A stretch of DNA of 64,000 nucleotides. It comes from Planctomycetota bacterium. GTDB taxonomy: Bacteria > Planctomycetota > UBA1135 > UBA2386. The DNA lies in the NCBI GenBank assembly GCA_947501605.1, contig CANMWZ010000021.1:1-64000 (forward strand). Direction: 5' to 3'. The notes beneath the pieces were generated by a model, which saw only the letters and a program-made list of their open reading frames with translations, ran no database searches and had not been told where the DNA came from. Made by a program: the position numbers and the translations under genes. Below, piece after piece: positions 1 through 64,000 of this stretch. Each line of letters starts with the position of its first letter. The stretch's first letter is position 1.

Positions 1-945
1 CGCGCCGACATGGAGCTCGTCAAGTTCCTCGCCGACCTTCGCGCCACCGAAGCGACACCCGCGCTGATCGGCGTACTACAACGGTTCTTCGACCATCCGG
101 AGCAGGTGCAGTCCGGGGCGCTGTCGACGCTGCTGCTGTATCGAACACACGAGACCCTGGTCACCCTCACGGGAGCTGTGTTCCCAGCCGAGCAGCCGAC
201 TCAGTGGCGCGAGTTCTGGGATCGCGAGCAGCAGAAACTCTTGGGTGACGAGCGCAAACAGGCCCGGCCGTCGAAGGCTGGCGACAAGACCGCTGCGTTC
301 TGTGGCATTCCGGCACAGGGCAGCCGCATCCTGTTCGTCGTCGACCTGTCAGGCAGCATGGAGTTCGCCATGAAGCAACTGGCCGGCGAGGACGCCGACG
401 ACACCAAGGGCGGCGGTACGCGGTTGGCGTTCGCGAAGCGGCAGATGAACAAGGTCATCGCCGAGATCCCCGCTGCATCGCGCATGAACTTCATCACGTT
501 CAACGGCCGCGCCGAGGCCCGGGTCTGGAACAAGGACCTCGTCGAGGCCAACGAGAAGAACAAGAAGAAGGCCCTCGAGTTCGTCGACGGCTGGACCGCG
601 GTCTACCCATCTCCCAATCAGCGCGACGGCGGCACCAACATGTGGTCTGGCCTCGAAGCCGCGCTGACCGTGACGACCCGCGTCTACGGCGAACGCCAGG
701 AGACCACGATCGACGAGATCTTCGTCGTATCCGACGGCGCGCCGAGCGTCGGCGAGATCCTCGACCCCATCGAGATTCTCCGCCTCGTCAACGAGGCCAA
801 TCGCTTCACGAAGATCCGCATCAACACGATCTTCATCACCTCGAAGGACGACCGCGACCCGCGCGAACTGTCGCTATCCCCGAGCGAACTGATGCGGCGC
901 ATGGCCGAGGAAAACGGCGGCCGCTTCGTCGAGTTCAAGAACTGA
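1..945 (+). CDS. VWA (von Willebrand factor A) domain protein with a HEAT-like N-terminal region, probably 5'-truncated by the window edge
   Basis: MIDAS-like motifs DLSGSM, GGTN and VSDGAP; the frame is open from base 1. Confidence 0.8.
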   Translation, partial: RADMELVKFLADLRATEATPALIGVLQRFFDHPEQVQSGALSTLLLYRTHETLVTLTGAVFPAEQPTQWREFWDREQQKLLGDERKQARPSKAGDKTAAFCGIPAQGSRILFVVDLSGSMEFAMKQLAGEDADDTKGGGTRLAFAKRQMNKVIAEIPAASRMNFITFNGRAEARVWNKDLVEANEKNKKKALEFVDGWTAVYPSPNQRDGGTNMWSGLEAALTVTTRVYGERQETTIDEIFVVSDGAPSVGEILDPIEILRLVNEANRFTKIRINTIFITSKDDRDPRELSLSPSELMRRMAEENGGRFVEFKN

Positions 946-1279
946 CGCGCTTGGCCGACCGCCGACCACGGGGCAACAGCGGCGCGGTAACCGCGATCAA
1001 CACTCCCACCGCGACCAGCGTCCACGCCGCGAAGTCACATTCGCGCAGCACCTCGGGCGGCGCCTCGGTCATCGCCATGGCCATCTGAACGTCGCCGCCT
1101 TGGAGGAAGATCGTCGCTTCGCCGATCGCCCGCCACAGGAAGAAGGTCTGCTGCACCTCGTTGGTCATGGCGCGCACGAGAGCAACCTGACCGTGCAGGA
1201 CGAGACCTGCGCCGAGCAAGACGCCGCCGAGCAGAGTAAGAAACCAACGCCCGAATCCGGCGACGAAGGTGCGCATCAA
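935..1279 (-). CDS. Small hypothetical membrane protein with two hydrophobic segments
   Basis: 114-aa ORF with hydrophobic N- and C-terminal stretches, directly downstream of the 1314-2042 gene. Confidence 0.55.
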   Translation of the reverse strand: MMRTFVAGFGRWFLTLLGGVLLGAGLVLHGQVALVRAMTNEVQQTFFLWRAIGEATIFLQGGDVQMAMAMTEAPPEVLRECDFAAWTLVAVGVLIAVTAPLLPRGRRSAKRVSS

Positions 1280-1313
1280 CGGCCCCCAGAAGGCGGTCTG
1301 TAAGACGTCGCCT

Positions 1314-2042
1314 TCACCGATCGATCGGGAACGTCTTGCACTCGCGCGAATCGAACACGGCCTGATAGCGCGGCGCCAACCGCCGCACGAGGTCTTCCGG
1401 CGTGCAGATCTGATCGGCAGTGATCTTTGCGGTCACCTCGCAGTCACCGGTCTGGTCCATGTTCGCAGTGTAGCGCAGCACCTTGCCCGGCAAACGCAGT
1501 CGGAACGTCACATCGAGCCCCTGCAGCTGCGCGCGTCGCCGCGCGAAGAAGTCCGCCGCAACGGGATCGATGGCGTCCTTCATCTGCTCGGCCTTGATGC
1601 GCGCGTCGGTCCAGGCCTTCTTGCCCTGTGGGTAGAGCGTCACTTCGATGGTGTCCGGTGCCGGTCCTGGACCAAAGTGCCACTCCGCCGCCGCGCCGAC
1701 GAGCGGACTCTGTCGCAGTGCCGACAGCGAAGTGAACTTCGCTTGCATCGACACCTTCTTGGTCGTGCCGTCCTCGGTCGTCTCGTGCGTCACCAACTCC
1801 AGCCCGCGGGTTGTGAGTTCTTGCTCCATCGACTCGCGCACAAACAGCACCTTCGTGTCGCTGGCCGCGCCGTTCTGATTGACGGAGGCCGCCAACCGCA
1901 CCGCATCGAGCGTCGCTTGCGGCGCCGACATCACGAAGTCCTGCGTTCCCGCGCCGACCTGGTCGATCGTGATCGTCTCCTCGATCTGCAGGCAGCCGGC
2001 AAGCCACAGGCACAGGAAGGGAGTCCCAACGCAGCGGTTCAT
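1314..2042 (-). CDS. Hypothetical lipoprotein
   Basis: Likely ATG at 2042 (MNRCVGTPFLCLWLAGC, lipobox LAGC) followed by LQIEETITIDQ; protein-like composition from this point of the longer ORF. Confidence 0.65.
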   Translation of the reverse strand: MNRCVGTPFLCLWLAGCLQIEETITIDQVGAGTQDFVMSAPQATLDAVRLAASVNQNGAASDTKVLFVRESMEQELTTRGLELVTHETTEDGTTKKVSMQAKFTSLSALRQSPLVGAAAEWHFGPGPAPDTIEVTLYPQGKKAWTDARIKAEQMKDAIDPVAADFFARRRAQLQGLDVTFRLRLPGKVLRYTANMDQTGDCEVTAKITADQICTPEDLVRRLAPRYQAVFDSRECKTFPIDR

Positions 2043-2203
2043 GCGTCCTGGATCGGCCGTTGCCATCGACCTGCTGGAGCCGTTCGCGACGAACAGCAGT
2101 CCGGGCAGCGCCACGGCACCGACCCCGGTTCTGGGCCAACCCTGTCCTGCTGCGCTGCGGTCGGCTACATCAGCAAGCTCCGACCTGCAGCAGCCCTGCC
2201 TTC

Positions 2204-3553
2204 GTGAACCCCGGCGAACTCGACCCCCACCGTGATCCCCTTGCCTACGTGCGCCACCATGCGCCGTGGCTCTGCGCGGCAGAACTCGGCACCTGCATCG
2301 TCGGCAGCCACGCGCTCGCGATTGCATGCCGTCGCGCCAGCGTCGCCGGGCCGACCCCCAAGGACCTCGACCTCGCCTGGGCCCTCGATGTCGATACCGG
2401 CCGCGCGGTGCTCGAACAGCATGGCGCCTTCGTGCCGACGACTACCGGCAACCTCGACCGGGGCACGCTGGCGGTCCGCGTTGGCGACCTGCGCGTAGAA
2501 CTCACGACGCTGCGCGCCGGCACACCGTCGATGCCGCTGCATCAGCGCATCGAGTGCGATCTCGAAGCGCGCGACATGACCTGCGGCGCTGTCGCGATCG
2601 AGGTCTCGACCGGCAAGGTCCACGATCCGCAGCACGGCCTCGCTGACTGGCGCGCCCGCAAGGTGGTGCCCGTCGGCGACGTGCGCGCGCGCGTCGAAGA
2701 GCATCCCGTTCGCTGGCTGCGCTACTACCGCAAGGCCCGCGAATGGGGCTTCGAGCTCGATCGCAGCGTGCGCAAGCTCGCGCTATCCCCCACGCTGTTC
2801 GACGCGCTGCCGCGAGAAGCGGTCGCCACCGAGTTGCGCGCAGCCTTGTTGCAGTGCGACTCGCCGGGCCGGTTCTTCGTCGAACTGTTCGAGGCCAACT
2901 TGTTGCAGCACCTGCTGCCCGAGCTCGCGTTGCAGTTCGACGGTCGCAGCGCCGGCCCGCAGCGCTGGCATCCAGAACTCAGCCAAGGCCTTCACCTCGT
3001 GCTGTCGCTGGAGTGGGCTGCCGAGCACTCTCGCGGCCTCGACGACCGCGATCGACTCGCGGTACTCGTCGCCGTGCTCTGCCACGATCTCGGCAAGGGC
3101 TACACCCGCGACCACGAACTGCCGTCGCACCCTGGGCACGAGGGCCTCGGCTTGGCGCCGCTCGCGACGATGCTGGATCGCTTTCCAGGCCTCGCCGACC
3201 AACGCTGCCGCTGGCTCGCCGCCAAGGTGTGCGAACTGCACTTGCTCGCGCGCCGTTTGCGCGAACTGCGTCCCGGCACGCTCGCGAGCCTCTACGACCA
3301 GCACTTCCGCGCCAAGGACTCGCCCCTTCAGTTGTTTGCGCTCGCCGTCGCCGCCGATGTTGCGGGTCGGTTGGGCAAGGCCGCCAGCGGTGAGCCAGAA
3401 CGCGTTCGCGTGCTCAGCGAACTGCAGCAACTGCGCACCTGTTGCGAGAGCGTTGATGCCACTTCCTTGCGGGCGCAGTTCGATGACGTCGAGGCCTTCA
3501 AAGCCGCGCTGCACGCCGCACGAGCCCGGGCGATCGCCGCGTCGTTCTTTTGA
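2204..3553 (+). CDS. Class II tRNA nucleotidyltransferase/poly(A) polymerase family protein with HD domain (CCA-adding enzyme-like, divergent)
   Basis: KDLDLA catalytic DxD, VELTTLR, DLEARDMT, DPQHGLADW, HPVRWLR, PQRWHPE and HD motif CHDLGKG; GTG start at 2204 inferred. Confidence 0.8.
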   Translation: MNPGELDPHRDPLAYVRHHAPWLCAAELGTCIVGSHALAIACRRASVAGPTPKDLDLAWALDVDTGRAVLEQHGAFVPTTTGNLDRGTLAVRVGDLRVELTTLRAGTPSMPLHQRIECDLEARDMTCGAVAIEVSTGKVHDPQHGLADWRARKVVPVGDVRARVEEHPVRWLRYYRKAREWGFELDRSVRKLALSPTLFDALPREAVATELRAALLQCDSPGRFFVELFEANLLQHLLPELALQFDGRSAGPQRWHPELSQGLHLVLSLEWAAEHSRGLDDRDRLAVLVAVLCHDLGKGYTRDHELPSHPGHEGLGLAPLATMLDRFPGLADQRCRWLAAKVCELHLLARRLRELRPGTLASLYDQHFRAKDSPLQLFALAVAADVAGRLGKAASGEPERVRVLSELQQLRTCCESVDATSLRAQFDDVEAFKAALHAARARAIAASFF

Positions 3554-3772
3554 TCGGTCGCCACTCGGATCGTTGCCGCGACCACAGTGCGTTGCGCGGT
3601 GACTCCGACGCTGCTGTTCGAGGTCAGCATGTCAGGCCCGTCACGCAGAAGGCGCCGCAACCACACGACGAATGCGTGGACACGATGCGGAGCCACTGCG
3701 AAGCACCATGCGAGCACGACCAGCGTGCTCGAGTGCACGACTGTGCGTCACGCCGCTTGACCCGCATCCGCG

Positions 3773-3812
3773 GCAGCATCTCGATCGTCGAGCAGCATCT
3801 CGATCGTCGAGC
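3773..3812. repeat. Perfect 19-bp tandem duplication (gcagcatctcgatcgtcga x2)
   Basis: Read directly at 3773-3791 and 3792-3810. Confidence 0.85.
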
Positions 3813-3884
3813 GCCAGTTGAAGAGCAGCCTCGTCGCCGATCGCGCCGGCAGCATGCGGGATGCCACGGGCGGCAAACCGCGTC

Positions 3885-4994
3885 TCACTTACCTGCTGCC
3901 CTCTTCACATCCGCCACCAACTTCCGGCACGCCGCGATCTCCTCTCGTGAGTAGGCGTCGTTCTGAACGACCTCCTGCGGGCTCCTCAGCAGCAGCGTGA
4001 CGAGAATGTCGGCGACGTAGTCGAGAACTTGTTCTCGAGTTCGGTCCTTCTTCAGCGCCTCCACTTTGAGGCCTTTGACCTGCGCTCTTGCTGCGGTCAT
4101 GTTCGCCTCGACCTGCGCAATCAACTCAGCTAGCGGCACGTCATCGCTGGCCGTGAGCGGCGTCAGCCAGCGCTCGAGTCGGGCATCGACCTGCGCCGCA
4201 ACCGCGTCCAGACTCTCGCGCAGCACGCGCTGCACGTCATCGACTGGAGCTTCGCGTTCGGCGGCCGTCGCCGGCGCCTTGCTCGCGGCGTGCTGCAGAA
4301 TGCGCTTCACCTCGGCACGCACGCCGACGGCTGCGGTGCGTCGTCCCGGTCGAGCACGAGCGTGCTCTTCCAGCATGGCTGCGGCCTTCCGGTGCGTGGG
4401 CTCGGCAAGCGGCGCACCAACTTCGAAGACACCGCGCAGCAGCGCGAGCCCGTTGAGTTCGACCTGACTGCCGATGGCCATCGCACTCGACGACGACTGC
4501 GCCCCGAACTGGCGCGAGAAGGCCAACAGCGTCGACGCGTCGTGCAAGGAAGCTTCGAAGGTGCCCTCGCGGCTGCATCCCCAACCGTGCGCCGCCGTCA
4601 GCTGGGCCAGCGAGAACAGCGGCGAGATCATCATGTCGCACGCGAGCAACCCATCGTCTCCCTCTTGGCCAAAGGTGCACTCGGTCGTGTGCGCGGCTTG
4701 TGCGAACAAACCCAGTTCGTTTGCGACCTTGGTGACCAGATCGTCCCAGGACGCCTCCTCGTAGCGGCGGGCGCGAGGATCCTCGGCGAGGGGCTCTGGC
4801 AACCTCACGTCATAGACCGAATCAACCCCCAGAGCACGCGGCAGCCCGTCGGCGGCGGCAAGGTAGAGGGTGGCGGCGTTGGGGCGCTTCACCGCCACCT
4901 TCGGGGCAGCAGGAACTTCTTGCGGAGGCGTCGCCATCAGGGAAGCCCCGATGAGCCACGTCAGGGGCAGCAATGCTCGATCCGTTGCTTGCAT
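3885..4994 (-). CDS. Hypothetical secreted alpha-helical protein
   Basis: 369-aa ORF with an N-terminal hydrophobic signal-like segment; no recognised motif. Confidence 0.65.
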   Translation of the reverse strand: MQATDRALLPLTWLIGASLMATPPQEVPAAPKVAVKRPNAATLYLAAADGLPRALGVDSVYDVRLPEPLAEDPRARRYEEASWDDLVTKVANELGLFAQAAHTTECTFGQEGDDGLLACDMMISPLFSLAQLTAAHGWGCSREGTFEASLHDASTLLAFSRQFGAQSSSSAMAIGSQVELNGLALLRGVFEVGAPLAEPTHRKAAAMLEEHARARPGRRTAAVGVRAEVKRILQHAASKAPATAAEREAPVDDVQRVLRESLDAVAAQVDARLERWLTPLTASDDVPLAELIAQVEANMTAARAQVKGLKVEALKKDRTREQVLDYVADILVTLLLRSPQEVVQNDAYSREEIAACRKLVADVKRAAGK

Positions 4995-5037
4995 GGTCGG
5001 TAACGCGTCATGCTAGCCACGGCGGAGGAGGGCGCTA

Positions 5038-6321
5038 CTAGCGGTGCTTGAGGTACCAGAGCTCCGCCTTTTTGAGTGCCTCGCTGTTGCTGTCGACATC
5101 GGCCAGCTCATCGATGCCGAAGGACTGACCGGCGATGACCGAGAGGGCCGCGACCGCCGCGCGCCTCCGGGTCGACAGGTCTGATCGCAGCGCCGTCAGC
5201 ACTTCAGTCATCGCGCTCATGCCGCGCTTGCCGAGGGCCTCGGCGCATGCCGTCACGTCAGCATCGCTCGACTGGTCCGACAGTGCCGCCAACATGACAA
5301 CGCGTGCACCGGTGATGGGGCCGGCGATCTTCTGGAACTTGCGGCGCAGAAACAGCACGGCAAACGCCGTGTCGACCGGTTGACTCGCGGCCTCGTCGCG
5401 CGCGCCGGCTCCTGGCAGCATGCCTGCTTTCAACGGCACACCCCAACCACCATCGACGCACTGACGCTCGACCAACATCGCCGCCCCGCTTGCGTACCAG
5501 TCAAGTCCGTCGACCGCCGTGACGTCGTTGAGGATCGCAGCGCGCTCGAGACCGTAGTGGAAGTACAGCGCGTGGGGCGCGCCGTAGGCCCCGATCGCCG
5601 CCTTGTGTTCGCCGAGCCACTTCCAGCCGCGCGCGATGCGGCGATCGACTTCGGCCAACGCTGACCGCCCTGGCCGATCGAGCGCCTGCCGACAGATCGA
5701 CAGCACGCCGATGCCAGCGGCCGTCATCGACGCCGTGGGGGCATCCGAGTCATCGGTGTAGCTGAAGCCGCCTTTGGAGCCCTGCAGGCGCTCGGTGGCC
5801 CTAGCGAGCGAGGACCACACGGTGCGCGACACGGCTAGTCCCATGCTCTCTGCCGCTCGCAAGCCAAGCGCTCCGTACTGCGTGTTGCTCAGGTCCGGGT
5901 TGCCGCCATGTGGCGAATAGCCGAAGGTGCCATCGTCGCAGTTCTTCAACAGCGCCTTCAGGTCCTGCTTCGCGAGCGCATCGCGATTCCGAAAGTCGAC
6001 GCCGGCCTCCATGACCATCAGTCGCAGCCCCAGCGCGTAGGTCCGGTCGGTGGTCGCCGTGGACAGCCGAACCAACGCGGCACTCAGAGTCGCGTCGCTG
6101 GAGGGGACTCCGTCATGAATCGCGGCCAAGCAGACGAGGCCCAAGACCCCTGGATCGGCTTGCGCCATGCCGATGCCCAAGTGCACCAACAGGGCCGGCC
6201 GCGCGCGTTCGAGAGTCTTCTGGATGCGCCCGTCGAGGTCGAGCTGCGCCGCCAGCGGAGAAAGGCAAGCACTCCCTGCCAGCCCGACCAAGCACCACAA
6301 CGAACGCAACCATCGATGCAT
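5038..6321 (-). CDS. Prenyltransferase/squalene-oxidase-repeat (alpha-alpha toroid) protein with C-terminal HEAT-like repeats
   Basis: DLSNTQYGALGL, QGSKGGFSY, TASMTAAG, YFHYGLER, QCVDGGW and DTAFAVLFL repeats; signal peptide. Confidence 0.75.
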   Translation of the reverse strand: MHRWLRSLWCLVGLAGSACLSPLAAQLDLDGRIQKTLERARPALLVHLGIGMAQADPGVLGLVCLAAIHDGVPSSDATLSAALVRLSTATTDRTYALGLRLMVMEAGVDFRNRDALAKQDLKALLKNCDDGTFGYSPHGGNPDLSNTQYGALGLRAAESMGLAVSRTVWSSLARATERLQGSKGGFSYTDDSDAPTASMTAAGIGVLSICRQALDRPGRSALAEVDRRIARGWKWLGEHKAAIGAYGAPHALYFHYGLERAAILNDVTAVDGLDWYASGAAMLVERQCVDGGWGVPLKAGMLPGAGARDEAASQPVDTAFAVLFLRRKFQKIAGPITGARVVMLAALSDQSSDADVTACAEALGKRGMSAMTEVLTALRSDLSTRRRAAVAALSVIAGQSFGIDELADVDSNSEALKKAELWYLKHR

Positions 6322-6398
6322 TTCCAGGTCTCCGTGGCGCTACCAAGCGAGCGCCATTGCAGCAGCCTACGCGCTCGCGCTCGGCGCGACAGCCCCGT

Positions 6399-8069
6399 TC
6401 AGCGCGCCAGAGCCTTGCTACTGAGCCAGCGTCCAGGCCGCGCCGTCGTTCCACTGCCGTCGCGCACGACGAGTTCCCCGTTGACGACAACGTGCACGAT
6501 GCCGGTCGGGTAGCGCTGCGGCTCGGCGTAGGTCGCCTCATCACGCACCGTCGCCGCGTCGAACACCACGACGTCGGCAAAGCCCAGAACGGCGATGCGG
6601 CCGCGACCCGCGAGTCCGGCTCGATCGGCCGGCATCGCTGTCATCTTGCGGATCGCGGTCGGCAAGTCGAAGAGCCCTTCGTCGCGGCAATAGACTCCTA
6701 GAACGCGCGGAAAAGTCCCGTACGAGCGCGGATGCGGTCGTTCGAGGACACGCCCCGTAGGCGCCATGCTGCGGCCGTCGGAGCCGACCATCACGAGCGG
6801 GTGCGCAAGCACGCGCGCGACGCCTTCCTTCTGCATGCCATGGCCGATGAACGACACGTCGGCATTGCTGGCCTCGAGAAGGCGCATGTATGCCTCGGCT
6901 GCATCGACCTTCCACACCGCAGCAATCTCGGCGAGCGACCTACCGACGCAGACTTCGTGGTCCTTCGCCGTCACGGCGGCGATGACGACGAGCTCGAAGC
7001 CACCCGGGTCGCTTTGTACATGGGGGCCGAGTTCGTCGCGCATGCGCGAACGCAGCGCTTGGTCCTGCAAGCGCCCGACGATCGCCTCGCTCCCGCCCTC
7101 TCGCGACCACGGCTCCAGCAAGATCGTCAGAGTCGTCGAGTAGGCCGTGTACGGATACGCGTCGGCCATCACGTCGACGCCGGCTTGGCGGGCGTTCTCG
7201 ATCCGAACGATCGCCTCGTCCAGCAGCTTCCAGTTGTCGCGCCCACACGCTTTCAGATGTGAGATCTGCACGCGGACGCCGGTCTTACGACCAACCTCGA
7301 TGGCTTCGTCGACGGCCTCGAGCAACCGATCCTCTTCGCTGCGCATGTGCGACGCGTAGAGCCCACCACGCGCCGCCACCGAACGCGCGAGGTGCTCGAT
7401 CTCCTCGGCAGGCGTGTAGATGCCCGGGACGTACTCCAGTCCGGTCGAGAGCCCGATCGCCCCTTGGTCGAGCGCGGTCTCCAGCAACTGCGTCATGGCT
7501 GCGAGTTCGACCGTCGTCGCTCGGCGATCGACCGCTCCGAGCACGGCGCGACGAAGCGTGCCGTGACCGACCAGCAGCGCGTGATTGAGGGCCGGGTCCG
7601 CGCTTGCCCAGGCCGCCGCGTACGAGCGAACATCGGTCCAGCGCGGCGTCACACTTCCGGCATCTTCCTCGTCACCCTCCTGCCGCGGCGCCGCCGAGCC
7701 GCCGCAGTTGCCGGTGATCTCCGTGGTCACGCCTTGGCGAACGCGGCTCTCGGCACCGGGGTGGCGAAAGATCGACGAGTCGGAGTGCGTGTGCACATCG
7801 ACAAAGCCAGGCGCCACCACGAGACCGCGCACGTCGAGCGTGGTGCTCGCGTCGCTGGCGTCGTAGCTACCGATCCCGACGATGCGGTCACCGACGATGG
7901 CAACATCGGCCACGAAAGCAGGGCCGCCGCTGCCGTCGATGACTGAGCCACCCCGCAGCAAGAGGTCGATGGGTTGGCCCTTCTGCAAACCCTCCGTTCG
8001 AGCCACAGCGCAGGCGGCGGCGAGCAGCGAAGCGCCGAGGAAGAGCTGACGACGATCGATCCACTTCAT
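6399..8069 (-). CDS. N-acyl-D-amino-acid deacylase (D-aminoacylase, amidohydrolase family)
   Basis: APGFVDVHTHSD, QGVTTEITGNCG, SHMRSE, QISHLK, DAYPY, HPRSYGTFPR; N-terminal RR plus a lipobox-like signal. Confidence 0.9.
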   Translation of the reverse strand: MKWIDRRQLFLGASLLAAACAVARTEGLQKGQPIDLLLRGGSVIDGSGGPAFVADVAIVGDRIVGIGSYDASDASTTLDVRGLVVAPGFVDVHTHSDSSIFRHPGAESRVRQGVTTEITGNCGGSAAPRQEGDEEDAGSVTPRWTDVRSYAAAWASADPALNHALLVGHGTLRRAVLGAVDRRATTVELAAMTQLLETALDQGAIGLSTGLEYVPGIYTPAEEIEHLARSVAARGGLYASHMRSEEDRLLEAVDEAIEVGRKTGVRVQISHLKACGRDNWKLLDEAIVRIENARQAGVDVMADAYPYTAYSTTLTILLEPWSREGGSEAIVGRLQDQALRSRMRDELGPHVQSDPGGFELVVIAAVTAKDHEVCVGRSLAEIAAVWKVDAAEAYMRLLEASNADVSFIGHGMQKEGVARVLAHPLVMVGSDGRSMAPTGRVLERPHPRSYGTFPRVLGVYCRDEGLFDLPTAIRKMTAMPADRAGLAGRGRIAVLGFADVVVFDAATVRDEATYAEPQRYPTGIVHVVVNGELVVRDGSGTTARPGRWLSSKALAR

Positions 8070-9127
8070 GATGGCACCGGCAATGCGCCCAGCCCTGGAC
8101 GCGACAAGGTGGACATGCGGCCTTCGCGAATGGCAAAGCCGCCTTCGTACGGATCGGCCGCCAGATCGAGGCTGCCGTCAAGGTCGAGGAAGCGCGTGGC
8201 GTTGCATGCGAACGCGGTGTGCAGCGCCGCGGCGATCCCGAGCGCACTTTCGTCATTGCAGCCCCACATGATCGCAAGGCCATGGCGTTCGCAGGCGCGC
8301 GCAAGGCGCAAAGCGGCGCGCGGTCCGCCGCACTTCTGCAGCTTGATGTTGACGACTCCGAACGGACAGCCGGCGGCGACCAACTCGTCGAGGGCGCGTT
8401 CGTCATGCACGCTCTCGTCGGCGCACAGCATGAGCTGCACATGGCGGGGCAACGTGCGCAAGAACGACTCCTGCCCCCGAGGCATCGGTTGCTCGATCAT
8501 CTCGAGGTCCAGGTCGTTGGCTCGCGCCGCGAGCCGCAACATAGCGCGTTCGTCGTAGCCCTGGTTGGCGTCAGCACGCAACTGCACGCGGGCGCCGAAG
8601 CGCTCGCGCAGCCGGGTGAGCCGTTCGAGGTCGAGGTCGATCGACTCGCCAATCTTGACCTTGAGCGCGGTGAAGCCACGCGCGACGTACTCGTTCGCTT
8701 CCAGAAGCGTCTCGGCCACCGGCTTGCAGCCGATCGTGATCGAAGTCGCGAGATGCGCGTGCACCCGGCCGAAGTGCTCGACCAGCGGCAGCGCCCGCCG
8801 GCTTGCGCCGAGATCGCACAAGGCCATGTCGATCGCCGCACGCGCACCGGGGCCAGCAACGCGCTGCTCCAAGTCCACCACCACCGCGGCGTCGTCCAGG
8901 TCGCGCCCGACTAGCCACGAGGCCCTGCGCAACTCGGCGAGCGCAGCGTCGCGCGTTTCCCCCGTGACCTCGACTGCGGGCGCGGCCATTCCGTGCCCTT
9001 GTTGACCGTCATCACCGCGCACGATGACAAAGGCCAACTCCACCGCGTCCCAGTGCCCGTTGGCAATCGCGTACGGCCGCGACAACGGCACGTCGAAGGC
9101 GCGCGCCGATACGGTCGCGATCCTCAT
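8066..9127 (-). CDS. Dipeptide epimerase / N-acyl-amino-acid racemase (enolase superfamily, L-Ala-D/L-Glu epimerase or DgcA-like)
   Basis: LKVKIG, DANQG, IEQP, ADES, NIKLQKCGG, GCNDES, DLDG; ATG at 9127 overlaps the upstream stop. Confidence 0.88.
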   Translation of the reverse strand: MRIATVSARAFDVPLSRPYAIANGHWDAVELAFVIVRGDDGQQGHGMAAPAVEVTGETRDAALAELRRASWLVGRDLDDAAVVVDLEQRVAGPGARAAIDMALCDLGASRRALPLVEHFGRVHAHLATSITIGCKPVAETLLEANEYVARGFTALKVKIGESIDLDLERLTRLRERFGARVQLRADANQGYDERAMLRLAARANDLDLEMIEQPMPRGQESFLRTLPRHVQLMLCADESVHDERALDELVAAGCPFGVVNIKLQKCGGPRAALRLARACERHGLAIMWGCNDESALGIAAALHTAFACNATRFLDLDGSLDLAADPYEGGFAIREGRMSTLSRPGLGALPVPS

Positions 9128-10230
9128 CGAGCCCGCTCGCTCTCGATGTAGCCGAGGACCGCGTCCATCGCGCGCTCGGCACCATCGATCAGCGGATAGA
9201 ACGCTGTGAGCCCGGTCTCGCCTTCGATGCGTTCCTTGTGCGCAACGCGCGCAGAAGCGTCGAGGTGTTCGTGGTTGAGCGAAATCGCCAGCACGCGCGA
9301 GCCGTACATCCGGATCAGCTCGAGTTCGGAAGTCAGCGACGGGATCTCGTGGTGCAGGTGCTCTTGGTCGTCGAAGAACTTCCGCGCTGGCGCGTGCTGC
9401 AAGATCACGCCGCGCGCGCCGCCCGAAAGCATCAACTCGGCGCCGCATGGGCCCGACGGATTGCGCAGTGCCGACTGGCCTTCGAGCAGGATCAACGACG
9501 GCCGCAGTTCGCGGTCGCACGAGACGATTGCGTGCTCCAGTTCGCCGGAGACGAAATCGTTGGCCGTCGAGTCGAGCACGAAACCAAAACGCGAACCCTG
9601 CAGCCAACCCGTCTGCCCGGTGTAGACCATCTCGGCAGTGAGGCCGCGGCGGCGCATGGCGGCGGCGATCACCTGACAGGTCGTACGCTTGCCGAGCGCG
9701 CAGTCGGTGCCGAGCACGGCGATCCGCGGCGCCGTCACCTGATGGATCGCGCCGCTCCAGAAGTGAATCTCACTGCGGTGCTTTGGCCGACGGATGTCGA
9801 CGATGGCAGCACCACTGCGCGCCGCCGCGGTCACGAGTTGAAGATCGTCGCTGACGAAGTCGTGCAGCCCGTTCGCGACGCTGATGCCGCGCTCGAGGGC
9901 CTGGTACAGAATCGGCTTCATGCCCGCAGGCAGCACGCCACCTGGTGTCGCGACGCCGACGACCAGCCACTGCGGCGCCGCACCGCTGTGCAGCAGCGTG
10001 TCGAGGTCGGCGACCACCGGGATGCCGCGGTGCAAGCCGTCGAGCACGGTGCCCGCATCCTGACCCGAGCTAGCAGCATCGATCACCGCGGTGATGCGGA
10101 AGCGACTCGGGCCGCGCACCAGTCCGTGCGCAGTCTTCGCGTTGGAGGTGGTGAACTGACCGTGGGTCAGGATCGCGGCGGTGTCGGCCATTTGGCCCAT
10201 CGTCTTACCACGCACCACCGCAGCGGACAC
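9124..10230 (-). CDS. DUF1611 family protein (DgcN-like, P-loop-containing)
   Basis: AKTAHGLVR, NGLH, VLGTDCALGKRTT, TGQTG, DFVSGELE and EGQSAL motifs typical of DUF1611. Confidence 0.88.
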   Translation of the reverse strand: MSAAVVRGKTMGQMADTAAILTHGQFTTSNAKTAHGLVRGPSRFRITAVIDAASSGQDAGTVLDGLHRGIPVVADLDTLLHSGAAPQWLVVGVATPGGVLPAGMKPILYQALERGISVANGLHDFVSDDLQLVTAAARSGAAIVDIRRPKHRSEIHFWSGAIHQVTAPRIAVLGTDCALGKRTTCQVIAAAMRRRGLTAEMVYTGQTGWLQGSRFGFVLDSTANDFVSGELEHAIVSCDRELRPSLILLEGQSALRNPSGPCGAELMLSGGARGVILQHAPARKFFDDQEHLHHEIPSLTSELELIRMYGSRVLAISLNHEHLDASARVAHKERIEGETGLTAFYPLIDGAERAMDAVLGYIESERAR

Positions 10231-10278
10231 GAGCGCGTTGGCCGCAGGAGGACAACGCCCACGCAGTTCACGCCACCG

Positions 10279-13200
10279 TCAACGCGCCGGCAACCGCAGC
10301 TCGATGTCGCCCTTGGTCTTGCCACCCTCGACGTCGACCTCGACCTCGGGTCCGAACTGGCTGCCGCCGCCGCCGAGCGGTTGGGCCTGCAGCAGGTAGC
10401 GCCCGGCCGCGAGACCCGCAAAGGTGAACGAACCGGTCATCGCCGGCTGACGCTCTGGCTCGGCATCGGCGCGAGCGGCCGCACGACAGCTGACGAGCAC
10501 CATGCGCACGGGCTTGCCGTCGGCGTCCAGCACGCGACCGCGAATGCGACCGGCGGTGTCGAGCTGCACACGCCCGACGTCGGTCGTCGCATTCTCGAGG
10601 ACCTCCTGGTCGGCGACTTCGCGCTTGGCATAGCGATCGTGCGAGATGCGCACGATGTAGCGACCGGGCGGCACGTCTTCGAGCGCCACCTCGCCATCGA
10701 CGTCGGTCAGCGCGCGTTGTCCACCCAGCGTCATCGTTGAAGTCGAGGCATTGCCATCGCTGTCGCCGCTCACGGTCATGCTGACCATCATCATCTGCGG
10801 CCGCCGCGGTGGTTTCGGCGCACCGGGAGCGGCTGCTTCGATCAGCTCGATGTCGGCGCCCTCGATCGGCTGCCCGGCGGGATCGACGACCACCAAGGTC
10901 ATGCGCCCGTGGCGCAAGCGCAGGTCGCGCACGATCTCGACTTCGCCATCGTGGATCTCGAGATCCATGCTGTCCTTGACGAGTTGCTGCGGCTTGCCCC
11001 AGCGCAACCGATAGCGACCGGGCAGGACCTCGGTGAGCGCGTAGGCGCCATTCGCGTCCGTCGTTACCGATTGCTCGTTCAATCCAGGCGGCTCATGGTC
11101 GTCGAAGCCAACCGTGCCACCAGCGACCGCCGGAGCCGCTGGCGACAGCTCGACCTCGACGCCAGCGGTGGGACCGTTCGAACCGGTCACCACGCCATTC
11201 ACCGTGGCCATCGTTGGCAAGCGCAGGGTGACCGCGGTCTCGCGCCCCGCCTCGACCACGAACGGCACGCGCGTGCTCGTCAGCGACCGGCCATTGCCGG
11301 CAATGAAGATGGGGCCACTGCCACCAGCCATCGTCTGTGTCTTGGGCTTTTGCTGCAGCACTGCCTCGTAGTTACCGGGTGGTAGCTGCCCCATGGTGCC
11401 GATGCCATCTGCCGAGGACGTGTCCTTGTGCTTCTCGGCATTCTCGCCGGCGCCAAGAGGTCCGTTGACGACGAACTCGGCAGCGACCCCGACGCCGCGC
11501 GCATCGGTGACGTTGACACGCAACGATCCTCCGGTGCGGAGCACGAGGCGGAGTTCGATCTCACCATCGGCCGGGAGGACCGTCGCCACCGCCGTCGAAC
11601 TAGCGAAACTCTCGTGCTTGCCGGAGGCCTCGGCGTCGCCGCTCGGCAAACCGGCAATGCGCGCAAAGCCGTCGGCACCCGTGATGCCGCCACCCAACTT
11701 CTCGGCCTCGCCACCGATCCGGATCGGAGAATCAGCCTCGCGGTCGATGCGCACGGCCGTGCGGATCATCGTGCCGTTGCCCTCGCTTCGCGGCTGCGGG
11801 CGCTGCAGCGTGACCTCAGCCCCGACGACCGCGTCGCCCTTTTCGTCGACGACTTGGATGCGCACCGAGGAACCAAGCTGAGCCACCAGCGCGACGCCCT
11901 CGATCTTCTGCGCCGCCGCCAGTTGTAGACCCGCACGCTCTGTCGGCCGATGCCTCTCGCCACGCGCACGCACCGTGATCGGTCCGGGTCGTACGCCGTC
12001 AATCGTGAACGTGCCGTCGGCGGCCGTGACCGCGCCGCCGCGGCGCAGCCCGCCGTCGATCTCTTCGTGACCATCGAAGTCCAACTCGACGCCGCCGGGC
12101 AGCATGTTGGCCAAACCACTCGCCGCTTCGGCAACCGCTCGTCGGGCCGACACGCGACTGCCTGCGATCGGCTTACCGCCGCTGTCGCGCAAGACACCGC
12201 TGACCGAGCCGAACCGCGCCATCCGCATCACCAAGTTGCCGGTGCCGACCCGCACGTCGTTCGCCATCGCGCGTTCGTGCTGAGCGTGCGTCGCTCGCAC
12301 CGCCGCCGTCTCGCCAGCGAGACCGCCCAGCGTGAAGAAGCCGCGCGCATCCGTGGTCGTCGCTTCTTCTTCGGCGAAGCGCGAGATCTCCATTCCGGCA
12401 GTCTTCTCGCGCCGCATACAACCGACCTTGACGCCGGCGATGCCGACCCCGCGGTCGTCGACGACCTGTCCCGCGATCGCGTTACCGCGTCCGAGCGCGA
12501 TGACCAAGTCGGTCTTCTGCTCTTCGTCGGCGACTTCGACATCCAGCACCGCGGGCAAGAACTGCGGCGACAGCGTGCGCACGTGCCAGGTGCCGGCCTG
12601 CAGCCCGCCGATCGTGAACGCGCCGGTGCTGTCCGTCGACGTCGAGGACGACAAGCCCATGCCCAACATCGATTGGTCGGCGCCGAGGCGCACGCCTTCG
12701 ATCGGCTTGCCCGCTTCGTCGCGAACGACACCGGCGATCCGCGCCGGCAGCAACGTCACCAGGTCGCCGAGATCGGCATCACCGCCATCAGTCGAGAACG
12801 ACTCCCGGCCCTTGGCGAGGACCAGGTGCTCGACGTCGAGCGACAGTCGACCAACGCGGCCCTTGGCCACCGAGAAGCGAAACCGTCCGTCGGCGTCAGT
12901 GCGCGTGCGGCCCTCGAACTCGCGCTCGTCGGCGAAGGCAGCGCTGCCGAGCAGTTCGTAATCTGGTGAGCTCTTCCAACTGTGCCAGCGAACCTCGACC
13001 TCGCGGCGCGGCGCGCCACTGCGGTCGACGAGCCGCCCGCTCACCAGTGCCGATGCCTCGGCCACGGCGCCCGAGGTCACGGCCGTGCGGACCGCAGTGC
13101 CAGCACCGTCCGCGGCGGGCGCCGCCTCGGACCGCAGCGAGGCCGCCACGCCGCTCGCCGCTTCGGGCGTTGTCGCCACCGTCTTTGAGGGCGCGGTCGG

Positions 13201-13302
13201 CGCGGAGCCGAGCCCCGGGTCGACGGGCGTCGAGTCGGGCCAGAACGCGTAACAGAGACCGACGACAGCGAGCAGACCGACAACGAGCAGGAGCGAGCGC
13301 AT
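10279..13302 (-). CDS. Large secreted or membrane-anchored carboxypeptidase-regulatory-like (Cna-B/transthyretin-like) repeat protein
   Basis: Repeated 'G.V.D..G.P..G..V' and 'TD.DG.F...GL..G' units; N-terminal TM or signal segment. Confidence 0.8.
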   Translation of the reverse strand: MRSLLLVVGLLAVVGLCYAFWPDSTPVDPGLGSAPTAPSKTVATTPEAASGVAASLRSEAAPAADGAGTAVRTAVTSGAVAEASALVSGRLVDRSGAPRREVEVRWHSWKSSPDYELLGSAAFADEREFEGRTRTDADGRFRFSVAKGRVGRLSLDVEHLVLAKGRESFSTDGGDADLGDLVTLLPARIAGVVRDEAGKPIEGVRLGADQSMLGMGLSSSTSTDSTGAFTIGGLQAGTWHVRTLSPQFLPAVLDVEVADEEQKTDLVIALGRGNAIAGQVVDDRGVGIAGVKVGCMRREKTAGMEISRFAEEEATTTDARGFFTLGGLAGETAAVRATHAQHERAMANDVRVGTGNLVMRMARFGSVSGVLRDSGGKPIAGSRVSARRAVAEAASGLANMLPGGVELDFDGHEEIDGGLRRGGAVTAADGTFTIDGVRPGPITVRARGERHRPTERAGLQLAAAQKIEGVALVAQLGSSVRIQVVDEKGDAVVGAEVTLQRPQPRSEGNGTMIRTAVRIDREADSPIRIGGEAEKLGGGITGADGFARIAGLPSGDAEASGKHESFASSTAVATVLPADGEIELRLVLRTGGSLRVNVTDARGVGVAAEFVVNGPLGAGENAEKHKDTSSADGIGTMGQLPPGNYEAVLQQKPKTQTMAGGSGPIFIAGNGRSLTSTRVPFVVEAGRETAVTLRLPTMATVNGVVTGSNGPTAGVEVELSPAAPAVAGGTVGFDDHEPPGLNEQSVTTDANGAYALTEVLPGRYRLRWGKPQQLVKDSMDLEIHDGEVEIVRDLRLRHGRMTLVVVDPAGQPIEGADIELIEAAAPGAPKPPRRPQMMMVSMTVSGDSDGNASTSTMTLGGQRALTDVDGEVALEDVPPGRYIVRISHDRYAKREVADQEVLENATTDVGRVQLDTAGRIRGRVLDADGKPVRMVLVSCRAAARADAEPERQPAMTGSFTFAGLAAGRYLLQAQPLGGGGSQFGPEVEVDVEGGKTKGDIELRLPAR

Positions 13303-13484
13303 GAGTTACCTCCAGACGAGCGCCGCCCGACGGTCCGGTGCGACGAAGACTTCCAGTTGGCCGAACCAAGTGCGGTAGACCCAGCCGCGCCATGCAGGAT
13401 CGCAGGAGGCGACAGGTCGCATTGGGCAGTGGTAGCCAGCGGGGCTAGGCTTCGCCACCTTCCGAACCGGACCGATCAGAAGCC

Positions 13485-14897
13485 ATGCCCACCCTCGCTC
13501 ACCACAAGCGGCGCCGCGCCGAGTTCTTGAACTCACTCGACGGCCCGGTGCTGCTCTTCGCCGGCGGCTGGATGTCGCGCAACTACCCGGCCAACTGGTG
13601 GCCCTTCCGCGCCGACAGCACGTTCCTGTTCTTCTTCCCTGACCCCGAGCCGAACGCGGCAGCGCTGTTCGACCCGAAGGATGGCTCGGTCACGCTATTC
13701 CTCGACGAACGCACGCAGCAAGACGCCCTGTGGCACGGCTCGGTGCCGAGCTTCGCTGACATCAAGAAAGCCCTCGGCGTGACTGAGGTGCAGAACCGCA
13801 GCGAACTGGGCAAGCTGGTCAAGAAGCAAGCGGGCAGGCGGAAGGTGCAGAGCCTCGCCGTTGCCGATTCCTTGACGACCGCCGAAGCCGCCGCGATCAC
13901 CGGCGAAGCGCTCGACTTCCGGTCGCCAGCCGCCATCGGCGACGCCGCGCTGCTGGCGAAGATCGCCAGCTTGCGGATGCAGCGCTCGGCCGAAGAACTC
14001 GTCGACATGCGCCAGGCGGCGAAGATCACGCACGAAGCCCACGTGCTCGCCATGGCCCACACCCGCCCAGGGCTCTACGAGCAGGAACTCGCCGGTCAGG
14101 TCGAAGGCACGTTTGCGCGCCACGGCTGCCGCCCGGCCTACAACACGATCCTGAGCGTGCGCGGCGAAGTGCTGCACAACACGCACCATCACAACCTGAT
14201 GATGGCGACCGATCTCGTACTGCTCGACGCCGGCGCCGAGGTCCGCAGCGGTTACTGCGCCGACGTGACGCGAACGTGGCCGGTCAGCGGCACCTTCTCG
14301 CCCGAAGCGCGCGACATCTATGACGTCGTGCTCGCTGCCGAGAAAGCCGCGATCGAAGCGGTGAAGCCCGGCGTTCGCTATCGCGACGTGCATCTCACCG
14401 CCTGCCGCACCATCGCCGCCGGCCTCGCCCAGTTGGGCCTGCTCAAGGGCTCGCCGGATGCCTTGGTCGAGAGCGGCGCGCATGCGTTGTTCTTCCCGCA
14501 CGGCGTCGGCCACGTGCTCGGCCTCGACGTGCACGACATGGAAGCCTTCGGCGACCAGATCCACTACGGCAAGGGCCGCTCGCGCAGCCAGCAGTTCGGC
14601 ACCGCCTATCTGCGCCTCGACCTCGATCTGCAGCCGGGCATGTGCTTCACCATCGAACCGGGCATTTACTTTGTGCCGGCGATCCTGCGCGATGCTGAGT
14701 TCAGAAAGCAGTGGAAGGGAATGGTCGACTTCAAGCTGGCGGAGACCTTCCTGACCATGAACAGCATGCGCGGCTTCGGCGGCATCCGCATCGAAGACGA
14801 CGTGTTGTGCACAGAGACCGGCGCTGAAGTGCTGACCCAGTCCATCCCCAAGGAACGCATCGCGATCGAAGCGCTGGTCGGCAGCGCCGCGCGCTGA
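13485..14897 (+). CDS. pepP: Xaa-Pro aminopeptidase (aminopeptidase P, M24B)
   Basis: FRADSTFLFF, LLDAGAE, YCADVTRTWP, HGVGHVLGLDVHD, TIEPGIYF, GGIRIEDDVL. Confidence 0.9.
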   Translation: MPTLAHHKRRRAEFLNSLDGPVLLFAGGWMSRNYPANWWPFRADSTFLFFFPDPEPNAAALFDPKDGSVTLFLDERTQQDALWHGSVPSFADIKKALGVTEVQNRSELGKLVKKQAGRRKVQSLAVADSLTTAEAAAITGEALDFRSPAAIGDAALLAKIASLRMQRSAEELVDMRQAAKITHEAHVLAMAHTRPGLYEQELAGQVEGTFARHGCRPAYNTILSVRGEVLHNTHHHNLMMATDLVLLDAGAEVRSGYCADVTRTWPVSGTFSPEARDIYDVVLAAEKAAIEAVKPGVRYRDVHLTACRTIAAGLAQLGLLKGSPDALVESGAHALFFPHGVGHVLGLDVHDMEAFGDQIHYGKGRSRSQQFGTAYLRLDLDLQPGMCFTIEPGIYFVPAILRDAEFRKQWKGMVDFKLAETFLTMNSMRGFGGIRIEDDVLCTETGAEVLTQSIPKERIAIEALVGSAAR

Positions 14898-14901
14898 GCC
14901 A

Positions 14902-15468
14902 ATGGCTGCCGTTGCCCGTTGCCCTTGGTGCGCGACCGACCCGCTCTACATCGCCTATCACGACGAGGAGTGGGGCGTGCCACAACACGACGACCATCAC
15001 CTCTTCGAAATGCTGATCCTCGAAGGGGCGCAAGCCGGCCTGTCCTGGATCACCATTCTCAAGAAGCGCCAGAACTACCGCCGCGCCTACGCGGGCTTTG
15101 ATCCGCACAAGGTCGCGCAGTTTGACGCCGAGAAGACAGCGGCGCTGCTGCTCGACGCCGGCATCGTGCGCAATCGTCTGAAGATCGCGTCCTCGATCGA
15201 CAACGCCTCGGCGTTTCTGCAACTGCAGCAGGAGCACGGTTCGTTCGACGCCTGGCTGTGGCGCTTCGTCGATGGCAAACCGATCGTCAATCGCCCGCGC
15301 TCCATGAGCGCAGTGCCGGCCCGCACCGAGCTGTCGGATCGCATCGCCAAAGAACTCAAGAAGCGTGGCTTCCGCTTCGTCGGCAGCACGATCGTCTACG
15401 CCTTCTTGCAAGCGGTCGGAGTCGTCGACGACCACCTCGCCACCTGCCATCGCGCCAAGCGACGATGA
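14902..15468 (+). CDS. tag: DNA-3-methyladenine glycosylase I
   Basis: RCPW, YHDEEWG, LFEMLILEGAQAGLSW, IVRNRLKI, GFRFVGSTIVYAFLQAVG..DDH..C. Confidence 0.95.
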   Translation: MAAVARCPWCATDPLYIAYHDEEWGVPQHDDHHLFEMLILEGAQAGLSWITILKKRQNYRRAYAGFDPHKVAQFDAEKTAALLLDAGIVRNRLKIASSIDNASAFLQLQQEHGSFDAWLWRFVDGKPIVNRPRSMSAVPARTELSDRIAKELKKRGFRFVGSTIVYAFLQAVGVVDDHLATCHRAKRR

Positions 15469-15920
15469 TCGGAACCCTGCACGCGGTCTACCTCCGTCCC
15501 GGCGCTCGCATCCCGGCCGTCAGCCGACAGCACGCCATCGCCGTCGAAGGTCGCGGACTCGACGGCGATCACCAGGACGGCGGCAAGCGCCAGGTGACGC
15601 TACTGGACCGCGACGCCTGGGCCGCGGCCTGCGCCCTGCTCGGTCGCGACCTCGACGCCGGTGTGCGCCGCGCCAATCTGGTCCTCAGCGGGCTCGAGTT
15701 GCACAACGCACTCGGCGGCACCGTGACAATCGGCGACGTCGTGATCGACGTGCTCGGCGAGACGCGGCCGTGCGAACTGATGGACGACGACGGTCGCCTC
15801 GGCCTGCAGAACGCGCTGCGGCCCGAGCGCCGCGGCGGCGTCTACGGCCGCATTCGCTGCGGCGGCGAGTTGCGCGTCGGCATGGCGTGCAGCTTCGAGC
15901 CGAGCTCCGACCGCGCCTGA
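15465..15920 (+). CDS. MOSC domain protein
   Basis: GLDGD, RQVTL, RRANLVLSG, ETRPCELMD, RGGVYGRI; ATGA overlap with the tag stop. Confidence 0.85.
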   Translation: MIGTLHAVYLRPGARIPAVSRQHAIAVEGRGLDGDHQDGGKRQVTLLDRDAWAAACALLGRDLDAGVRRANLVLSGLELHNALGGTVTIGDVVIDVLGETRPCELMDDDGRLGLQNALRPERRGGVYGRIRCGGELRVGMACSFEPSSDRA

Positions 15921-16090
15921 ACCGTCACTTCGCTTGCTGGCGGCGACGTCGCTGCGATCGATCCGCTTCGGCGCCACGCGAAGGCGCAGACGGAACGGAC
16001 CCCTAGTGGAGTGACTGCGAAGTTGGCCACCGATGGCGCCGGCCGCAACCGATGGCGCTTTGCGCAACCACTCCTAGACTCGTTGCCCTC

Positions 16091-17497
16091 ATGCCCCCGT
16101 CTGCGCCAACGCTCGACTCTGCCCAAGTCCGCACCATCCGCCTCGCCGCCCAAGGGATGGCACTGGCGCCAGGGATGCCACCGGCGCACGTCGTTGCACG
16201 CGTTGGCTGGCTCCGGACTCTTGGTGGTGCCGATGCCTATCTCGCGCTGCACGCTCGCCAGAACCGCATCGCTCGCGGACTGATCGATACCCAGGTGCAG
16301 CACGGCGAACTGCGCGTCGTCCCGGCCGTTCGCGGCTGCATCTACCTCGCACCGAAGACCGACGTTGCGCTGTGCCTTTCGATCGCCGAGTCGATGTCGA
16401 GTGCCCGTGCTGCACGCGAGCATGACAAGGCCGGAATCAAGAAGGGTGAGATCGCAAAGCTCTCCGATCAGGTCTCCACTCTGCTCACGACCAAGGGACC
16501 GATGACCACCGATGCGCTGCGGCGAGCGTTGCCGGATGGCAGCATTCGCAGTCTTGGTGACGCCGGCAAGAAGGTGGGCATCAGCTCGCCACTGCCGCCG
16601 GCCTTGCGAGCGCTCGAGTTCGCGCGCCGCATCGAGCGCACTCCCGAAGACGGGCGGCTTGACCACGAACGCTATCTCTGGCGCGCCCTAGGACCGTCGA
16701 CACCGGTCGCGATGCCAAGCGATCTCCCGCACTTGCATGCGCAACTGCTCGAACGCTTCGTTCACTTCGCCGGCGTCGCCACGCTGCCGATGTTCTGCGC
16801 CTGGTCGGGACTGTCGCGGCGCGACGCAACGGCGGCGGTGCCGTTTGCGGCCGTCGACTGCGTGGTCGCCGATCACCAGGACGCCGTTTGCCGAACTGAC
16901 TCGAACGATCTCCTACGCATGGCTCCCGCGGTCGACGGCGCGGTTGCGTTCTTGTCGTTCGAAGACAACTTGGTCCATCTCTACGGTGGACCGGCGCATC
17001 TCGTCGACGATGCGCATCTCGACATCGAGGTGCCGAGCTGGGGGGCCAGCAAGAGCAAGGCGGCGCCGACACACACGCTCCGCACAGCGCCGCACCTTGC
17101 ACTAAGGCCTCTGCTCGCCGACGGCTGCCTCAGCGGTTTCTGGGAGTACGACCCCGACGTCGGGGTCGCCATGCCGCGCTGCTTCCGAACGCCGTCGCGA
17201 GAAGCACAGAAGAAGATCGAGGAGCACAGCTTTGCGGTCAGCGCGTTCTTGCGCACCGAGATCGGGCACGGCCGCTCGTTCTCCCTCGACACCGACGACG
17301 AACTGCGCCTGCGCTGCAAGCTGCTGCGCTCGATCGGCGGGGATCGAGTTGTGGTTGTTCCAGCGCCGACGCGCAGCAAAGCGCCGCGCATGCCGTCGCC
17401 AACGAAGCCAAGGGCCACGACGCAGAAACCAGCCGCCGCGACGGTAGCGAAGTCGAAGCCCGCGGCTGGCAAACTCCGCAAGAAGCCGAAGGACTGA
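16091..17497 (+). CDS. Winged-helix HTH_42 / AlkZ-YcaQ-like DNA crosslink glycosylase family protein with Lys/Pro-rich tail
   Basis: N-terminal RLAAQG, AYLALHAR and VRGCIYL; FCAWSGL; FLSFEDNL; LADGCLSGFWEY; start at 16091 inferred. Confidence 0.7.
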   Translation: MPPSAPTLDSAQVRTIRLAAQGMALAPGMPPAHVVARVGWLRTLGGADAYLALHARQNRIARGLIDTQVQHGELRVVPAVRGCIYLAPKTDVALCLSIAESMSSARAAREHDKAGIKKGEIAKLSDQVSTLLTTKGPMTTDALRRALPDGSIRSLGDAGKKVGISSPLPPALRALEFARRIERTPEDGRLDHERYLWRALGPSTPVAMPSDLPHLHAQLLERFVHFAGVATLPMFCAWSGLSRRDATAAVPFAAVDCVVADHQDAVCRTDSNDLLRMAPAVDGAVAFLSFEDNLVHLYGGPAHLVDDAHLDIEVPSWGASKSKAAPTHTLRTAPHLALRPLLADGCLSGFWEYDPDVGVAMPRCFRTPSREAQKKIEEHSFAVSAFLRTEIGHGRSFSLDTDDELRLRCKLLRSIGGDRVVVVPAPTRSKAPRMPSPTKPRATTQKPAAATVAKSKPAAGKLRKKPKD

Positions 17498-17795
17498 TCG
17501 CGTTTCGGCACCGTCGACGATGCCGACGCCCGCGGGGAGTGGCTGCGTCGTGCGGATCTGGTAGAGCCACGGGCGGAGCGCAACTGGTTCTGTGTACGTA
17601 GGCGCGCGCGCAGCGGTCAACGCGTTAGAAGTGCTTCCCCAATTGGCCTGCGAGCGCGACCGAGCAGCGAAGGTCGAGGCCAAGGCGCGGACTCGCGGCG
17701 GAACTTGCAGATTCCGCGACGAGCCCGCAACGCCGCCCTCGCCCGACGTAGCGGCCGCTGGCGCTTCTTAACTCCACGTCTAGCCTACGAGTCTG

Positions 17796-18455
17796 ATGTT
17801 CACTGCCTACCTCCGCGCCTTCGGCCAGGTGTTCGATCCGCGCATCGTCCGGATCCTCGGAGTCTCCGTGCTGCTCTCGGTGGTCGTCTTCGCACTGCTG
17901 TGGAGCGGCATCGCATGGCTGCTGACCCAATCCGAAGTCACGTCGTGGTGGCTGCTCGAGAAACTGCTCGACGTGCTCGGCGGCGTCGCCACCATCGTGA
18001 CGACGTTCTTTGTCTTCCCCGTCGTGATCAGCGCCACGATCGGCCTGTTCCTCGACTCGGTCGCCCGTGCGGTCGAACAACGCTACTACCCCGATCGCAA
18101 GCCCAAGGGCCTCAGCGTGCTCGCCGGCATCTGGGCCTCGGTGCGCTTCTTGCTCAAGGCCGTCGTCATCAACCTCGTGCTGCTGCTGTTCCTCTTCGTG
18201 CCCGTGCTCTACCCGTTTGCGTGGTTGGCGGCGAATGCCTACCTGCTCTCGCGCGAGTACTTCGAACTGGTCGCGCTGCGGCACCTCGATGCGCGAGCAG
18301 CACGCGAACTGCGTCGCAGTCGCAGCCTGCCGCTGTTCTTCGCCGGGCTCCCGGCGGCGGGACTATTCGCGATCCCGGTCGTCAACCTCATCGCGCCGGT
18401 GCTCACGACCATGGCGATGGTGCACGTGTTCGAGCGCGGTCGACGCGCTCCTTGA
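17796..18455 (+). CDS. EI24/CysZ-like membrane protein
   Basis: Multi-TM protein with FLDSVARAVEQRYYP, YLLSREYFELVALRH and IPVVNLIAPV. Confidence 0.8.
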   Translation: MFTAYLRAFGQVFDPRIVRILGVSVLLSVVVFALLWSGIAWLLTQSEVTSWWLLEKLLDVLGGVATIVTTFFVFPVVISATIGLFLDSVARAVEQRYYPDRKPKGLSVLAGIWASVRFLLKAVVINLVLLLFLFVPVLYPFAWLAANAYLLSREYFELVALRHLDARAARELRRSRSLPLFFAGLPAAGLFAIPVVNLIAPVLTTMAMVHVFERGRRAP

Positions 18456-18462
18456 ACCCGAC

Positions 18463-18906
18463 TCAGGCAACCCCGCCGGGCGGCGGATAGACCAGGACTG
18501 GGATGTGTGCGTGGCGCAGCACGCTTTCCGCAACCGAGCCGAGTAGAAACCGCCGCAACCCGCTTCGCCCATGGGTAGCGATCGCGAGGAATGCGGCCTG
18601 CTCCTTGTGTGCGAACTCGACGATCGCACGCGGCACATCCGCAGCTTCGATCAACACCGAGCGCACGGGCACTGCGCTGCCGAGCGCCTTGGTCAGCTCC
18701 GCGAGCCGTTTGGACCAGTCGGCGTGAATCCGGCCGCGATCGGGATAGACCGACACCAAGCCGCCGGCAGTCGGCTCGAACGGGAGGTACTCGAGCACTG
18801 CCAGCAACACGATGGACAGGCCCAGGCGCTCCGCCAAGAGGACTGCCGGCTTGAACGCGCGCTCGGACTCGGGGGACAGATCGGTCGTCAGGACGATGCT
18901 GCTCAT
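18463..18906 (-). CDS. Universal stress protein (UspA family)
   Basis: IVLTTDLSPES and ATHGRSGLRRFLLGSVAESVLRHAHIPVLV; ATG at 18906. Confidence 0.9.
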   Translation of the reverse strand: MSSIVLTTDLSPESERAFKPAVLLAERLGLSIVLLAVLEYLPFEPTAGGLVSVYPDRGRIHADWSKRLAELTKALGSAVPVRSVLIEAADVPRAIVEFAHKEQAAFLAIATHGRSGLRRFLLGSVAESVLRHAHIPVLVYPPPGGVA

Positions 18907-19035
18907 GCGGCCACCTTGCCGCAATGAGGCTCCAACGGCAAGTCGCTCGAATGCGGCCCCCCGCGGTAGCGAAGTAGAGTCAACGGCCGCCTGCCCCGCG
19001 ACTTTGCGTCGCCTTGCTGGCACCTTGTCAGCTCC

Positions 19036-20934
19036 ATGCCTCACGCACGCCCGTTCTCGTCGTTGTTGCTGCTGGTCGCCGCCGCCTCGTCGCTGCCGTG
19101 TCAGGACCCGGTGGTCGCGCGCGTGCAGCCGTATCCGATCGATCTTCCACCCGAGTTCGAAGCCGCCATCGCCGAAGGCACGCGCACGCGCACCGGCAAA
19201 CCGGGCGAGAAGTACTGGACCAACCGAGCGGACTACGACCTAGCGATCGAACTCGATCCTGTGACCGCGCGCCTCACCGGCAAGGCCAAGCTCACCTATC
19301 ACAATCGCGCGCCGCACGAGCAGAAGCAGCTGGTCCTGCATCTCTATCAGAACTTGATGAAGCCCGATGCCGAACGCACCCGCACCGTCGTGCCGACCGA
19401 CGGCTTCGAGCTCGGCGAAGTGCGCATCGGCGGCAAGGTCGTCCGCGCCCGCCCGCGGGACACGAGGCTCACGTTGAACTTGCCCGAACCGCTGCCGAGC
19501 GGGCAAAGCCTCACGATCGAGATCGACTATGCGTTCACCGTTCCGGTAGCTGGCACCGCCCCGCGCATGGGCCACGAGAACCAGGACGTCTACTACCTCG
19601 GCTACTGGTATCCGCAGTTCGCGGTGCACGACGACGTGAACGGCTGGGTCGCCGATCGCCATCGCGGCAACGGCGAGTTCTACATGGGCTACGGCGACTA
19701 CCAGATCGCGATCACAGTGCCGCAGGGCTACGTCGTGCGCGCCACCGGCGACCTGCAGAATGCGAGCGAGGTCCTGACGGAGAAGGCCATCGCCGCGCTG
19801 CAACAGGCAAAGACCTCGACGGATGTCGTTCACGTCGTCGACGCCGACGACCTCGAAAAGGGCACGCAGACGCGCACCCACGAGAGCGGCAAGCTGACCT
19901 GGCGCTTCTCCGCCAAGGACGTTCGCGACGCGGCTGTCAGCATCGGCCGCACGTATCTCTGGGACGCGACCCACGCCGTCGTCGAACGCAAGGACGGCAA
20001 CGAGCGCACCTGTGAGATCCACGCGGTCTACGAGAAGAACTCGGGCGACTGGGTTCGCGCGGCGGAGTACGCGCGCAAGACCATCGAGTGGATGTCGGAG
20101 CAGGTCTATCCCTACCCGTGGCCGCACATGACTGCGTGCGAGGGCATCATCGGCGGCGGCATGGAGTACCCGATGATGACCATCTGCGGCGGCCGTCGCC
20201 CGCAAGGCGTCATCACGCATGAGCTCACGCACATGTGGTTCCCGATGCTGCTCGGCAGCAACGAGAAGCGCTACGCGTGGCAGGACGAAGGGTTCACTTC
20301 GTATTGGTCGTCCTTGTGCTCGGCGAGTATCGCCGGCCGCCGCGCCGGCTCGCGGGGCGACGTCATGTCGGCAGCATCCCAGATCGCATCGGGCGGCGAC
20401 GTGGTCTCGATGCGCCACGGCGACGGCTACGTCGACGACGACTTTGGCTTTGCGAGCTACGGCAAACCTGCTGCCGTGTTGGCGCAGCTGCGCGGCCTGA
20501 TCGGCGACGAGAAGTTCGTGACCGGCTTCCGCCGCTATGCAGCGGACTGGGCGTTCAAGCACCCGTATCCGTACGACTTCTTCTTCACCATGAGCGACGT
20601 CGCCATGGTCGACCTCGAGAGTTACTTCCGCACGTGGCTGTTCGAGACCTGGGCGCTCGATCATGCGATCGCGGACGTGACGGTGAGCGACAGCGAGACG
20701 GCGGTCCAGGTCAGCGATCGCGGCCGCGCGCAGCATCCGTGCATCGTCGAAGCGACGTTCGAGGACGGGAGCAAGATGCGAGCGTCGATCGACATGGCGC
20801 ACTGGGAGAACCACCGCTCGGCGACCTTGAAGATGCCCGGGAAGGCGACGAGCGTGGTGTTGGATCCGGATGTGAACACGATCGACGTCGATCGTGACAA
20901 CAACAGCTGGAAGGCGCCGAAGGTAGAGAAGTAG
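19036..20934 (+). CDS. M1 family zinc aminopeptidase, secreted
   Basis: GGMEYP exopeptidase motif, HELTH zinc motif, downstream WQDEG, SYGK; signal peptide. Confidence 0.9.
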   Translation: MPHARPFSSLLLLVAAASSLPCQDPVVARVQPYPIDLPPEFEAAIAEGTRTRTGKPGEKYWTNRADYDLAIELDPVTARLTGKAKLTYHNRAPHEQKQLVLHLYQNLMKPDAERTRTVVPTDGFELGEVRIGGKVVRARPRDTRLTLNLPEPLPSGQSLTIEIDYAFTVPVAGTAPRMGHENQDVYYLGYWYPQFAVHDDVNGWVADRHRGNGEFYMGYGDYQIAITVPQGYVVRATGDLQNASEVLTEKAIAALQQAKTSTDVVHVVDADDLEKGTQTRTHESGKLTWRFSAKDVRDAAVSIGRTYLWDATHAVVERKDGNERTCEIHAVYEKNSGDWVRAAEYARKTIEWMSEQVYPYPWPHMTACEGIIGGGMEYPMMTICGGRRPQGVITHELTHMWFPMLLGSNEKRYAWQDEGFTSYWSSLCSASIAGRRAGSRGDVMSAASQIASGGDVVSMRHGDGYVDDDFGFASYGKPAAVLAQLRGLIGDEKFVTGFRRYAADWAFKHPYPYDFFFTMSDVAMVDLESYFRTWLFETWALDHAIADVTVSDSETAVQVSDRGRAQHPCIVEATFEDGSKMRASIDMAHWENHRSATLKMPGKATSVVLDPDVNTIDVDRDNNSWKAPKVEK

Positions 20935-21060
20935 GGTAACGGCGCCCTCACCGGAGTCCTCTGCCATGCACGACACGTGGAAGAACGCCTCGGTGCTGCC
21001 GGCATCGTGATGCGCGCCACGGAGAAGGCCACGGGCAGGCGCGACGTCCCGCGCTGACGC

Positions 21061-21837
21061 TCAAGCGCACGTGACGCGCGCGCGCCGACGATGGCGCACC
21101 GCGAGCATGGTGCCGAGCGCGATCGTGAGGCCGCGACCGATGTTGGGCCACAGCCCACCGGCCGCACTCCCCGCGACCGCGAACACCATCCACGCTGCAT
21201 TCATGACGGCGTGGAGCAGGATCGTGGTCCAGAGATTCCATTCGTAGACGCGCAGCAGCCACGAGTACCAGAGCCCCCCGGCCAGTGTCGCCGCCAGCAC
21301 GCCCATGTGTTCGCCGCCGAACTGGGCGTTCCAGGGCACGTGCATCGAGGCGAACACCAACGCCGAGAACGTCGCCACGGGCCAAAACGAGAAGCCCCCG
21401 AGCCGCACCGGAATCCCGACGAGCACGGCGCGAAACAGCAGTTCTTCCACGAACGGGGCCACACCGACGCCACGAAGAGTGCCCGCGTCGGCACGCACAC
21501 CATCGCTTGCGATCCATGCCTGCAGCACCATGGGCGCACCAGCCGCCGCAGCAAACGACGCACCCAGGAGGAACGACGCGCGCAAGCCAAGTCCGCGCAG
21601 AACCCCGCCTTGACCGTACGCAAGACGCGCTGCGCCGAGGCTCGCGAGCACCAGCAGCAGCGGTCCATCGAGCCCACGAACCGCATCCGATACCCCGAGG
21701 TCGTGCAGCCAGCGGTGGAACTCGACGTAGCAAGCCACCTCGCCACGGACGCGGGTGAACACAAATACCGCGATCGCCAAGGTCAACCCACAGGGCCACT
21801 GGGAGGAGCGAGGCTGCGGCTCGATGTTTATCGACAC
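21061..21837 (-). CDS. CPBP (Abi/CAAX) family intramembrane metalloprotease
   Basis: APFVEELLFR, FASMH, LHAVMN motifs; multi-TM. Confidence 0.85.
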   Translation of the reverse strand: MSINIEPQPRSSQWPCGLTLAIAVFVFTRVRGEVACYVEFHRWLHDLGVSDAVRGLDGPLLLVLASLGAARLAYGQGGVLRGLGLRASFLLGASFAAAAGAPMVLQAWIASDGVRADAGTLRGVGVAPFVEELLFRAVLVGIPVRLGGFSFWPVATFSALVFASMHVPWNAQFGGEHMGVLAATLAGGLWYSWLLRVYEWNLWTTILLHAVMNAAWMVFAVAGSAAGGLWPNIGRGLTIALGTMLAVRHRRRARVTCA

Positions 21838-21894
21838 GGCAGCAGCATGCCGTGTCCCTCCGGGATCACACCAGTTCGGCGTCGGGTTCCGCGC

Positions 21895-23748
21895 TCACCG
21901 ATGCGCGTCGCCGCAGCCGCATTGGTCCATGCGTGCGGGCGGCACTTCCAATTCCGGCGGCGCTGCCATGCGCGCCCCGACAGGTCGCGGACGCAGCAGA
22001 ATGGCGGGCGTCTTCAGCACGACGTTCGTGCTACCTCGGCGGGTCATGTAGCACTGGATCACGAGCTGCTGGACAGCGGGGATCGAAGCCAGCGTGACCT
22101 CGCAACTGTCGGACACCACGTCGACCTTGCGTTCTTGCAGGATCGAAAGTCTGTCGATGGCCAGATGCGGACCGCCGCCGAACAGCGGCAGCGTCTTCGC
22201 CACTTTGGTTCCGAAGACGATGTGCGCGCTACTGCCGCTCTCGAGCCCGGTGACGCGCAGGCGCAACTCTTGTCCGACCTCGGGCAATTCACTGAGCACG
22301 CTGATGCGCGCGACCACGCCGTCCGAACCCGGGCGATACGAGCCAAACTGGCGCACGAAACCGTAGGTCGGTTCGATCAAGAACGAGGCCTGAAGGTCGG
22401 TCGAACTGACGTAGTCGCCGAACGGCGTCGTCACCACGTCCCACCCGCCGTTGTACACCGCAGGCCACGTGGGCACGGTCATGTTGGCGTGGAAGTAGCC
22501 ATTGGACCCAGCCGGCGGCGTCGCCGACAGCGGCACGTGGGCGAGCATGCGAACCGTGCTTTGGTCCTTCTGACACTGGTAGGTGAAGTAGCCGCCAGTG
22601 AAGTGCGCCATCGGCACCGAATCCCATGTGTGGCTCCGGCACTCCAACATGCGCGAACCGACGTTGTGCACCGCGTGGAGCCGATTACCGGCATCGGTCA
22701 ACCAGCCGACCAGTTCTGGATTTCGACCCTGCCAGAGGCCGGTCGCGTCGAGCACGGCTGCCTTGCTGATGACCTGGTTCGGAGCCGCTCCGAACGCATA
22801 GGCTTCGAAGCCAGCCGCCAATCGCGGGTGGCCATCGGGGGAGTTCTGCAACTGCACGACATTGTGCATCGAGCCGGTAGCAGGCCCGCCGTACACCGCC
22901 AAGCGTCGCGCCGTAGCCATGCGCGTTGGCGCCGAGGCGTCGTAGAACGCAAAGTAGGACACGTTGCCGCGCTGGGGTTGCTGGATCGTCGTGGCCCAGA
23001 CCGGATGCCCGTCGATGTCGAGGAACTGGCTGTCGAACAGCGTCTGGTCGCCGGCATCGGGACCGACGAAGACCGACAGTAGGCGCGGACGCAACGGGTC
23101 GTTCTTGACGTCGAAGAACACCGCCGGCGAACAGCCAGGAGTCAACGGCGCCGGCAGCGGGTTGGCAAACACGTCGACGCCGTTGAGAACGAGGATGCCG
23201 CGTTCGGCGTCGAGTCGCATCGTGTGCACCCCTCGGACCGTCACCGGCAGACCGATCTGGATCGGCCACCGCACCGTGGTCAGGGTCGGGAAATCCGTGA
23301 CGTCGGTGATCTCCAGTTGGTTGGTGCCGCGCGAGGCGAAGTAAACATAGGCACGTTCGCGGCCACCATTGTCGACGATGCGCGTCGCAATGACGTCCGA
23401 CCACACGACGCTGGCGCCGGTAACCGGCCAGTATCGTTGCGAACGGACACTCCATTCGTCGTCGACGAGCGATGCGAGCACCCCCGTAGCGCCCGAGGAC
23501 ACGTACAGGTAATCGTCGCGATACTCACCGACGCTCGCATCGAAGCGCGGCATGCGCACGGCATCGACGCCGCTATGGCTACCACAAGACGGATGGCCAA
23601 AACGTTGAACGCGCTCGACGCCTCTGGACAGGGCCATCAGCGGGTCCGCGATCTCAACCGCGAGGGTCTGCTCCGCGGAACCGCCAGAACAGGCATGGAA
23701 CCAGAGCAGCGCCACAAAAGGCACCGCACAGCGAATCCTGTGCTGCAT
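21895..23748 (-). CDS. Hypothetical secreted beta-propeller-like protein (LVIVD/choice-of-anchor-B-like), possibly a lipoprotein
   Basis: WSDV, VHTM, MHNV, VHNV and GGWDV repeat-like motifs; FHAC lipobox-like; start at 23748 inferred. Confidence 0.55.
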   Translation of the reverse strand: MQHRIRCAVPFVALLWFHACSGGSAEQTLAVEIADPLMALSRGVERVQRFGHPSCGSHSGVDAVRMPRFDASVGEYRDDYLYVSSGATGVLASLVDDEWSVRSQRYWPVTGASVVWSDVIATRIVDNGGRERAYVYFASRGTNQLEITDVTDFPTLTTVRWPIQIGLPVTVRGVHTMRLDAERGILVLNGVDVFANPLPAPLTPGCSPAVFFDVKNDPLRPRLLSVFVGPDAGDQTLFDSQFLDIDGHPVWATTIQQPQRGNVSYFAFYDASAPTRMATARRLAVYGGPATGSMHNVVQLQNSPDGHPRLAAGFEAYAFGAAPNQVISKAAVLDATGLWQGRNPELVGWLTDAGNRLHAVHNVGSRMLECRSHTWDSVPMAHFTGGYFTYQCQKDQSTVRMLAHVPLSATPPAGSNGYFHANMTVPTWPAVYNGGWDVVTTPFGDYVSSTDLQASFLIEPTYGFVRQFGSYRPGSDGVVARISVLSELPEVGQELRLRVTGLESGSSAHIVFGTKVAKTLPLFGGGPHLAIDRLSILQERKVDVVSDSCEVTLASIPAVQQLVIQCYMTRRGSTNVVLKTPAILLRPRPVGARMAAPPELEVPPARMDQCGCGDAHR

Positions 23749-24004
23749 ACACAGACGGGGGATAGGGGTATGGCCGGGATCGAGGCCGCGGGGGAGCGGC
23801 TGGGACAAGGGATCATCCCGACACCGTCAGAGTAACACTCGAATCGCGCCGCGGCGGACCGACCCACCGAGGAGCCGCACAGCCGACCTCGCAACCTCGC
23901 TGCAACGGACCGTACCGGATCAGGCTTCTGCCCAGCCAGAATGGCGTTCGTGGTCCCGCGCGCTCCCCCCGCCGAGGTCCATCTGCCATGATCTCGCTTC
24001 TGCC

Positions 24005-25564
24005 ATGAATCGCACCCATCGCCGCGCGTTCGGCCTCCCCCTCGCCGTCGTTGCTTGCTCGCTCGCGCTCTCCGCGCAGAGCGCCGTTGTGGAACCTCGC
24101 GTCGGCATCGAGTTCAAGCCACCCAAGGGCTGGACCGAACTCCCCGGCGGTGGCGACCGCCACGCCACCGTTCGACTGTTCGCCGGACCGCGTGCGCTGG
24201 TCGGCAAGGAGGACGTGCAGCACACGCCTATCTTGCGCGTGATGTTCTTCGACAAGGGTGGCGACGCGAGCAAGGACAAGATCGATGACCTGCCGCGAAT
24301 GACGGCCTACCGCAGCCTCGAGGACTTCGCCTTGCGCGGCCTTGGCATCAAGGACGCTACCAAGGCAGCGGACAAAGCCGGCGCGCTCGAGTTCCAGCGA
24401 GTCTCGGGCAAGAACGCTGCGCGCTCGGTCTATGGCGCCGCGTTTGCGGTTGACGGTGCGGAGGCGGCGGTGTGCTTTGAGGTTCTCACTCAGCACCTCG
24501 ACAAGCTCAAGAAGGAGTTGGATGCGACTATCACCTCGGTAGCCGTCATCGCGCGCACGCCAGAGCCACGAATCGACCCGCCCTGGGTGACGGATGCAGA
24601 TTGGAGCAAGAAGGACCTCGCAGCCCGCAATGCCACGCGCAAGGCCTGGTCTGAGGGCGCGGTCGCACGGACCACCAAGAACGCGGGCCCGACCTACAAA
24701 CCCAGCAAGTCCAAACACTGGTCCGTTCTCAGCGCCGCGGATCCGGCCTTCACCAAGAAGGCGATCGCGGCAGCCGAAGTGATGCGCGCCTGGATCGCGG
24801 CGAAGCTGCCCGAATTGGCCAAGGAACCAATGCCCGCGGTCCTGCGCGTGTTCGACTCGAAGGACCACTACAACGCGTATCTGACGACCGTCACGGAGAC
24901 ACGCGAGTACGACCAGCGTCTGCGCGAGTTGCACTTCGTCAACGACCCGGACAACGGCGGCAGCGGCGGTTACGGCATGCTGTTCCGCGCGGTCATGTGG
25001 CACGCGTTCGACGACCTCGACGACCAGGTGCTACCAGCCTTGCCGCGTTGGCTCGACAACGGCATCTGGGAGTTCCTGCGCAGCTCGCAGTGCGACGGCA
25101 AGAAGGTCGAGTTCGCGTCGAGCGACACCGAGAAGGGTCGCATGGCGTGGTATCCCCAGAACAACCAGGAGATCCCGGCTCTCTGGCACCTGATCGAAGA
25201 GTCGCTGCAGAAGAGCCCTGAGGACGGCAAGAACGAAGATCCGTGGGCCTACACGCCGGACTGCGCGCGCGTGATCCGCTGGTGGCTCCTGAACGACGGC
25301 ATGAAGGCGTTCGACAAGCCGAACCTGTTCGTCGACTACGTGCGCGCGCTCGGCAAGGCCCACGCCGAGACCGGGCCCGATCCGATGCTCGACGTCGGCA
25401 GCGGCATCCTCACCGACGACGAGAACAAGAAGCGGAACAAGGGCCAGTACGCCTGGCGCGACGCGCTGCTGGTCAAGATCAACACCCTGGTGTTGGCGAT
25501 CGGCGAGCCGAAGTGGCGCGAAGCCAACGAGAAGTGGGGCGCGTTCAACAAGTCCTTCAAGTGA
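24005..25564 (+). CDS. Secreted DUF1570-like protein without an intact HEXXH motif
   Basis: Signal peptide; LRVFDSKDHYNAY and LPRWLDNGIWEF resemble the DUF1570/peptidase MA-like protein at 26046-27665. Confidence 0.6.
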   Translation: MNRTHRRAFGLPLAVVACSLALSAQSAVVEPRVGIEFKPPKGWTELPGGGDRHATVRLFAGPRALVGKEDVQHTPILRVMFFDKGGDASKDKIDDLPRMTAYRSLEDFALRGLGIKDATKAADKAGALEFQRVSGKNAARSVYGAAFAVDGAEAAVCFEVLTQHLDKLKKELDATITSVAVIARTPEPRIDPPWVTDADWSKKDLAARNATRKAWSEGAVARTTKNAGPTYKPSKSKHWSVLSAADPAFTKKAIAAAEVMRAWIAAKLPELAKEPMPAVLRVFDSKDHYNAYLTTVTETREYDQRLRELHFVNDPDNGGSGGYGMLFRAVMWHAFDDLDDQVLPALPRWLDNGIWEFLRSSQCDGKKVEFASSDTEKGRMAWYPQNNQEIPALWHLIEESLQKSPEDGKNEDPWAYTPDCARVIRWWLLNDGMKAFDKPNLFVDYVRALGKAHAETGPDPMLDVGSGILTDDENKKRNKGQYAWRDALLVKINTLVLAIGEPKWREANEKWGAFNKSFK

Positions 25565-25575
25565 ACTGCTGAGCC

Positions 25576-26022
25576 GTGGCCGACAAACGCCGCTTCGAAC
25601 TGTTCGCCGACCTGGTGACGCGCCACTTCCCCGGCTGCCGTCACGCGTTCGACATCGCCGGTGGCATGGGCAAACTCAACGAGGCCTTGTCGGGGCGCGG
25701 CCTCGACGTCGTCACGTTCGACAAGCGGTGGAAGCACGCCGACGTGAAGTATGCGCAGCGGCTGTTCACGTTGACCGAACCGTGCACGTGCGACTTGTTG
25801 GTCGGCATGCACCCGGACGGCGCCACGCGCATCATCGTCGAGTATGCGAGCCAGCACGGGCGACCGTTCGCGATCGTGCCGTGCTGCTCGGACAACGGCA
25901 TGCCCTACAAGCCGTGGATGCGACACCTCGCGGAGCTGGGTGAGGAGCGCGGGATGGTCGTCACCGAAGAGGTGCTACCGATGCAGGGGCGCGCGCGGGT
26001 GTTGGTCGGACGACCGAAGTAG
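25576..26022 (+). CDS. Small class I SAM-methyltransferase-like conserved protein
   Basis: DIAGGMGKL glycine loop, VGMHPDGAT, PFAIVPCC. Confidence 0.6.
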   Translation: MADKRRFELFADLVTRHFPGCRHAFDIAGGMGKLNEALSGRGLDVVTFDKRWKHADVKYAQRLFTLTEPCTCDLLVGMHPDGATRIIVEYASQHGRPFAIVPCCSDNGMPYKPWMRHLAELGEERGMVVTEEVLPMQGRARVLVGRPK

Positions 26023-26045
26023 CGCGGCATTGGTGAGCGAGCAGC

Positions 26046-27665
26046 TCACAGCTTCTCGACCCAGGCCCGGAAGTCCTTGTCCAACGCCTCCAGGTCGATG
26101 CCGGCGAACGCCTTGTCGACCGCTTCCGACAGGATCTCCGCGACCTTCTTGCTGTCCTCGAAGTCGATGATCTCGATGCCCGGGATCCCGGGGACCGGCT
26201 CAGCACTCGTATCGGCTCCGTCCTTCTCCTTCTTCTTCGCGCGGAACGCTTCGATGTTGTCCGCGAGGTAGTTGAAGTAGACGTCGAGGCACTTCTCGAG
26301 GCGGTCGTCCTTGGTGACGTTGCGCAGGTAGTAGATGAACGCCCAGCCCTGCGAGTACTTGAGCCCACCGTTGGTGTAGTACTCGCGCTGCGGTAGGCGA
26401 ATCAGAGTGCGCAGCGGGATCAGGTCCTTCTTCTGGCTGATGTGCCGCTTCAAGAAGTCGACGCGCCAGTCGAACGGTGCGAACTTGATGTTGGTCCCCT
26501 TGACCTCGATGCCGGCGAAGTAGTCGCCGTGCCCTTCGTTGAACCACGAATGCGGCGACACGTCGCCGACCGCGAAGTGGATGTACTGGTGGAACGCCTC
26601 GTGGAACATCACCGACCGGCAGTAGGCCATCGAGTTCGACTTGGTGACGTCTTCGAACTTGGTGAACAGGACCAACTCGCCGCTACGCGGGTTGAAGTAG
26701 CCCGCTGATCCGCGGGGCCCACCGTACTTGTAGTACTCCGACTCGGTGTCGAGCACGCGTACCGGCGAGATGGGGCGCTCTTCGTTCCGCGGCTGGAACT
26801 GCTTCACGTAAACCTTCTCGCGAACCAGCTCGAGGTCCTTGGCAATCGACTGCAGGAACGCCTTGTTGCTGCTGTTGCTCAAGAACACGTAGTGCTCGGA
26901 GTCGATCGAGTACCAACCCGGCGTGCCGGCGATGCTGGCCTTCAGGGCCTCGCGCTTCTCCTCGCCCTTCAGCTTGTTCGGGTCCTTGCGCGAGGCCGCG
27001 ATGACATCTGAGTTGGCTGGTTCGAACAGGGTAAAGGTCTGCAGACTCTTCAGATACCAGTCGTGATAGGTCTTGCTCGTTTCTTCGAAGGCCTCGTAGC
27101 AGACCCCCCACTCGACGCCGGCCTGCTTGAAGTAAGCGATCGTGTAGGACGAGGCGCCTGAGCCAAACTCGATCAGCTCGCCCTCGAGCTTGCCGGCCTT
27201 GAACGGCTTGCGCACCCATCGCTTGTCACAGTCCTTGAACGCGCCCTGCAGGTAGTCGTCGAACGACTTCGGGTTGAGCAGCTTCTCGAGCTCGGGGCTG
27301 ATCTTGAGCTTCTCGCGCTCGGCGGCTTCGCGCGCGAGCTCTTCCTCGCTCTTCGGCTTGCCGGTCAGCGTGATCGTCGAGATGCGGATGATGGCCAGGT
27401 CGCAGAACGAGCCCGCCTGCTCCTGCTCCCACAGACCGCGCACGCGCATGTCATCAGTGTTCAGCTTCCAATGACCGACGGTGAACTTCTCCTCCGGCTT
27501 GATCGCGATCGAGTCCCAGCTTTCCAAGGTGCGGATGCTGTAACCCCAGTCTTTGATCTTCTGCACCTTGTCGAGCTTGATCTTCGACTGGGCAAGCCCT
27601 TCGACGGAGAAGCCGAGAACGGCGACGAGCGGAAGGAGAGCGAATAGGAGCGTTCGAACAAGCAT
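26046..27665 (-). CDS. DUF1570 / peptidase MA-like secreted zinc protein
   Basis: SAGYFNP, HEAFHQY, WFNEGHGDYF, YSQGWAFIYYL; ATG at 27665 with signal peptide. Confidence 0.8.
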   Translation of the reverse strand: MLVRTLLFALLPLVAVLGFSVEGLAQSKIKLDKVQKIKDWGYSIRTLESWDSIAIKPEEKFTVGHWKLNTDDMRVRGLWEQEQAGSFCDLAIIRISTITLTGKPKSEEELAREAAEREKLKISPELEKLLNPKSFDDYLQGAFKDCDKRWVRKPFKAGKLEGELIEFGSGASSYTIAYFKQAGVEWGVCYEAFEETSKTYHDWYLKSLQTFTLFEPANSDVIAASRKDPNKLKGEEKREALKASIAGTPGWYSIDSEHYVFLSNSSNKAFLQSIAKDLELVREKVYVKQFQPRNEERPISPVRVLDTESEYYKYGGPRGSAGYFNPRSGELVLFTKFEDVTKSNSMAYCRSVMFHEAFHQYIHFAVGDVSPHSWFNEGHGDYFAGIEVKGTNIKFAPFDWRVDFLKRHISQKKDLIPLRTLIRLPQREYYTNGGLKYSQGWAFIYYLRNVTKDDRLEKCLDVYFNYLADNIEAFRAKKKEKDGADTSAEPVPGIPGIEIIDFEDSKKVAEILSEAVDKAFAGIDLEALDKDFRAWVEKL

Positions 27666-27953
27666 GGAAGTCCTCTCGTGGAGCAGGTCGGGGATCCCCG
27701 TTGGCATTCCTCGATCCGACCAGGGGCGGAGTCTAACGGGAGCGGCGAGGCAGAGAGCGGCGTGAGATACGGATGTCGAAGGCGCAGAGACGGTGGCAGA
27801 CGGAGTTTCCTTCAGAAACGATGACGTCCGTGGTGTGGAGGATTTCCAAACCAGCGGACTGTCGGGTGCAGAACGAGCGGCGTCGACGACCGTGGCTACC
27901 GCGGCGGGGCGCGCGCAACGCGCACGCTTCCGAGAGGTTCCAAAGGCTTCCCG

Positions 27954-28589
27954 TCAGCGCGCTTGCACGCGCAGGCTGCGGAAGCAACCGACGTCGTCGA
28001 ACGAGCCTAAGCCGACCTTTCCAGGCCCCGCCGGCACCTCCCCACTCAGCACTTCCACCCCGTCGAACGACACCGTCACCGACGTGCCTGTTCGCCGTAG
28101 GTGCAGTGTGTGCCAGCCATTGCCCCAATCCACGCCGCCGCTGCGCTGCGTCGTCACGGGCCGGCGATCGGCCCCGTCGACCAACTGGATGTGGTGCGCG
28201 GACTCGTCGCCCACCGAGGCCAGATGTGCATAGGCGAAGTGCGCAGCGTCGCGATAGGCGAAGACCAACACCAGGTCCCGATGCGGATACTCGCGCCCTG
28301 TCTGCCGCGCCTCGACGGTCAGTTCGAGATCATCGAACGCAGCGCCGTCGAGGATCGCAAGGCTGTGCGGCGAGCGGTGTTCTGGTTCGTAGGCACTCGC
28401 CGCGTGCAGTTCGAGCCAACCTGAGCACTCGAGCGACTCGTACCACCGCCACGCCGCGCGGTCAGTGAACGTGAAACGCTGCAAGGCCGACGGACCGACG
28501 CATTCGAGCGCGGTGCGCGATGCGACGCCGGCGCAGGCCGCGGTGGCGGCGAGGGCTGCGAGCCCGAGACCCCTTGGCGAGACCTTCAT
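27954..28589 (-). CDS. Hypothetical lipoprotein with concanavalin-like (DUF1080-like) fold
   Basis: ATG at 28589 (MKVSPRGLGLAALAATAAC); HRDLVLVFAY, WHTLHLRR, GKVGLGSFDD. Confidence 0.65.
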   Translation of the reverse strand: MKVSPRGLGLAALAATAACAGVASRTALECVGPSALQRFTFTDRAAWRWYESLECSGWLELHAASAYEPEHRSPHSLAILDGAAFDDLELTVEARQTGREYPHRDLVLVFAYRDAAHFAYAHLASVGDESAHHIQLVDGADRRPVTTQRSGGVDWGNGWHTLHLRRTGTSVTVSFDGVEVLSGEVPAGPGKVGLGSFDDVGCFRSLRVQAR

Positions 28590-29929
28590 CGCCGCAAAGA
28601 GACGATCGCCCCGACCGCCTCGAGGTCGTAGTCGGTGTAGGTGCGCAGGACGCCGCGCAACCAGAGCAGGGCGCAGCGATCGGATCGCCACCGCGGCACG
28701 ATCGGCCGCAGGTTGTCGACCGTGGAATCGCGCGTGACGGCCTCCCACAGAAACGTCGCGCCGGAGTCGCGCGTGCGACCGACGAAGAGCTCGCGGTGCC
28801 GCCGTCCGTCGGCCGCCGACACCAGCGGCGTGCCGGTCGCCGGATGCGCATCCGTGCTGAGGAAGACGACGTCCGGGTCGTCGGGGCACATACAGACGAG
28901 CCCGGTGTAGTCGTCCTCGCCGGCGTAGAGCCGCGTGCCGGCGAACGCGATCTCGTGCGCCACGAACCGCTGACCGTCGAAGCGCGCATACCAGTAGCGA
29001 TGGTCGAGCCCGCCCTGCCCGCGCGGCACATCGCGCCCGTCCACCTGCACCGAGAACACGACGACCGGTCGCCCGGCCGCGTCGAGTTCGAGGTCGCACG
29101 GCCACGCCACCGCGTCCGGGCCACCCGCGAACACCCGCGTGCACTGTTGCGGACCGACCGTGCCCCACGAACCCAGCACCTCGCCGGTCGAAGCACACAC
29201 ATCGCCAGTACCGTCGGTGGTGCCGTGATAGAGCCCGTTGTCGAAGTCGCGCGGATGCTGCTCGGTGACGACGAAGTGCAGCGTGCCAGCACGGCTCGCG
29301 TACTTGACGTAGGGGCGCCCTTCGCCGGCGAGCAGGCGGCCCGCGTTGCGGAAGTCGCGGCCGTCATGGTCGCTCGCGACCAGCACCGTCGGATTCCAGT
29401 CCTCGGCGCGCGACAGGCACACCAGAGCACCGCCGAGTTCGTGCAGGTTGGCGTAGGTCACGCCGCGACCCCGCTGCATCGCGATGCGCGTCGAGACCAG
29501 GGGCAGGAACGACGTCGCGTCGCGCGGCCGTTCGCTGACGCGAACGTGCAGCAGGTCGTCCTTGCCGTGACCCGCGAAGGCCGCGACCACGCGACCGTCG
29601 GGCCGCAACCACAGAGCCGGCGCGTCGTGGTCATCGCGTTCGAACCGATCGAACAGCTCGCACGTGCGCGCTTCGCCGCTCGACAACTGCCACTGGGTGA
29701 TCTGGACGTCGCCCTTGCGCGAAGCGTCGCCGCGACCGTTGGCGACCGAGCCGAACACCACCGTGTCGTCGTCGAGCACGAGCGCGCGTTCGTCCTGGAA
29801 CCAGCACCAACCGGCGTCCTCGCACAGCACGACGGGCTGCAGGACGAGCGAACGGTCCGGCGACGACCATACCGCGCACGCAGTGAGCACTGCCGTCGCC
29901 GCGATCGCGATCCCCCAACCGCGCTTCAC
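28586..29929 (-). CDS. BNR-4 repeat (sialidase-like beta-propeller) protein
   Basis: GWCWFQDERA, DDHDAPAL, VTYANL, RPYVKY, EDDYTGL, NLRPIVP; GTG at 29929 overlaps the upstream stop. Confidence 0.75.
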   Translation of the reverse strand: MKRGWGIAIAATAVLTACAVWSSPDRSLVLQPVVLCEDAGWCWFQDERALVLDDDTVVFGSVANGRGDASRKGDVQITQWQLSSGEARTCELFDRFERDDHDAPALWLRPDGRVVAAFAGHGKDDLLHVRVSERPRDATSFLPLVSTRIAMQRGRGVTYANLHELGGALVCLSRAEDWNPTVLVASDHDGRDFRNAGRLLAGEGRPYVKYASRAGTLHFVVTEQHPRDFDNGLYHGTTDGTGDVCASTGEVLGSWGTVGPQQCTRVFAGGPDAVAWPCDLELDAAGRPVVVFSVQVDGRDVPRGQGGLDHRYWYARFDGQRFVAHEIAFAGTRLYAGEDDYTGLVCMCPDDPDVVFLSTDAHPATGTPLVSAADGRRHRELFVGRTRDSGATFLWEAVTRDSTVDNLRPIVPRWRSDRCALLWLRGVLRTYTDYDLEAVGAIVSLRR

Positions 29930-30897
29930 GACGCGCCCGGGGCCATCGGTGCGAGCCAGCGGAAGTCGGTGTTGCCGCCGCTCAGGATCGCGCCGATGCG
30001 TTTGCCGCGCAGTTCGGGCGCGATCGCGCGCAGGGCCGCGAGCACCGTCGCACTGCTCGGTTCGACGACGAGCTTCATGCGTTCGACGAAGAAGCGCGCG
30101 GCGTGGAGCATCGCCTCCTCGGTGACATTCACGACGCGGACGCCACGCTGTAGCAGGATCTCGAAGTTGGGCGCGCCGAGCCCGGTCATCAGCCCGTCGG
30201 CCCACGTGCAGGCGTTCTCGACTCGCGGTTGCCGCGTGCGGGTCTGCATCGAACGCGCGGCATCGTCGACGGCGAACGGTTCGGCCCCGATCACGGCGCA
30301 CACGGGTCGCATCGCCGCGACGGTGATCGCCGTGCCAGCGCAGAGGCCGCCGCCGCCGACCGGGACGACCACGATGTCGAGGTCCGTAACGTCGGTGAGC
30401 AGTTCCATCGCCGCAGTGCCCTGGCCCGCGATCACGAACGGATCTTCGAACGGGTGCACCATCGAAGCGCCGCGCGCATTCTGCTCGCGCGCGCACACCG
30501 CGTCGCGATCCTTCGCGTCGCACAACACGACCTCGGCGCCGTAGCCGCGCACCGCGAGGATCTTCACCTCCGGCGCGGTCTTCGGCATCACCACCGTGCA
30601 CGGGATGCCACGACTGCGCGCCGCGAACGCGAGCGCGGCACCGTGGTTGCCGCTGCTGTGCGTGATGACTCCGCGCGCGGCGCTCTCGGGCGAGAGCGCC
30701 ATCACCGCATTCATCGCGCCGCGCGCCTTGAAGGCGCCGCACTTCTGCAGGTTCTCGGCCTTGAAGAAGACGCTGGCGCCGAGTTCCGCGTCGAGGGTCG
30801 CGGAGGTGACGATCTGCGTGCGATGCACACGACCCGCAATGCGCGCTGCGGCCGCGCGCACTGCGTCGAACGTCACCGCCGTCGCCGCGAGCACCAC
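29926..30897 (-). CDS. PLP-dependent serine/threonine dehydratase / serine racemase family enzyme
   Basis: FKAENLQKCGAFKARGA, HSSGNHG, GQGTAAME, PVGGGGL, EPSSA, LSGGN. Confidence 0.9.
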   Translation of the reverse strand: MVLAATAVTFDAVRAAAARIAGRVHRTQIVTSATLDAELGASVFFKAENLQKCGAFKARGAMNAVMALSPESAARGVITHSSGNHGAALAFAARSRGIPCTVVMPKTAPEVKILAVRGYGAEVVLCDAKDRDAVCAREQNARGASMVHPFEDPFVIAGQGTAAMELLTDVTDLDIVVVPVGGGGLCAGTAITVAAMRPVCAVIGAEPFAVDDAARSMQTRTRQPRVENACTWADGLMTGLGAPNFEILLQRGVRVVNVTEEAMLHAARFFVERMKLVVEPSSATVLAALRAIAPELRGKRIGAILSGGNTDFRWLAPMAPGAS

Positions 30898-30904
30898 TTC
30901 AGGA

Positions 30905-33037
30905 CTAGTGCGGTGAGATCTTCAGGCGACCGTTCTTGCGCTCGACGTCGAACAACTTGTTGCCGAGCGGCATGCCCTGCAGCTTGAAGTCCGGTTGGTC
31001 CGCCATGATCGGGTCGTCCTGAATCTCGCCGTAGCGGATCGCAAAGCCACCGGCGATGCGGAACGCGTTGTCGAGCACGTGGGCGTTGAGAAAGCGATGC
31101 ACGCCGCGGTAGCGCGAGCCGATGCCGGTCTCCGGGTTGTAGTGCTCGAACGAGTTTGGCGACTCGCTGCCCTCGATCGCACCCGACATCATCGTGATCG
31201 TCTTGCGCAACAGATCGCCGGCGAGCTTCTGCGCCTTCTTGTTGCCGCGCTCGGCCCACATCGTGAGGCCTTCGAGGATGTGGCAGTTCATGTTGGGCCA
31301 CACGCGACCATTCCACGGGCAGTTCTTGCGCGTGCCCTTCCAACGACCTGTCGCGTCGTAGTACGGATCGCTGATCGAAACGCTCGGAACCGGGTACTTG
31401 GTCCAGAACTCCTTGCGATCCCCGAGCGTGTCGAGCATGCGCTCGACCATCTTCGGGTTCGGGATGTCCGTCGCGAGGGGATAGAAGCCGACGGCTGCCT
31501 TGACGTTGGTCTTGCGGCGATTGTCGGGATCGAGGTCCATGAAGAGCCCCGCCTTCTCGTCCCACATCTTGCGACGAATCGTGTCCTGGATCACCTCGAC
31601 CTCCGCCTGGAAGCGGTTGGCCATAGCCTTCTCTTGGATCTCGTCAGCGACCTTGTGCAGCCACTTCACCATCCGGTAGCGATAGGTGCTCGCATCCACT
31701 CCCTTGAGGCGGAACTGCTCGAGCATCTCGACGGCGCGATCGGCCTTCTCGTCGATCACCGTGTAGCGCCGCGAGAACTCCTGTCCGGCCTCGAAGTGAT
31801 TGACGATGTCGGTGAGGCCACTGCCTTCCGGATCGCGGTTGTTGGCGAGCCACTTCACGTAGCGCTGCATCGCCATCAACACGGCCTTCTTGGTCGCCTT
31901 GTCGCTGTGGATCGCGTCGAGCGACTCGAAACCACCGCCCCAGTCGGCGTGATAGAAGTCCTGCGTCGTGCCGGCCATGAAGACGCGGCCCGGAACCTGG
32001 CCGTTGTGCAGCAGGTTGTCGAAGAACAGCTTGAGGCAGCCGCGCGCCAGCGTCGGGTCCTGGAGCCAACGCGCCTCGCGCATGATCGCGGGCGTGCTGA
32101 AGCTCGTCGGGACGTGGAACGGTCCGTTGCCTTCGCAAACGGCCGGCGAGCTGAAGTTGCCGGCCCCGTGCGGGGCGCGCAGCAAGTAGAGCAGTTCGAA
32201 GCGGTGCTTGACGACGCGCTCGAGCTCCTTCCAGTCGCACGAGAACTTCGGCACCTTCTCCCAGAAGGCCTGCCAGCTGTTCTCGTCCTTCGGATCGGGG
32301 CGGCGCGAACGGAAGTTGATGCCCTTGCCCTTGAAGATGACGTTCGCTTCGAAGCGATGCTGCGCCTTGCCGCCGGCCTTCAGCGGCACCACGCGGAACA
32401 GCCCGCAGTAGACGCGGCTGCCAGCAATGATCGGGCTCGGCTTCTCCATCACGCGCTTGGCGCGCGGCGTCGGCAGCTCTTCGAGGTCGTACCACGGGGT
32501 CTCCTCGTAGTCCGGCCGATCGCTGCCACCCTCGCAGAAGTAGGCCTGGAGGCAGCGGCCGCCTTTGCTGTCCGGCGACGAGTAATGAATCTCGACCGGG
32601 ACTTCGGGCTGGGCCTCGACCTTGAGGTTGCGGCGGATGCGATAGCTATCGCCTTCCAGACTTACGGGCTCACCTTCCGGGTCGGTCGTCGACCACATCA
32701 CCACGGTGATCTCGCGGTCTTCCTTGCCGGTGTTGTGGAGGTCGATCACGCTGACGAAACGGTCGTCCTGCGTGATCGAGCGACGCTCGACGACGCGCAG
32801 TCCGGTCGCGTCGACGTAGCTCAGGATGGCCTTGCCCTGCTCCAACTCGACCTTTTCCAGTTGCAGCGCTCGCGGCGCACCCTTCTCGACGAAGGCCAGG
32901 GCGTAGAGCGCGGGGAGCGGCGCGTTGGAGATGAGGACCTCATCTGCAAATCCCGGCGCTGTCTGGAAGCGCGGGAAGCGCGGAGCGCTCAGGCAGTAGC
33001 CACCACCGGCGAGATCGATCTTTTTGTTATGGTTCAT
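30905..33037 (-). CDS. Glycoside hydrolase, GH63/trehalase-like (alpha/alpha)6 (MGH1-like/amylo-alpha-1,6-glucosidase-like)
   Basis: MWDEKAGLFMD, FWTKYPVPSVS, WNGRVWPNMN, FEHYNPETG; ATG at 33037. Confidence 0.7.
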   Translation of the reverse strand: MNHNKKIDLAGGGYCLSAPRFPRFQTAPGFADEVLISNAPLPALYALAFVEKGAPRALQLEKVELEQGKAILSYVDATGLRVVERRSITQDDRFVSVIDLHNTGKEDREITVVMWSTTDPEGEPVSLEGDSYRIRRNLKVEAQPEVPVEIHYSSPDSKGGRCLQAYFCEGGSDRPDYEETPWYDLEELPTPRAKRVMEKPSPIIAGSRVYCGLFRVVPLKAGGKAQHRFEANVIFKGKGINFRSRRPDPKDENSWQAFWEKVPKFSCDWKELERVVKHRFELLYLLRAPHGAGNFSSPAVCEGNGPFHVPTSFSTPAIMREARWLQDPTLARGCLKLFFDNLLHNGQVPGRVFMAGTTQDFYHADWGGGFESLDAIHSDKATKKAVLMAMQRYVKWLANNRDPEGSGLTDIVNHFEAGQEFSRRYTVIDEKADRAVEMLEQFRLKGVDASTYRYRMVKWLHKVADEIQEKAMANRFQAEVEVIQDTIRRKMWDEKAGLFMDLDPDNRRKTNVKAAVGFYPLATDIPNPKMVERMLDTLGDRKEFWTKYPVPSVSISDPYYDATGRWKGTRKNCPWNGRVWPNMNCHILEGLTMWAERGNKKAQKLAGDLLRKTITMMSGAIEGSESPNSFEHYNPETGIGSRYRGVHRFLNAHVLDNAFRIAGGFAIRYGEIQDDPIMADQPDFKLQGMPLGNKLFDVERKNGRLKISPH

Positions 33038-33304
33038 GCCGCGATGAGGTCTGCCGTGCACTTTGGACGCGCACGAGCGGAAGACTCGTGTTTCGCCCTG
33101 GCGGAAGGGTCCGATTGGGCGACCCGTTGCAAGATGTCAAGTCCCTTGGAGTTACAGCCACGACTTCATGGGCGCAGCACCCACAGAAATCCGGTCGTGC
33201 CGTAAAACGCCGAGGGATGGAGTGCATCTTGAACACCTTCCCGCATCAGTCAAGCCTTTTCGTCCAAGCAGCCAGCGCCGAGACTCTCGCGACCCGCGGG
33301 CACC

Positions 33305-33741
33305 ATGACGAACTTCCCGACCGCGCCCGAGGAACTCTGCGCCCGCCTGCGCGCCGCCAACGCCCACCGCGCGAAGCGTCCGGACCCCGAAGCGGAGGCG
33401 CGGATCGAACAGACTTTTGGCTGCTGCCGCCGGCTCGCGGCCTACGGCACACTAGCCCCCGGGGAACGAACCACGGCGAAGTCGCCGATCTCGGCGGCAC
33501 GTGGCAGCGAGGCTTCGTCCGGGGCCGGCGCGGGCAACGCACGTTTCCGGTGTTCTCCTGGGACGAAACCCACGGACCGACCGCGGTGCTCGTCCTGGAG
33601 AGCCCGGCACTGGCTGCACGATGGCGAGCACTCGACGCGTTCGAGGGCGTCGATTACCGGCGCATCCTGGTCCCGGTGCACCTTCTGGACGGCACGCTGA
33701 CGGTTGCAAATCTCTACGCCGCGGTCTTGCCGGTGCCGTAG
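33305..33741 (+). pseudogene. Gamma-glutamylcyclotransferase (AIG2-like) gene interrupted by a 1-bp deletion near 33467, or a sequencing error
   Basis: LAAYGTLAPGE in one frame continues as NHGEVADLGGTW...LDAFEGVDYRR...ANLY in another; the 437-bp span is one base short of a whole number of codons. Confidence 0.8.
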
Positions 33742-33896
33742 CGAGACGACCTTCGGCGGCAGGGACACCGAAGACGGGGATCGGAAGGGCAGCAACCGGC
33801 TCTGTTCTCGGACGCCGAAGACGGCAGAGCACGGCGCCGCGCAGGTTGAGACTCGGACTCCGATTTCTGCTGTCAACGCCGCGCTTGCCCCCACTC

Positions 33897-34643
33897 TCAG
33901 CCCGCGCCGTCAGCGCGCAGGCGCGTCACTACGTCGGCGAGCTCCTCGGCCAGCGGATCGATCAACTCCAGTTGCTCGCCGCTCACGGGATGGAGCAACG
34001 ACAAGCGCGCCGCGTGCAAAAACAGACGGTCGAGCCCGTAGCGAGCGCGATACAGCGCGTTCCGGCGGGCCTTGCCGTAGCTCACGTCGCCGATCACGTG
34101 GCGTCCGCTCACACTCAGGTGCCGGCGAATCTGGTGATAGCGCCCCGTCGCGATGCGACAGCCGAGGAGCGCCGAGCGACGAAAGGTCTCGACCACCCAG
34201 AACTCCGAATGCGCCGCACGCGCGATGTCCTTGTCGTCCTTCAACGGCTCGGTGCTGACCCAGCGCTCGCCCACTTGGGGCCGGCTGCCTGACCATCGCG
34301 CGAGAGCCAGATACTCCTTCTGCGCTGTGGCCGCCGACAGGCTCGCCTGCAATTGCGCGGCGAGGGGACGCGAGAACGCGTAGACGAGGATGCCTGATGT
34401 CGCGCGATCGAGGCGATGCACCGGGAACAGGAACTTGCCGAGCTGGTCGCGCACGATCTGCAGCACGGCCGGCGCGTCGGGATGCCGCTCGTCCCGATGC
34501 ACCAGCAACCCACTCGGTTTGCTGATCGCGACGATGCTCGCGTCCAGGTAGAGCACCTTCAGGGCTATCGGTGCGGGCGCGGCATTGCGCGGCTCCAGCG
34601 GCATTGCCGGCGGCACGGCGGCGGGATCGGTAGGGTCGGTCAC
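33897..34643 (-). CDS. truC: RluA/TruC family pseudouridine synthase
   Basis: KPSGLLVHR, VHRLDRATSG catalytic motif, TGRYHQIRRHL, IGDVSYG, LFLHA; start codon uncertain. Confidence 0.85.
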   Translation of the reverse strand: MTDPTDPAAVPPAMPLEPRNAAPAPIALKVLYLDASIVAISKPSGLLVHRDERHPDAPAVLQIVRDQLGKFLFPVHRLDRATSGILVYAFSRPLAAQLQASLSAATAQKEYLALARWSGSRPQVGERWVSTEPLKDDKDIARAAHSEFWVVETFRRSALLGCRIATGRYHQIRRHLSVSGRHVIGDVSYGKARRNALYRARYGLDRLFLHAARLSLLHPVSGEQLELIDPLAEELADVVTRLRADGAG

Positions 34644-34769
34644 AGAGGCGAGACGCCGGGACCGGCGCCGGCACGCATCGGACCCCTTCACTGCGCCGGC
34701 CGCAACCGCTCCTTGTAGAGGTGGCGCTTGCTGCGCAGCGCCGCGAGCCGCTACACGAAGCCTCGTGAA
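34307..34769. repeat. Left copy of an imperfect direct repeat (truC 5' half, intergenic region and GTGAA)
   Basis: Blocks 34307-34325, 34359-34489 and 34742-34769 recur in the same order at 56950-57140. Confidence 0.9.
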
Positions 34770-34922
34770 TCTGAGTTCGCCGCTCCGGTTGGAGCGCGAG
34801 GCAGCCGACGCCGGGGCTCTCCATCGAAGGACGCATGGGGGCTGGCGAGGTGCGAGCGTGTTGGCAGTCAGACTACTCGCTCTTCTGCCGCTCGACGTCG
34901 ACCGTTCGCGCGACCCAGCCCA

Positions 34923-35303
34923 TCAGCCCGCGGGCTTGGCGCGCAATCGCAGCGACCGACCCAACAAAGCCAACCCCACGCCGATCAACCCGTACACGGC
35001 ATAAAGACCGAACTCGAAGGGGAACAGCGAGTGCCCCCCGTGACGCGCGAGATCGACCGCGGCCCAGACCGGGAAGCCCGACATCGCCAAGAGACCCGCA
35101 AGCCTCGGCACTCCGAACAGCAGAGCTCCGGCCACGACCGCGAGTACGCCGCCGAACATGAGCATCGCAAGCGGCTCGTCCCCGAGCGGGTGGTGCTGCA
35201 AGTGGGCGAGGACGAAGGCGCCCACGATGCTGGCGAGCGCGACGGCCGCGATGCGCGGGAGCACGCGGACGTTCGACGCGGGTAGGGCCTTGGACGTGGT
35301 CAT
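34923..35303 (-). CDS. Small hypothetical membrane protein (about 4 TM)
   Basis: 126-aa hydrophobic ORF with HSLFPFE motif. Confidence 0.65.
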   Translation of the reverse strand: MTTSKALPASNVRVLPRIAAVALASIVGAFVLAHLQHHPLGDEPLAMLMFGGVLAVVAGALLFGVPRLAGLLAMSGFPVWAAVDLARHGGHSLFPFEFGLYAVYGLIGVGLALLGRSLRLRAKPAG

Positions 35304-35401
35304 GGCTTGGTCGGCGGTGGCGAGTTCTCAGGTGAGGCGCAGCGCAAAGTGCGCGCACTCAGGGCTTCGCTGACACTCGGCTGCTCGCGCCACCCCAGCC
35401 C

Positions 35402-36275
35402 TCAGCGCCTTCCGGAACCTTGTCGCTCGAACAACATCGTGCGCCCGTGAATGGCTTCTGCGTCGAGATCCAGCAGGATTGCGTGCAGACGCCCGATATC
35501 GGGCGAACTCGTCGGCAGTGAGGTTTTTCGTCGCATCCCCCACCGCCTTGCTCGAAAGCGACAGGTAGTCATCGATCTCTGCCCTCCGATCAGCCTCCGG
35601 CCTGTTGTTCCAGTCGCGCAGTCGCTCCCAACGAGCTGCGGCGCGGGTTTCGCTCAGCATGCCGTAGACATCCGCAAGCTCTTGCCGCCTCTTCGTATCC
35701 ACCCATACAACCAGCTTGCCTTCCTGCCCGCTTCGAAGGGCTGCTGGACCGAGCTCTACGTATACGCAACCCTCGGGACAAGGTGGCGGGGCCTCTCCCA
35801 CAGGGAACGTGATGTACCCACCGGAGCGGATCAATTCCTGCACGGCCTTGTAGAGGTACATGTCTTTGAGCGCCTCGATTTGGCTCCAAGATCTCTGAGC
35901 ACTACTCAAACTTGCATCCTTCTCCGAGCGAACAAGCTCCATGTCACCCCCGGCAATTATGTTGTCGCACACATTCGAAAGCCACCTGACAGCGTTCGGA
36001 GTGACCAAGCCCATGGAATGTACCGGTAGGTTCGCCGTGCCTTGAGCAACTGTGAGTTCTGAACTGACGCCACTTGGATCTTCCGAGGATTGGGACGGAG
36101 TCGATGCGGGGGCGCTATATCGAATCAGCCCTTGGCCATGCTCTGTTGCGGCGGCAGCCCACCTCTCCGGATCGAAAAAGACCAACTCGGACGGCTCCCG
36201 ATCTACGCGCGAGCACTGAATCCAAGTCAGCAGCAACGCGGCGAGAGCAACTAGAAGAATGGCCGGGGCGCGCAT
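35402..36275 (-). pseudogene. Hypothetical membrane-anchored protein with a probable +1 frameshift near 35492
   Basis: MRAPAILLVALAALLL N-terminus; after DEFARYR the alternative frame gives RLHAILLDLDAEAIHGRTMLFERQGSGRR*; the sequence is visibly more AT-rich than its neighbours. Confidence 0.5.
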
Positions 36276-36622
36276 CGAGGTCACTCTACGAGATGCTGTA
36301 GACATCCTAGTCATGGGCATGAACAGGTCCCTTGGCATGGCCAAAGAGGCGGCCCGCCGAGGCGGCGGGACACCCATAGCGGGCCACGGCGCAGCCACCG
36401 AACTTCGGGGCTGGCCTCAACCCAGGGGGTTTGCCGCCACTACATCTAAAAGAGCAGCCTAGGAGTCTGAGCCACGGCAGTCGAGCCGGGCGCCATTCGT
36501 GAACTCAGCACGTCCGGATCACGTGGGCGATGTGAGCGGCTTCGGCGATTCGTGCGTCGACCAGACGACTTTGACCCTCAGCCGCGACCGCCTGTCGGCG
36601 CTCGTAGGTCTCCAGCGGCGAG

Positions 36623-36895
36623 TCAGACGGCCCGCCGCGAAGTGCCTGGAGCCGCAGCGCCGCGGAGCAGGCCCGCGACACTCAGATCCTCGTCCACTTC
36701 GGGCCAGTGGAGCCCCTGGCCATCGCCGAGGAACTTCCAGTTTGCACGCTGTTCCGGCGTTGCGTGGAGGAGGCGCGGAAACCAAGCCAGCGGAACACTG
36801 AGGCGGCGACCGTCAGCCAGTTCGACCGACAACTCGTCATCGGAGACCGCAGCGCCCACTGCGCGCGGGTCCACATTAGGCTCCGAAGTAGTCAT
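36623..36895 (-). CDS. DUF2442 family protein (antitoxin-like partner of DUF4160)
   Basis: LSVELADGRRLSVPLAWFPRLLHATPEQRANW...GLHWPEVDEDLSVAGLL is the characteristic DUF2442 pattern. Confidence 0.9.
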   Translation of the reverse strand: MTTSEPNVDPRAVGAAVSDDELSVELADGRRLSVPLAWFPRLLHATPEQRANWKFLGDGQGLHWPEVDEDLSVAGLLRGAAAPGTSRRAV

Positions 36896-37111
36896 GCCAT
36901 GCCTCCAAGAACGGCTGCCTATGCTCGCTCACTTGCCGCTCGAGCCGCCGAAGTTGCTGGCCACTGAACCGGCTGGACGCGGCCAAGGATACCGGATCGA
37001 GCCAGAACTTGGCGAGTGCTCCCGCCTGCTCGATGTGGATGTGCGCCGGCTCCGACCCCTCGTTGGAGTAGAGAAGAACCGCGTCGAACCGATCCGCAGG
37101 ACGGTTGGCAT
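36876..37111 (-). pseudogene. DUF4160 family protein (HicA-like toxin candidate) with a 1-bp deletion near 37072
   Basis: MPTVLRIGSTRFF then shifts to YSNEGSEPAHIHI...AKFWLDPV...FLEAWHDYFG; ttc ttc tc tac lacks one T. Confidence 0.8.
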
Positions 37112-37374
37112 CTCGTGCCATGGTAGCGAGAGCCTCGAACTGGATCGTAGATCCTCGAGGGATGCTTTCGATCGGCGACCGCACGTCATCCAACTCTGAC
37201 ATGGCGCGATGTTCGGATCGGCGTACCAGGGAAGGCGAGCCCGTCTCTCGAGCTGACGAACAGCTTCCTGAAGTTTCGAGTGCTCGCTGCGCAGCCCGGC
37301 CCGCGTCACGCATTGCCTGACCGCACAGAGGGCGGCCCCCCTTCTCGACTCATACCCCACCGCTACGGCCCTAC

Positions 37375-37992
37375 TCAGCGCGCCAGTTCGCGATCGATCC
37401 GATCGACCACTTCCCGATCGACGATCGCGTTCACAGCAGCCTCGGTCATCGCATCCGCCGTCACCTTGACGACGTGCCGATCGCGCAGCACGACCGTCAC
37501 CTCGCCGTGGCCGTCCTTGAACTTCACGAGCGCACTGTGATCGCCATACTTCACGATCCGGCCGCCCGAGCCAACTACCCTGTCCGGGTCCTCGAGCAGG
37601 CGCGCGAAGGCTTGGACCAGCGGCGAGTCGGTCGAGACCTCGATGTCGAAGCGCGCGTCCTCCGTACCGCGATAGCGCCGCTCGACGTCGAGCCCGAGTG
37701 CCGCGATCTCCACCGCGAAGGGATCCTTCGCGGCGGTCGCGGGCGCGACGTCCTCGTGCGTGAACCCTGCCGGCGTCGGCAGGATGGCGAGGACCGCGGC
37801 GCGCTGACGTTGCTGCACCACGAGAATCGCATGCCGCAGCGCGGCAACCGTGGCGCCGCGCTCGTCGCGCGCGAACGCGCGCTGGGCCTTTTCGATCGCA
37901 GTAGTGAACTCAGCACCGTTCGACGCAGGATCCTGCCCGAAGGAAGCCGCCAGCAGAGCGACGAGGAGACCGACCGGAGCGAGCTTGTACAT
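37375..37992 (-). CDS. Hypothetical secreted protein
   Basis: ATG at 37992 (MYKLAPVGLLVALLAASFG signal peptide), just downstream of the peroxidase gene. Confidence 0.65.
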   Translation of the reverse strand: MYKLAPVGLLVALLAASFGQDPASNGAEFTTAIEKAQRAFARDERGATVAALRHAILVVQQRQRAAVLAILPTPAGFTHEDVAPATAAKDPFAVEIAALGLDVERRYRGTEDARFDIEVSTDSPLVQAFARLLEDPDRVVGSGGRIVKYGDHSALVKFKDGHGEVTVVLRDRHVVKVTADAMTEAAVNAIVDREVVDRIDRELAR

Positions 37993-38027
37993 GGAGCAGA
38001 ACGGGCCGCGCGCAGCGGCCCGCGAGA

Positions 38028-39038
38028 TCACTTCACCGCCAAGCCTTCGGGCAACTCGCCGTTCAGCGCCTCGAGGAACGCGACGATCGATGCGACCTCG
38101 TCGTCCTTGAGCGTGCGGTTCAACTGGATCTTCGCCATGAGCGCAACGATCTCGGGCAGAGTCTTGACCGCGCCGTCGTGCATGTAGGGCGCCGTCTTGG
38201 CGACGTTGATCAGCGACGTCACCTTGAACATCTTCTTGTCGGCCTCGCTCTTGGTGACCTCGAAGCGACCCTCGTCCTTCGACGGATACGCGGCCGTCAC
38301 GCCGAGCTTCTGGTACATCTGCCCGCCCATGAGGCGCGTCGTGTGGCACGCCGTGCAGCCGACGTCGATGAACGTCTTCAGGCCGATCTTCTGCGGCGTC
38401 GTCAGCGCGCTGTTCTTGCCGTCGAGGAACTCATCGAACGCCGTCTTGACCGCGAGCTTGCGCGCGAACGCGCCGATCGCCAGCTTGGCATTGGCGGCCG
38501 TGACCGTGTCGCCTGCACCGAAGGCCTTGCCGAAGGCCTCGACCAGCTCGGGCTTGCCCTTGATCTTGCCGACCAGGTCGGCGTCGTCGGCCAAACCGTG
38601 CACCGCATCCTCGACCGTCGCGGCGCGACCGTCCCAGAACTGCGCGAACTGTCGATAGGCGTTGACCGTCGACAAGGCCTCGCGCTGGCCCTCGACCGGG
38701 GCCTTGGCGTTGGTGCCGTGGTTGGTCAGGTCGTGGCACGTCGAGCACGCCGCGTCACCGGTCTTCGACAGCTTCTCGTGATACAGCAGTCGGCCGAGCG
38801 CGGCCTTCTCATCGGTGACCGTGTTGTCGCTCTTCGGGGCCGGAGGCTCGCTACCGAAGAACGCCTTCAGCACTTCCTTGTCGAACTTCGGCGGTGCCGC
38901 CGGCTTCTTGCCGGGCTCCTGCGGCGATGCGACTGGCGCCAACTCGGCGATGACCTCGGTCACGCTGCCCGAACCGTCGGTCGCTGCGAGGAGGAAGGGG
39001 ACCAGGGCCGCCAACGCGAGGAGAGGCTTGTTGTTCAT
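38028..39038 (-). CDS. Di-heme cytochrome c peroxidase (CCP/MauG family)
   Basis: LGRLLYHE, CSTCH, QFWDGRA, CTACH, DEGRF, FKVTSLINVAKTAPYMHDG, MAKIQL; ATG at 39038. Confidence 0.88.
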   Translation of the reverse strand: MNNKPLLALAALVPFLLAATDGSGSVTEVIAELAPVASPQEPGKKPAAPPKFDKEVLKAFFGSEPPAPKSDNTVTDEKAALGRLLYHEKLSKTGDAACSTCHDLTNHGTNAKAPVEGQREALSTVNAYRQFAQFWDGRAATVEDAVHGLADDADLVGKIKGKPELVEAFGKAFGAGDTVTAANAKLAIGAFARKLAVKTAFDEFLDGKNSALTTPQKIGLKTFIDVGCTACHTTRLMGGQMYQKLGVTAAYPSKDEGRFEVTKSEADKKMFKVTSLINVAKTAPYMHDGAVKTLPEIVALMAKIQLNRTLKDDEVASIVAFLEALNGELPEGLAVK

Positions 39039-39092
39039 GGTGGTGTCGGACCGACGCCCCGAGGGTGTCAGCAATTTCGTTTGGCTGCGAAG

Positions 39093-40124
39093 TCAGCGCA
39101 TCGAACGGCGAGCGGCCTCGCGGTATGCGCCCGATGCCTCCCTCCAGTTACTCTGGAGTTCGTAGAGCCGACCGAGTGCGAACCAGGCTGGCGCCCCTTC
39201 GCGCTCGAGTGCGCTGCGCAACAACGGCTCGGCCGCGTCGAGCCGCTCGACCGCGAGGAGCGCCTCGCCGAGAGCCAGCGCCACCGCGGTGTCGTCCGGG
39301 AGCTCGCGGTGCACGGACTCCAGCAAATCGCGCGCATCCGGCTGACCGATGCGCCAGGCGGCCACCGCCTGCCCAGCCTGCGCAGCGATGTCGTGGCCGT
39401 CCTCCGTGAGCATGGCTTCGAACTCCTGCAGCGCGTCCTTCGCCTTCCCTGACCGCAGGAGCTGCCAAGCCTGCAGCATCCGCGTTGCGTGCTGCCGCAT
39501 CGCTGACGACGGCCCGAGCGACCCGTGGTCCTGCCGCGCGAGTTCTTCTTTCGTGATCAGGCCGAGCCCGACCTTGAGTCGCCCCGCGACCTCACGCGCC
39601 AACGTGATGACGTAGCCGCGCCGCAATACGTCGATCACCCGCGACGTCCGATCCACGATGTAGACCGTCGGGAAGGCGATCATGCCCATGCGCTGGTAGG
39701 CGCTTCGATCCGCGTCCCAACACAGCCGGAACGGAGCCGACAGCTTCTTTGCCGCGTCGATGACCGCTCCGTCGCGTTCCTCGCCGCAGAAGACCAGCAG
39801 GATCGAGCAGCGCCCGCGGCCATCGCCGAGCGTCTCGACCTGACTCGCCAATTCGTCGAGGAAGCGCACGCACAGTTCCTTGTCGCGGTGCAGGAACGCG
39901 ACCACCAAAGGCCCTTCGACGTCCTTGGCCTCGAGGGCCGCGTTCAGGGACGACGTCGAGTCGTCCGTCGCGAGCTTCAGCGGGAAGTCGGGCATCGGAT
40001 CGCCCTGCTCGGGACGTTGGTGCGTAGCGGCCCCGGACTCGACCGGTGCCTGCGCTGGGGCAGCCGCGATCGCCGCCGCGAGCAGCAGGATCGAGAACCT
40101 AAGTCGGGCGAAGCAAGTCATCAT
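39093..40124 (-). CDS. Secreted redoxin (thioredoxin/peroxiredoxin-like fold) plus TPR-repeat protein
   Basis: GDPMPDFPL, AFPTVYIVDR cis-Pro motif, C-terminal TPR-like helices; no CXXC. Confidence 0.7.
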   Translation of the reverse strand: MMTCFARLRFSILLLAAAIAAAPAQAPVESGAATHQRPEQGDPMPDFPLKLATDDSTSSLNAALEAKDVEGPLVVAFLHRDKELCVRFLDELASQVETLGDGRGRCSILLVFCGEERDGAVIDAAKKLSAPFRLCWDADRSAYQRMGMIAFPTVYIVDRTSRVIDVLRRGYVITLAREVAGRLKVGLGLITKEELARQDHGSLGPSSAMRQHATRMLQAWQLLRSGKAKDALQEFEAMLTEDGHDIAAQAGQAVAAWRIGQPDARDLLESVHRELPDDTAVALALGEALLAVERLDAAEPLLRSALEREGAPAWFALGRLYELQSNWREASGAYREAARRSMR

Positions 40125-40151
40125 GGCACAGTCCTCTTCACGGCCGGGTGG

Positions 40152-41531
40152 TCAGTACTTCTTGTCGCGCGGGCCGGTTCGATCGTACTCACGCGTCACG
40201 TGGCATCCCGGCGTGCACTGGCCGCCGCTCGTCAGCGGCACGTAGTTGGTCGGCAGGTCCCAGATGCCGAACGGCACCGCATCGCGGATGTGGAACGGAT
40301 GCTGGCTCGCATGCACGTCGTGGCAGGCACGACAGGTGCGGCCCTTGCGGTCGCGATTGACGTGCACGTAGTGCAGATTGCGATCGCCCTGGCGGAAGTT
40401 CGTGACCGTGTCGGTGTACTTCTGCAGTACGCGCTCCTGCTCGTGGCAGCCAAAGCAGAGGCTGAACTCCGTCAGCTCGAACTTCTTGGTGTAGAACTCG
40501 GGCTCGTAGTTGCGCACGAGCATCCGGAAGTTGTCGGAGCCGTGCGGATTGTGGCAGTTCGGACACTGCCCCTCGCGGATCGGACCGTGGTGGTCCGGGT
40601 ACTTCTGCAGGTGGTCGCCGATGCCGACCAGCTTGCCGATGGGCTTCTGGTGGCACTTGAGGCACAGGTCGATCGGCACGGCCTCGAGCAACTTCGGTTC
40701 GTGCGAGCCGTGCACGTTGTGACAATTCAGACACGAGCGCTGCGTCTGGATCGCACCGTGCGGCGTCTTCGAGTCCTGAGCCATCTTCCGCACGTCCTCG
40801 TGACAGCGGAAGCAGAGCTCGGGCACGGTCGCCCGCAGATGCATGCCGTTGTCGGCCCCGTGCGGGTCGTGGCAGTTCGGGCACGACTGCTGCACCGGCG
40901 GGTGTGTCACCTGCGACGCCGCGATGTGATTGCCCATCTGGTCGTGGCACGAGATGCACAGGGTCGTGCGGGGTGCCCGTAGGAACTGCTGCTCGTCCGA
41001 ACCGTGCGGGTTGTGGCACAGCGTGCAGGCGCCGACCGAGACCGGCCCGTGCGCCTGCTTCGAACGACGGACGTGTTCGCGATCATGGCACTGGAAGCAG
41101 AGACTGCCGTCGTTCGGCTTCTTGAACAGGGTCGGCTGCGCGCTGCGGTGCGGGTCGTGACACTGGGTGCAGAGTCCCGTGCGATACGGGAAGTGCTCGT
41201 ATTTGGGCTGATTCTTGGGGTGGCACTGTTCGCACATCGACGGGATGTTCGCGAGCGTGATCGCCTCGAACGCGTGCTCATCCTCCTCGCCGCTTGCCGC
41301 GTGACACGTCGTGCACTGCCCTTCGCGCACCGGCGCATGCACACTGACCCCGGCTTGGTAGGTGTCGTGGCAACTGCTCGTCGTGCAGGTGCGGCCCTCG
41401 AGCTTGGCGGGCGGCGTGCGAACGGCTTCCGGCTCCTGCGGCGACGCCCACGCAATCGACGCGGTGCAGACGAGAAGGCCTATCGTGCGGGCCCACGCGA
41501 GCAGCCGACAGTTTTGAATGGGACGGTTCAC
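40152..41531 (-). CDS. Periplasmic multiheme cytochrome c with paired-CXXCH (DmsE/MtrA-like) repeats, about 15 hemes
   Basis: 13 CXXCH plus CTTSSCH (CX4CH) and CTPGCH (CX3CH); repeated H.P...C..CH.PH....L...LC..CH unit; signal peptide. Confidence 0.92.
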   Translation of the reverse strand: MNRPIQNCRLLAWARTIGLLVCTASIAWASPQEPEAVRTPPAKLEGRTCTTSSCHDTYQAGVSVHAPVREGQCTTCHAASGEEDEHAFEAITLANIPSMCEQCHPKNQPKYEHFPYRTGLCTQCHDPHRSAQPTLFKKPNDGSLCFQCHDREHVRRSKQAHGPVSVGACTLCHNPHGSDEQQFLRAPRTTLCISCHDQMGNHIAASQVTHPPVQQSCPNCHDPHGADNGMHLRATVPELCFRCHEDVRKMAQDSKTPHGAIQTQRSCLNCHNVHGSHEPKLLEAVPIDLCLKCHQKPIGKLVGIGDHLQKYPDHHGPIREGQCPNCHNPHGSDNFRMLVRNYEPEFYTKKFELTEFSLCFGCHEQERVLQKYTDTVTNFRQGDRNLHYVHVNRDRKGRTCRACHDVHASQHPFHIRDAVPFGIWDLPTNYVPLTSGGQCTPGCHVTREYDRTGPRDKKY

Positions 41532-41665
41532 TGTCGATGGTGCGGCGACGAGAGAGAGGCGAGGGTGGTTGCGCGCAATCGCGCGGATGCATCCACTTTG
41601 TGAAATACGACAGCGACATCCGAATTGCGTCTTCGTCGACCTGCACGCGAGGTGCGACCTCGTTC

Positions 41666-44437
41666 ATGCGGCCCGTCCTCCTCATCCTCCTCACCACCGG
41701 TCTCGCCGCTAGCACTTCGGCCCAGGACGCAGCCGCAGGCCGAGCCACCTACGAGTGGATCTGCATGGCCTGTCACGGTCCAGAGGCCGAGGGACAACAG
41801 GCCCTGCACGCGCCGTCCCTGCGCCTCCAAGAAGACTGGTACCTAGAGGCGCAGCTCGAGAAGTTCCGCGCCGGCGCGCGCGGCGCGCATCCCGACGACA
41901 CGACGGGTTCGCCGATGCGGCTGACGGCGACCGTGCTCGACGACGACAACATCCGCGACGTCGTGGCCTACGTCGTGTCGCTCGGCAAGAGGGGACTGCC
42001 GCCAACGCAGCACTCACTGGCCGGCGATGCGACGCGCGGCCAGACCCTCTATGCGATGTGCGCTGCGTGCCACGGCGCCGACGGTCGCGGCAATCCCGCG
42101 CTTCGTGCCCCGGGGCTCGCGGGACAATGGGACTGGTACCTCGCGCGCCAACTCGGCAAGTTCCGCAGCGGCGCTCGCGGCGGCGATCCGCGCGATGTCT
42201 ATGGCGCGCAAATGGCACCGTTCGCGCGTTCGCTGCCCGACGACGAGGCGATCGTCGACCTCGTTGCTTACATCCGCTCGTTGCCGCCGCCATTGCCCGA
42301 GAAGCCACCTGCAGCTCCGAACCCCGAGAACGGCGCGCGCGAGTTCCAGATCTGTGCCTCGTGTCACGGCGACCAGGGCCAGGGCAACACGGCCTTCCAC
42401 GCCCCGTTCCTCGGCGCGCAGGGCACTTGGTACGTCGTGCGCCAACTGCAAAACTTCCGCCGCGGCGTCCGCGGTGTCGAGCCCTCCGACGTGTTCGGCA
42501 CGCAGATGCGCGCGCTGATGGCGAACGTCGACGACCAGACGATCCTCGACCTCGCGGCCCACGTCGCCGCACTGCCGCCGCGACCGCAGACCAATGGACT
42601 GACCGTGGCGGGCGCCGATCTCGCACTCGGCGAGCAGATCCACAAGAAGACCTGCTCCCCGTGCCACGGCGCGCAAGGCGAGGGCAACCGCGTTCTCAGC
42701 GCTCCCGCACTCGCCGGCCAGGATGCCGCCTACCTCGTGCGCCAGCTCGACGCATTCCGCCGAGGCCTGCGCGGTGCCGACCTGCGCGACCCACCCGGCC
42801 GCATCATGCGGGCCTGGTCCGCGAGCCTCGCCAACGAACACGAAGTGCACAGCGTCGCTCTGTTCCTCGCCGGGCTCGAACCCGTCCGCGCCGACGATCA
42901 CGCCGCGCCCGACAAGGCCGTCGTCGCCCTCGCCGCGGCGCCGCCGCCGATCGGCCCCGACCCGACGGCGCCGCGCGTCTGGCCCAAGGGACTGCTGGCG
43001 CCGCGCAAGGACCAGCCAGTCGAACCCAAGCCGGCGACCGGCCCGAGTCTGACGCCCGCTCCGGAAGAGCCGGCCGCGGCACAACCGGTTGCGACCATCG
43101 AAATGCCGGCCCCCGATGCGCCCCCCACCGGTGCCAGCCTGTTCGCGACGTGCATCGGCTGTCACGGCACCGCGGCCCAGGGCAATGCGAAGTTGCGCGC
43201 ACCGGTGCTCGCCGGACTGGGCAGTTGGTACGTCACCGAACAACTGAAGAAGTTCCGCGCCGGCTGGCGCGGCGCCCACCCGATGGATGCCGCTGGCTCG
43301 AGCATGCGGCCCATGGCCGCAACCCTGCCCGACGAGGACGCGATCCGCATGGTCGCGGACCACATCGGCAGCCTGCCGATCGCCGAGCCGGACGCGCCGC
43401 GACTGCGCGGCAATGCCGCCCGCGGCGCTTCGCTGTATGCGGCCTGCGCCGGCTGTCACGGCATCGACGGCAAGGGCAACGAGGGGCTGAAGGCCCCGGC
43501 GCTCCTGCATCAAGCCGACTGGTACCTCGCGACGCAGTTGCGCAACTTCAAGTCGGGAGCCCGCGGCGCCCATCCGGCTGACTCTGCGGGCGGGATGATG
43601 CGGCCCATGGCTGCGGGCCTCGCCGACGAGACGGCCATCGCCGACGTCGTGACCCACATCGTCACGTTGCGCGGCGGCACGCCACCGGTTGCCGAGGGCA
43701 GTGAAGCGGCGGTCGCCACTCCGGCCGAGGAGAACCCCGCTCCAGCGGAAGGCGAACCCGCGAGCGAAGAGGACACTACCACCGACGAGACCGCGGCCGC
43801 GACGAACGTCGTGCTCGCCGGCGACGCGGCGAAGGGGCAGGCCCTGTTCGCGACCTGCATGGCCTGCCACGGCACGGACGGCCGCGGCAACGAGGCCCTG
43901 CAGGCGCCACAGATCGCCGGGCAGGAACCCTGGTACCTCTCGACGCAGCTGCGCAACTTCAAGAACGGCGTGCGCGGCGCCCACCCGCAGGATGTGAAGG
44001 GCATGCAGATGCGGCCGATGGCCATGATGCTCGCCGACGATCAAGCGATCGCCGACGTCGCAGCCCACGTACACGGCCTGCAGCCGGGCTCCGGCAAGAT
44101 CACGCTGGGTGGTGATGCGACCAAGGGCCAGCAGCTCTACACCTCGTGCATCGCGTGCCACGGCATGGACGGGAAGGGCAATGCCGCACTCAAAGCGCCG
44201 TCGCTGGCCGGGCAGCAGGACTGGTACCTCGCGCGCCAGCTGCTGAACTTCCGCGCCGGGATCCGCGGGGCGCACCAGGACGATGCCGCGGGTGCGCTGA
44301 TGCGGCCGATGGCCGCGACCCTCGCCGACGAAGTGGCGATCCACGACGTTGCTGCCTATCTCGCGACGCTGGGGCGCACTGCCGACGAAGCCCGAGAACC
44401 GAAGGCGCCAGAGACCCCCAAAGAGGACGACAAGTAG
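41666..44437 (+). CDS. Eight-domain class I cytochrome c (four tandem cytochrome c4-like di-domain modules)
   Basis: CMACH, CAACH, CASCH, CSPCH, CIGCH, CAGCH, CMACH and CIACH, each followed by AP.L..Q..WYL..QL..F..G.RG and a G..M axial Met; Pro/Glu-rich linkers; ATG at 41666 with signal peptide. Confidence 0.92.
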   Translation: MRPVLLILLTTGLAASTSAQDAAAGRATYEWICMACHGPEAEGQQALHAPSLRLQEDWYLEAQLEKFRAGARGAHPDDTTGSPMRLTATVLDDDNIRDVVAYVVSLGKRGLPPTQHSLAGDATRGQTLYAMCAACHGADGRGNPALRAPGLAGQWDWYLARQLGKFRSGARGGDPRDVYGAQMAPFARSLPDDEAIVDLVAYIRSLPPPLPEKPPAAPNPENGAREFQICASCHGDQGQGNTAFHAPFLGAQGTWYVVRQLQNFRRGVRGVEPSDVFGTQMRALMANVDDQTILDLAAHVAALPPRPQTNGLTVAGADLALGEQIHKKTCSPCHGAQGEGNRVLSAPALAGQDAAYLVRQLDAFRRGLRGADLRDPPGRIMRAWSASLANEHEVHSVALFLAGLEPVRADDHAAPDKAVVALAAAPPPIGPDPTAPRVWPKGLLAPRKDQPVEPKPATGPSLTPAPEEPAAAQPVATIEMPAPDAPPTGASLFATCIGCHGTAAQGNAKLRAPVLAGLGSWYVTEQLKKFRAGWRGAHPMDAAGSSMRPMAATLPDEDAIRMVADHIGSLPIAEPDAPRLRGNAARGASLYAACAGCHGIDGKGNEGLKAPALLHQADWYLATQLRNFKSGARGAHPADSAGGMMRPMAAGLADETAIADVVTHIVTLRGGTPPVAEGSEAAVATPAEENPAPAEGEPASEEDTTTDETAAATNVVLAGDAAKGQALFATCMACHGTDGRGNEALQAPQIAGQEPWYLSTQLRNFKNGVRGAHPQDVKGMQMRPMAMMLADDQAIADVAAHVHGLQPGSGKITLGGDATKGQQLYTSCIACHGMDGKGNAALKAPSLAGQQDWYLARQLLNFRAGIRGAHQDDAAGALMRPMAATLADEVAIHDVAAYLATLGRTADEAREPKAPETPKEDDK

Positions 44438-47400
44438 TGGCTCTGCTGACGCGGCTCGGTCACCCGCTCGTGACGGTGGCGCTGACTGCAGTGCTGACAC
44501 TCATCCTCGGCGTCGGTGCCTTGGTCGCAGCCGCGCGCGGCAGCGCGCACGCGCGCGCGCTGGTCTTCGACCTACCGCTCCTCGACGCGCTCCTCTGCGT
44601 CTGTGCGCTGCACCTGCTGCTCGCCCTCGTCTCTCATTGCCGCCGCGGCCTCGCCCAGTGGTACTTCGCGTGCCTCGATGCGGGATTGCTGCTGCTCGCT
44701 CTCGGCACACTGTTGACCCGACTTCTCGGCGCGATCGGCAGCGCGACCCTCGCGGTGGGAGGAACGGCGAACGCCTTCGAGCTCCCTGGCACCGAACTGC
44801 ACGCGCGCTGGGGTGCGGATCGCGAGGCCGTGGCCGATCTCGGGGTCGTGCCGCCCACGGGCCCGGTGCATTGGCAAGGCGACGAGGGACCGCTCGTTCA
44901 CATCGTCGACGTCGCGACCGACGCGGAACTGCAGGTAGGCATCGGCCCGGGCGCTGCCGCCGACGGCCCTGGGGTCGCGCTGCGGTTCGGCACGCTGAGC
45001 ACCTCGTTCTCGACCTGGTTGCTCGGCAGCACGCCGTTCTTCCGGCAGAAGCAGGTGGGCCCCGTCGACGTCGAGTATCTCGTGGCACCCGACGACACCA
45101 CGCTGCAGGGTTGGTTGCCCGCGCAGGCGACCGACGACGGCCAGGTCACGGTCGTGTTCGCCGGAAGCGGCGAGCGATTGGTGCTCGATCTGCCGCGCGA
45201 GGTCGCGAGCGAACGCAGAGTCGGCGACGTCACCGTGGTCGCGCACCGCTACCTCCTGCATGCGCGCCTGATCGGCGAGCAACTCGTAGACGACGTATCG
45301 GCACCGGTCAATCCGGCCGCCGTCGTCGCAGTGCGGCGCGGCGAGGTCGTCGAGACCCACACCGTGTTCAGCCAGCAACCGGAGTTCAACCTCATCGCCG
45401 GCCGCGGCCAGAATGGCCTCGTCGACGCGATCGAGCTCGCGGCAAACGGAGTAGGCAAGCAACGCCGCGTGCGCATTCTCGGTGCGAAGAACGGACGGCA
45501 CTTCGTGCAAGTGCTGACCTCGACCGCACGCGGCGAGGCGTGGCCGCTCGAGCTCGGACGATCGGTCGTACTCGGCGACCTCGGCCTCGACGCCATGCTC
45601 GAGAAGTTCCTGCCGCACGCGACAGCACGCGCGTGGCCCAGACCAGCGGCGCGAATGGGCAGCGGCAGCGACTTCGTGTGCATCGCCAAGGGAACTCCGG
45701 ACACCACGACGGGCGCGGAGTGGCTGCGAATCGGCGCCGATGCCACGCTCCAGATCGACGGCGCTCCAGTCGTGCTGACCTACCGCGCGCGGCGCGCGAA
45801 GTTGCCCTTCGACCTGAGCGCCATGTCGGCCACCGTCGATCGTCGACCCGGCAGTTCCCTGCCTTCGCGATACACGAGCGAACTGGCGATCCGCGACGGC
45901 AGCGCACCAGCGCAACGCGTGACGCTGGGCAATCACGCGCCGACCGACTGGTTCGGCCACCGTCTCGTGCACCGCGGCTACGCCCCGGGTCAGGGCGACC
46001 AGCCGGCGACCATCGTGCTCGCAGTCGGTCTCGAGCCCGGCCGCCACCTCGTGCACGCGGGGCTACTCCTCCTGCTTCTCGGCGCGTTCGGCCTATTGCT
46101 GCGCCGCGCGCCTCGTTCGCACTCCTCAGGACTGACATGGCTGGTGTCCGCCGCCGCGCTGCTCGCACCGCTGTCGGCCCAGTCCTTCTCTGCACTGCCG
46201 CTCGACTCCACGCGAGACTGGCCCGTCCAGCACGACGGTCGTCTGCAACCCCTCGAGTCCTGGGCCCGCGCACAGCTCGCGGCGATCGGCGGCCCCGCGG
46301 CGCGCGACATCATCGAGCCCCTCGAGTTCGTGTGGGCTCTGCAGTTCGCGCCGGCGAGCGTGCGCCTGATGCCACTCGTCCGGGTGACCGGGACGGAACT
46401 GCGCCGTTCGCTGCAACTGCCAGAGGACCGCCGCAGGATGTCGTACGACGCACTGCTGGCCGACGCGGCGTTTCGTTCACTCGTCGAGGCCGCGCAGGCC
46501 GACTTGCCAGAGGGCGCAGAACGGCTGCCCGTGGCGCAGCAGGCACTCGAGGTCTACGAGCGGCTACTGGCGATGGCCGCGATCACGGACGGAACCGCGC
46601 TTCGGATGCTGCCGACCGGTCGCGCCGATGGTTCGTTTGCGAGTCTTGCCGATTTGCGCGGCGACGGGTCGGCGCAGGCAACGCGACTGCTCGCTGAACT
46701 GCAGGCGATCGCTGCGGCCGCGCGCGCGGGCGATGCCGCGGGCTTCGGGGCGCACGCCGCCGCCTTCCGCCGACTCGTCGACGACGCCAACGGCGGCAGC
46801 ATCGCCGGCGCGGCCGAGCGGCAATGGGAACTCATGCACGCCGACCTCGATGCGTCGACGCGCGCCCTCTTGCTGTACCTGTTGGCGACCGTGCTCCTGC
46901 TATGGCCCACGCGTTCGCACTGGCCTGCGCGATTCGGTGCCGCGGCGCAAGGAGCAGGCCTCTTGCTCCAGGTGGCGAGCGCCCTCGCGAGCGCCGCTGC
47001 GACCGGCCGACTGCCGGTCGCGTCGCCACCAGAAGGGCTGCGCTTCGCGGCTTTGGCGGCAGTGGCCGTCGCGTTCGCACTCTCCTTTTGCGCGAAGCGC
47101 ACGGCACCGCTCGCGGCCGCTTCGCCGTTCGCGCTGACCGCTCTGCTGCTCGCGGCCGGGGCGCCGACCAGCGATCCGTTCGGAGTGCTGCCCCCAGGAC
47201 TTGCCGACACGGCTTGGCTGTCCGTGCACGGCGCTGCGAACGCAGCCGCATTCGGCGCACTGGCCCTTGCGGCACTTCTGGCGCACGGCGTCGCCCTGCG
47301 ACCGACCGACGAACGCCTGCTGCGCGCAATGACCGCGGCGCGCTTGCTCGGCACGGCCTTGCTGATCGTCGGCATCGCCTCGGGCGTGGCGTGGGCCGAG

Positions 47401-47712
47401 CGCGGTTGGGGCCGCCAGTTCGGCTTCGAGGCGAAGGAGATCTGGACCGCGGCAACCGGGCTGATCCACATAGCCCTTCTCGTGCTGTTCGCGCACGGAC
47501 GCTGGTCTGCGTCCGCACAGGCGAATGCGACCATCGCCGCATTCGCACCCGTCGTCGGCACTTGGCTGCTGCTCGACTCCCTGTATCGCCCCGGCCTGCA
47601 CACGCAAGCTGCCCCGGTCGGCGTCGGCCCGATCCTGGTCTGGTTCTCTCTCGAAGTGGCGTTCGTGGCCTTTGCCGCGCTGCGGCGGCGGTTCGCTCGA
47701 CTACCGGCCTGA
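44437..47712 (+). CDS. System II cytochrome c biogenesis fusion protein (ResB/CcsB plus CcsA/ResC), divergent
   Basis: LPFDL...PSRYTSEL...NHAP ResB-like region, VQHDGRLQPLES, WLSVHG, WWD-like WAERGWGRQFGFEAKEIW, GLHT; GTG overlaps the upstream stop. Confidence 0.8.
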   Translation: MALLTRLGHPLVTVALTAVLTLILGVGALVAAARGSAHARALVFDLPLLDALLCVCALHLLLALVSHCRRGLAQWYFACLDAGLLLLALGTLLTRLLGAIGSATLAVGGTANAFELPGTELHARWGADREAVADLGVVPPTGPVHWQGDEGPLVHIVDVATDAELQVGIGPGAAADGPGVALRFGTLSTSFSTWLLGSTPFFRQKQVGPVDVEYLVAPDDTTLQGWLPAQATDDGQVTVVFAGSGERLVLDLPREVASERRVGDVTVVAHRYLLHARLIGEQLVDDVSAPVNPAAVVAVRRGEVVETHTVFSQQPEFNLIAGRGQNGLVDAIELAANGVGKQRRVRILGAKNGRHFVQVLTSTARGEAWPLELGRSVVLGDLGLDAMLEKFLPHATARAWPRPAARMGSGSDFVCIAKGTPDTTTGAEWLRIGADATLQIDGAPVVLTYRARRAKLPFDLSAMSATVDRRPGSSLPSRYTSELAIRDGSAPAQRVTLGNHAPTDWFGHRLVHRGYAPGQGDQPATIVLAVGLEPGRHLVHAGLLLLLLGAFGLLLRRAPRSHSSGLTWLVSAAALLAPLSAQSFSALPLDSTRDWPVQHDGRLQPLESWARAQLAAIGGPAARDIIEPLEFVWALQFAPASVRLMPLVRVTGTELRRSLQLPEDRRRMSYDALLADAAFRSLVEAAQADLPEGAERLPVAQQALEVYERLLAMAAITDGTALRMLPTGRADGSFASLADLRGDGSAQATRLLAELQAIAAAARAGDAAGFGAHAAAFRRLVDDANGGSIAGAAERQWELMHADLDASTRALLLYLLATVLLLWPTRSHWPARFGAAAQGAGLLLQVASALASAAATGRLPVASPPEGLRFAALAAVAVAFALSFCAKRTAPLAAASPFALTALLLAAGAPTSDPFGVLPPGLADTAWLSVHGAANAAAFGALALAALLAHGVALRPTDERLLRAMTAARLLGTALLIVGIASGVAWAERGWGRQFGFEAKEIWTAATGLIHIALLVLFAHGRWSASAQANATIAAFAPVVGTWLLLDSLYRPGLHTQAAPVGVGPILVWFSLEVAFVAFAALRRRFARLPA

Positions 47713-47732
47713 GCCTGCGACTGCCGCAGACT

Positions 47733-48797
47733 TCAGCGCCCCTCCCCCGGCGGCGTCGACGTCGCGGCTCCGTCGCTGCTCGGCTCGATCAAGTCCCCGC
47801 GCAACAGGACGACCGCATGCTTGCTGCGCAACTCGGCGAGCCACCGGGCACGTGCCAGCTTGAGGTGCTCCTCGTGCAGCCACTGCTCGATCGCGGCCCG
47901 CATGTCGGCGAACGACTGCCGCGCGGGCGGCTTCTCCTCGGTGCACCGCAGGATGTGGAAGCCGTGCAACGAACGGATCACTTCGGTCGTCTCGCCGACA
48001 CCGAGCGCCTTCGCGGCGTCGCCCAGCGCCTGCATGCGAAAGGAGCCGACCTGCTGCATGCCAAGGTCGCCGCCCTTCTCCGCGAACTCGTCCTCCGAGT
48101 AGATCCTCGCCACGGTTCCGAACGGCTTCCCGGCGCGCAACTCGGCCATGGCGGCATCGATCTTCGCGCGCTTGCTCTCCTCCTCGTGCCGGATGCGCGA
48201 CGGATCGACGCCGACGAAGATCTGGAAGTAGTGTGCTTCGCGCGGGGCCATGAACGCAGTCGGGTCCGCAGCGATGCGATCGTCATAGAGCGACTGCAGC
48301 ATCGCGTCGGCCGGCCGCGCGATGCCTTTCGCGAGACGCTCCTCGTTCTTGCGGATCAGCACGCGCCGCTCGAGGCTCGGTCGCACTTCGTCGAACAGCG
48401 CCTCGCGGGCCGCCGCTGCCAGGGCTGCGTACTCCGAGCCAGCTTCCCGGAGCGCGGCCTCGAACTCGACGCGGAGTTCCTCGTCCCCGGCCGTGAGCCC
48501 TCGAGCCAGCGCATCGAGATAGACCAAGTGCTTGACCACCAGCTTGTCGAAGGCTTCGCGGCGGAACGTGGCCATCTGGTCGGGCGGCACGCGGCGGTGG
48601 TAGAAGTTCAGCGGGATCTGGCGGCCCACCTCGGCAATCAAGTCGGACAGCAGCACCTGGCGATCGCCGACCGTAGCGATGCACGGATCCGCCGACGGGG
48701 TCGCCGGCCCGGGGGGAACCGAAACGGGCGGGTGCTGGGCGCGCACCACGGCGAGCAGGGCGAAGACGCAGGCGACGGCTCGGAATCGGTTCGGCAT
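47733..48797 (-). CDS. PpiC-type peptidyl-prolyl cis-trans isomerase (SurA/PrsA-like chaperone)
   Basis: IATVGDRQV, FGTVARIYSED, KGGDLG, IRSLHGFHIL; ATG at 48797 with signal peptide. Confidence 0.88.
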   Translation of the reverse strand: MPNRFRAVACVFALLAVVRAQHPPVSVPPGPATPSADPCIATVGDRQVLLSDLIAEVGRQIPLNFYHRRVPPDQMATFRREAFDKLVVKHLVYLDALARGLTAGDEELRVEFEAALREAGSEYAALAAAAREALFDEVRPSLERRVLIRKNEERLAKGIARPADAMLQSLYDDRIAADPTAFMAPREAHYFQIFVGVDPSRIRHEEESKRAKIDAAMAELRAGKPFGTVARIYSEDEFAEKGGDLGMQQVGSFRMQALGDAAKALGVGETTEVIRSLHGFHILRCTEEKPPARQSFADMRAAIEQWLHEEHLKLARARWLAELRSKHAVVLLRGDLIEPSSDGAATSTPPGEGR

Positions 48798-48923
48798 GGG
48801 CGAGGACCTTGTGTGCGGATGCTCCGCGACCACAACTGAGCACCCGTGTGTGGGATTGCATGGTGGCCCGAATTCGGGGCCCCGCCGCGCATGAATGGGC
48901 AAGAGTCGGGGGCCGAAGAGCCC

Positions 48924-48941
48924 ATGCGAAAGCCGGGCCAA
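48924..48941 (-). promoter_or_regulatory. Possible sigma54 (-24/-12) promoter upstream of the PpiC gene
   Basis: Minus strand reads TTGGCCCGGCTTTCGCAT, with GG-N10-GC spacing; weak match in high-GC DNA. Confidence 0.2.
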
Positions 48942-49041
48942 ACAGAAACTACCGCTCTCCTCCCCGCATTCCCGTGTTCGTGCGTCGGCCTCTCGTCCGC
49001 CGTCGCGCGCCTCTCTCGTTGCTTCTCCTCGCACCCTGGGC

Positions 49042-49767
49042 ATGTCGCGTCACCACCAACCGGCCGGATTGAACTCGCGCAGTGGGCTGTGGTGTGGCCG
49101 CGCTCGAGGCCCGCGTCGGGCAAGCTGGATCGTCGTCGCCGGCATCTGCCTGTTCGCTGCGTGCTCCGCAACGAACAACTACGCCGTCATGAGCTTCCTG
49201 TTCGATGGCGTCCCGCCGCCCGAAGGCCACGTCGTCACCCCGCTCGGCCCACCAGCCCCAGTCGAGTCGGCTGCGGTGGTCTCGAACGACGGCCCGCCGG
49301 CGCCACCTCGGAACTCGGTCCATCGTCCGTACGCCGAAGGTCGCTGCGACAAGTGCCACGCCAGCCGCGAGGGCAAGCCCGCGGGCATCAGTTCGATCTT
49401 CCAGGGCGTGCCAATGCTGCTGAAGCCGGTCGAGCAGCTCTGCCTGCAGTGCCACACCATCGAGAGCAAGCGCTTCCTGCACGCCCCCGCGATCTCGGGC
49501 CAGTGCATCTTCTGCCACGAGCCCCACCGCTCGCCGACCCATCACATGCTCCTGCTGCCGACGACGCGCGAACTGTGCGCGCGGTGTCACCGCGGGGCGA
49601 CGTTCCTGACCGAGAAGGCGCACGAGAAGTACGGCGAGCGGGAGTGCATCGAGTGTCACGACCCGCACGCAGCCGACCACGAGTTCAACCTCCTGCCAGG
49701 CGCACGCGAAGGGGCACCGGAGCCGCGCCAGCCGACGGTGTCGCGCCCGAAGCCCGGAGAGTGGTGA
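49042..49767 (+). CDS. Pentaheme c-type cytochrome lipoprotein
   Basis: CDKCH, CLQCH, CIFCH, CARCH, CIECH; lipobox-like LFAAC followed by SFLFDGVPPP; start uncertain. Confidence 0.85.
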   Translation: MSRHHQPAGLNSRSGLWCGRARGPRRASWIVVAGICLFAACSATNNYAVMSFLFDGVPPPEGHVVTPLGPPAPVESAAVVSNDGPPAPPRNSVHRPYAEGRCDKCHASREGKPAGISSIFQGVPMLLKPVEQLCLQCHTIESKRFLHAPAISGQCIFCHEPHRSPTHHMLLLPTTRELCARCHRGATFLTEKAHEKYGERECIECHDPHAADHEFNLLPGAREGAPEPRQPTVSRPKPGEW

Positions 49768-49788
49768 TCCGGACGGATCTGGCGAGCC

Positions 49789-51768
49789 ATGCCCGACCTG
49801 CCGAGAACCACTAGGCCAACGGAGACCCGGCGAGTCACCGCGATCGCGAGCAGCGCTCTGTGCACGCTGGTCCTCTGCGGCTGCAGCAGCTCGCGCGCGG
49901 AAGGCAGCGGCGGCGTCCACCTGCGGCGATTCGAGCCCGAGGCGCGGATCGAGTCCGAGGTGCGCAACGAGAAGTACACGGGTGGCGCGGGCGCCAGAAC
50001 GGACCAGAAGATCTTCCGCGAAAACGTCCAGTTCGATTTCGAAGGCGACGCCTACCACCCGAAGCTGGCAACCTTCCGCGGACTGCTCGACCTTGGGCTC
50101 GAGCAACGCGAAGTGGACCAGGCAGGCGCCCCGGAAACCGTGCGCGCCAACAACGACAACAACCGCTACGACCTGCACGTCGAACTCCTGAAGGACCACC
50201 CGTACTCGGTGCACGTGTTCGCGTTGCGCAACCAGGCGCGCGTTCGCCAGACCTTCTTTCCGACCAGCGACGCGGTCGTGACCAAAGAAGGAGCCACGTT
50301 GATGGCCAAGGAATGGGTCATTCCGTCGCAGATCGAGGTGTCGCACTACGATTTCAAAGGACGCTACAACGACGTTCGCGAGGAACAGCGCGACATTGTC
50401 AATGCGACCGGCGCAGCCAACAGCGATGCGTTCAGCACCTACTACCAGGTGTTCACGCAGAGCGTCGACAGCAACCTCGCCGGCGGTCGCTACGACGACT
50501 TCCAGGCGATCGGCGGCATGAACTGGCGGTTCGGCCCCGACTACGCCGACTCGTTCGGCATCGACGCGCAGCACCGCACGCAGACCGGTGACACGGAGAA
50601 CGAGAACACGAGCCTCGCCGCTCGATCTCGCCTGCTGTTCAACGAGGACCTCGAGAACCGGAGCGGGCTGTCCGCCGGTCGCAGCTCCTTCGGCACCGAC
50701 GCGGATCGCACCGATCGCACGGACGCCTACAGCGAGATGGAGCACCGGCTCTACGAGAGCCTCACGACGACCGTCCGCGGCGACTGGCTCGAGCAGCACA
50801 TCGGCGAAGGCGACCTGAATCGCACCGGCGGCAGCGCCCGCACCCGCTACAAGAAGAACGTGGCCTTCGGCGAGGTGAACGCGAGCTACCTCTTGTCCCG
50901 GTCGCGGCAGGAGGAACAGGGCCGGTTCGGCGCCAACGTCACGGTGAGCGACGAGCCTCACGTGTACGTCCTCGGCAACCCCATCCTGCTCGCCAATCAG
51001 AACATCGACGCGAGCCGGATCCTCGTCACCGACGCGACGGGGGCGATCATCTACTCAACGCCGACCGACTACCTCGTCGAGACCATCGGAACGGTCACTC
51101 GACTCGTGATCCCCGGCACGAGCCTGATCATTCCGGGCCAGACGATCCTGGTGACCTACGCCTACGCCATCGCCAACGACCAGACGTTCGACTCCGACAT
51201 GCAGTTCGCGTTGCTGCAGTTCGTGTTCGGGGAGACGTTGACCCTCGAGGGCCACTGGAGTGCACTCGACCAGGACCTAGTCGCCGGCGTTTCGAACGCC
51301 ACGCTGGACCACGCAGAAGAAGTCGGTGTCGCGGCGCGCATCCGCTACGGCATGCAGAACTTCGACGTCGAGTACGAGGACCACGACTCGCTCCTCGCGC
51401 CATACACGCGCGCCCGGACGACGTGGTTCACGTGGACACCGCTGACCCACAACATCACGTTGAACACCAACGCGTCGGTCTACGACACTCTCTACAAGGA
51501 CGAGGACCTTCACGAGCGAGGCCAGTCGGCGCTGGTCGGGCTCAGCTGGCAGCGCTTTGAGTCCTTTACCTGGGACCTTCGCGCCGAGGCTCGCCACAGC
51601 GAACTGCGCACCGAGGAGGGCTTCGGCACGTTCCTGCAGAGCATCACCCAGTACCGCTGGCGAAAGTCCGCTCTCGACCTGACGGTTCTCGCGAGCCAAG
51701 AGAGCTGGGACGTTTCGAGCGATCGCGACATCCTTCGCGTCACGTTGACCTTCCGGAGAAAGTTCTGA
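49789..51768 (+). CDS. Outer-membrane beta-barrel (porin of a porin-cytochrome conduit)
   Basis: Alternating amphipathic beta-strand pattern throughout, C-terminal RVTLTFRRKF with terminal Phe, located between multiheme cytochromes. Confidence 0.75.
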   Translation: MPDLPRTTRPTETRRVTAIASSALCTLVLCGCSSSRAEGSGGVHLRRFEPEARIESEVRNEKYTGGAGARTDQKIFRENVQFDFEGDAYHPKLATFRGLLDLGLEQREVDQAGAPETVRANNDNNRYDLHVELLKDHPYSVHVFALRNQARVRQTFFPTSDAVVTKEGATLMAKEWVIPSQIEVSHYDFKGRYNDVREEQRDIVNATGAANSDAFSTYYQVFTQSVDSNLAGGRYDDFQAIGGMNWRFGPDYADSFGIDAQHRTQTGDTENENTSLAARSRLLFNEDLENRSGLSAGRSSFGTDADRTDRTDAYSEMEHRLYESLTTTVRGDWLEQHIGEGDLNRTGGSARTRYKKNVAFGEVNASYLLSRSRQEEQGRFGANVTVSDEPHVYVLGNPILLANQNIDASRILVTDATGAIIYSTPTDYLVETIGTVTRLVIPGTSLIIPGQTILVTYAYAIANDQTFDSDMQFALLQFVFGETLTLEGHWSALDQDLVAGVSNATLDHAEEVGVAARIRYGMQNFDVEYEDHDSLLAPYTRARTTWFTWTPLTHNITLNTNASVYDTLYKDEDLHERGQSALVGLSWQRFESFTWDLRAEARHSELRTEEGFGTFLQSITQYRWRKSALDLTVLASQESWDVSSDRDILRVTLTFRRKF

Positions 51769-52784
51769 TGCCACGCCTCGTCCTGGCCCTGTCGTCACTG
51801 ATTGCCGCCGCATGTGCCGGGCCGGCGGAGTTCGTGCACCGGCCGAAGGAGCCCGTAGCCTGGCCGTACGCCGACGCGACGCCGCGGGTCGAACTCGAGT
51901 TGGTGTACGGTGGAAGCCAGGACGTCGTCCGGCACCCGGGCTTCTTCGCCTGGTTGGCCAACGCGTTCGGCGGCGAGAACGAAGTGCACCTCGTCAGTCC
52001 AGCCGGAATGTGCCACATCGGCGAGATGCTCTGGATCGCGGACCCAGGCGCCGCCTGCGTGCACCGGTTGTCGTTCGTGAGCGGCGAACACCTCCAGTTC
52101 GCGGGCTCGACCGAGCATCCCTTCGCGACGCCGATCGGCGTGGCCAATGCAGGCGACGGCGGCATCTACGTCACCGATTCGGGAACCGGCTACGTCACGC
52201 AACTGACGGCGGAGGGCAATGCCACCCGCTGCTTTGGTGGCCCGGAACTAGCTGGGCGACCGACGGGCATCTGCTTCGATCGCGCGCGGCGACAGCTCGT
52301 CGTGGTCGACACCACCGGCTGCCGACTGCACGTGTTCGATGCCGAGGGGAAATGGATCCGCTCCGTGGGGACGCGCGGCACCGAACCCGGCCAGTTCAAC
52401 TACCCGACGCATGCGGACCTGATGCGCGACGGCGGCATCGTGGTGGTCGACAGCCTCAACTTCCGGGTGCAGCGCCTCTCTCCCGATCTGGAGCCGGTGG
52501 CTTCGTTCGGACGCGTGGGCCGCGGGCCCGGCGACTTCGCCAACCCGAAGGGTGTGGCCGTCGACGCCGCCGATAGGATCTGGGTCGTCGATTCGATGTT
52601 CGACAACGTGCAAGTCTTCGACCCAGACGGTCGGCTCCTTCTGGCGGTTGGCTCGTCGGGCAATGCCGATGGCCAGCTTTACCTGCCGACGGGCATCCAC
52701 ATCGATGCCGACGGCCGTATCCACGTGGCGGATGCCGGCAACTCGCGCATCCAGATCCTGCTCCTGAAGGAAGGTGTCCAGTGA
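51768..52784 (+). CDS. NHL-repeat six-bladed beta-propeller lipoprotein
   Basis: Repeats GQFNYPT, VDSLNFRVQ, GDFANPKGVAVD, VDSMFDNVQVFD, GQLYLPTGIHID; lipobox IAAAC. Confidence 0.9.
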   Translation: MPRLVLALSSLIAAACAGPAEFVHRPKEPVAWPYADATPRVELELVYGGSQDVVRHPGFFAWLANAFGGENEVHLVSPAGMCHIGEMLWIADPGAACVHRLSFVSGEHLQFAGSTEHPFATPIGVANAGDGGIYVTDSGTGYVTQLTAEGNATRCFGGPELAGRPTGICFDRARRQLVVVDTTGCRLHVFDAEGKWIRSVGTRGTEPGQFNYPTHADLMRDGGIVVVDSLNFRVQRLSPDLEPVASFGRVGRGPGDFANPKGVAVDAADRIWVVDSMFDNVQVFDPDGRLLLAVGSSGNADGQLYLPTGIHIDADGRIHVADAGNSRIQILLLKEGVQ

Positions 52785-54487
52785 AGGCGGTGACTGTTCC
52801 CTTGCTCGCGTTCGTCGTGGTCGCAGCGAGCGCTTTTGCCCAGCACTCGATCGTCGGCACCAAACACAACCTGTCGGCGAGCGGGCCCGGCACGTTCAAG
52901 GCGGCGACCGAGAACCAGATCTGCGTGTTCTGCCACGCGCCGCACCACGGCCGTACGCAGACCCCACTGTGGAACCGCAACGACTCGACCGCGAGCTATC
53001 TCACCTACACGAGCTCGACGTTCCAGGGCACGATCGCACAGCCGAACGGCTCGACCAAGCTGTGCCTGTCGTGCCACGATGGCACGATTGCGATCGGCAG
53101 CGTCGTGAGCACGAACCAGGAACTGGCGATGGCCGGCGGCAATCGGTTCATTCCTGCTGGCCGGTCGACGCACATCGGCACCAATCTCCGCGACGACCAT
53201 CCGGTCTCCTTCAACTACGCGAACTCTCGCGGCGGCAGCGGGGCAGGCTTCGTCCCGGCGGGCGCGATCCCGCCCCCGGTCAACCTCGACCACAACGGCG
53301 AGATGCAGTGCACTTCGTGCCACGAGCCGCACAACAACGAGAACGGCAACTTCCTGCGCGTGCCGTATCGCAATGGCCAACTGTGCCTCTCGTGCCACTC
53401 CCCGACGCACTGGGGCACCGCGTCGCACAAGCTGTCGACCGCGACCTGGAACGGCCAGGGCTCCGATCCGTGGCCGAAGGCGGACTACGAGTCCGTGGCC
53501 GAGAATGCCTGCCTCAACTGCCACACGCCGCACGGCGCCGGCAGCAGTTCGCGCATCCTCAACTTCATGCCCGACGAGGCCAACTGCGCCCGCTGCCACA
53601 ACGGCAACGTCGCGCAGAAGGACATCTTCCGCCAGATCCAGAAGCCCTACGCGCACCCGGTCATCCAGAGCAACGGCATCCACGACCCGGTCGAGAACCC
53701 ACTGACCATGGTGCGCCACGTGGAGTGCCAGGACTGCCACAACCCCCACGCGGCTCGCTCGGGTTCGGCGCCTGCGCCCAACGTTCCCGGTCCACTGACG
53801 GGCCAGAGCGGCGTCGACACGAATGGCAACCCCGTCGCCCAGATCTCGTTCGGCTACGAGGTCTGCTACAAGTGCCACGCCGACAACAACAGCGGCACGC
53901 CCTACATCTCGCGGCAGCACCCGCAGACGAATGTGCGGCTCGAGTTCGATCCGTCCAATCCCTCGTTCCATCCGATCGAATCCACCGGACGCAATCTCGA
54001 CATGCCGAGCCTGCGCCCAGGTTGGAGCCCGGCGAGCCGGGTGGCCTGTTGGGACTGCCACGTGAGTGACGAAGCGCCGAGCTATGGCGGCACGGGCCCC
54101 GCCGGGCCACATGGCTCGATCCACCAACCGCTCCTCGGTGCGAACTACAGCCGCATCGACAACGTCCGCGAGAACGCGGGCCTCTACGCGCTCTGCTACA
54201 ACTGCCACTCGCGGTCGAGCATCCTCAACGACGAGTCGTTCGGCGAACACGAACGGCATCTCGACCACGTCAACACCGGCTGCTCGACGTGCCACGACCC
54301 GCACGGCGTCTCGGCAACCCAGGGCAACGCCACGAACAACACGCACCTGATCAACTTCAACGTCGCGATCGTGCAGCCGAACCCGAACAACGGCATCCTC
54401 GCCTACACGGACCTGGGCCGCTTCCGCGGCCAGTGCACGTTGATGTGCCACGGCGAGGTCCACAACAACCGGCAGTACCCCCGCTGA
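52781..54487 (+). CDS. About 12-heme cytochrome c with an N-terminal OmcE-like tetraheme domain
   Basis: SIVGTKHNLS..QICVFCHAPH..PLWNR..KLCLSCHDG..DDHPV..CTSCHEPH..FLR..LCLSCH, then 7 more CXXCH and CTLMCH. Confidence 0.9.
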   Translation: MKAVTVPLLAFVVVAASAFAQHSIVGTKHNLSASGPGTFKAATENQICVFCHAPHHGRTQTPLWNRNDSTASYLTYTSSTFQGTIAQPNGSTKLCLSCHDGTIAIGSVVSTNQELAMAGGNRFIPAGRSTHIGTNLRDDHPVSFNYANSRGGSGAGFVPAGAIPPPVNLDHNGEMQCTSCHEPHNNENGNFLRVPYRNGQLCLSCHSPTHWGTASHKLSTATWNGQGSDPWPKADYESVAENACLNCHTPHGAGSSSRILNFMPDEANCARCHNGNVAQKDIFRQIQKPYAHPVIQSNGIHDPVENPLTMVRHVECQDCHNPHAARSGSAPAPNVPGPLTGQSGVDTNGNPVAQISFGYEVCYKCHADNNSGTPYISRQHPQTNVRLEFDPSNPSFHPIESTGRNLDMPSLRPGWSPASRVACWDCHVSDEAPSYGGTGPAGPHGSIHQPLLGANYSRIDNVRENAGLYALCYNCHSRSSILNDESFGEHERHLDHVNTGCSTCHDPHGVSATQGNATNNTHLINFNVAIVQPNPNNGILAYTDLGRFRGQCTLMCHGEVHNNRQYPR

Positions 54488-54526
54488 GTCGTTCGCCGCC
54501 GACGCGAGGTCGGCGGCGCCCTCGAC

Positions 54527-55684
54527 TCACTTGTTCGTCGAAGCCGGCAGGGGCACGGACTCGGCCCCGGCGGGCGTCGTCTTCCCCGGCAGGTCATAGA
54601 CCGCGTAGCGGTCCTTCGACGCGGGCGCCTCGGAGCGACCGAGCGCGTAGAAGCTCAGCTTGCGCGGACCGTAGAAGCTCGTGACCGCGATCAGGCGCTC
54701 CGCCACGAATCCGGGTTCGAGCTGATCGCGGAACCGCTCGAGACCTTCGGTGCCGATCCACAGGCCGCGCGGCAGATAGAGATCGCCGGGCTCGACGCCA
54801 CCGTCGCCGAAGAACATCAGCGGATGCCCGTTCTTGCTGAGCATCTGGCAGTTCTCGTAGAGCGAGTCGAGCACGAACACGATGGGCCCGTCGACGGCAA
54901 CGGCCTTGGGCCGGCCGAAGGAACCCGGCGCGTCGCCGGACTCGCCGATCTTGCGCACGAAGTCGAACTTCTCGTCGAACACGATCACGCGCTGGTAGAT
55001 CGCATCGACCACGTAGACGTAGCCGTGCTCGTCGACGGCGAGCCCGGTCGGCGCGCGCAACGAACTCTCGGTGCTGTTGGGGTCGGTGTGCAGCGTGTCG
55101 ACCTGTTCGCCGGTCGTGGCATCGACGACGCGGACGTTGCGAATGGCACTGTCGGCGACCAGCACGCGGTTCTTCCACAGGGCCACGGCCAGCGGCACGC
55201 AGGCCTTCGGATCCCCCCAGGGTCCCAGTTCGCGCACAAGGTTCCATTCGCGATCGAAGACGATCACCTGGCGCCGGCCGCGATCGGCGATGTAGACGAG
55301 GCCGTCGACGCCGAGATGCATGTCGGTCGGCACCTGCATTGCGGCTCGTCCGCTGGGCACGATGGCGTCGAGCTGGCGCGTCGTCAGGTCGAGCCGATGG
55401 ATGACCATCAGTTGGGCGTCGAGCGCGTAGGCGACACCGTCGCGCACGAACACACCGATCGGTCGCTGGATCGGCCGGTCGGCCTCAGCCTCCTCGCCGA
55501 ACAGGAAGCGATCGAGTGCCGAGGGTCCGGACTCGATGTCCTTGCTGCCGGAATAGGAGGCCAGGAACTGCACGCGCGGCGGATCCGGCGGCGGTGGCCA
55601 CATCGGCGGCGGGGCGTCGACCTCGGCCTTGGATACGGCGCAGGCGGCCGCGAACAGAAGGAGTAGGAGGTACCTCGCAGCCAT
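54527..55684 (-). CDS. NHL-repeat beta-propeller lipoprotein
   Basis: WPPPPDPPRVQFL N-terminus, PTGLAVD, GSFGRPKAVAVD, LYLPRGL; lipobox FAAAC. Confidence 0.88.
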   Translation of the reverse strand: MAARYLLLLLFAAACAVSKAEVDAPPPMWPPPPDPPRVQFLASYSGSKDIESGPSALDRFLFGEEAEADRPIQRPIGVFVRDGVAYALDAQLMVIHRLDLTTRQLDAIVPSGRAAMQVPTDMHLGVDGLVYIADRGRRQVIVFDREWNLVRELGPWGDPKACVPLAVALWKNRVLVADSAIRNVRVVDATTGEQVDTLHTDPNSTESSLRAPTGLAVDEHGYVYVVDAIYQRVIVFDEKFDFVRKIGESGDAPGSFGRPKAVAVDGPIVFVLDSLYENCQMLSKNGHPLMFFGDGGVEPGDLYLPRGLWIGTEGLERFRDQLEPGFVAERLIAVTSFYGPRKLSFYALGRSEAPASKDRYAVYDLPGKTTPAGAESVPLPASTNK

Positions 55685-55818
55685 ATCGATTCAGGAAGTC
55701 GGGCGACGAGATGCGTCGGAGGGAACAGCTCGCGTCGGAATGGAGCCGTCGCGTCCATCGATCGGTCGGCAGGATCCGCGCGTGCAGCCGACCCGCGAAC
55801 GCAATCGAGCCACGACCT

Positions 55819-56496
55819 CTACTTGTCGTGGCAGGTGAGGCAGAGCCCCGACGGCGCCGACGCCTTTCGGATCGCGACGCGCAACAGATAGGTCGGTCCG
55901 CTGTCGGGCGTCTGCACGTCCTTGTTGTGGACGTCGTGGCAGGTGCGGCACTGCACCTTGCCGCCCTCGAGCACGTCGTTGATCACGCGCCCCGGCACGG
56001 TGCCGAACTGACGGGTGGCAGGATTGTGCAGGCCACGATCAGCGATGTTGTCGTAGGTGATCGAGACCGGGTGCGTGTTGGCCATGTTGCCGTTCGGCAG
56101 GCCGGGAACGACTGCAGACGCACGAACCTGCGAGATGAACGTCGCGCCGCCGCTGGTCTGGCCGTTGAAGTGCTCGAGTGCAACCGTGCCGTCGTGGCAG
56201 CTCAGGCACAGCTTCGCGGAACCATCGGGCGAGCTGATCGTGCCGTTCAGCGTGGGGCTCGCGTAGACGGTGAACGTCTGCTGCGACAGCGAACGACCCC
56301 AGAGCAGCGGGTTGTTCAACTGCGTCTGCGGCCGCGCCTTCTCGTGCGGGATGTGGCACACGCCGCAGATCTCGCCAGCCTTGCTGACGTTGAACGACGC
56401 GGCGGAGAAGTCGTGGACGCTGCCGACGATGCCCGACTGGGCGGTCGCGGCGAGAGTGAGAGACGCGAGTGCGATGAAGAGGCGAAGAGGATTCAT
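55819..56496 (-). CDS. OmcE-like tetraheme cytochrome c (candidate nanowire subunit)
   Basis: GIVGSVHDFS..EICGVCHIPH..LW.R..TFTVY..KLCLSCHDG..NTHPV..CRTCHDVHN..LLR..LCLTCHDK; motif order and ~225-aa size match Geobacter OmcE as I recall it. Confidence 0.85.
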   Translation of the reverse strand: MNPLRLFIALASLTLAATAQSGIVGSVHDFSAASFNVSKAGEICGVCHIPHEKARPQTQLNNPLLWGRSLSQQTFTVYASPTLNGTISSPDGSAKLCLSCHDGTVALEHFNGQTSGGATFISQVRASAVVPGLPNGNMANTHPVSITYDNIADRGLHNPATRQFGTVPGRVINDVLEGGKVQCRTCHDVHNKDVQTPDSGPTYLLRVAIRKASAPSGLCLTCHDK

Positions 56497-56949
56497 GATG
56501 AACTGGATGATGGTGCGTTGCCCAGACTAGCGACTTCCTGCCATGTGTCAGGGGGCACTCGATCCTTCGGGACCTCGCGCTCCCTTACCGGACCAAGGGT
56601 CTAGCGTCGGTTGAATTTCGACACGGCCCTGTCGATCGCGCGGGCCGCTCAAGCTGCGCACGAAGAGCAGCGGGCTGCTTCGCACATCGATGCTGCCTCA
56701 CTACGCCACACGCCGTAGCACGTCACCGAAAGTGCTCGAATGCCTACTCGGGCGATGCCGTCCACAGAAGACGGGCTGGGTTGAGAGCGGGTGGTGCGGG
56801 TGCGTGGCAACTGGCTGCGAGCGAGACGGGGGCGGCGTCACGTGGTCGTGCGGAGTCCGCCATTGCGGCCGCCGCGATGGCGCGCAGGAGAGACAGCGAT
56901 GTAGATGTTCGTCAGGTTCAACGTCGGGTTAACAGACTGCACTGCAGCC

Positions 56950-57140
56950 CCAGATACTCCTTCTGCGCGGCGAGGGGACGCGAGAACGCGTAGACGAGGA
57001 TGCCCGACGTCGCGCGATCGAGGCGATGCACCGGGAACAGAAACCTGCCGAGCTGGTCGCGCACGATCTGCAGCACGGCCGGCGCGTCGGGATGCCGCTT
57101 GCCGCGAGCCGGCGCGAGCCGCTACACGAAGCCTCGTGAA
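56950..57140. repeat. Right copy of the direct repeat: internally deleted truC fragment (including the HRLD codons) plus ligase upstream region
   Basis: Matches 34307-34489 with a 33-bp deletion and 4 substitutions, then 28 bp identical to 34742-34769. Confidence 0.9.
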
Positions 57141-58653
57141 CCTGTTCTCTCTGCTTGCGAACGCAGCCGCAATCGCTCCGCGTTCCCCAGCGCTCGTCAC
57201 CGATGACCAGGTCGTCACCTACGAGGAAGCGCTGCAACTGGTCGAGCGACTCGCCGCCCAGCTCCACGCGTGCGGTATCGGCGACGGCGATCGGCTCGCG
57301 GGTCTGTGCGCAAACACGCCAGCGCATTTCGTCGCCTACTTCGCCGCGGCGCGACTCGGCGCGATCTTCGTCCCGCTCAACTGGCGACTCAGCGACGCCG
57401 AGATGGCAGCTGTCGTGCAGCATGCAGAATGCAAGGCGCTGCTGTTCGAAGCCGAGTTCGCGCCGCTGGCACGATCGCTCACGGCGCGGCAGGCAACGAC
57501 GGCGCTGCCGATCGAAGCGTTGTTGGGTGAGGCGCCAGAGCTCGCAGCCGCACCGATGCCGCGCGCCGATGCCGACGCCATCGCGCACCTCTACTACACG
57601 AGCGGCACGACCGGTCGGCCCAAGGGCGTCATGCTGACGCACAGCAACGTCGGCACCCACGCGCATTCGGCAGTGCTCGAGCTCGCGCTGAACGCCCGCG
57701 ATCGGTGGGCGCACATCGCGCCGATGTTCCATCTCGCCGATGCGTGGGCGACGTTCGCGATCACCGAGGTTGCCGGCGCGCACGTCTTCTTGCCGCGCTT
57801 CGCCACGGCTGCTGCGCTCGATCTTCTGACGCGCCATCGCATCACGATCACCAACTTGGTGCCGACGATGCTCAATCTGATGGTGAAGGAGCCAGGCGCT
57901 GGCAGCCGCACGTTCTCGCTGCGCGCGATGCTCAGCGGCGGTGCGCCGATCGCACCCGAGGTCGTTGCGCAGGTCATTGCGACCTTTCGCTGCACCTACG
58001 TACAGACCTACGGCATGACCGAGACGAGCCCGTATCTGACGCTGAGCCTGCTCGACGACACGCTGCGCCAGTTGCCGCCGGCGCAGCAGCTCGCACTACA
58101 GTGCCGCACCGGGCGTCCGTTCCGCGGCGTCGATCTCCGCGTCGTGCACGAGAACGGCACCGCGATCCGCGCCGACGACCGCGAGGTCGGCGAGATCCGC
58201 GTGAAGGGTGCCACGGTGACCAAGGGCTATTGGCGCGATCCCGAAGCGACCGCCGCGGCCTTCGACCAGCATGGCTACCTGTGCACCGGCGACCTCGCGA
58301 CCCTCGATCGCCATGGCTTCGTCAACATCGTCGATCGCAAGAAGGACGTGATCAAGACGGGTGCCGAGACCGTGTTCTCGACGGAAGTCGAGAACGTGCT
58401 CTACCAACACGGGGCGATCCTCGAATGCGCGGTGTACGGCGTGCCCGACTCCCTCTGGGGCGAAGTCGTCGCGGCGGCGATCGTGCTGCGGCCGGGGCAT
58501 CAGACGGACGCGGCTGCGATCACCGCGCACTGCAAGGAACGCATCGCCCACTACAAGGCCCCGCGCGCCGTGCGCTTCGTCGACGCACTGCCGAAGACCG
58601 GCTCGGGCAAGATCCAGAAGCGGAAGCTGCGCGACGATCATCCACGCGGCTGA
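57136..58653 (+). CDS. Long-chain-fatty-acid--CoA ligase / AMP-binding enzyme
   Basis: YYTSGTTGRPKGV, QTYGMTET, TGDL, DRKKDVIKTG, LPKTGSGKIQK; GTG at 57136. Confidence 0.9.
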   Translation: MNLFSLLANAAAIAPRSPALVTDDQVVTYEEALQLVERLAAQLHACGIGDGDRLAGLCANTPAHFVAYFAAARLGAIFVPLNWRLSDAEMAAVVQHAECKALLFEAEFAPLARSLTARQATTALPIEALLGEAPELAAAPMPRADADAIAHLYYTSGTTGRPKGVMLTHSNVGTHAHSAVLELALNARDRWAHIAPMFHLADAWATFAITEVAGAHVFLPRFATAAALDLLTRHRITITNLVPTMLNLMVKEPGAGSRTFSLRAMLSGGAPIAPEVVAQVIATFRCTYVQTYGMTETSPYLTLSLLDDTLRQLPPAQQLALQCRTGRPFRGVDLRVVHENGTAIRADDREVGEIRVKGATVTKGYWRDPEATAAAFDQHGYLCTGDLATLDRHGFVNIVDRKKDVIKTGAETVFSTEVENVLYQHGAILECAVYGVPDSLWGEVVAAAIVLRPGHQTDAAAITAHCKERIAHYKAPRAVRFVDALPKTGSGKIQKRKLRDDHPRG

Positions 58654-58743
58654 GCGTCGCAAGAACGAGAGCTCTTGGGCCGTTCCTGCAACCGCCAGTA
58701 CGCAACTCGCTCTTGCACACCGGCACGCCCAACGCTCGACCCG

Positions 58744-60036
58744 TCAGTCGCGCGCGAGTACCACGACTCGGTTCGTGTTGGTGCCCTTGTCGTTGTTGGC
58801 GATGCCCCAACAGTTCGCGGTCTTGGTGAACTTCTGCGCGTTGATCAGCACCAGGTCCGGCCGGAAACCCGCCGCGATCGCGACCGGGATCACGACTTCT
58901 TCGAGGCGCACCGTCCCGCGCCGAACCTCGCCAACTTCGAACGCGACATAGCCACCTTGGCGCACCACGCGGTGCAACTCCGTGAAGACCTCGCCCATGG
59001 CTGCAGCCCACACCTCGACCGTGCGCGCCATCGTCATCGCCACCGCGGCGGGGTCGATGCCACAGAACCAGCAGCGCAGCCAGTTGTCGTCTTTGTACTG
59101 AACGACGTCGAGGAACGGCGGCGAGGTCACGACCAGTTGCACGCTCGCCGTCGCGATGGCAGACGTGGACGCGGCGCCAGCCGTCAGCAACGTCGCGCGA
59201 GCCACCGTTGCAGCGAGCACTTGCCGATCGACTTCGCGCACCGCATCGAGCAGCGCCTTCGACTTGCGCAGCACGACGCTGCGGAGGTCGCGGCGCGGCG
59301 GGATCTGGTTCCGCCGCTCGTTGATCCGACGTTGCGCCACCAGTGAAGCCGCCTGGTTCGGCGGCAAGGTGTAGACCGAGAGGAAGCCCGGCGAGTGCCC
59401 GGTCAGCCGGTTGACCGTGATCATGCGGATCCAGTCGTCGGTCGCGTCGAGCGCACGGCTCGCTTGCCGTGCGAGCAGCCACTCGCGCAGCGAGCACAGC
59501 TCACGCAGCGTCTCCGGGTGGTAGAACGTCAGCAACTCGTCGGGAACATCGCGCGCCGTCGAGAGGTCGAGTTCCTGCAGCCGCGCGGCGACTTCGGCTT
59601 GCGACGGCGGCGACAGGCGCGGCCGCAGCAGCATCGCCGACAGCGGGTTGACGTCGTTGCCCGCCGGAACGCGCCCGAGCAAGGCAGCTTCGAGCGGCGT
59701 CGTACCGCGCCCCATGAACGGGTCGTAGACCACATCGCCGGCAGCACTGAGCCGCTCGACGAAGAAGGCCGGGAGCTGCGGCTTGAAGCAGGCGCGGTAG
59801 CTGACTTCGTGCAGCGGATGGCCCTGTCGCTGCGCGCTGGTCCAGAACTCGTTCTGGAAGGTATCGACCACCACACGCCCTGCGGGCAGCTCGGCGACCG
59901 TCGTCGCGTAGCGCGTCTTGTGGCCGAATTGGCGGAACTCCGCGAGCTCACGCGCCAACGGCGACCGCCCCTCGGGCTCGCGACGGAGCTCCGCGAACAG
60001 CAGCGGTTGACGATTTTTCTCAGAGGTCCGGCGCAC
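58744..60036 (-). CDS. Site-specific amino (N4-C/N6-A) DNA methyltransferase, orphan
   Basis: Motif I VYDPFMGRGTT precedes motif IV VTSPPF; SYRACFKPQLP. Confidence 0.85.
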   Translation of the reverse strand: MRRTSEKNRQPLLFAELRREPEGRSPLARELAEFRQFGHKTRYATTVAELPAGRVVVDTFQNEFWTSAQRQGHPLHEVSYRACFKPQLPAFFVERLSAAGDVVYDPFMGRGTTPLEAALLGRVPAGNDVNPLSAMLLRPRLSPPSQAEVAARLQELDLSTARDVPDELLTFYHPETLRELCSLREWLLARQASRALDATDDWIRMITVNRLTGHSPGFLSVYTLPPNQAASLVAQRRINERRNQIPPRRDLRSVVLRKSKALLDAVREVDRQVLAATVARATLLTAGAASTSAIATASVQLVVTSPPFLDVVQYKDDNWLRCWFCGIDPAAVAMTMARTVEVWAAAMGEVFTELHRVVRQGGYVAFEVGEVRRGTVRLEEVVIPVAIAAGFRPDLVLINAQKFTKTANCWGIANNDKGTNTNRVVVLARD

Positions 60037-60177
60037 GGCGCGAGCAGCCTACGGCGGGCCGCTGCGCTGCGCACGGCGCAGTTGCGGGGGTCCCGAACTT
60101 GGCTCAAGCCGCCATGCCATGGGCGTCGAAGCCTTGACAGTCTGTTCCCGTCCGCCCTAACAAGTCCCCCTCCGCAC

Positions 60178-62844
60178 ATGGCTAAGAGCAAGAAGCAGGG
60201 CAAGTCGCTCGTGATCGTCGAATCTCCGGCCAAGGCCCGGACGATCGGCAAGTTCCTCGGCGACGAGTACCAGATCGAGGCCAGCATCGGCCACGTCCGG
60301 GACCTACCGTCGAGTGCCGCCGAGATCCCGGCGAGCTTGAAGAAGGAGAAGTGGGCCCGTCTTGGCATCGACGTCGAGAGCGACTTCAAGCCGCTCTACG
60401 TCGTCCCGCGCGACAAGAAGGACCACCTCAAGAAGCTGAAGGCCGCGGTCGCCGACGCCAGCATTCTGTACCTCGCGACCGACGAAGACCGCGAAGGCGA
60501 GTCCATCTCATGGCACCTGCTCGAAGAACTCGAGCCCAAGTGCGAGATCAAGCGGTTGGTGTTCCACGAGATCACCAAGTCCGCGATCCTCGAAGCACTC
60601 GAACACCCGCGCGACATCGACATGGCGCTGGTCGAAGCGCAGGAGACCCGCCGTCTGGTCGATCGCCTCTACGGCTACACGGTGTCACCACTGCTGTGGA
60701 AGAAGGTGAAGCCGCAGCTCTCCGCCGGCCGCGTGCAGAGTGTCGCCATCCGCCTGATCGTCGAACGCGAGCGCGAGCGCATCCGTTTCCACGCCGCCGA
60801 CTACTGGAGCCTGTCGGCGACGTTCGCAGCCGCCGCTGGCGACCGCACCGCGTTTGTCGCCAACCTCGTCGGCCTCGACGATGCGCGCGTCGCCACCGGC
60901 CGCGACTTTGATCCGGACACGGGCACGCTCAACACTAAGGGCAGTACCGCAAAGAGCCTCGTGCTCGTCGACGAGAAGAAGGCGCTGGCACTCGCCAACG
61001 CACTGGCCGGCAAGACCGCAACGGTCAGTGACCGCGAGCAGAAGCCCTACACCGAGCGCCCGTACCCACCGTTCACGACCAGCACGCTGCAACAAGAGTC
61101 GGCGCGCAAGTTGAAGTTCTCGGCGCAGCGGACGATGCGCGCGGCGCAGCGCCTCTACGAGAACGGTTACATCACCTACATGCGTACCGACTCGACGACG
61201 CTCAGCGCCCAGGCCGTCGAAGCCGCCCGCACGCTGATCCGCCGCGAGTTCGGCGCCGAACACGTGCCCGACGCCGCCCGCACCTACCAGACCAAGGTCC
61301 GCAACGCACAGGAAGCGCACGAAGCGATTCGCCCCGCCGGCAGCGATTTCCGCATGCCCGACGCTCTTGGCCCCGACTGCGGCGAGGACGAGCGCAAGAT
61401 CTACGACTTGGTCTGGCGGCGCACCGTCGCCTGCCAGATGAAGGACGCCAAGGGCCAGCGCACCACGCTCGCGCTCGCCATGGACGCGGGCCCGCTCGGC
61501 AAGGCCCGCTTCACCGCGACCGGCAAGACCATCGACTTCCCGGGCTATCGCCTGGCGTACGTCGAAGACTTCGACGACGCCGACGCCGAACTCTCCGAGT
61601 CGGAACGCGTGCTGCCAAACATCGACAAGGGCCAGGCCGCGACGGCCAACGAGCTGAAGCCCGAAGGCCACACGACGCAGCCGCCCGGTCGCCTGACCGA
61701 AGCCGGCCTGATCAAGGAGCTCGAAGCCCGCGGCATCGGTCGCCCGAGCACCTATGCCTCGATCATCGAGACCATCGTTGCGCGTGACTACTGTTGGAAG
61801 CGGGCCACGTCGCTGATCCCTACCTTCACCGCGTTCGCCGTCGTCGACCTGTTGAGCAAGCACCTCGGCTGGCTCGTGGACTACCAGTTCACGGCCAAGA
61901 TGGAAGATGACCTCGACGAGATCAGCAACGGCCGGCAGCGTCGCAACGACTACCTGAAGCACTTCTTCCTCGGCAACGGCCAACCTGGCCTGCGCGAACG
62001 CGTCGCCGGCGTCGAGTCCGAGATCGACCCGCGCAAGATCTGCAGCCTGCCGCTCGGCAACGGCGACGACGGCGTGTTGGTCGAGATCCGCGTTGGCCGC
62101 TATGGCCCGTTCTTGTCGTGGGGCGAGAAGCGCGTCAGCGTGCCGGACGAGACCCCGCCGGACGAAGTGACGCTGCAGAAGGCGATCGAACTTTTGATCA
62201 AGGGCGGCGACGGCCCGAAGTCCCTCGGACTGGACCCCGTCGGCGGGCTCGAGGTCTTCGTCAAGGTCGGCCGCTTTGGTCCGTACTTTCAGCTCGGCGA
62301 CCCAGACAAGCTGGAGGACAAGCCAAAGATGGCCTCGCTGCTGAAGGGCATGGAGCCCGAGACGGTCACGCTGGCGGAAGCGCTGGCGGTGCTGTCCTTG
62401 CCGCGCGAAGTCGGCCGCCGCGTCAACACCGAGACCGGCGAGAACGAGCCGATCCTGGCGCAGAACGGTCGCTTTGGCCCCTATCTCAAATGCGGCAAGG
62501 ACACGCGTTCGATCCCAGCGGCATTCACGCCGCTGACGGTCGACCTCGAAACCGCGCTCAAACTCCTCGCCGAGCCCAAGGCCCGAGGTCGCCAGCAGGG
62601 CGCCAGCAAGGCGCCGCTCAAGGAACTCGGCGCGCACCCCAAGTCGGGCGCAACGATCAAACTGATGGAGGGCCGCTACGGCCCCTACGTCACCGACGGC
62701 ACGACCAACGCCTCGTTGACCAAGGACGAGAACGTGGCGGACCTGACGCTGGCGCGCGCCGTCGAACTGATCGCCTCGCGCGAGGGCGCACCCAAGAAGC
62801 CCAAGAAGGGCCGCAAGCGCGCCACTTCGAAGGCCGGCAAGTAG
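60178..62844 (+). CDS. topA: DNA topoisomerase I (type IA)
   Basis: LVIVESPAKA, LATDEDREGE, SAGRVQS, LYENGYITYMRTDS, AQEAHEAIRP, GIGRPSTYA; C-terminal GR(Y/F)GP repeats. Confidence 0.97.
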   Translation: MAKSKKQGKSLVIVESPAKARTIGKFLGDEYQIEASIGHVRDLPSSAAEIPASLKKEKWARLGIDVESDFKPLYVVPRDKKDHLKKLKAAVADASILYLATDEDREGESISWHLLEELEPKCEIKRLVFHEITKSAILEALEHPRDIDMALVEAQETRRLVDRLYGYTVSPLLWKKVKPQLSAGRVQSVAIRLIVERERERIRFHAADYWSLSATFAAAAGDRTAFVANLVGLDDARVATGRDFDPDTGTLNTKGSTAKSLVLVDEKKALALANALAGKTATVSDREQKPYTERPYPPFTTSTLQQESARKLKFSAQRTMRAAQRLYENGYITYMRTDSTTLSAQAVEAARTLIRREFGAEHVPDAARTYQTKVRNAQEAHEAIRPAGSDFRMPDALGPDCGEDERKIYDLVWRRTVACQMKDAKGQRTTLALAMDAGPLGKARFTATGKTIDFPGYRLAYVEDFDDADAELSESERVLPNIDKGQAATANELKPEGHTTQPPGRLTEAGLIKELEARGIGRPSTYASIIETIVARDYCWKRATSLIPTFTAFAVVDLLSKHLGWLVDYQFTAKMEDDLDEISNGRQRRNDYLKHFFLGNGQPGLRERVAGVESEIDPRKICSLPLGNGDDGVLVEIRVGRYGPFLSWGEKRVSVPDETPPDEVTLQKAIELLIKGGDGPKSLGLDPVGGLEVFVKVGRFGPYFQLGDPDKLEDKPKMASLLKGMEPETVTLAEALAVLSLPREVGRRVNTETGENEPILAQNGRFGPYLKCGKDTRSIPAAFTPLTVDLETALKLLAEPKARGRQQGASKAPLKELGAHPKSGATIKLMEGRYGPYVTDGTTNASLTKDENVADLTLARAVELIASREGAPKKPKKGRKRATSKAGK

Positions 62845-62866
62845 CGTTCGCCCGCAGGCGTCGCGC

Positions 62867-64000
62867 TCAGCGCACGCGCAGGTGCATCGCGAGATCCTCG
62901 GTCGCCTGCAATCGTTGCTCCGTCGCCAGCTGGTGATCGATGAGGATCGCCGCGACCGTCGCCGGCAAGCGCAGCGGCGGGCTGTTGCCGTCGCGGTCGA
63001 TCGCAACCGCGACGCCGCCGCGCAGCGCCTTCACGATCGAGCCGTCGGCCAGCTCGAAGGACACCGTTCGCGGCGTCGCTTGCGCGCCGGCCACCAGTTG
63101 CAGCCAGCGCGCCGAGTCGGCCTCGACACGAAGCTCGCCCGTGCTGTCGTCGACCGCAACCTCCTCCACCGGCACCATCGTGCGCAAGCCGCCACCGCGA
63201 ACCACGAGCCACGCTCGCGACCGCGGCAACGCCGGCAGCACGAAGGTCCCGTCGGCGCCCGAGGTCACCACCTTGGTGCCGTCGAACTGGTTGCCACCGC
63301 CCTTCGTCACGTGCGTGCAGTACTGCACTTCGACTTCGGCGCCTGCGAGTGGCTCGCCGTTGCCGAACACACGCCCGCGCACTGCCAACCGCACATCCGT
63401 CGGCAGCCGCAACACGACGCCCGTGCTGCCGGCGGCGACCGACGAGCCATGTACCACCGCGCCGGTGCTGGGATCGATCGCAGCGAGCCGGTAGCCGCGC
63501 GGCGACAGCCCGCCGATCTCGAAGGCACCATCGGCACCGCAGGCAACACCGCCGGAGAAGCCCCCAAGCCCGGCTTCGACACCTTGGAACGTGATGTCGA
63601 GCAACGTTGGATCGAGGAGCCCGACGCGAGCGCCCTCCAGAGGTCGGCCGTCGGGGCCAAGGACGAAGCCGCGGATCGTCTGCAGCTTGTCGCGCAGCAT
63701 CAGCACGAGATCGCGCCCCGCCGCCGCATCGCGCAACAACTCGCCGCCGAGCGCATCGATTTGGGCCAGCGCATAGCCCTTCGCCACCGCCGTCAACGCA
63801 TACTGAGCCTGCGGGTCGGTGACGGCGAACGAGAAGCGCCCACTGCCATCGCACTTCATCGACTCGCGCCCGAACCAGACGCGGGCACCGTCGATCGGTC
63901 GGCCGGCGCCGTCGCACACCACACCATCGACGGACAGGCGTTCGCTGGCGGGGCGAGGGCGCAGCGTGACTTCGATTGCCTGCGGCCCGGGCGCCGCGAT
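62867..64000 (-). CDS. Carboxypeptidase-regulatory-like repeat protein, 5'-truncated by the window edge
   Basis: G.V...G.P..GA.V and DG.F..GL repeats like those of 10279-13302. Confidence 0.7.
   Translation of the reverse strand: MAAPGPQAIEVTLRPRPASERLSVDGVVCDGAGRPIDGARVWFGRESMKCDGSGRFSFAVTDPQAQYALTAVAKGYALAQIDALGGELLRDAAAGRDLVLMLRDKLQTIRGFVLGPDGRPLEGARVGLLDPTLLDITFQGVEAGLGGFSGGVACGADGAFEIGGLSPRGYRLAAIDPSTGAVVHGSSVAAGSTGVVLRLPTDVRLAVRGRVFGNGEPLAGAEVEVQYCTHVTKGGGNQFDGTKVVTSGADGTFVLPALPRSRAWLVVRGGGLRTMVPVEEVAVDDSTGELRVEADSARWLQLVAGAQATPRTVSFELADGSIVKALRGGVAVAIDRDGNSPPLRLPATVAAILIDHQLATEQRLQATEDLAMHLRVR

Follow-up and report, generated by a model that had tools for sequence, protein, structure and literature searches.

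Closest described systems

The closest described relative of the locus is the omcE cluster of Desulfuromonadia (G. sulfurreducens OmcE, PDB 7TFS; D. soudanensis, PDB 9YUQ; PMC13712944), whose minimal form comprises the OmcE subunit, two beta-propeller lipoproteins, a large beta-barrel and two further multiheme cytochromes. Genes of this kind serve Geobacter relatives in building conductive cytochrome filaments, and the organisms behind the two solved OmcE filaments are both metal reducers. A second relative is the Uet cluster, known from Ca. Tenderia electrophaga and Gallionella, whose UetC is predicted to form a 28-strand barrel and is paired with an undecaheme cytochrome (bioRxiv 10.1101/2022.05.06.490989; PMC10734462).

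The window analysed here is a 64,000-nucleotide stretch of contig CANMWZ010000021.1 (assembly GCA_947501605.1). It carries a 22-kb block that we read, at a probability just short of one half (about 0.47), as a horizontally acquired omcE-type outer-membrane electron conduit, favouring inward flow. What is new here is the repeat-flanked insertion and the presence of an eight-domain His/Met c4-type cytochrome chain in a host that also encodes aa3, cbb3 and clade II NosZ.

Gene content

Twelve genes, designated A to L, lie at 38028..56496 with all 12 ORFs open (Table 1). They are arranged in five transcription units over both strands rather than in a single operon, and a promoter and terminator scan of the locus gave results no better than chance level. 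The six cytochromes A, C, D, G, J and L bear 2, 15, 8, 5, 12 and 4 heme motifs, respectively. They contain 43 CxxCH in all, whereas 2000 residue shuffles gave 0.28 on average and never more than 3. The non-canonical motifs are one CX4CH and one CX3CH beside 13 CxxCH in C, and a single conserved CX3CH, the last motif, beside 11 CxxCH in J; A has 2 CxxCH and L has 4. These counts bear out the original prediction of six c-type cytochromes with 2, ~15, 8, 5, ~12 and 4 hemes. Its two NHL propeller lipoproteins were recovered through Pfam NHL matches in I and K, both of which start with lipobox-like AAAC signals as read by eye, and its PpiC chaperone gene through the Rotamase match in F. The TPR protein B was absent from that gene list and is present in the locus. 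A may be an electron carrier only, since it lacks the loop and residues that we take to be catalytic in peroxidases.

Table 1. Features of the island and its flanks, in coordinates of the window
Feature	Position	Strand	Description	Support
RluA gene	33897-34691	-	RluA-like pseudouridine synthase gene	Pfam PF00849
Left repeat	34354..34497		Left copy of flanking direct repeat, within RluA-like gene	95% identical to 56964-57107
Second left repeat	34722..34773		Segment just upstream of RluA-like gene; insert begins after it	87-89% identical to 57093-57144
A	38028..39038	-	Diheme CcP/MauG-family protein	E 5e-47 to 1zzh
B	39093..40124	-	Exported TPR protein	
C	40152..41531	-	15-heme MtrA/DmsE-like paired-CXXCH cytochrome, probably periplasmic	6r2q_A, E 1e-19
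D	41666..44437	+	923-aa chain of eight class I c4-type domains	
E	44437..47712	+	CcsBA-type fusion, Pfam Cytochrom_C_asm	7s9y, E 1e-27
F	47733..48797	-	Exported PpiC-type prolyl isomerase	Pfam Rotamase
G	49042..49767	+	Pentaheme lipoprotein, Pro-rich linker; adjoins H on upstream side; start uncertain	5 heme motifs
H	49789..51768	+	Predicted outer-membrane beta-barrel, 659 aa, about 28 strands, C-terminal Phe	AlphaFold2 with alignment
I	51768..52784	+	NHL beta-propeller lipoprotein, immediately upstream of J	Pfam NHL; lipobox
J	52781..54487	+	12-heme cytochrome, full OmcE-like module (residues 9-207) plus eight further hemes	7tfs, E 4e-32
K	54527..55684	-	NHL beta-propeller lipoprotein, immediately downstream of L	Pfam NHL; lipobox
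L	55819..56496	-	OmcE-family tetraheme, 225 aa, eight conserved His, candidate filament subunit	
Right duplicate	56950..57144		Fragment of RluA-like gene and its upstream DNA, internally deleted; acyl-CoA ligase gene next	

The filament candidate and the barrel

On homology grounds, L is an OmcE-family member, as had been proposed for the 225-aa protein. Its only full-length matches are the two solved OmcE filaments (phmmer E 4.6e-15 for 9YUQ and 1.7e-11 for 7TFS), and its family profile finds them at E 2e-42 and 2e-39. The His residues H28, 48, 51, 101, 142, 187, 190 and 223 align with those of OmcE, all eight heme His are retained in 120 of 120 among the homologs listed, and the C-terminus lies two residues past the last CxxCH, the same as in OmcE. 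A predicted complex of L, four hemes and propeller K scored 0.00, with the controls not folded, and was counted neither for nor against binding. J has 16 conserved non-motif His for its 12 hemes and a dN/dS of 0.14-0.18. According to PMC13712944, omcE operons contain no tip-like subunit, in contrast to this locus, where J holds an entire OmcE module.

H, predicted with AlphaFold2 from a 64-row alignment, is an all-beta barrel (pLDDT 90.5, compared with 30.5 for the single sequence) with a small inserted beta domain at about residues 393-452. Its best structural match is MtrB (6r2q_B; Z 18.2, rmsd 8.5, 435 aligned) and the top matches are all barrels; the model upholds the predicted outer-membrane barrel and places H structurally nearest MtrB. 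H belongs to no Pfam family, its sequence profile matches no solved chain, and the MtrB/PioB family PF11854 has no match in any of five genomes of the genus, the host's own included. A homolog of H adjoins an OmcE-like gene in a Desulfuromonadales locus (L096). A phage origin of H, raised by an NCBIfam 'tail tube' match, was rejected; the match is far under the cut-off and confined to the inserted domain.

The likeness of H to MtrB and of C to MtrA recalls the MtrAB conduit (PDB 6R2Q). The differences are that H has no MtrB_PioB match, contains an inserted domain and is built of about 28 strands, and that C does not adjoin H. No PF11854 barrel stands beside a decaheme cytochrome. PCC3 and PCC4 were also considered and set aside as identities for the locus, since, judging by passages of PMC5566968, their inner-membrane b-type protein is absent here and the heme counts differ. 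A porin-cytochrome conduit of Uet or Mtr type without long filaments, in which J or G would fill the barrel and L would act as a monomer or short cap, draws on these resemblances and on the undecaheme partner of UetC. OmcE-like tetraheme genes are moreover widespread (4636 of 5042 candidates scored), and therefore not every one need polymerise. L, however, retains the full OmcE His set and termini, and in the OmcE filament one heme draws a His ligand from the next subunit; the filament-free conduit seems quite improbable.

Comparison with the omcE and Uet clusters

The locus shares with the omcE cluster full-length homology of the subunit, its four CxxCH and four more His, a large barrel and two propeller lipoproteins, with heme-maturation genes near; the two further multihemes are matched by type in G, J and C. 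It differs in lying on a repeat-flanked insertion split across both strands, and in adding PpiC, TPR, a CcP-like diheme protein and the tandem c4 chain. The planctomycete host is a further difference, as PMC13712944 lists five other phyla and its main text does not contain 'planctomyc'. Our literature search likewise found no description of an omcE cluster in Planctomycetota, although published supplements and related nanowire papers may list planctomycetes.

With the Uet cluster the likeness is by protein types only (tetraheme, PPIase, 28-strand barrel, two NHL proteins, 11-CxxCH cytochrome, CcsAB and TPR), together with a host carrying ACIII and cbb3 oxidases. The gene order is different, the three c7 trihemes, cupredoxin and bat genes are lacking and the uetA-J order is not seen among the island ORFs; RuBisCO was not found in the host genome. 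Because the Uet cluster belongs to an organism that takes up electrons, this shared inventory was counted in favour of uptake. The gene combination, offered previously as part of the novelty, is hence not new: its core is the minimal omcE cluster (PMC13712944), and PPIase, CcsAB, TPR and the rest form the Uet parts list.

L, the two NHL proteins, H and J co-occur in 51 of the 80 loci compared, all of them chosen via J; among the 48 loci that span 16 kb or more, the figure is 45. The cluster core recurs in about 12 phylum-level groups; being common and already described, it limits the surprise.

A repeat-flanked insertion and possible signs of decay

The 22-kb block is a repeat-flanked insertion, absent from the same site in four of four congeners. 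The island ORFs that were scanned include no integrase, and J has no match in the plasmid collection.

An active CcsBA heme lyase carries an intact WWD motif and four heme His, a set that E lacks: the tryptophans of its WWD motif are replaced, its first transmembrane His is replaced and the second is out of register, and both periplasmic His are retained. The orthologs in three related loci (L026, L028 and L029) have the motif and all four His intact. The CcsA part of E is 28% identical to the outgroup L028, compared with 48% for the intact L026, and J, H and F are equidistant, which suggests that E evolves fast. The hexaheme gene found in relatives is missing here. The fusion gene of the original prediction is present, and its dedicated role is therefore doubtful, as is the description of the locus as a complete, self-contained kit, which was overstated.

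These losses, with the missing peroxidase residues of A and the eroded flanking repeat, could point to a decaying island from which a working conduit is no longer made. Against this reading stand the 12 open ORFs, the dN/dS of J, a housekeeping CcsA with intact WWD on host contig C16, and RNA-library contigs over L; we regard it as highly improbable. The contigs covering L come from three studies and are a weak hint; E, G and H are largely uncovered in three runs, and contigs can neither show absence nor rank genes. In one run (X11) every one of the 30 bins is covered, even the intergenic DNA, and its signal may therefore stem from DNA carry-over. Runs X20-X22 had a small share or none and were left out.

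Host and direction of electron flow

The genome data indicate that the host is a planctomycete, as predicted, and not a member of Desulfobacterota. PSCyt1 gave 10 matches in the host genome against 0 in 14 control genomes, no tubulin/FtsZ was found in the host genome, the five best named J loci are all in Planctomycetota, and the contig's topA is 73-88% identical to that of congeners. A 2.9-kb contig labelled Vicinamibacterales carries one barrel homolog with 90% identity.

The host encodes aa3 next to an ACIII-like operon, cbb3, a clade II NosZ above the cut-off, an ExtM-like cytochrome on contig C37 and further multiheme clusters. RuBisCO, NiFe hydrogenase, a clear NrfA and a clear NapC were not found in this genome, which is 91% complete. 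The ACIII-like complex or the ExtM-like cytochrome could send electrons outward, a point that was counted against uptake.

Each of the eight domains of D has CxxCH and a conserved Met (His/Met type); among solved structures it is best matched by cytochromes c4 and c552, and its counterpart in a relative (G018) comprises 12 domains. Highly similar copies of D turn up in just 3 of 301 genomes of the order, compared with 20 for J, and most cluster copies therefore carry no hint of flow direction.

Because the c4 chain sits in a host that encodes aa3, cbb3 and clade II NosZ, uptake of electrons is no less likely than their export. The charging of a nanowire in the original prediction presupposes that electrons leave the cell, a direction favoured neither by the c4 chain nor by the terminal enzymes of the host. 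In that reading, a Geobacter-style respiratory nanowire would carry electrons out of the cell along L filaments, with Fe(III), Mn(IV) or humics as acceptors once O2 and N2O are exhausted. Its core is the same as that of the omcE cluster of iron reducers (PMC13712944), DNA samples holding the cluster include freshwater sediments, and the host has further multiheme clusters besides the ACIII-like complex. The host genome yielded no clear quinol dehydrogenase of the NapC/CymA type, however, and the co-inherited c4 chain suggests high-potential acceptors. Potentials of c4 cytochromes are above the midpoint of the OmcE bundle (-145 mV), so flow from c4 to the wire would be uphill. We consider export unlikely. 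The metal-reducer origin of the solved OmcE filaments, the degenerate local CcsBA and the missing hexaheme gene were also set down against uptake.

Proposed mechanism

In the inward-flowing conduit that we infer, in each protein-protein contact as well as in direction, L would be exported and heme-loaded, probably by the housekeeping CcsA, and would polymerise in the manner of OmcE, giving a filament that reaches the cell surface through the large barrel H. J most likely terminates the filament, as base or tip, and the propellers I and K and the isomerase F may aid assembly. In the periplasm, C, which resembles MtrA, and the His/Met chain D would connect the conduit to high-potential carriers. 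Net inward flow, from reduced humics, Fe(II) or neighbour cells through the wire to C and D and on to cbb3, aa3 or NosZ, is favoured, and uptake may provide extra energy for a heterotroph that respires O2 and N2O, no RuBisCO having been found.

A fuller version, rather doubtful, is that of an OmcE-type nanowire reversed: an aerobic, N2O-respiring freshwater planctomycete would harvest electrons via a mobile island, through the J adaptor and an 8-12-domain c4 chain, to its terminal oxidases, and J would be the anchor or tip missing from the omcE literature. J and the propeller pairs are concrete candidates for the parts that anchor, cap and secrete nanowires. The solved bacterial cytochrome filaments are from anaerobic metal reducers, and here the omcE machinery has moved, carried on an island, to a lake planctomycete that respires O2 and N2O, where it is linked to presumed high-potential cytochromes. 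If uptake is true, nanowires would also supply oxygen respiration, tying the redox cycling of humics or iron to heterotrophs that live where oxic and anoxic zones meet.

Gene content of the cluster

The cytochrome and conduit region of the window comprises 12 genes, A to L, in five units: C-B-A (-), D-E (+), F (-), G-H-I-J (+) and L-K (-), with stop and start codons overlapping at D/E, H/I and I/J. Six of the products are c-type cytochromes: A (CcP/MauG-like, 2 heme motifs), C (MtrA/DmsE-like, 15, of which 13 are canonical), D (a c4-domain chain, 8), the lipoprotein G (5), J (12, of which 11 are canonical) and the OmcE-family protein L (4). Together they carry 43 CxxCH motifs, compared with a mean of 0.28 in shuffled sequences, and ORF and motif counts bear out the gene and heme inventory of the original prediction. 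In A, part of the loop found in peroxidases is missing.

Coordinates of features in the window, in the host genome (G000), in related loci and in RNA runs
Feature	Location	Observation
A (-)	38028..39038	diheme CcP/MauG-like
L (-)	55819..56496	225-aa tetraheme
Direct repeat pair 1	34354-34497, 56964-57107	95%
Direct repeat pair 2	34722-34773, 57093-57144	
Island ORFs	34923-36398, 37375-37900	three ORFs without Pfam match
Island ORF	36876-37360	DUF4160 domain; start apparently in another frame; possible toxin-antitoxin remnant
Right repeat	56964-56968	X11 contig with 28 extra letters
DNA methyltransferase-like gene	58744-60036	opposite topA
L109	G000:C1:352720-359072	18-heme DmsE/MtrA-like cytochrome, over TIGR03508 cut-off, then unclassified Phe-ending ORF
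L110	G000:C18:78484-85835	consecutive Fe-S flavoprotein, 23-heme protein, probable Phe-ending barrel, 16-heme protein
L114	G000:C37:11460-14621	10-heme protein; ExtM-like part and LVIVD repeats
CcP-like paralogs	G000:C4:70558-71493, C51:5956-7023	C4 copy 53% identical to A
Hexaheme genes	L025:5354-6250, L026:5371-6150, L028:5213-6000	weak OmcE-profile similarity (E 2e-14)
RNA contigs over L	X13 55215-56474; X15 55657-55967, 56020-56492; X19 55896-56337	

Regarding the filament subunit, the sole matches of L among solved sequences are 9YUQ and 7TFS, each over the full length. A family profile (44 rows) matches these OmcE structures at E 2e-39 and 2e-42; its match to OmcS is local (E 6e-6). Eight histidines of L align with those of OmcE and are invariant in 120 homologs (the best of 4636 matches), so that the predicted membership of the OmcE family holds. 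As L keeps the OmcE histidine set, and the ligation of one OmcE heme is described as crossing the subunit interface (PMC12954529), it is reasonable to suppose that L would polymerise like OmcE.

J contains a complete OmcE-like module (residues 9-207, E 4e-32 to 7TFS) followed by eight further hemes. An alignment of 78 of the 80 J loci (two with missing N-termini were left out) revealed 16 conserved non-motif histidines for the 12 hemes and a final motif of the form CX3CH in about 75 loci. Five order genomes match the C-terminal part alone, so the fusion looks modular; an OmcE-like module joined in this way to eight more hemes makes J a candidate for the base or tip of the filament. According to the discussion of PMC13712944, omcE operons show no candidate of this kind.

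H matched no Pfam family. Its fold, predicted with 64 aligned homologs, is all-beta (pLDDT 90.5), with 28 membrane strands counted by eye (30 possible) and a small beta domain after strand 17, and the C-terminal residue is Phe in 55 of the 64 rows. MtrB was the best structural match in a wide search (Z 18.2, rmsd 8.5, 435 aligned), closely followed by TonB-dependent receptors (Z 16); Foldseek matches also include ushers and LptD. These results establish a large barrel, not what it does.

Completeness and distribution

The original prediction of a complete system is not quite correct. E is a homolog of H. hepaticus CcsBA; its WWD motif lacks the tryptophans, another residue stands in place of the first transmembrane histidine, and the second does not align in register. 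This set is intact in the related loci L026, L028 and L029 and partly degenerate in L025. The CcsA part of E has diverged faster than that of an intact ortholog, which is not the case for J, H and the PpiC isomerase F, and a separate housekeeping CcsA is encoded in the host genome. In addition, the host genome lacks a counterpart of the hexaheme gene lying 5′ of PpiC in L025, L026 and L028. The order of hexaheme and PpiC genes in these relatives recalls the uetA-uetB pair.

A J scan revealed 127 relatives; the best 80 were retained as loci and fall into about 12 phylum-level groups (12 labelled Planctomycetota). L, two NHL proteins, H and J are all present in 45 of the 48 loci that span at least 16 kb. 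Among loci with room for it, a propeller gene stands immediately before J in 71 of 76, and one comes after the L-type gene in 50 of 56. Within 10-kb flanks of the 80 loci, CcsBA-like genes occur in seven, PpiC in four and D in one. J homologs were found in 12 of 400 other genomes of the phylum and 19 of 300 of the order; the cluster is widespread yet patchy. Seven clusters (L030, L040, L043, L050, L055, L085 and L095) contain five-CxxCH OmcE-like genes, which fit the "leaky" family put forward as a possibility in PMC13712944.

Island setting

An RluA-like gene directly adjoins an acyl-CoA ligase gene in all four congeners, whereas about 22 kb separates them in the window, and two pairs of direct repeats flank this block. 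The same block occurs in the same gene order at a different site in a genome of the same family (G018), and a congener carries a more distant cluster at another site (J 58%). The comparison indicates that the block is an island inserted at this site; no integrase was seen in the island ORFs examined. The last of the three island ORFs without a Pfam match, which borders the cytochrome block, is also present in G018. The extra X11 letters are missing at this point of the window and present in the left repeat copy, which reflects either a right repeat that varies between strains or left-copy reads. The methyltransferase-like gene is kept in both congeners with sequence reaching there.

Host and direction of electron flow

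The host was predicted to be a probable planctomycete, which is corroborated by ten PSCyt1 domains, the lack of an FtsZ match in the genome (91% complete), the closest named homologs (Planctomycetota, the exception being a barrel on a short contig that is labelled Vicinamibacterales), the grouping of J in a well-supported clade together with records of Planctomycetota (SH-aLRT 100; quick tree, 81 rows) and topA, which places the contig within its genus. The stretch is present in 20 of 22 listed runs; these come from 10 studies covering lake water, freshwater or sediment, and six may be the source of the DNA.

Genes for an aa3 oxidase, next to an ACIII-like operon, are present in the genome, as are those for a cbb3 oxidase, isocitrate lyase and clade II NosZ; at 91% completeness, RuBisCO and NiFe hydrogenase were not found and the NrfA and NapC families gave marginal matches only. 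The two L109 genes give no MtrB Pfam match and probably form a second porin-cytochrome pair, and L110 is a candidate third conduit with PCC3-like heme counts.

D consists of eight c4-type domains in tandem, every one of them with an axial Met, and is found at high similarity in three of the 301 genomes of the order, each of which carries J as well. Hemes of the c4 type are typically high-potential donors to oxidases. For OmcE bundles, a midpoint of -145 mV is given in PMC13712944. We infer that the downhill route would run from the wire through C and D and end at O2 or N2O; electrons may instead leave the cell via ACIII or an ExtM-like protein.

Four RNA runs of four studies were compared with the region as assembled contigs; those of X11 span all 30 bins, and DNA may be present in this run. 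Since the runs were picked via J-K-L, with no silent control region, the contigs over L give a weak hint of its transcription.

Relationship to known systems

The minimal omcE cluster is defined in PMC13712944, where Planctomycetota is not among the five phyla named in the part consulted. The Uet electron-uptake cluster (bioRxiv 10.1101/2022.05.06.490989; PMC10734462) is described as containing a tetraheme, a PPIase, a 28-strand barrel, two NHL proteins, an undecaheme, CcsAB and TPR, and polymer formation was already suggested in that preprint. Porin-cytochrome or iron-reduction potential has been published for Planctomycetota MAGs (PMC10732223, PMC13264449, PMC5566968), and OmcE-like cytochromes with porins are reported from Acidobacteriota and Verrucomicrobiota (bioRxiv 10.64898/2026.05.27.727921). 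The present locus is a real member of the omcE type and shares the Uet parts list, so the gene combination is not novel as had been proposed. The locus stands out by lying on an island, by its c4 chain and decaying heme lyase, and by having an aerobic host.
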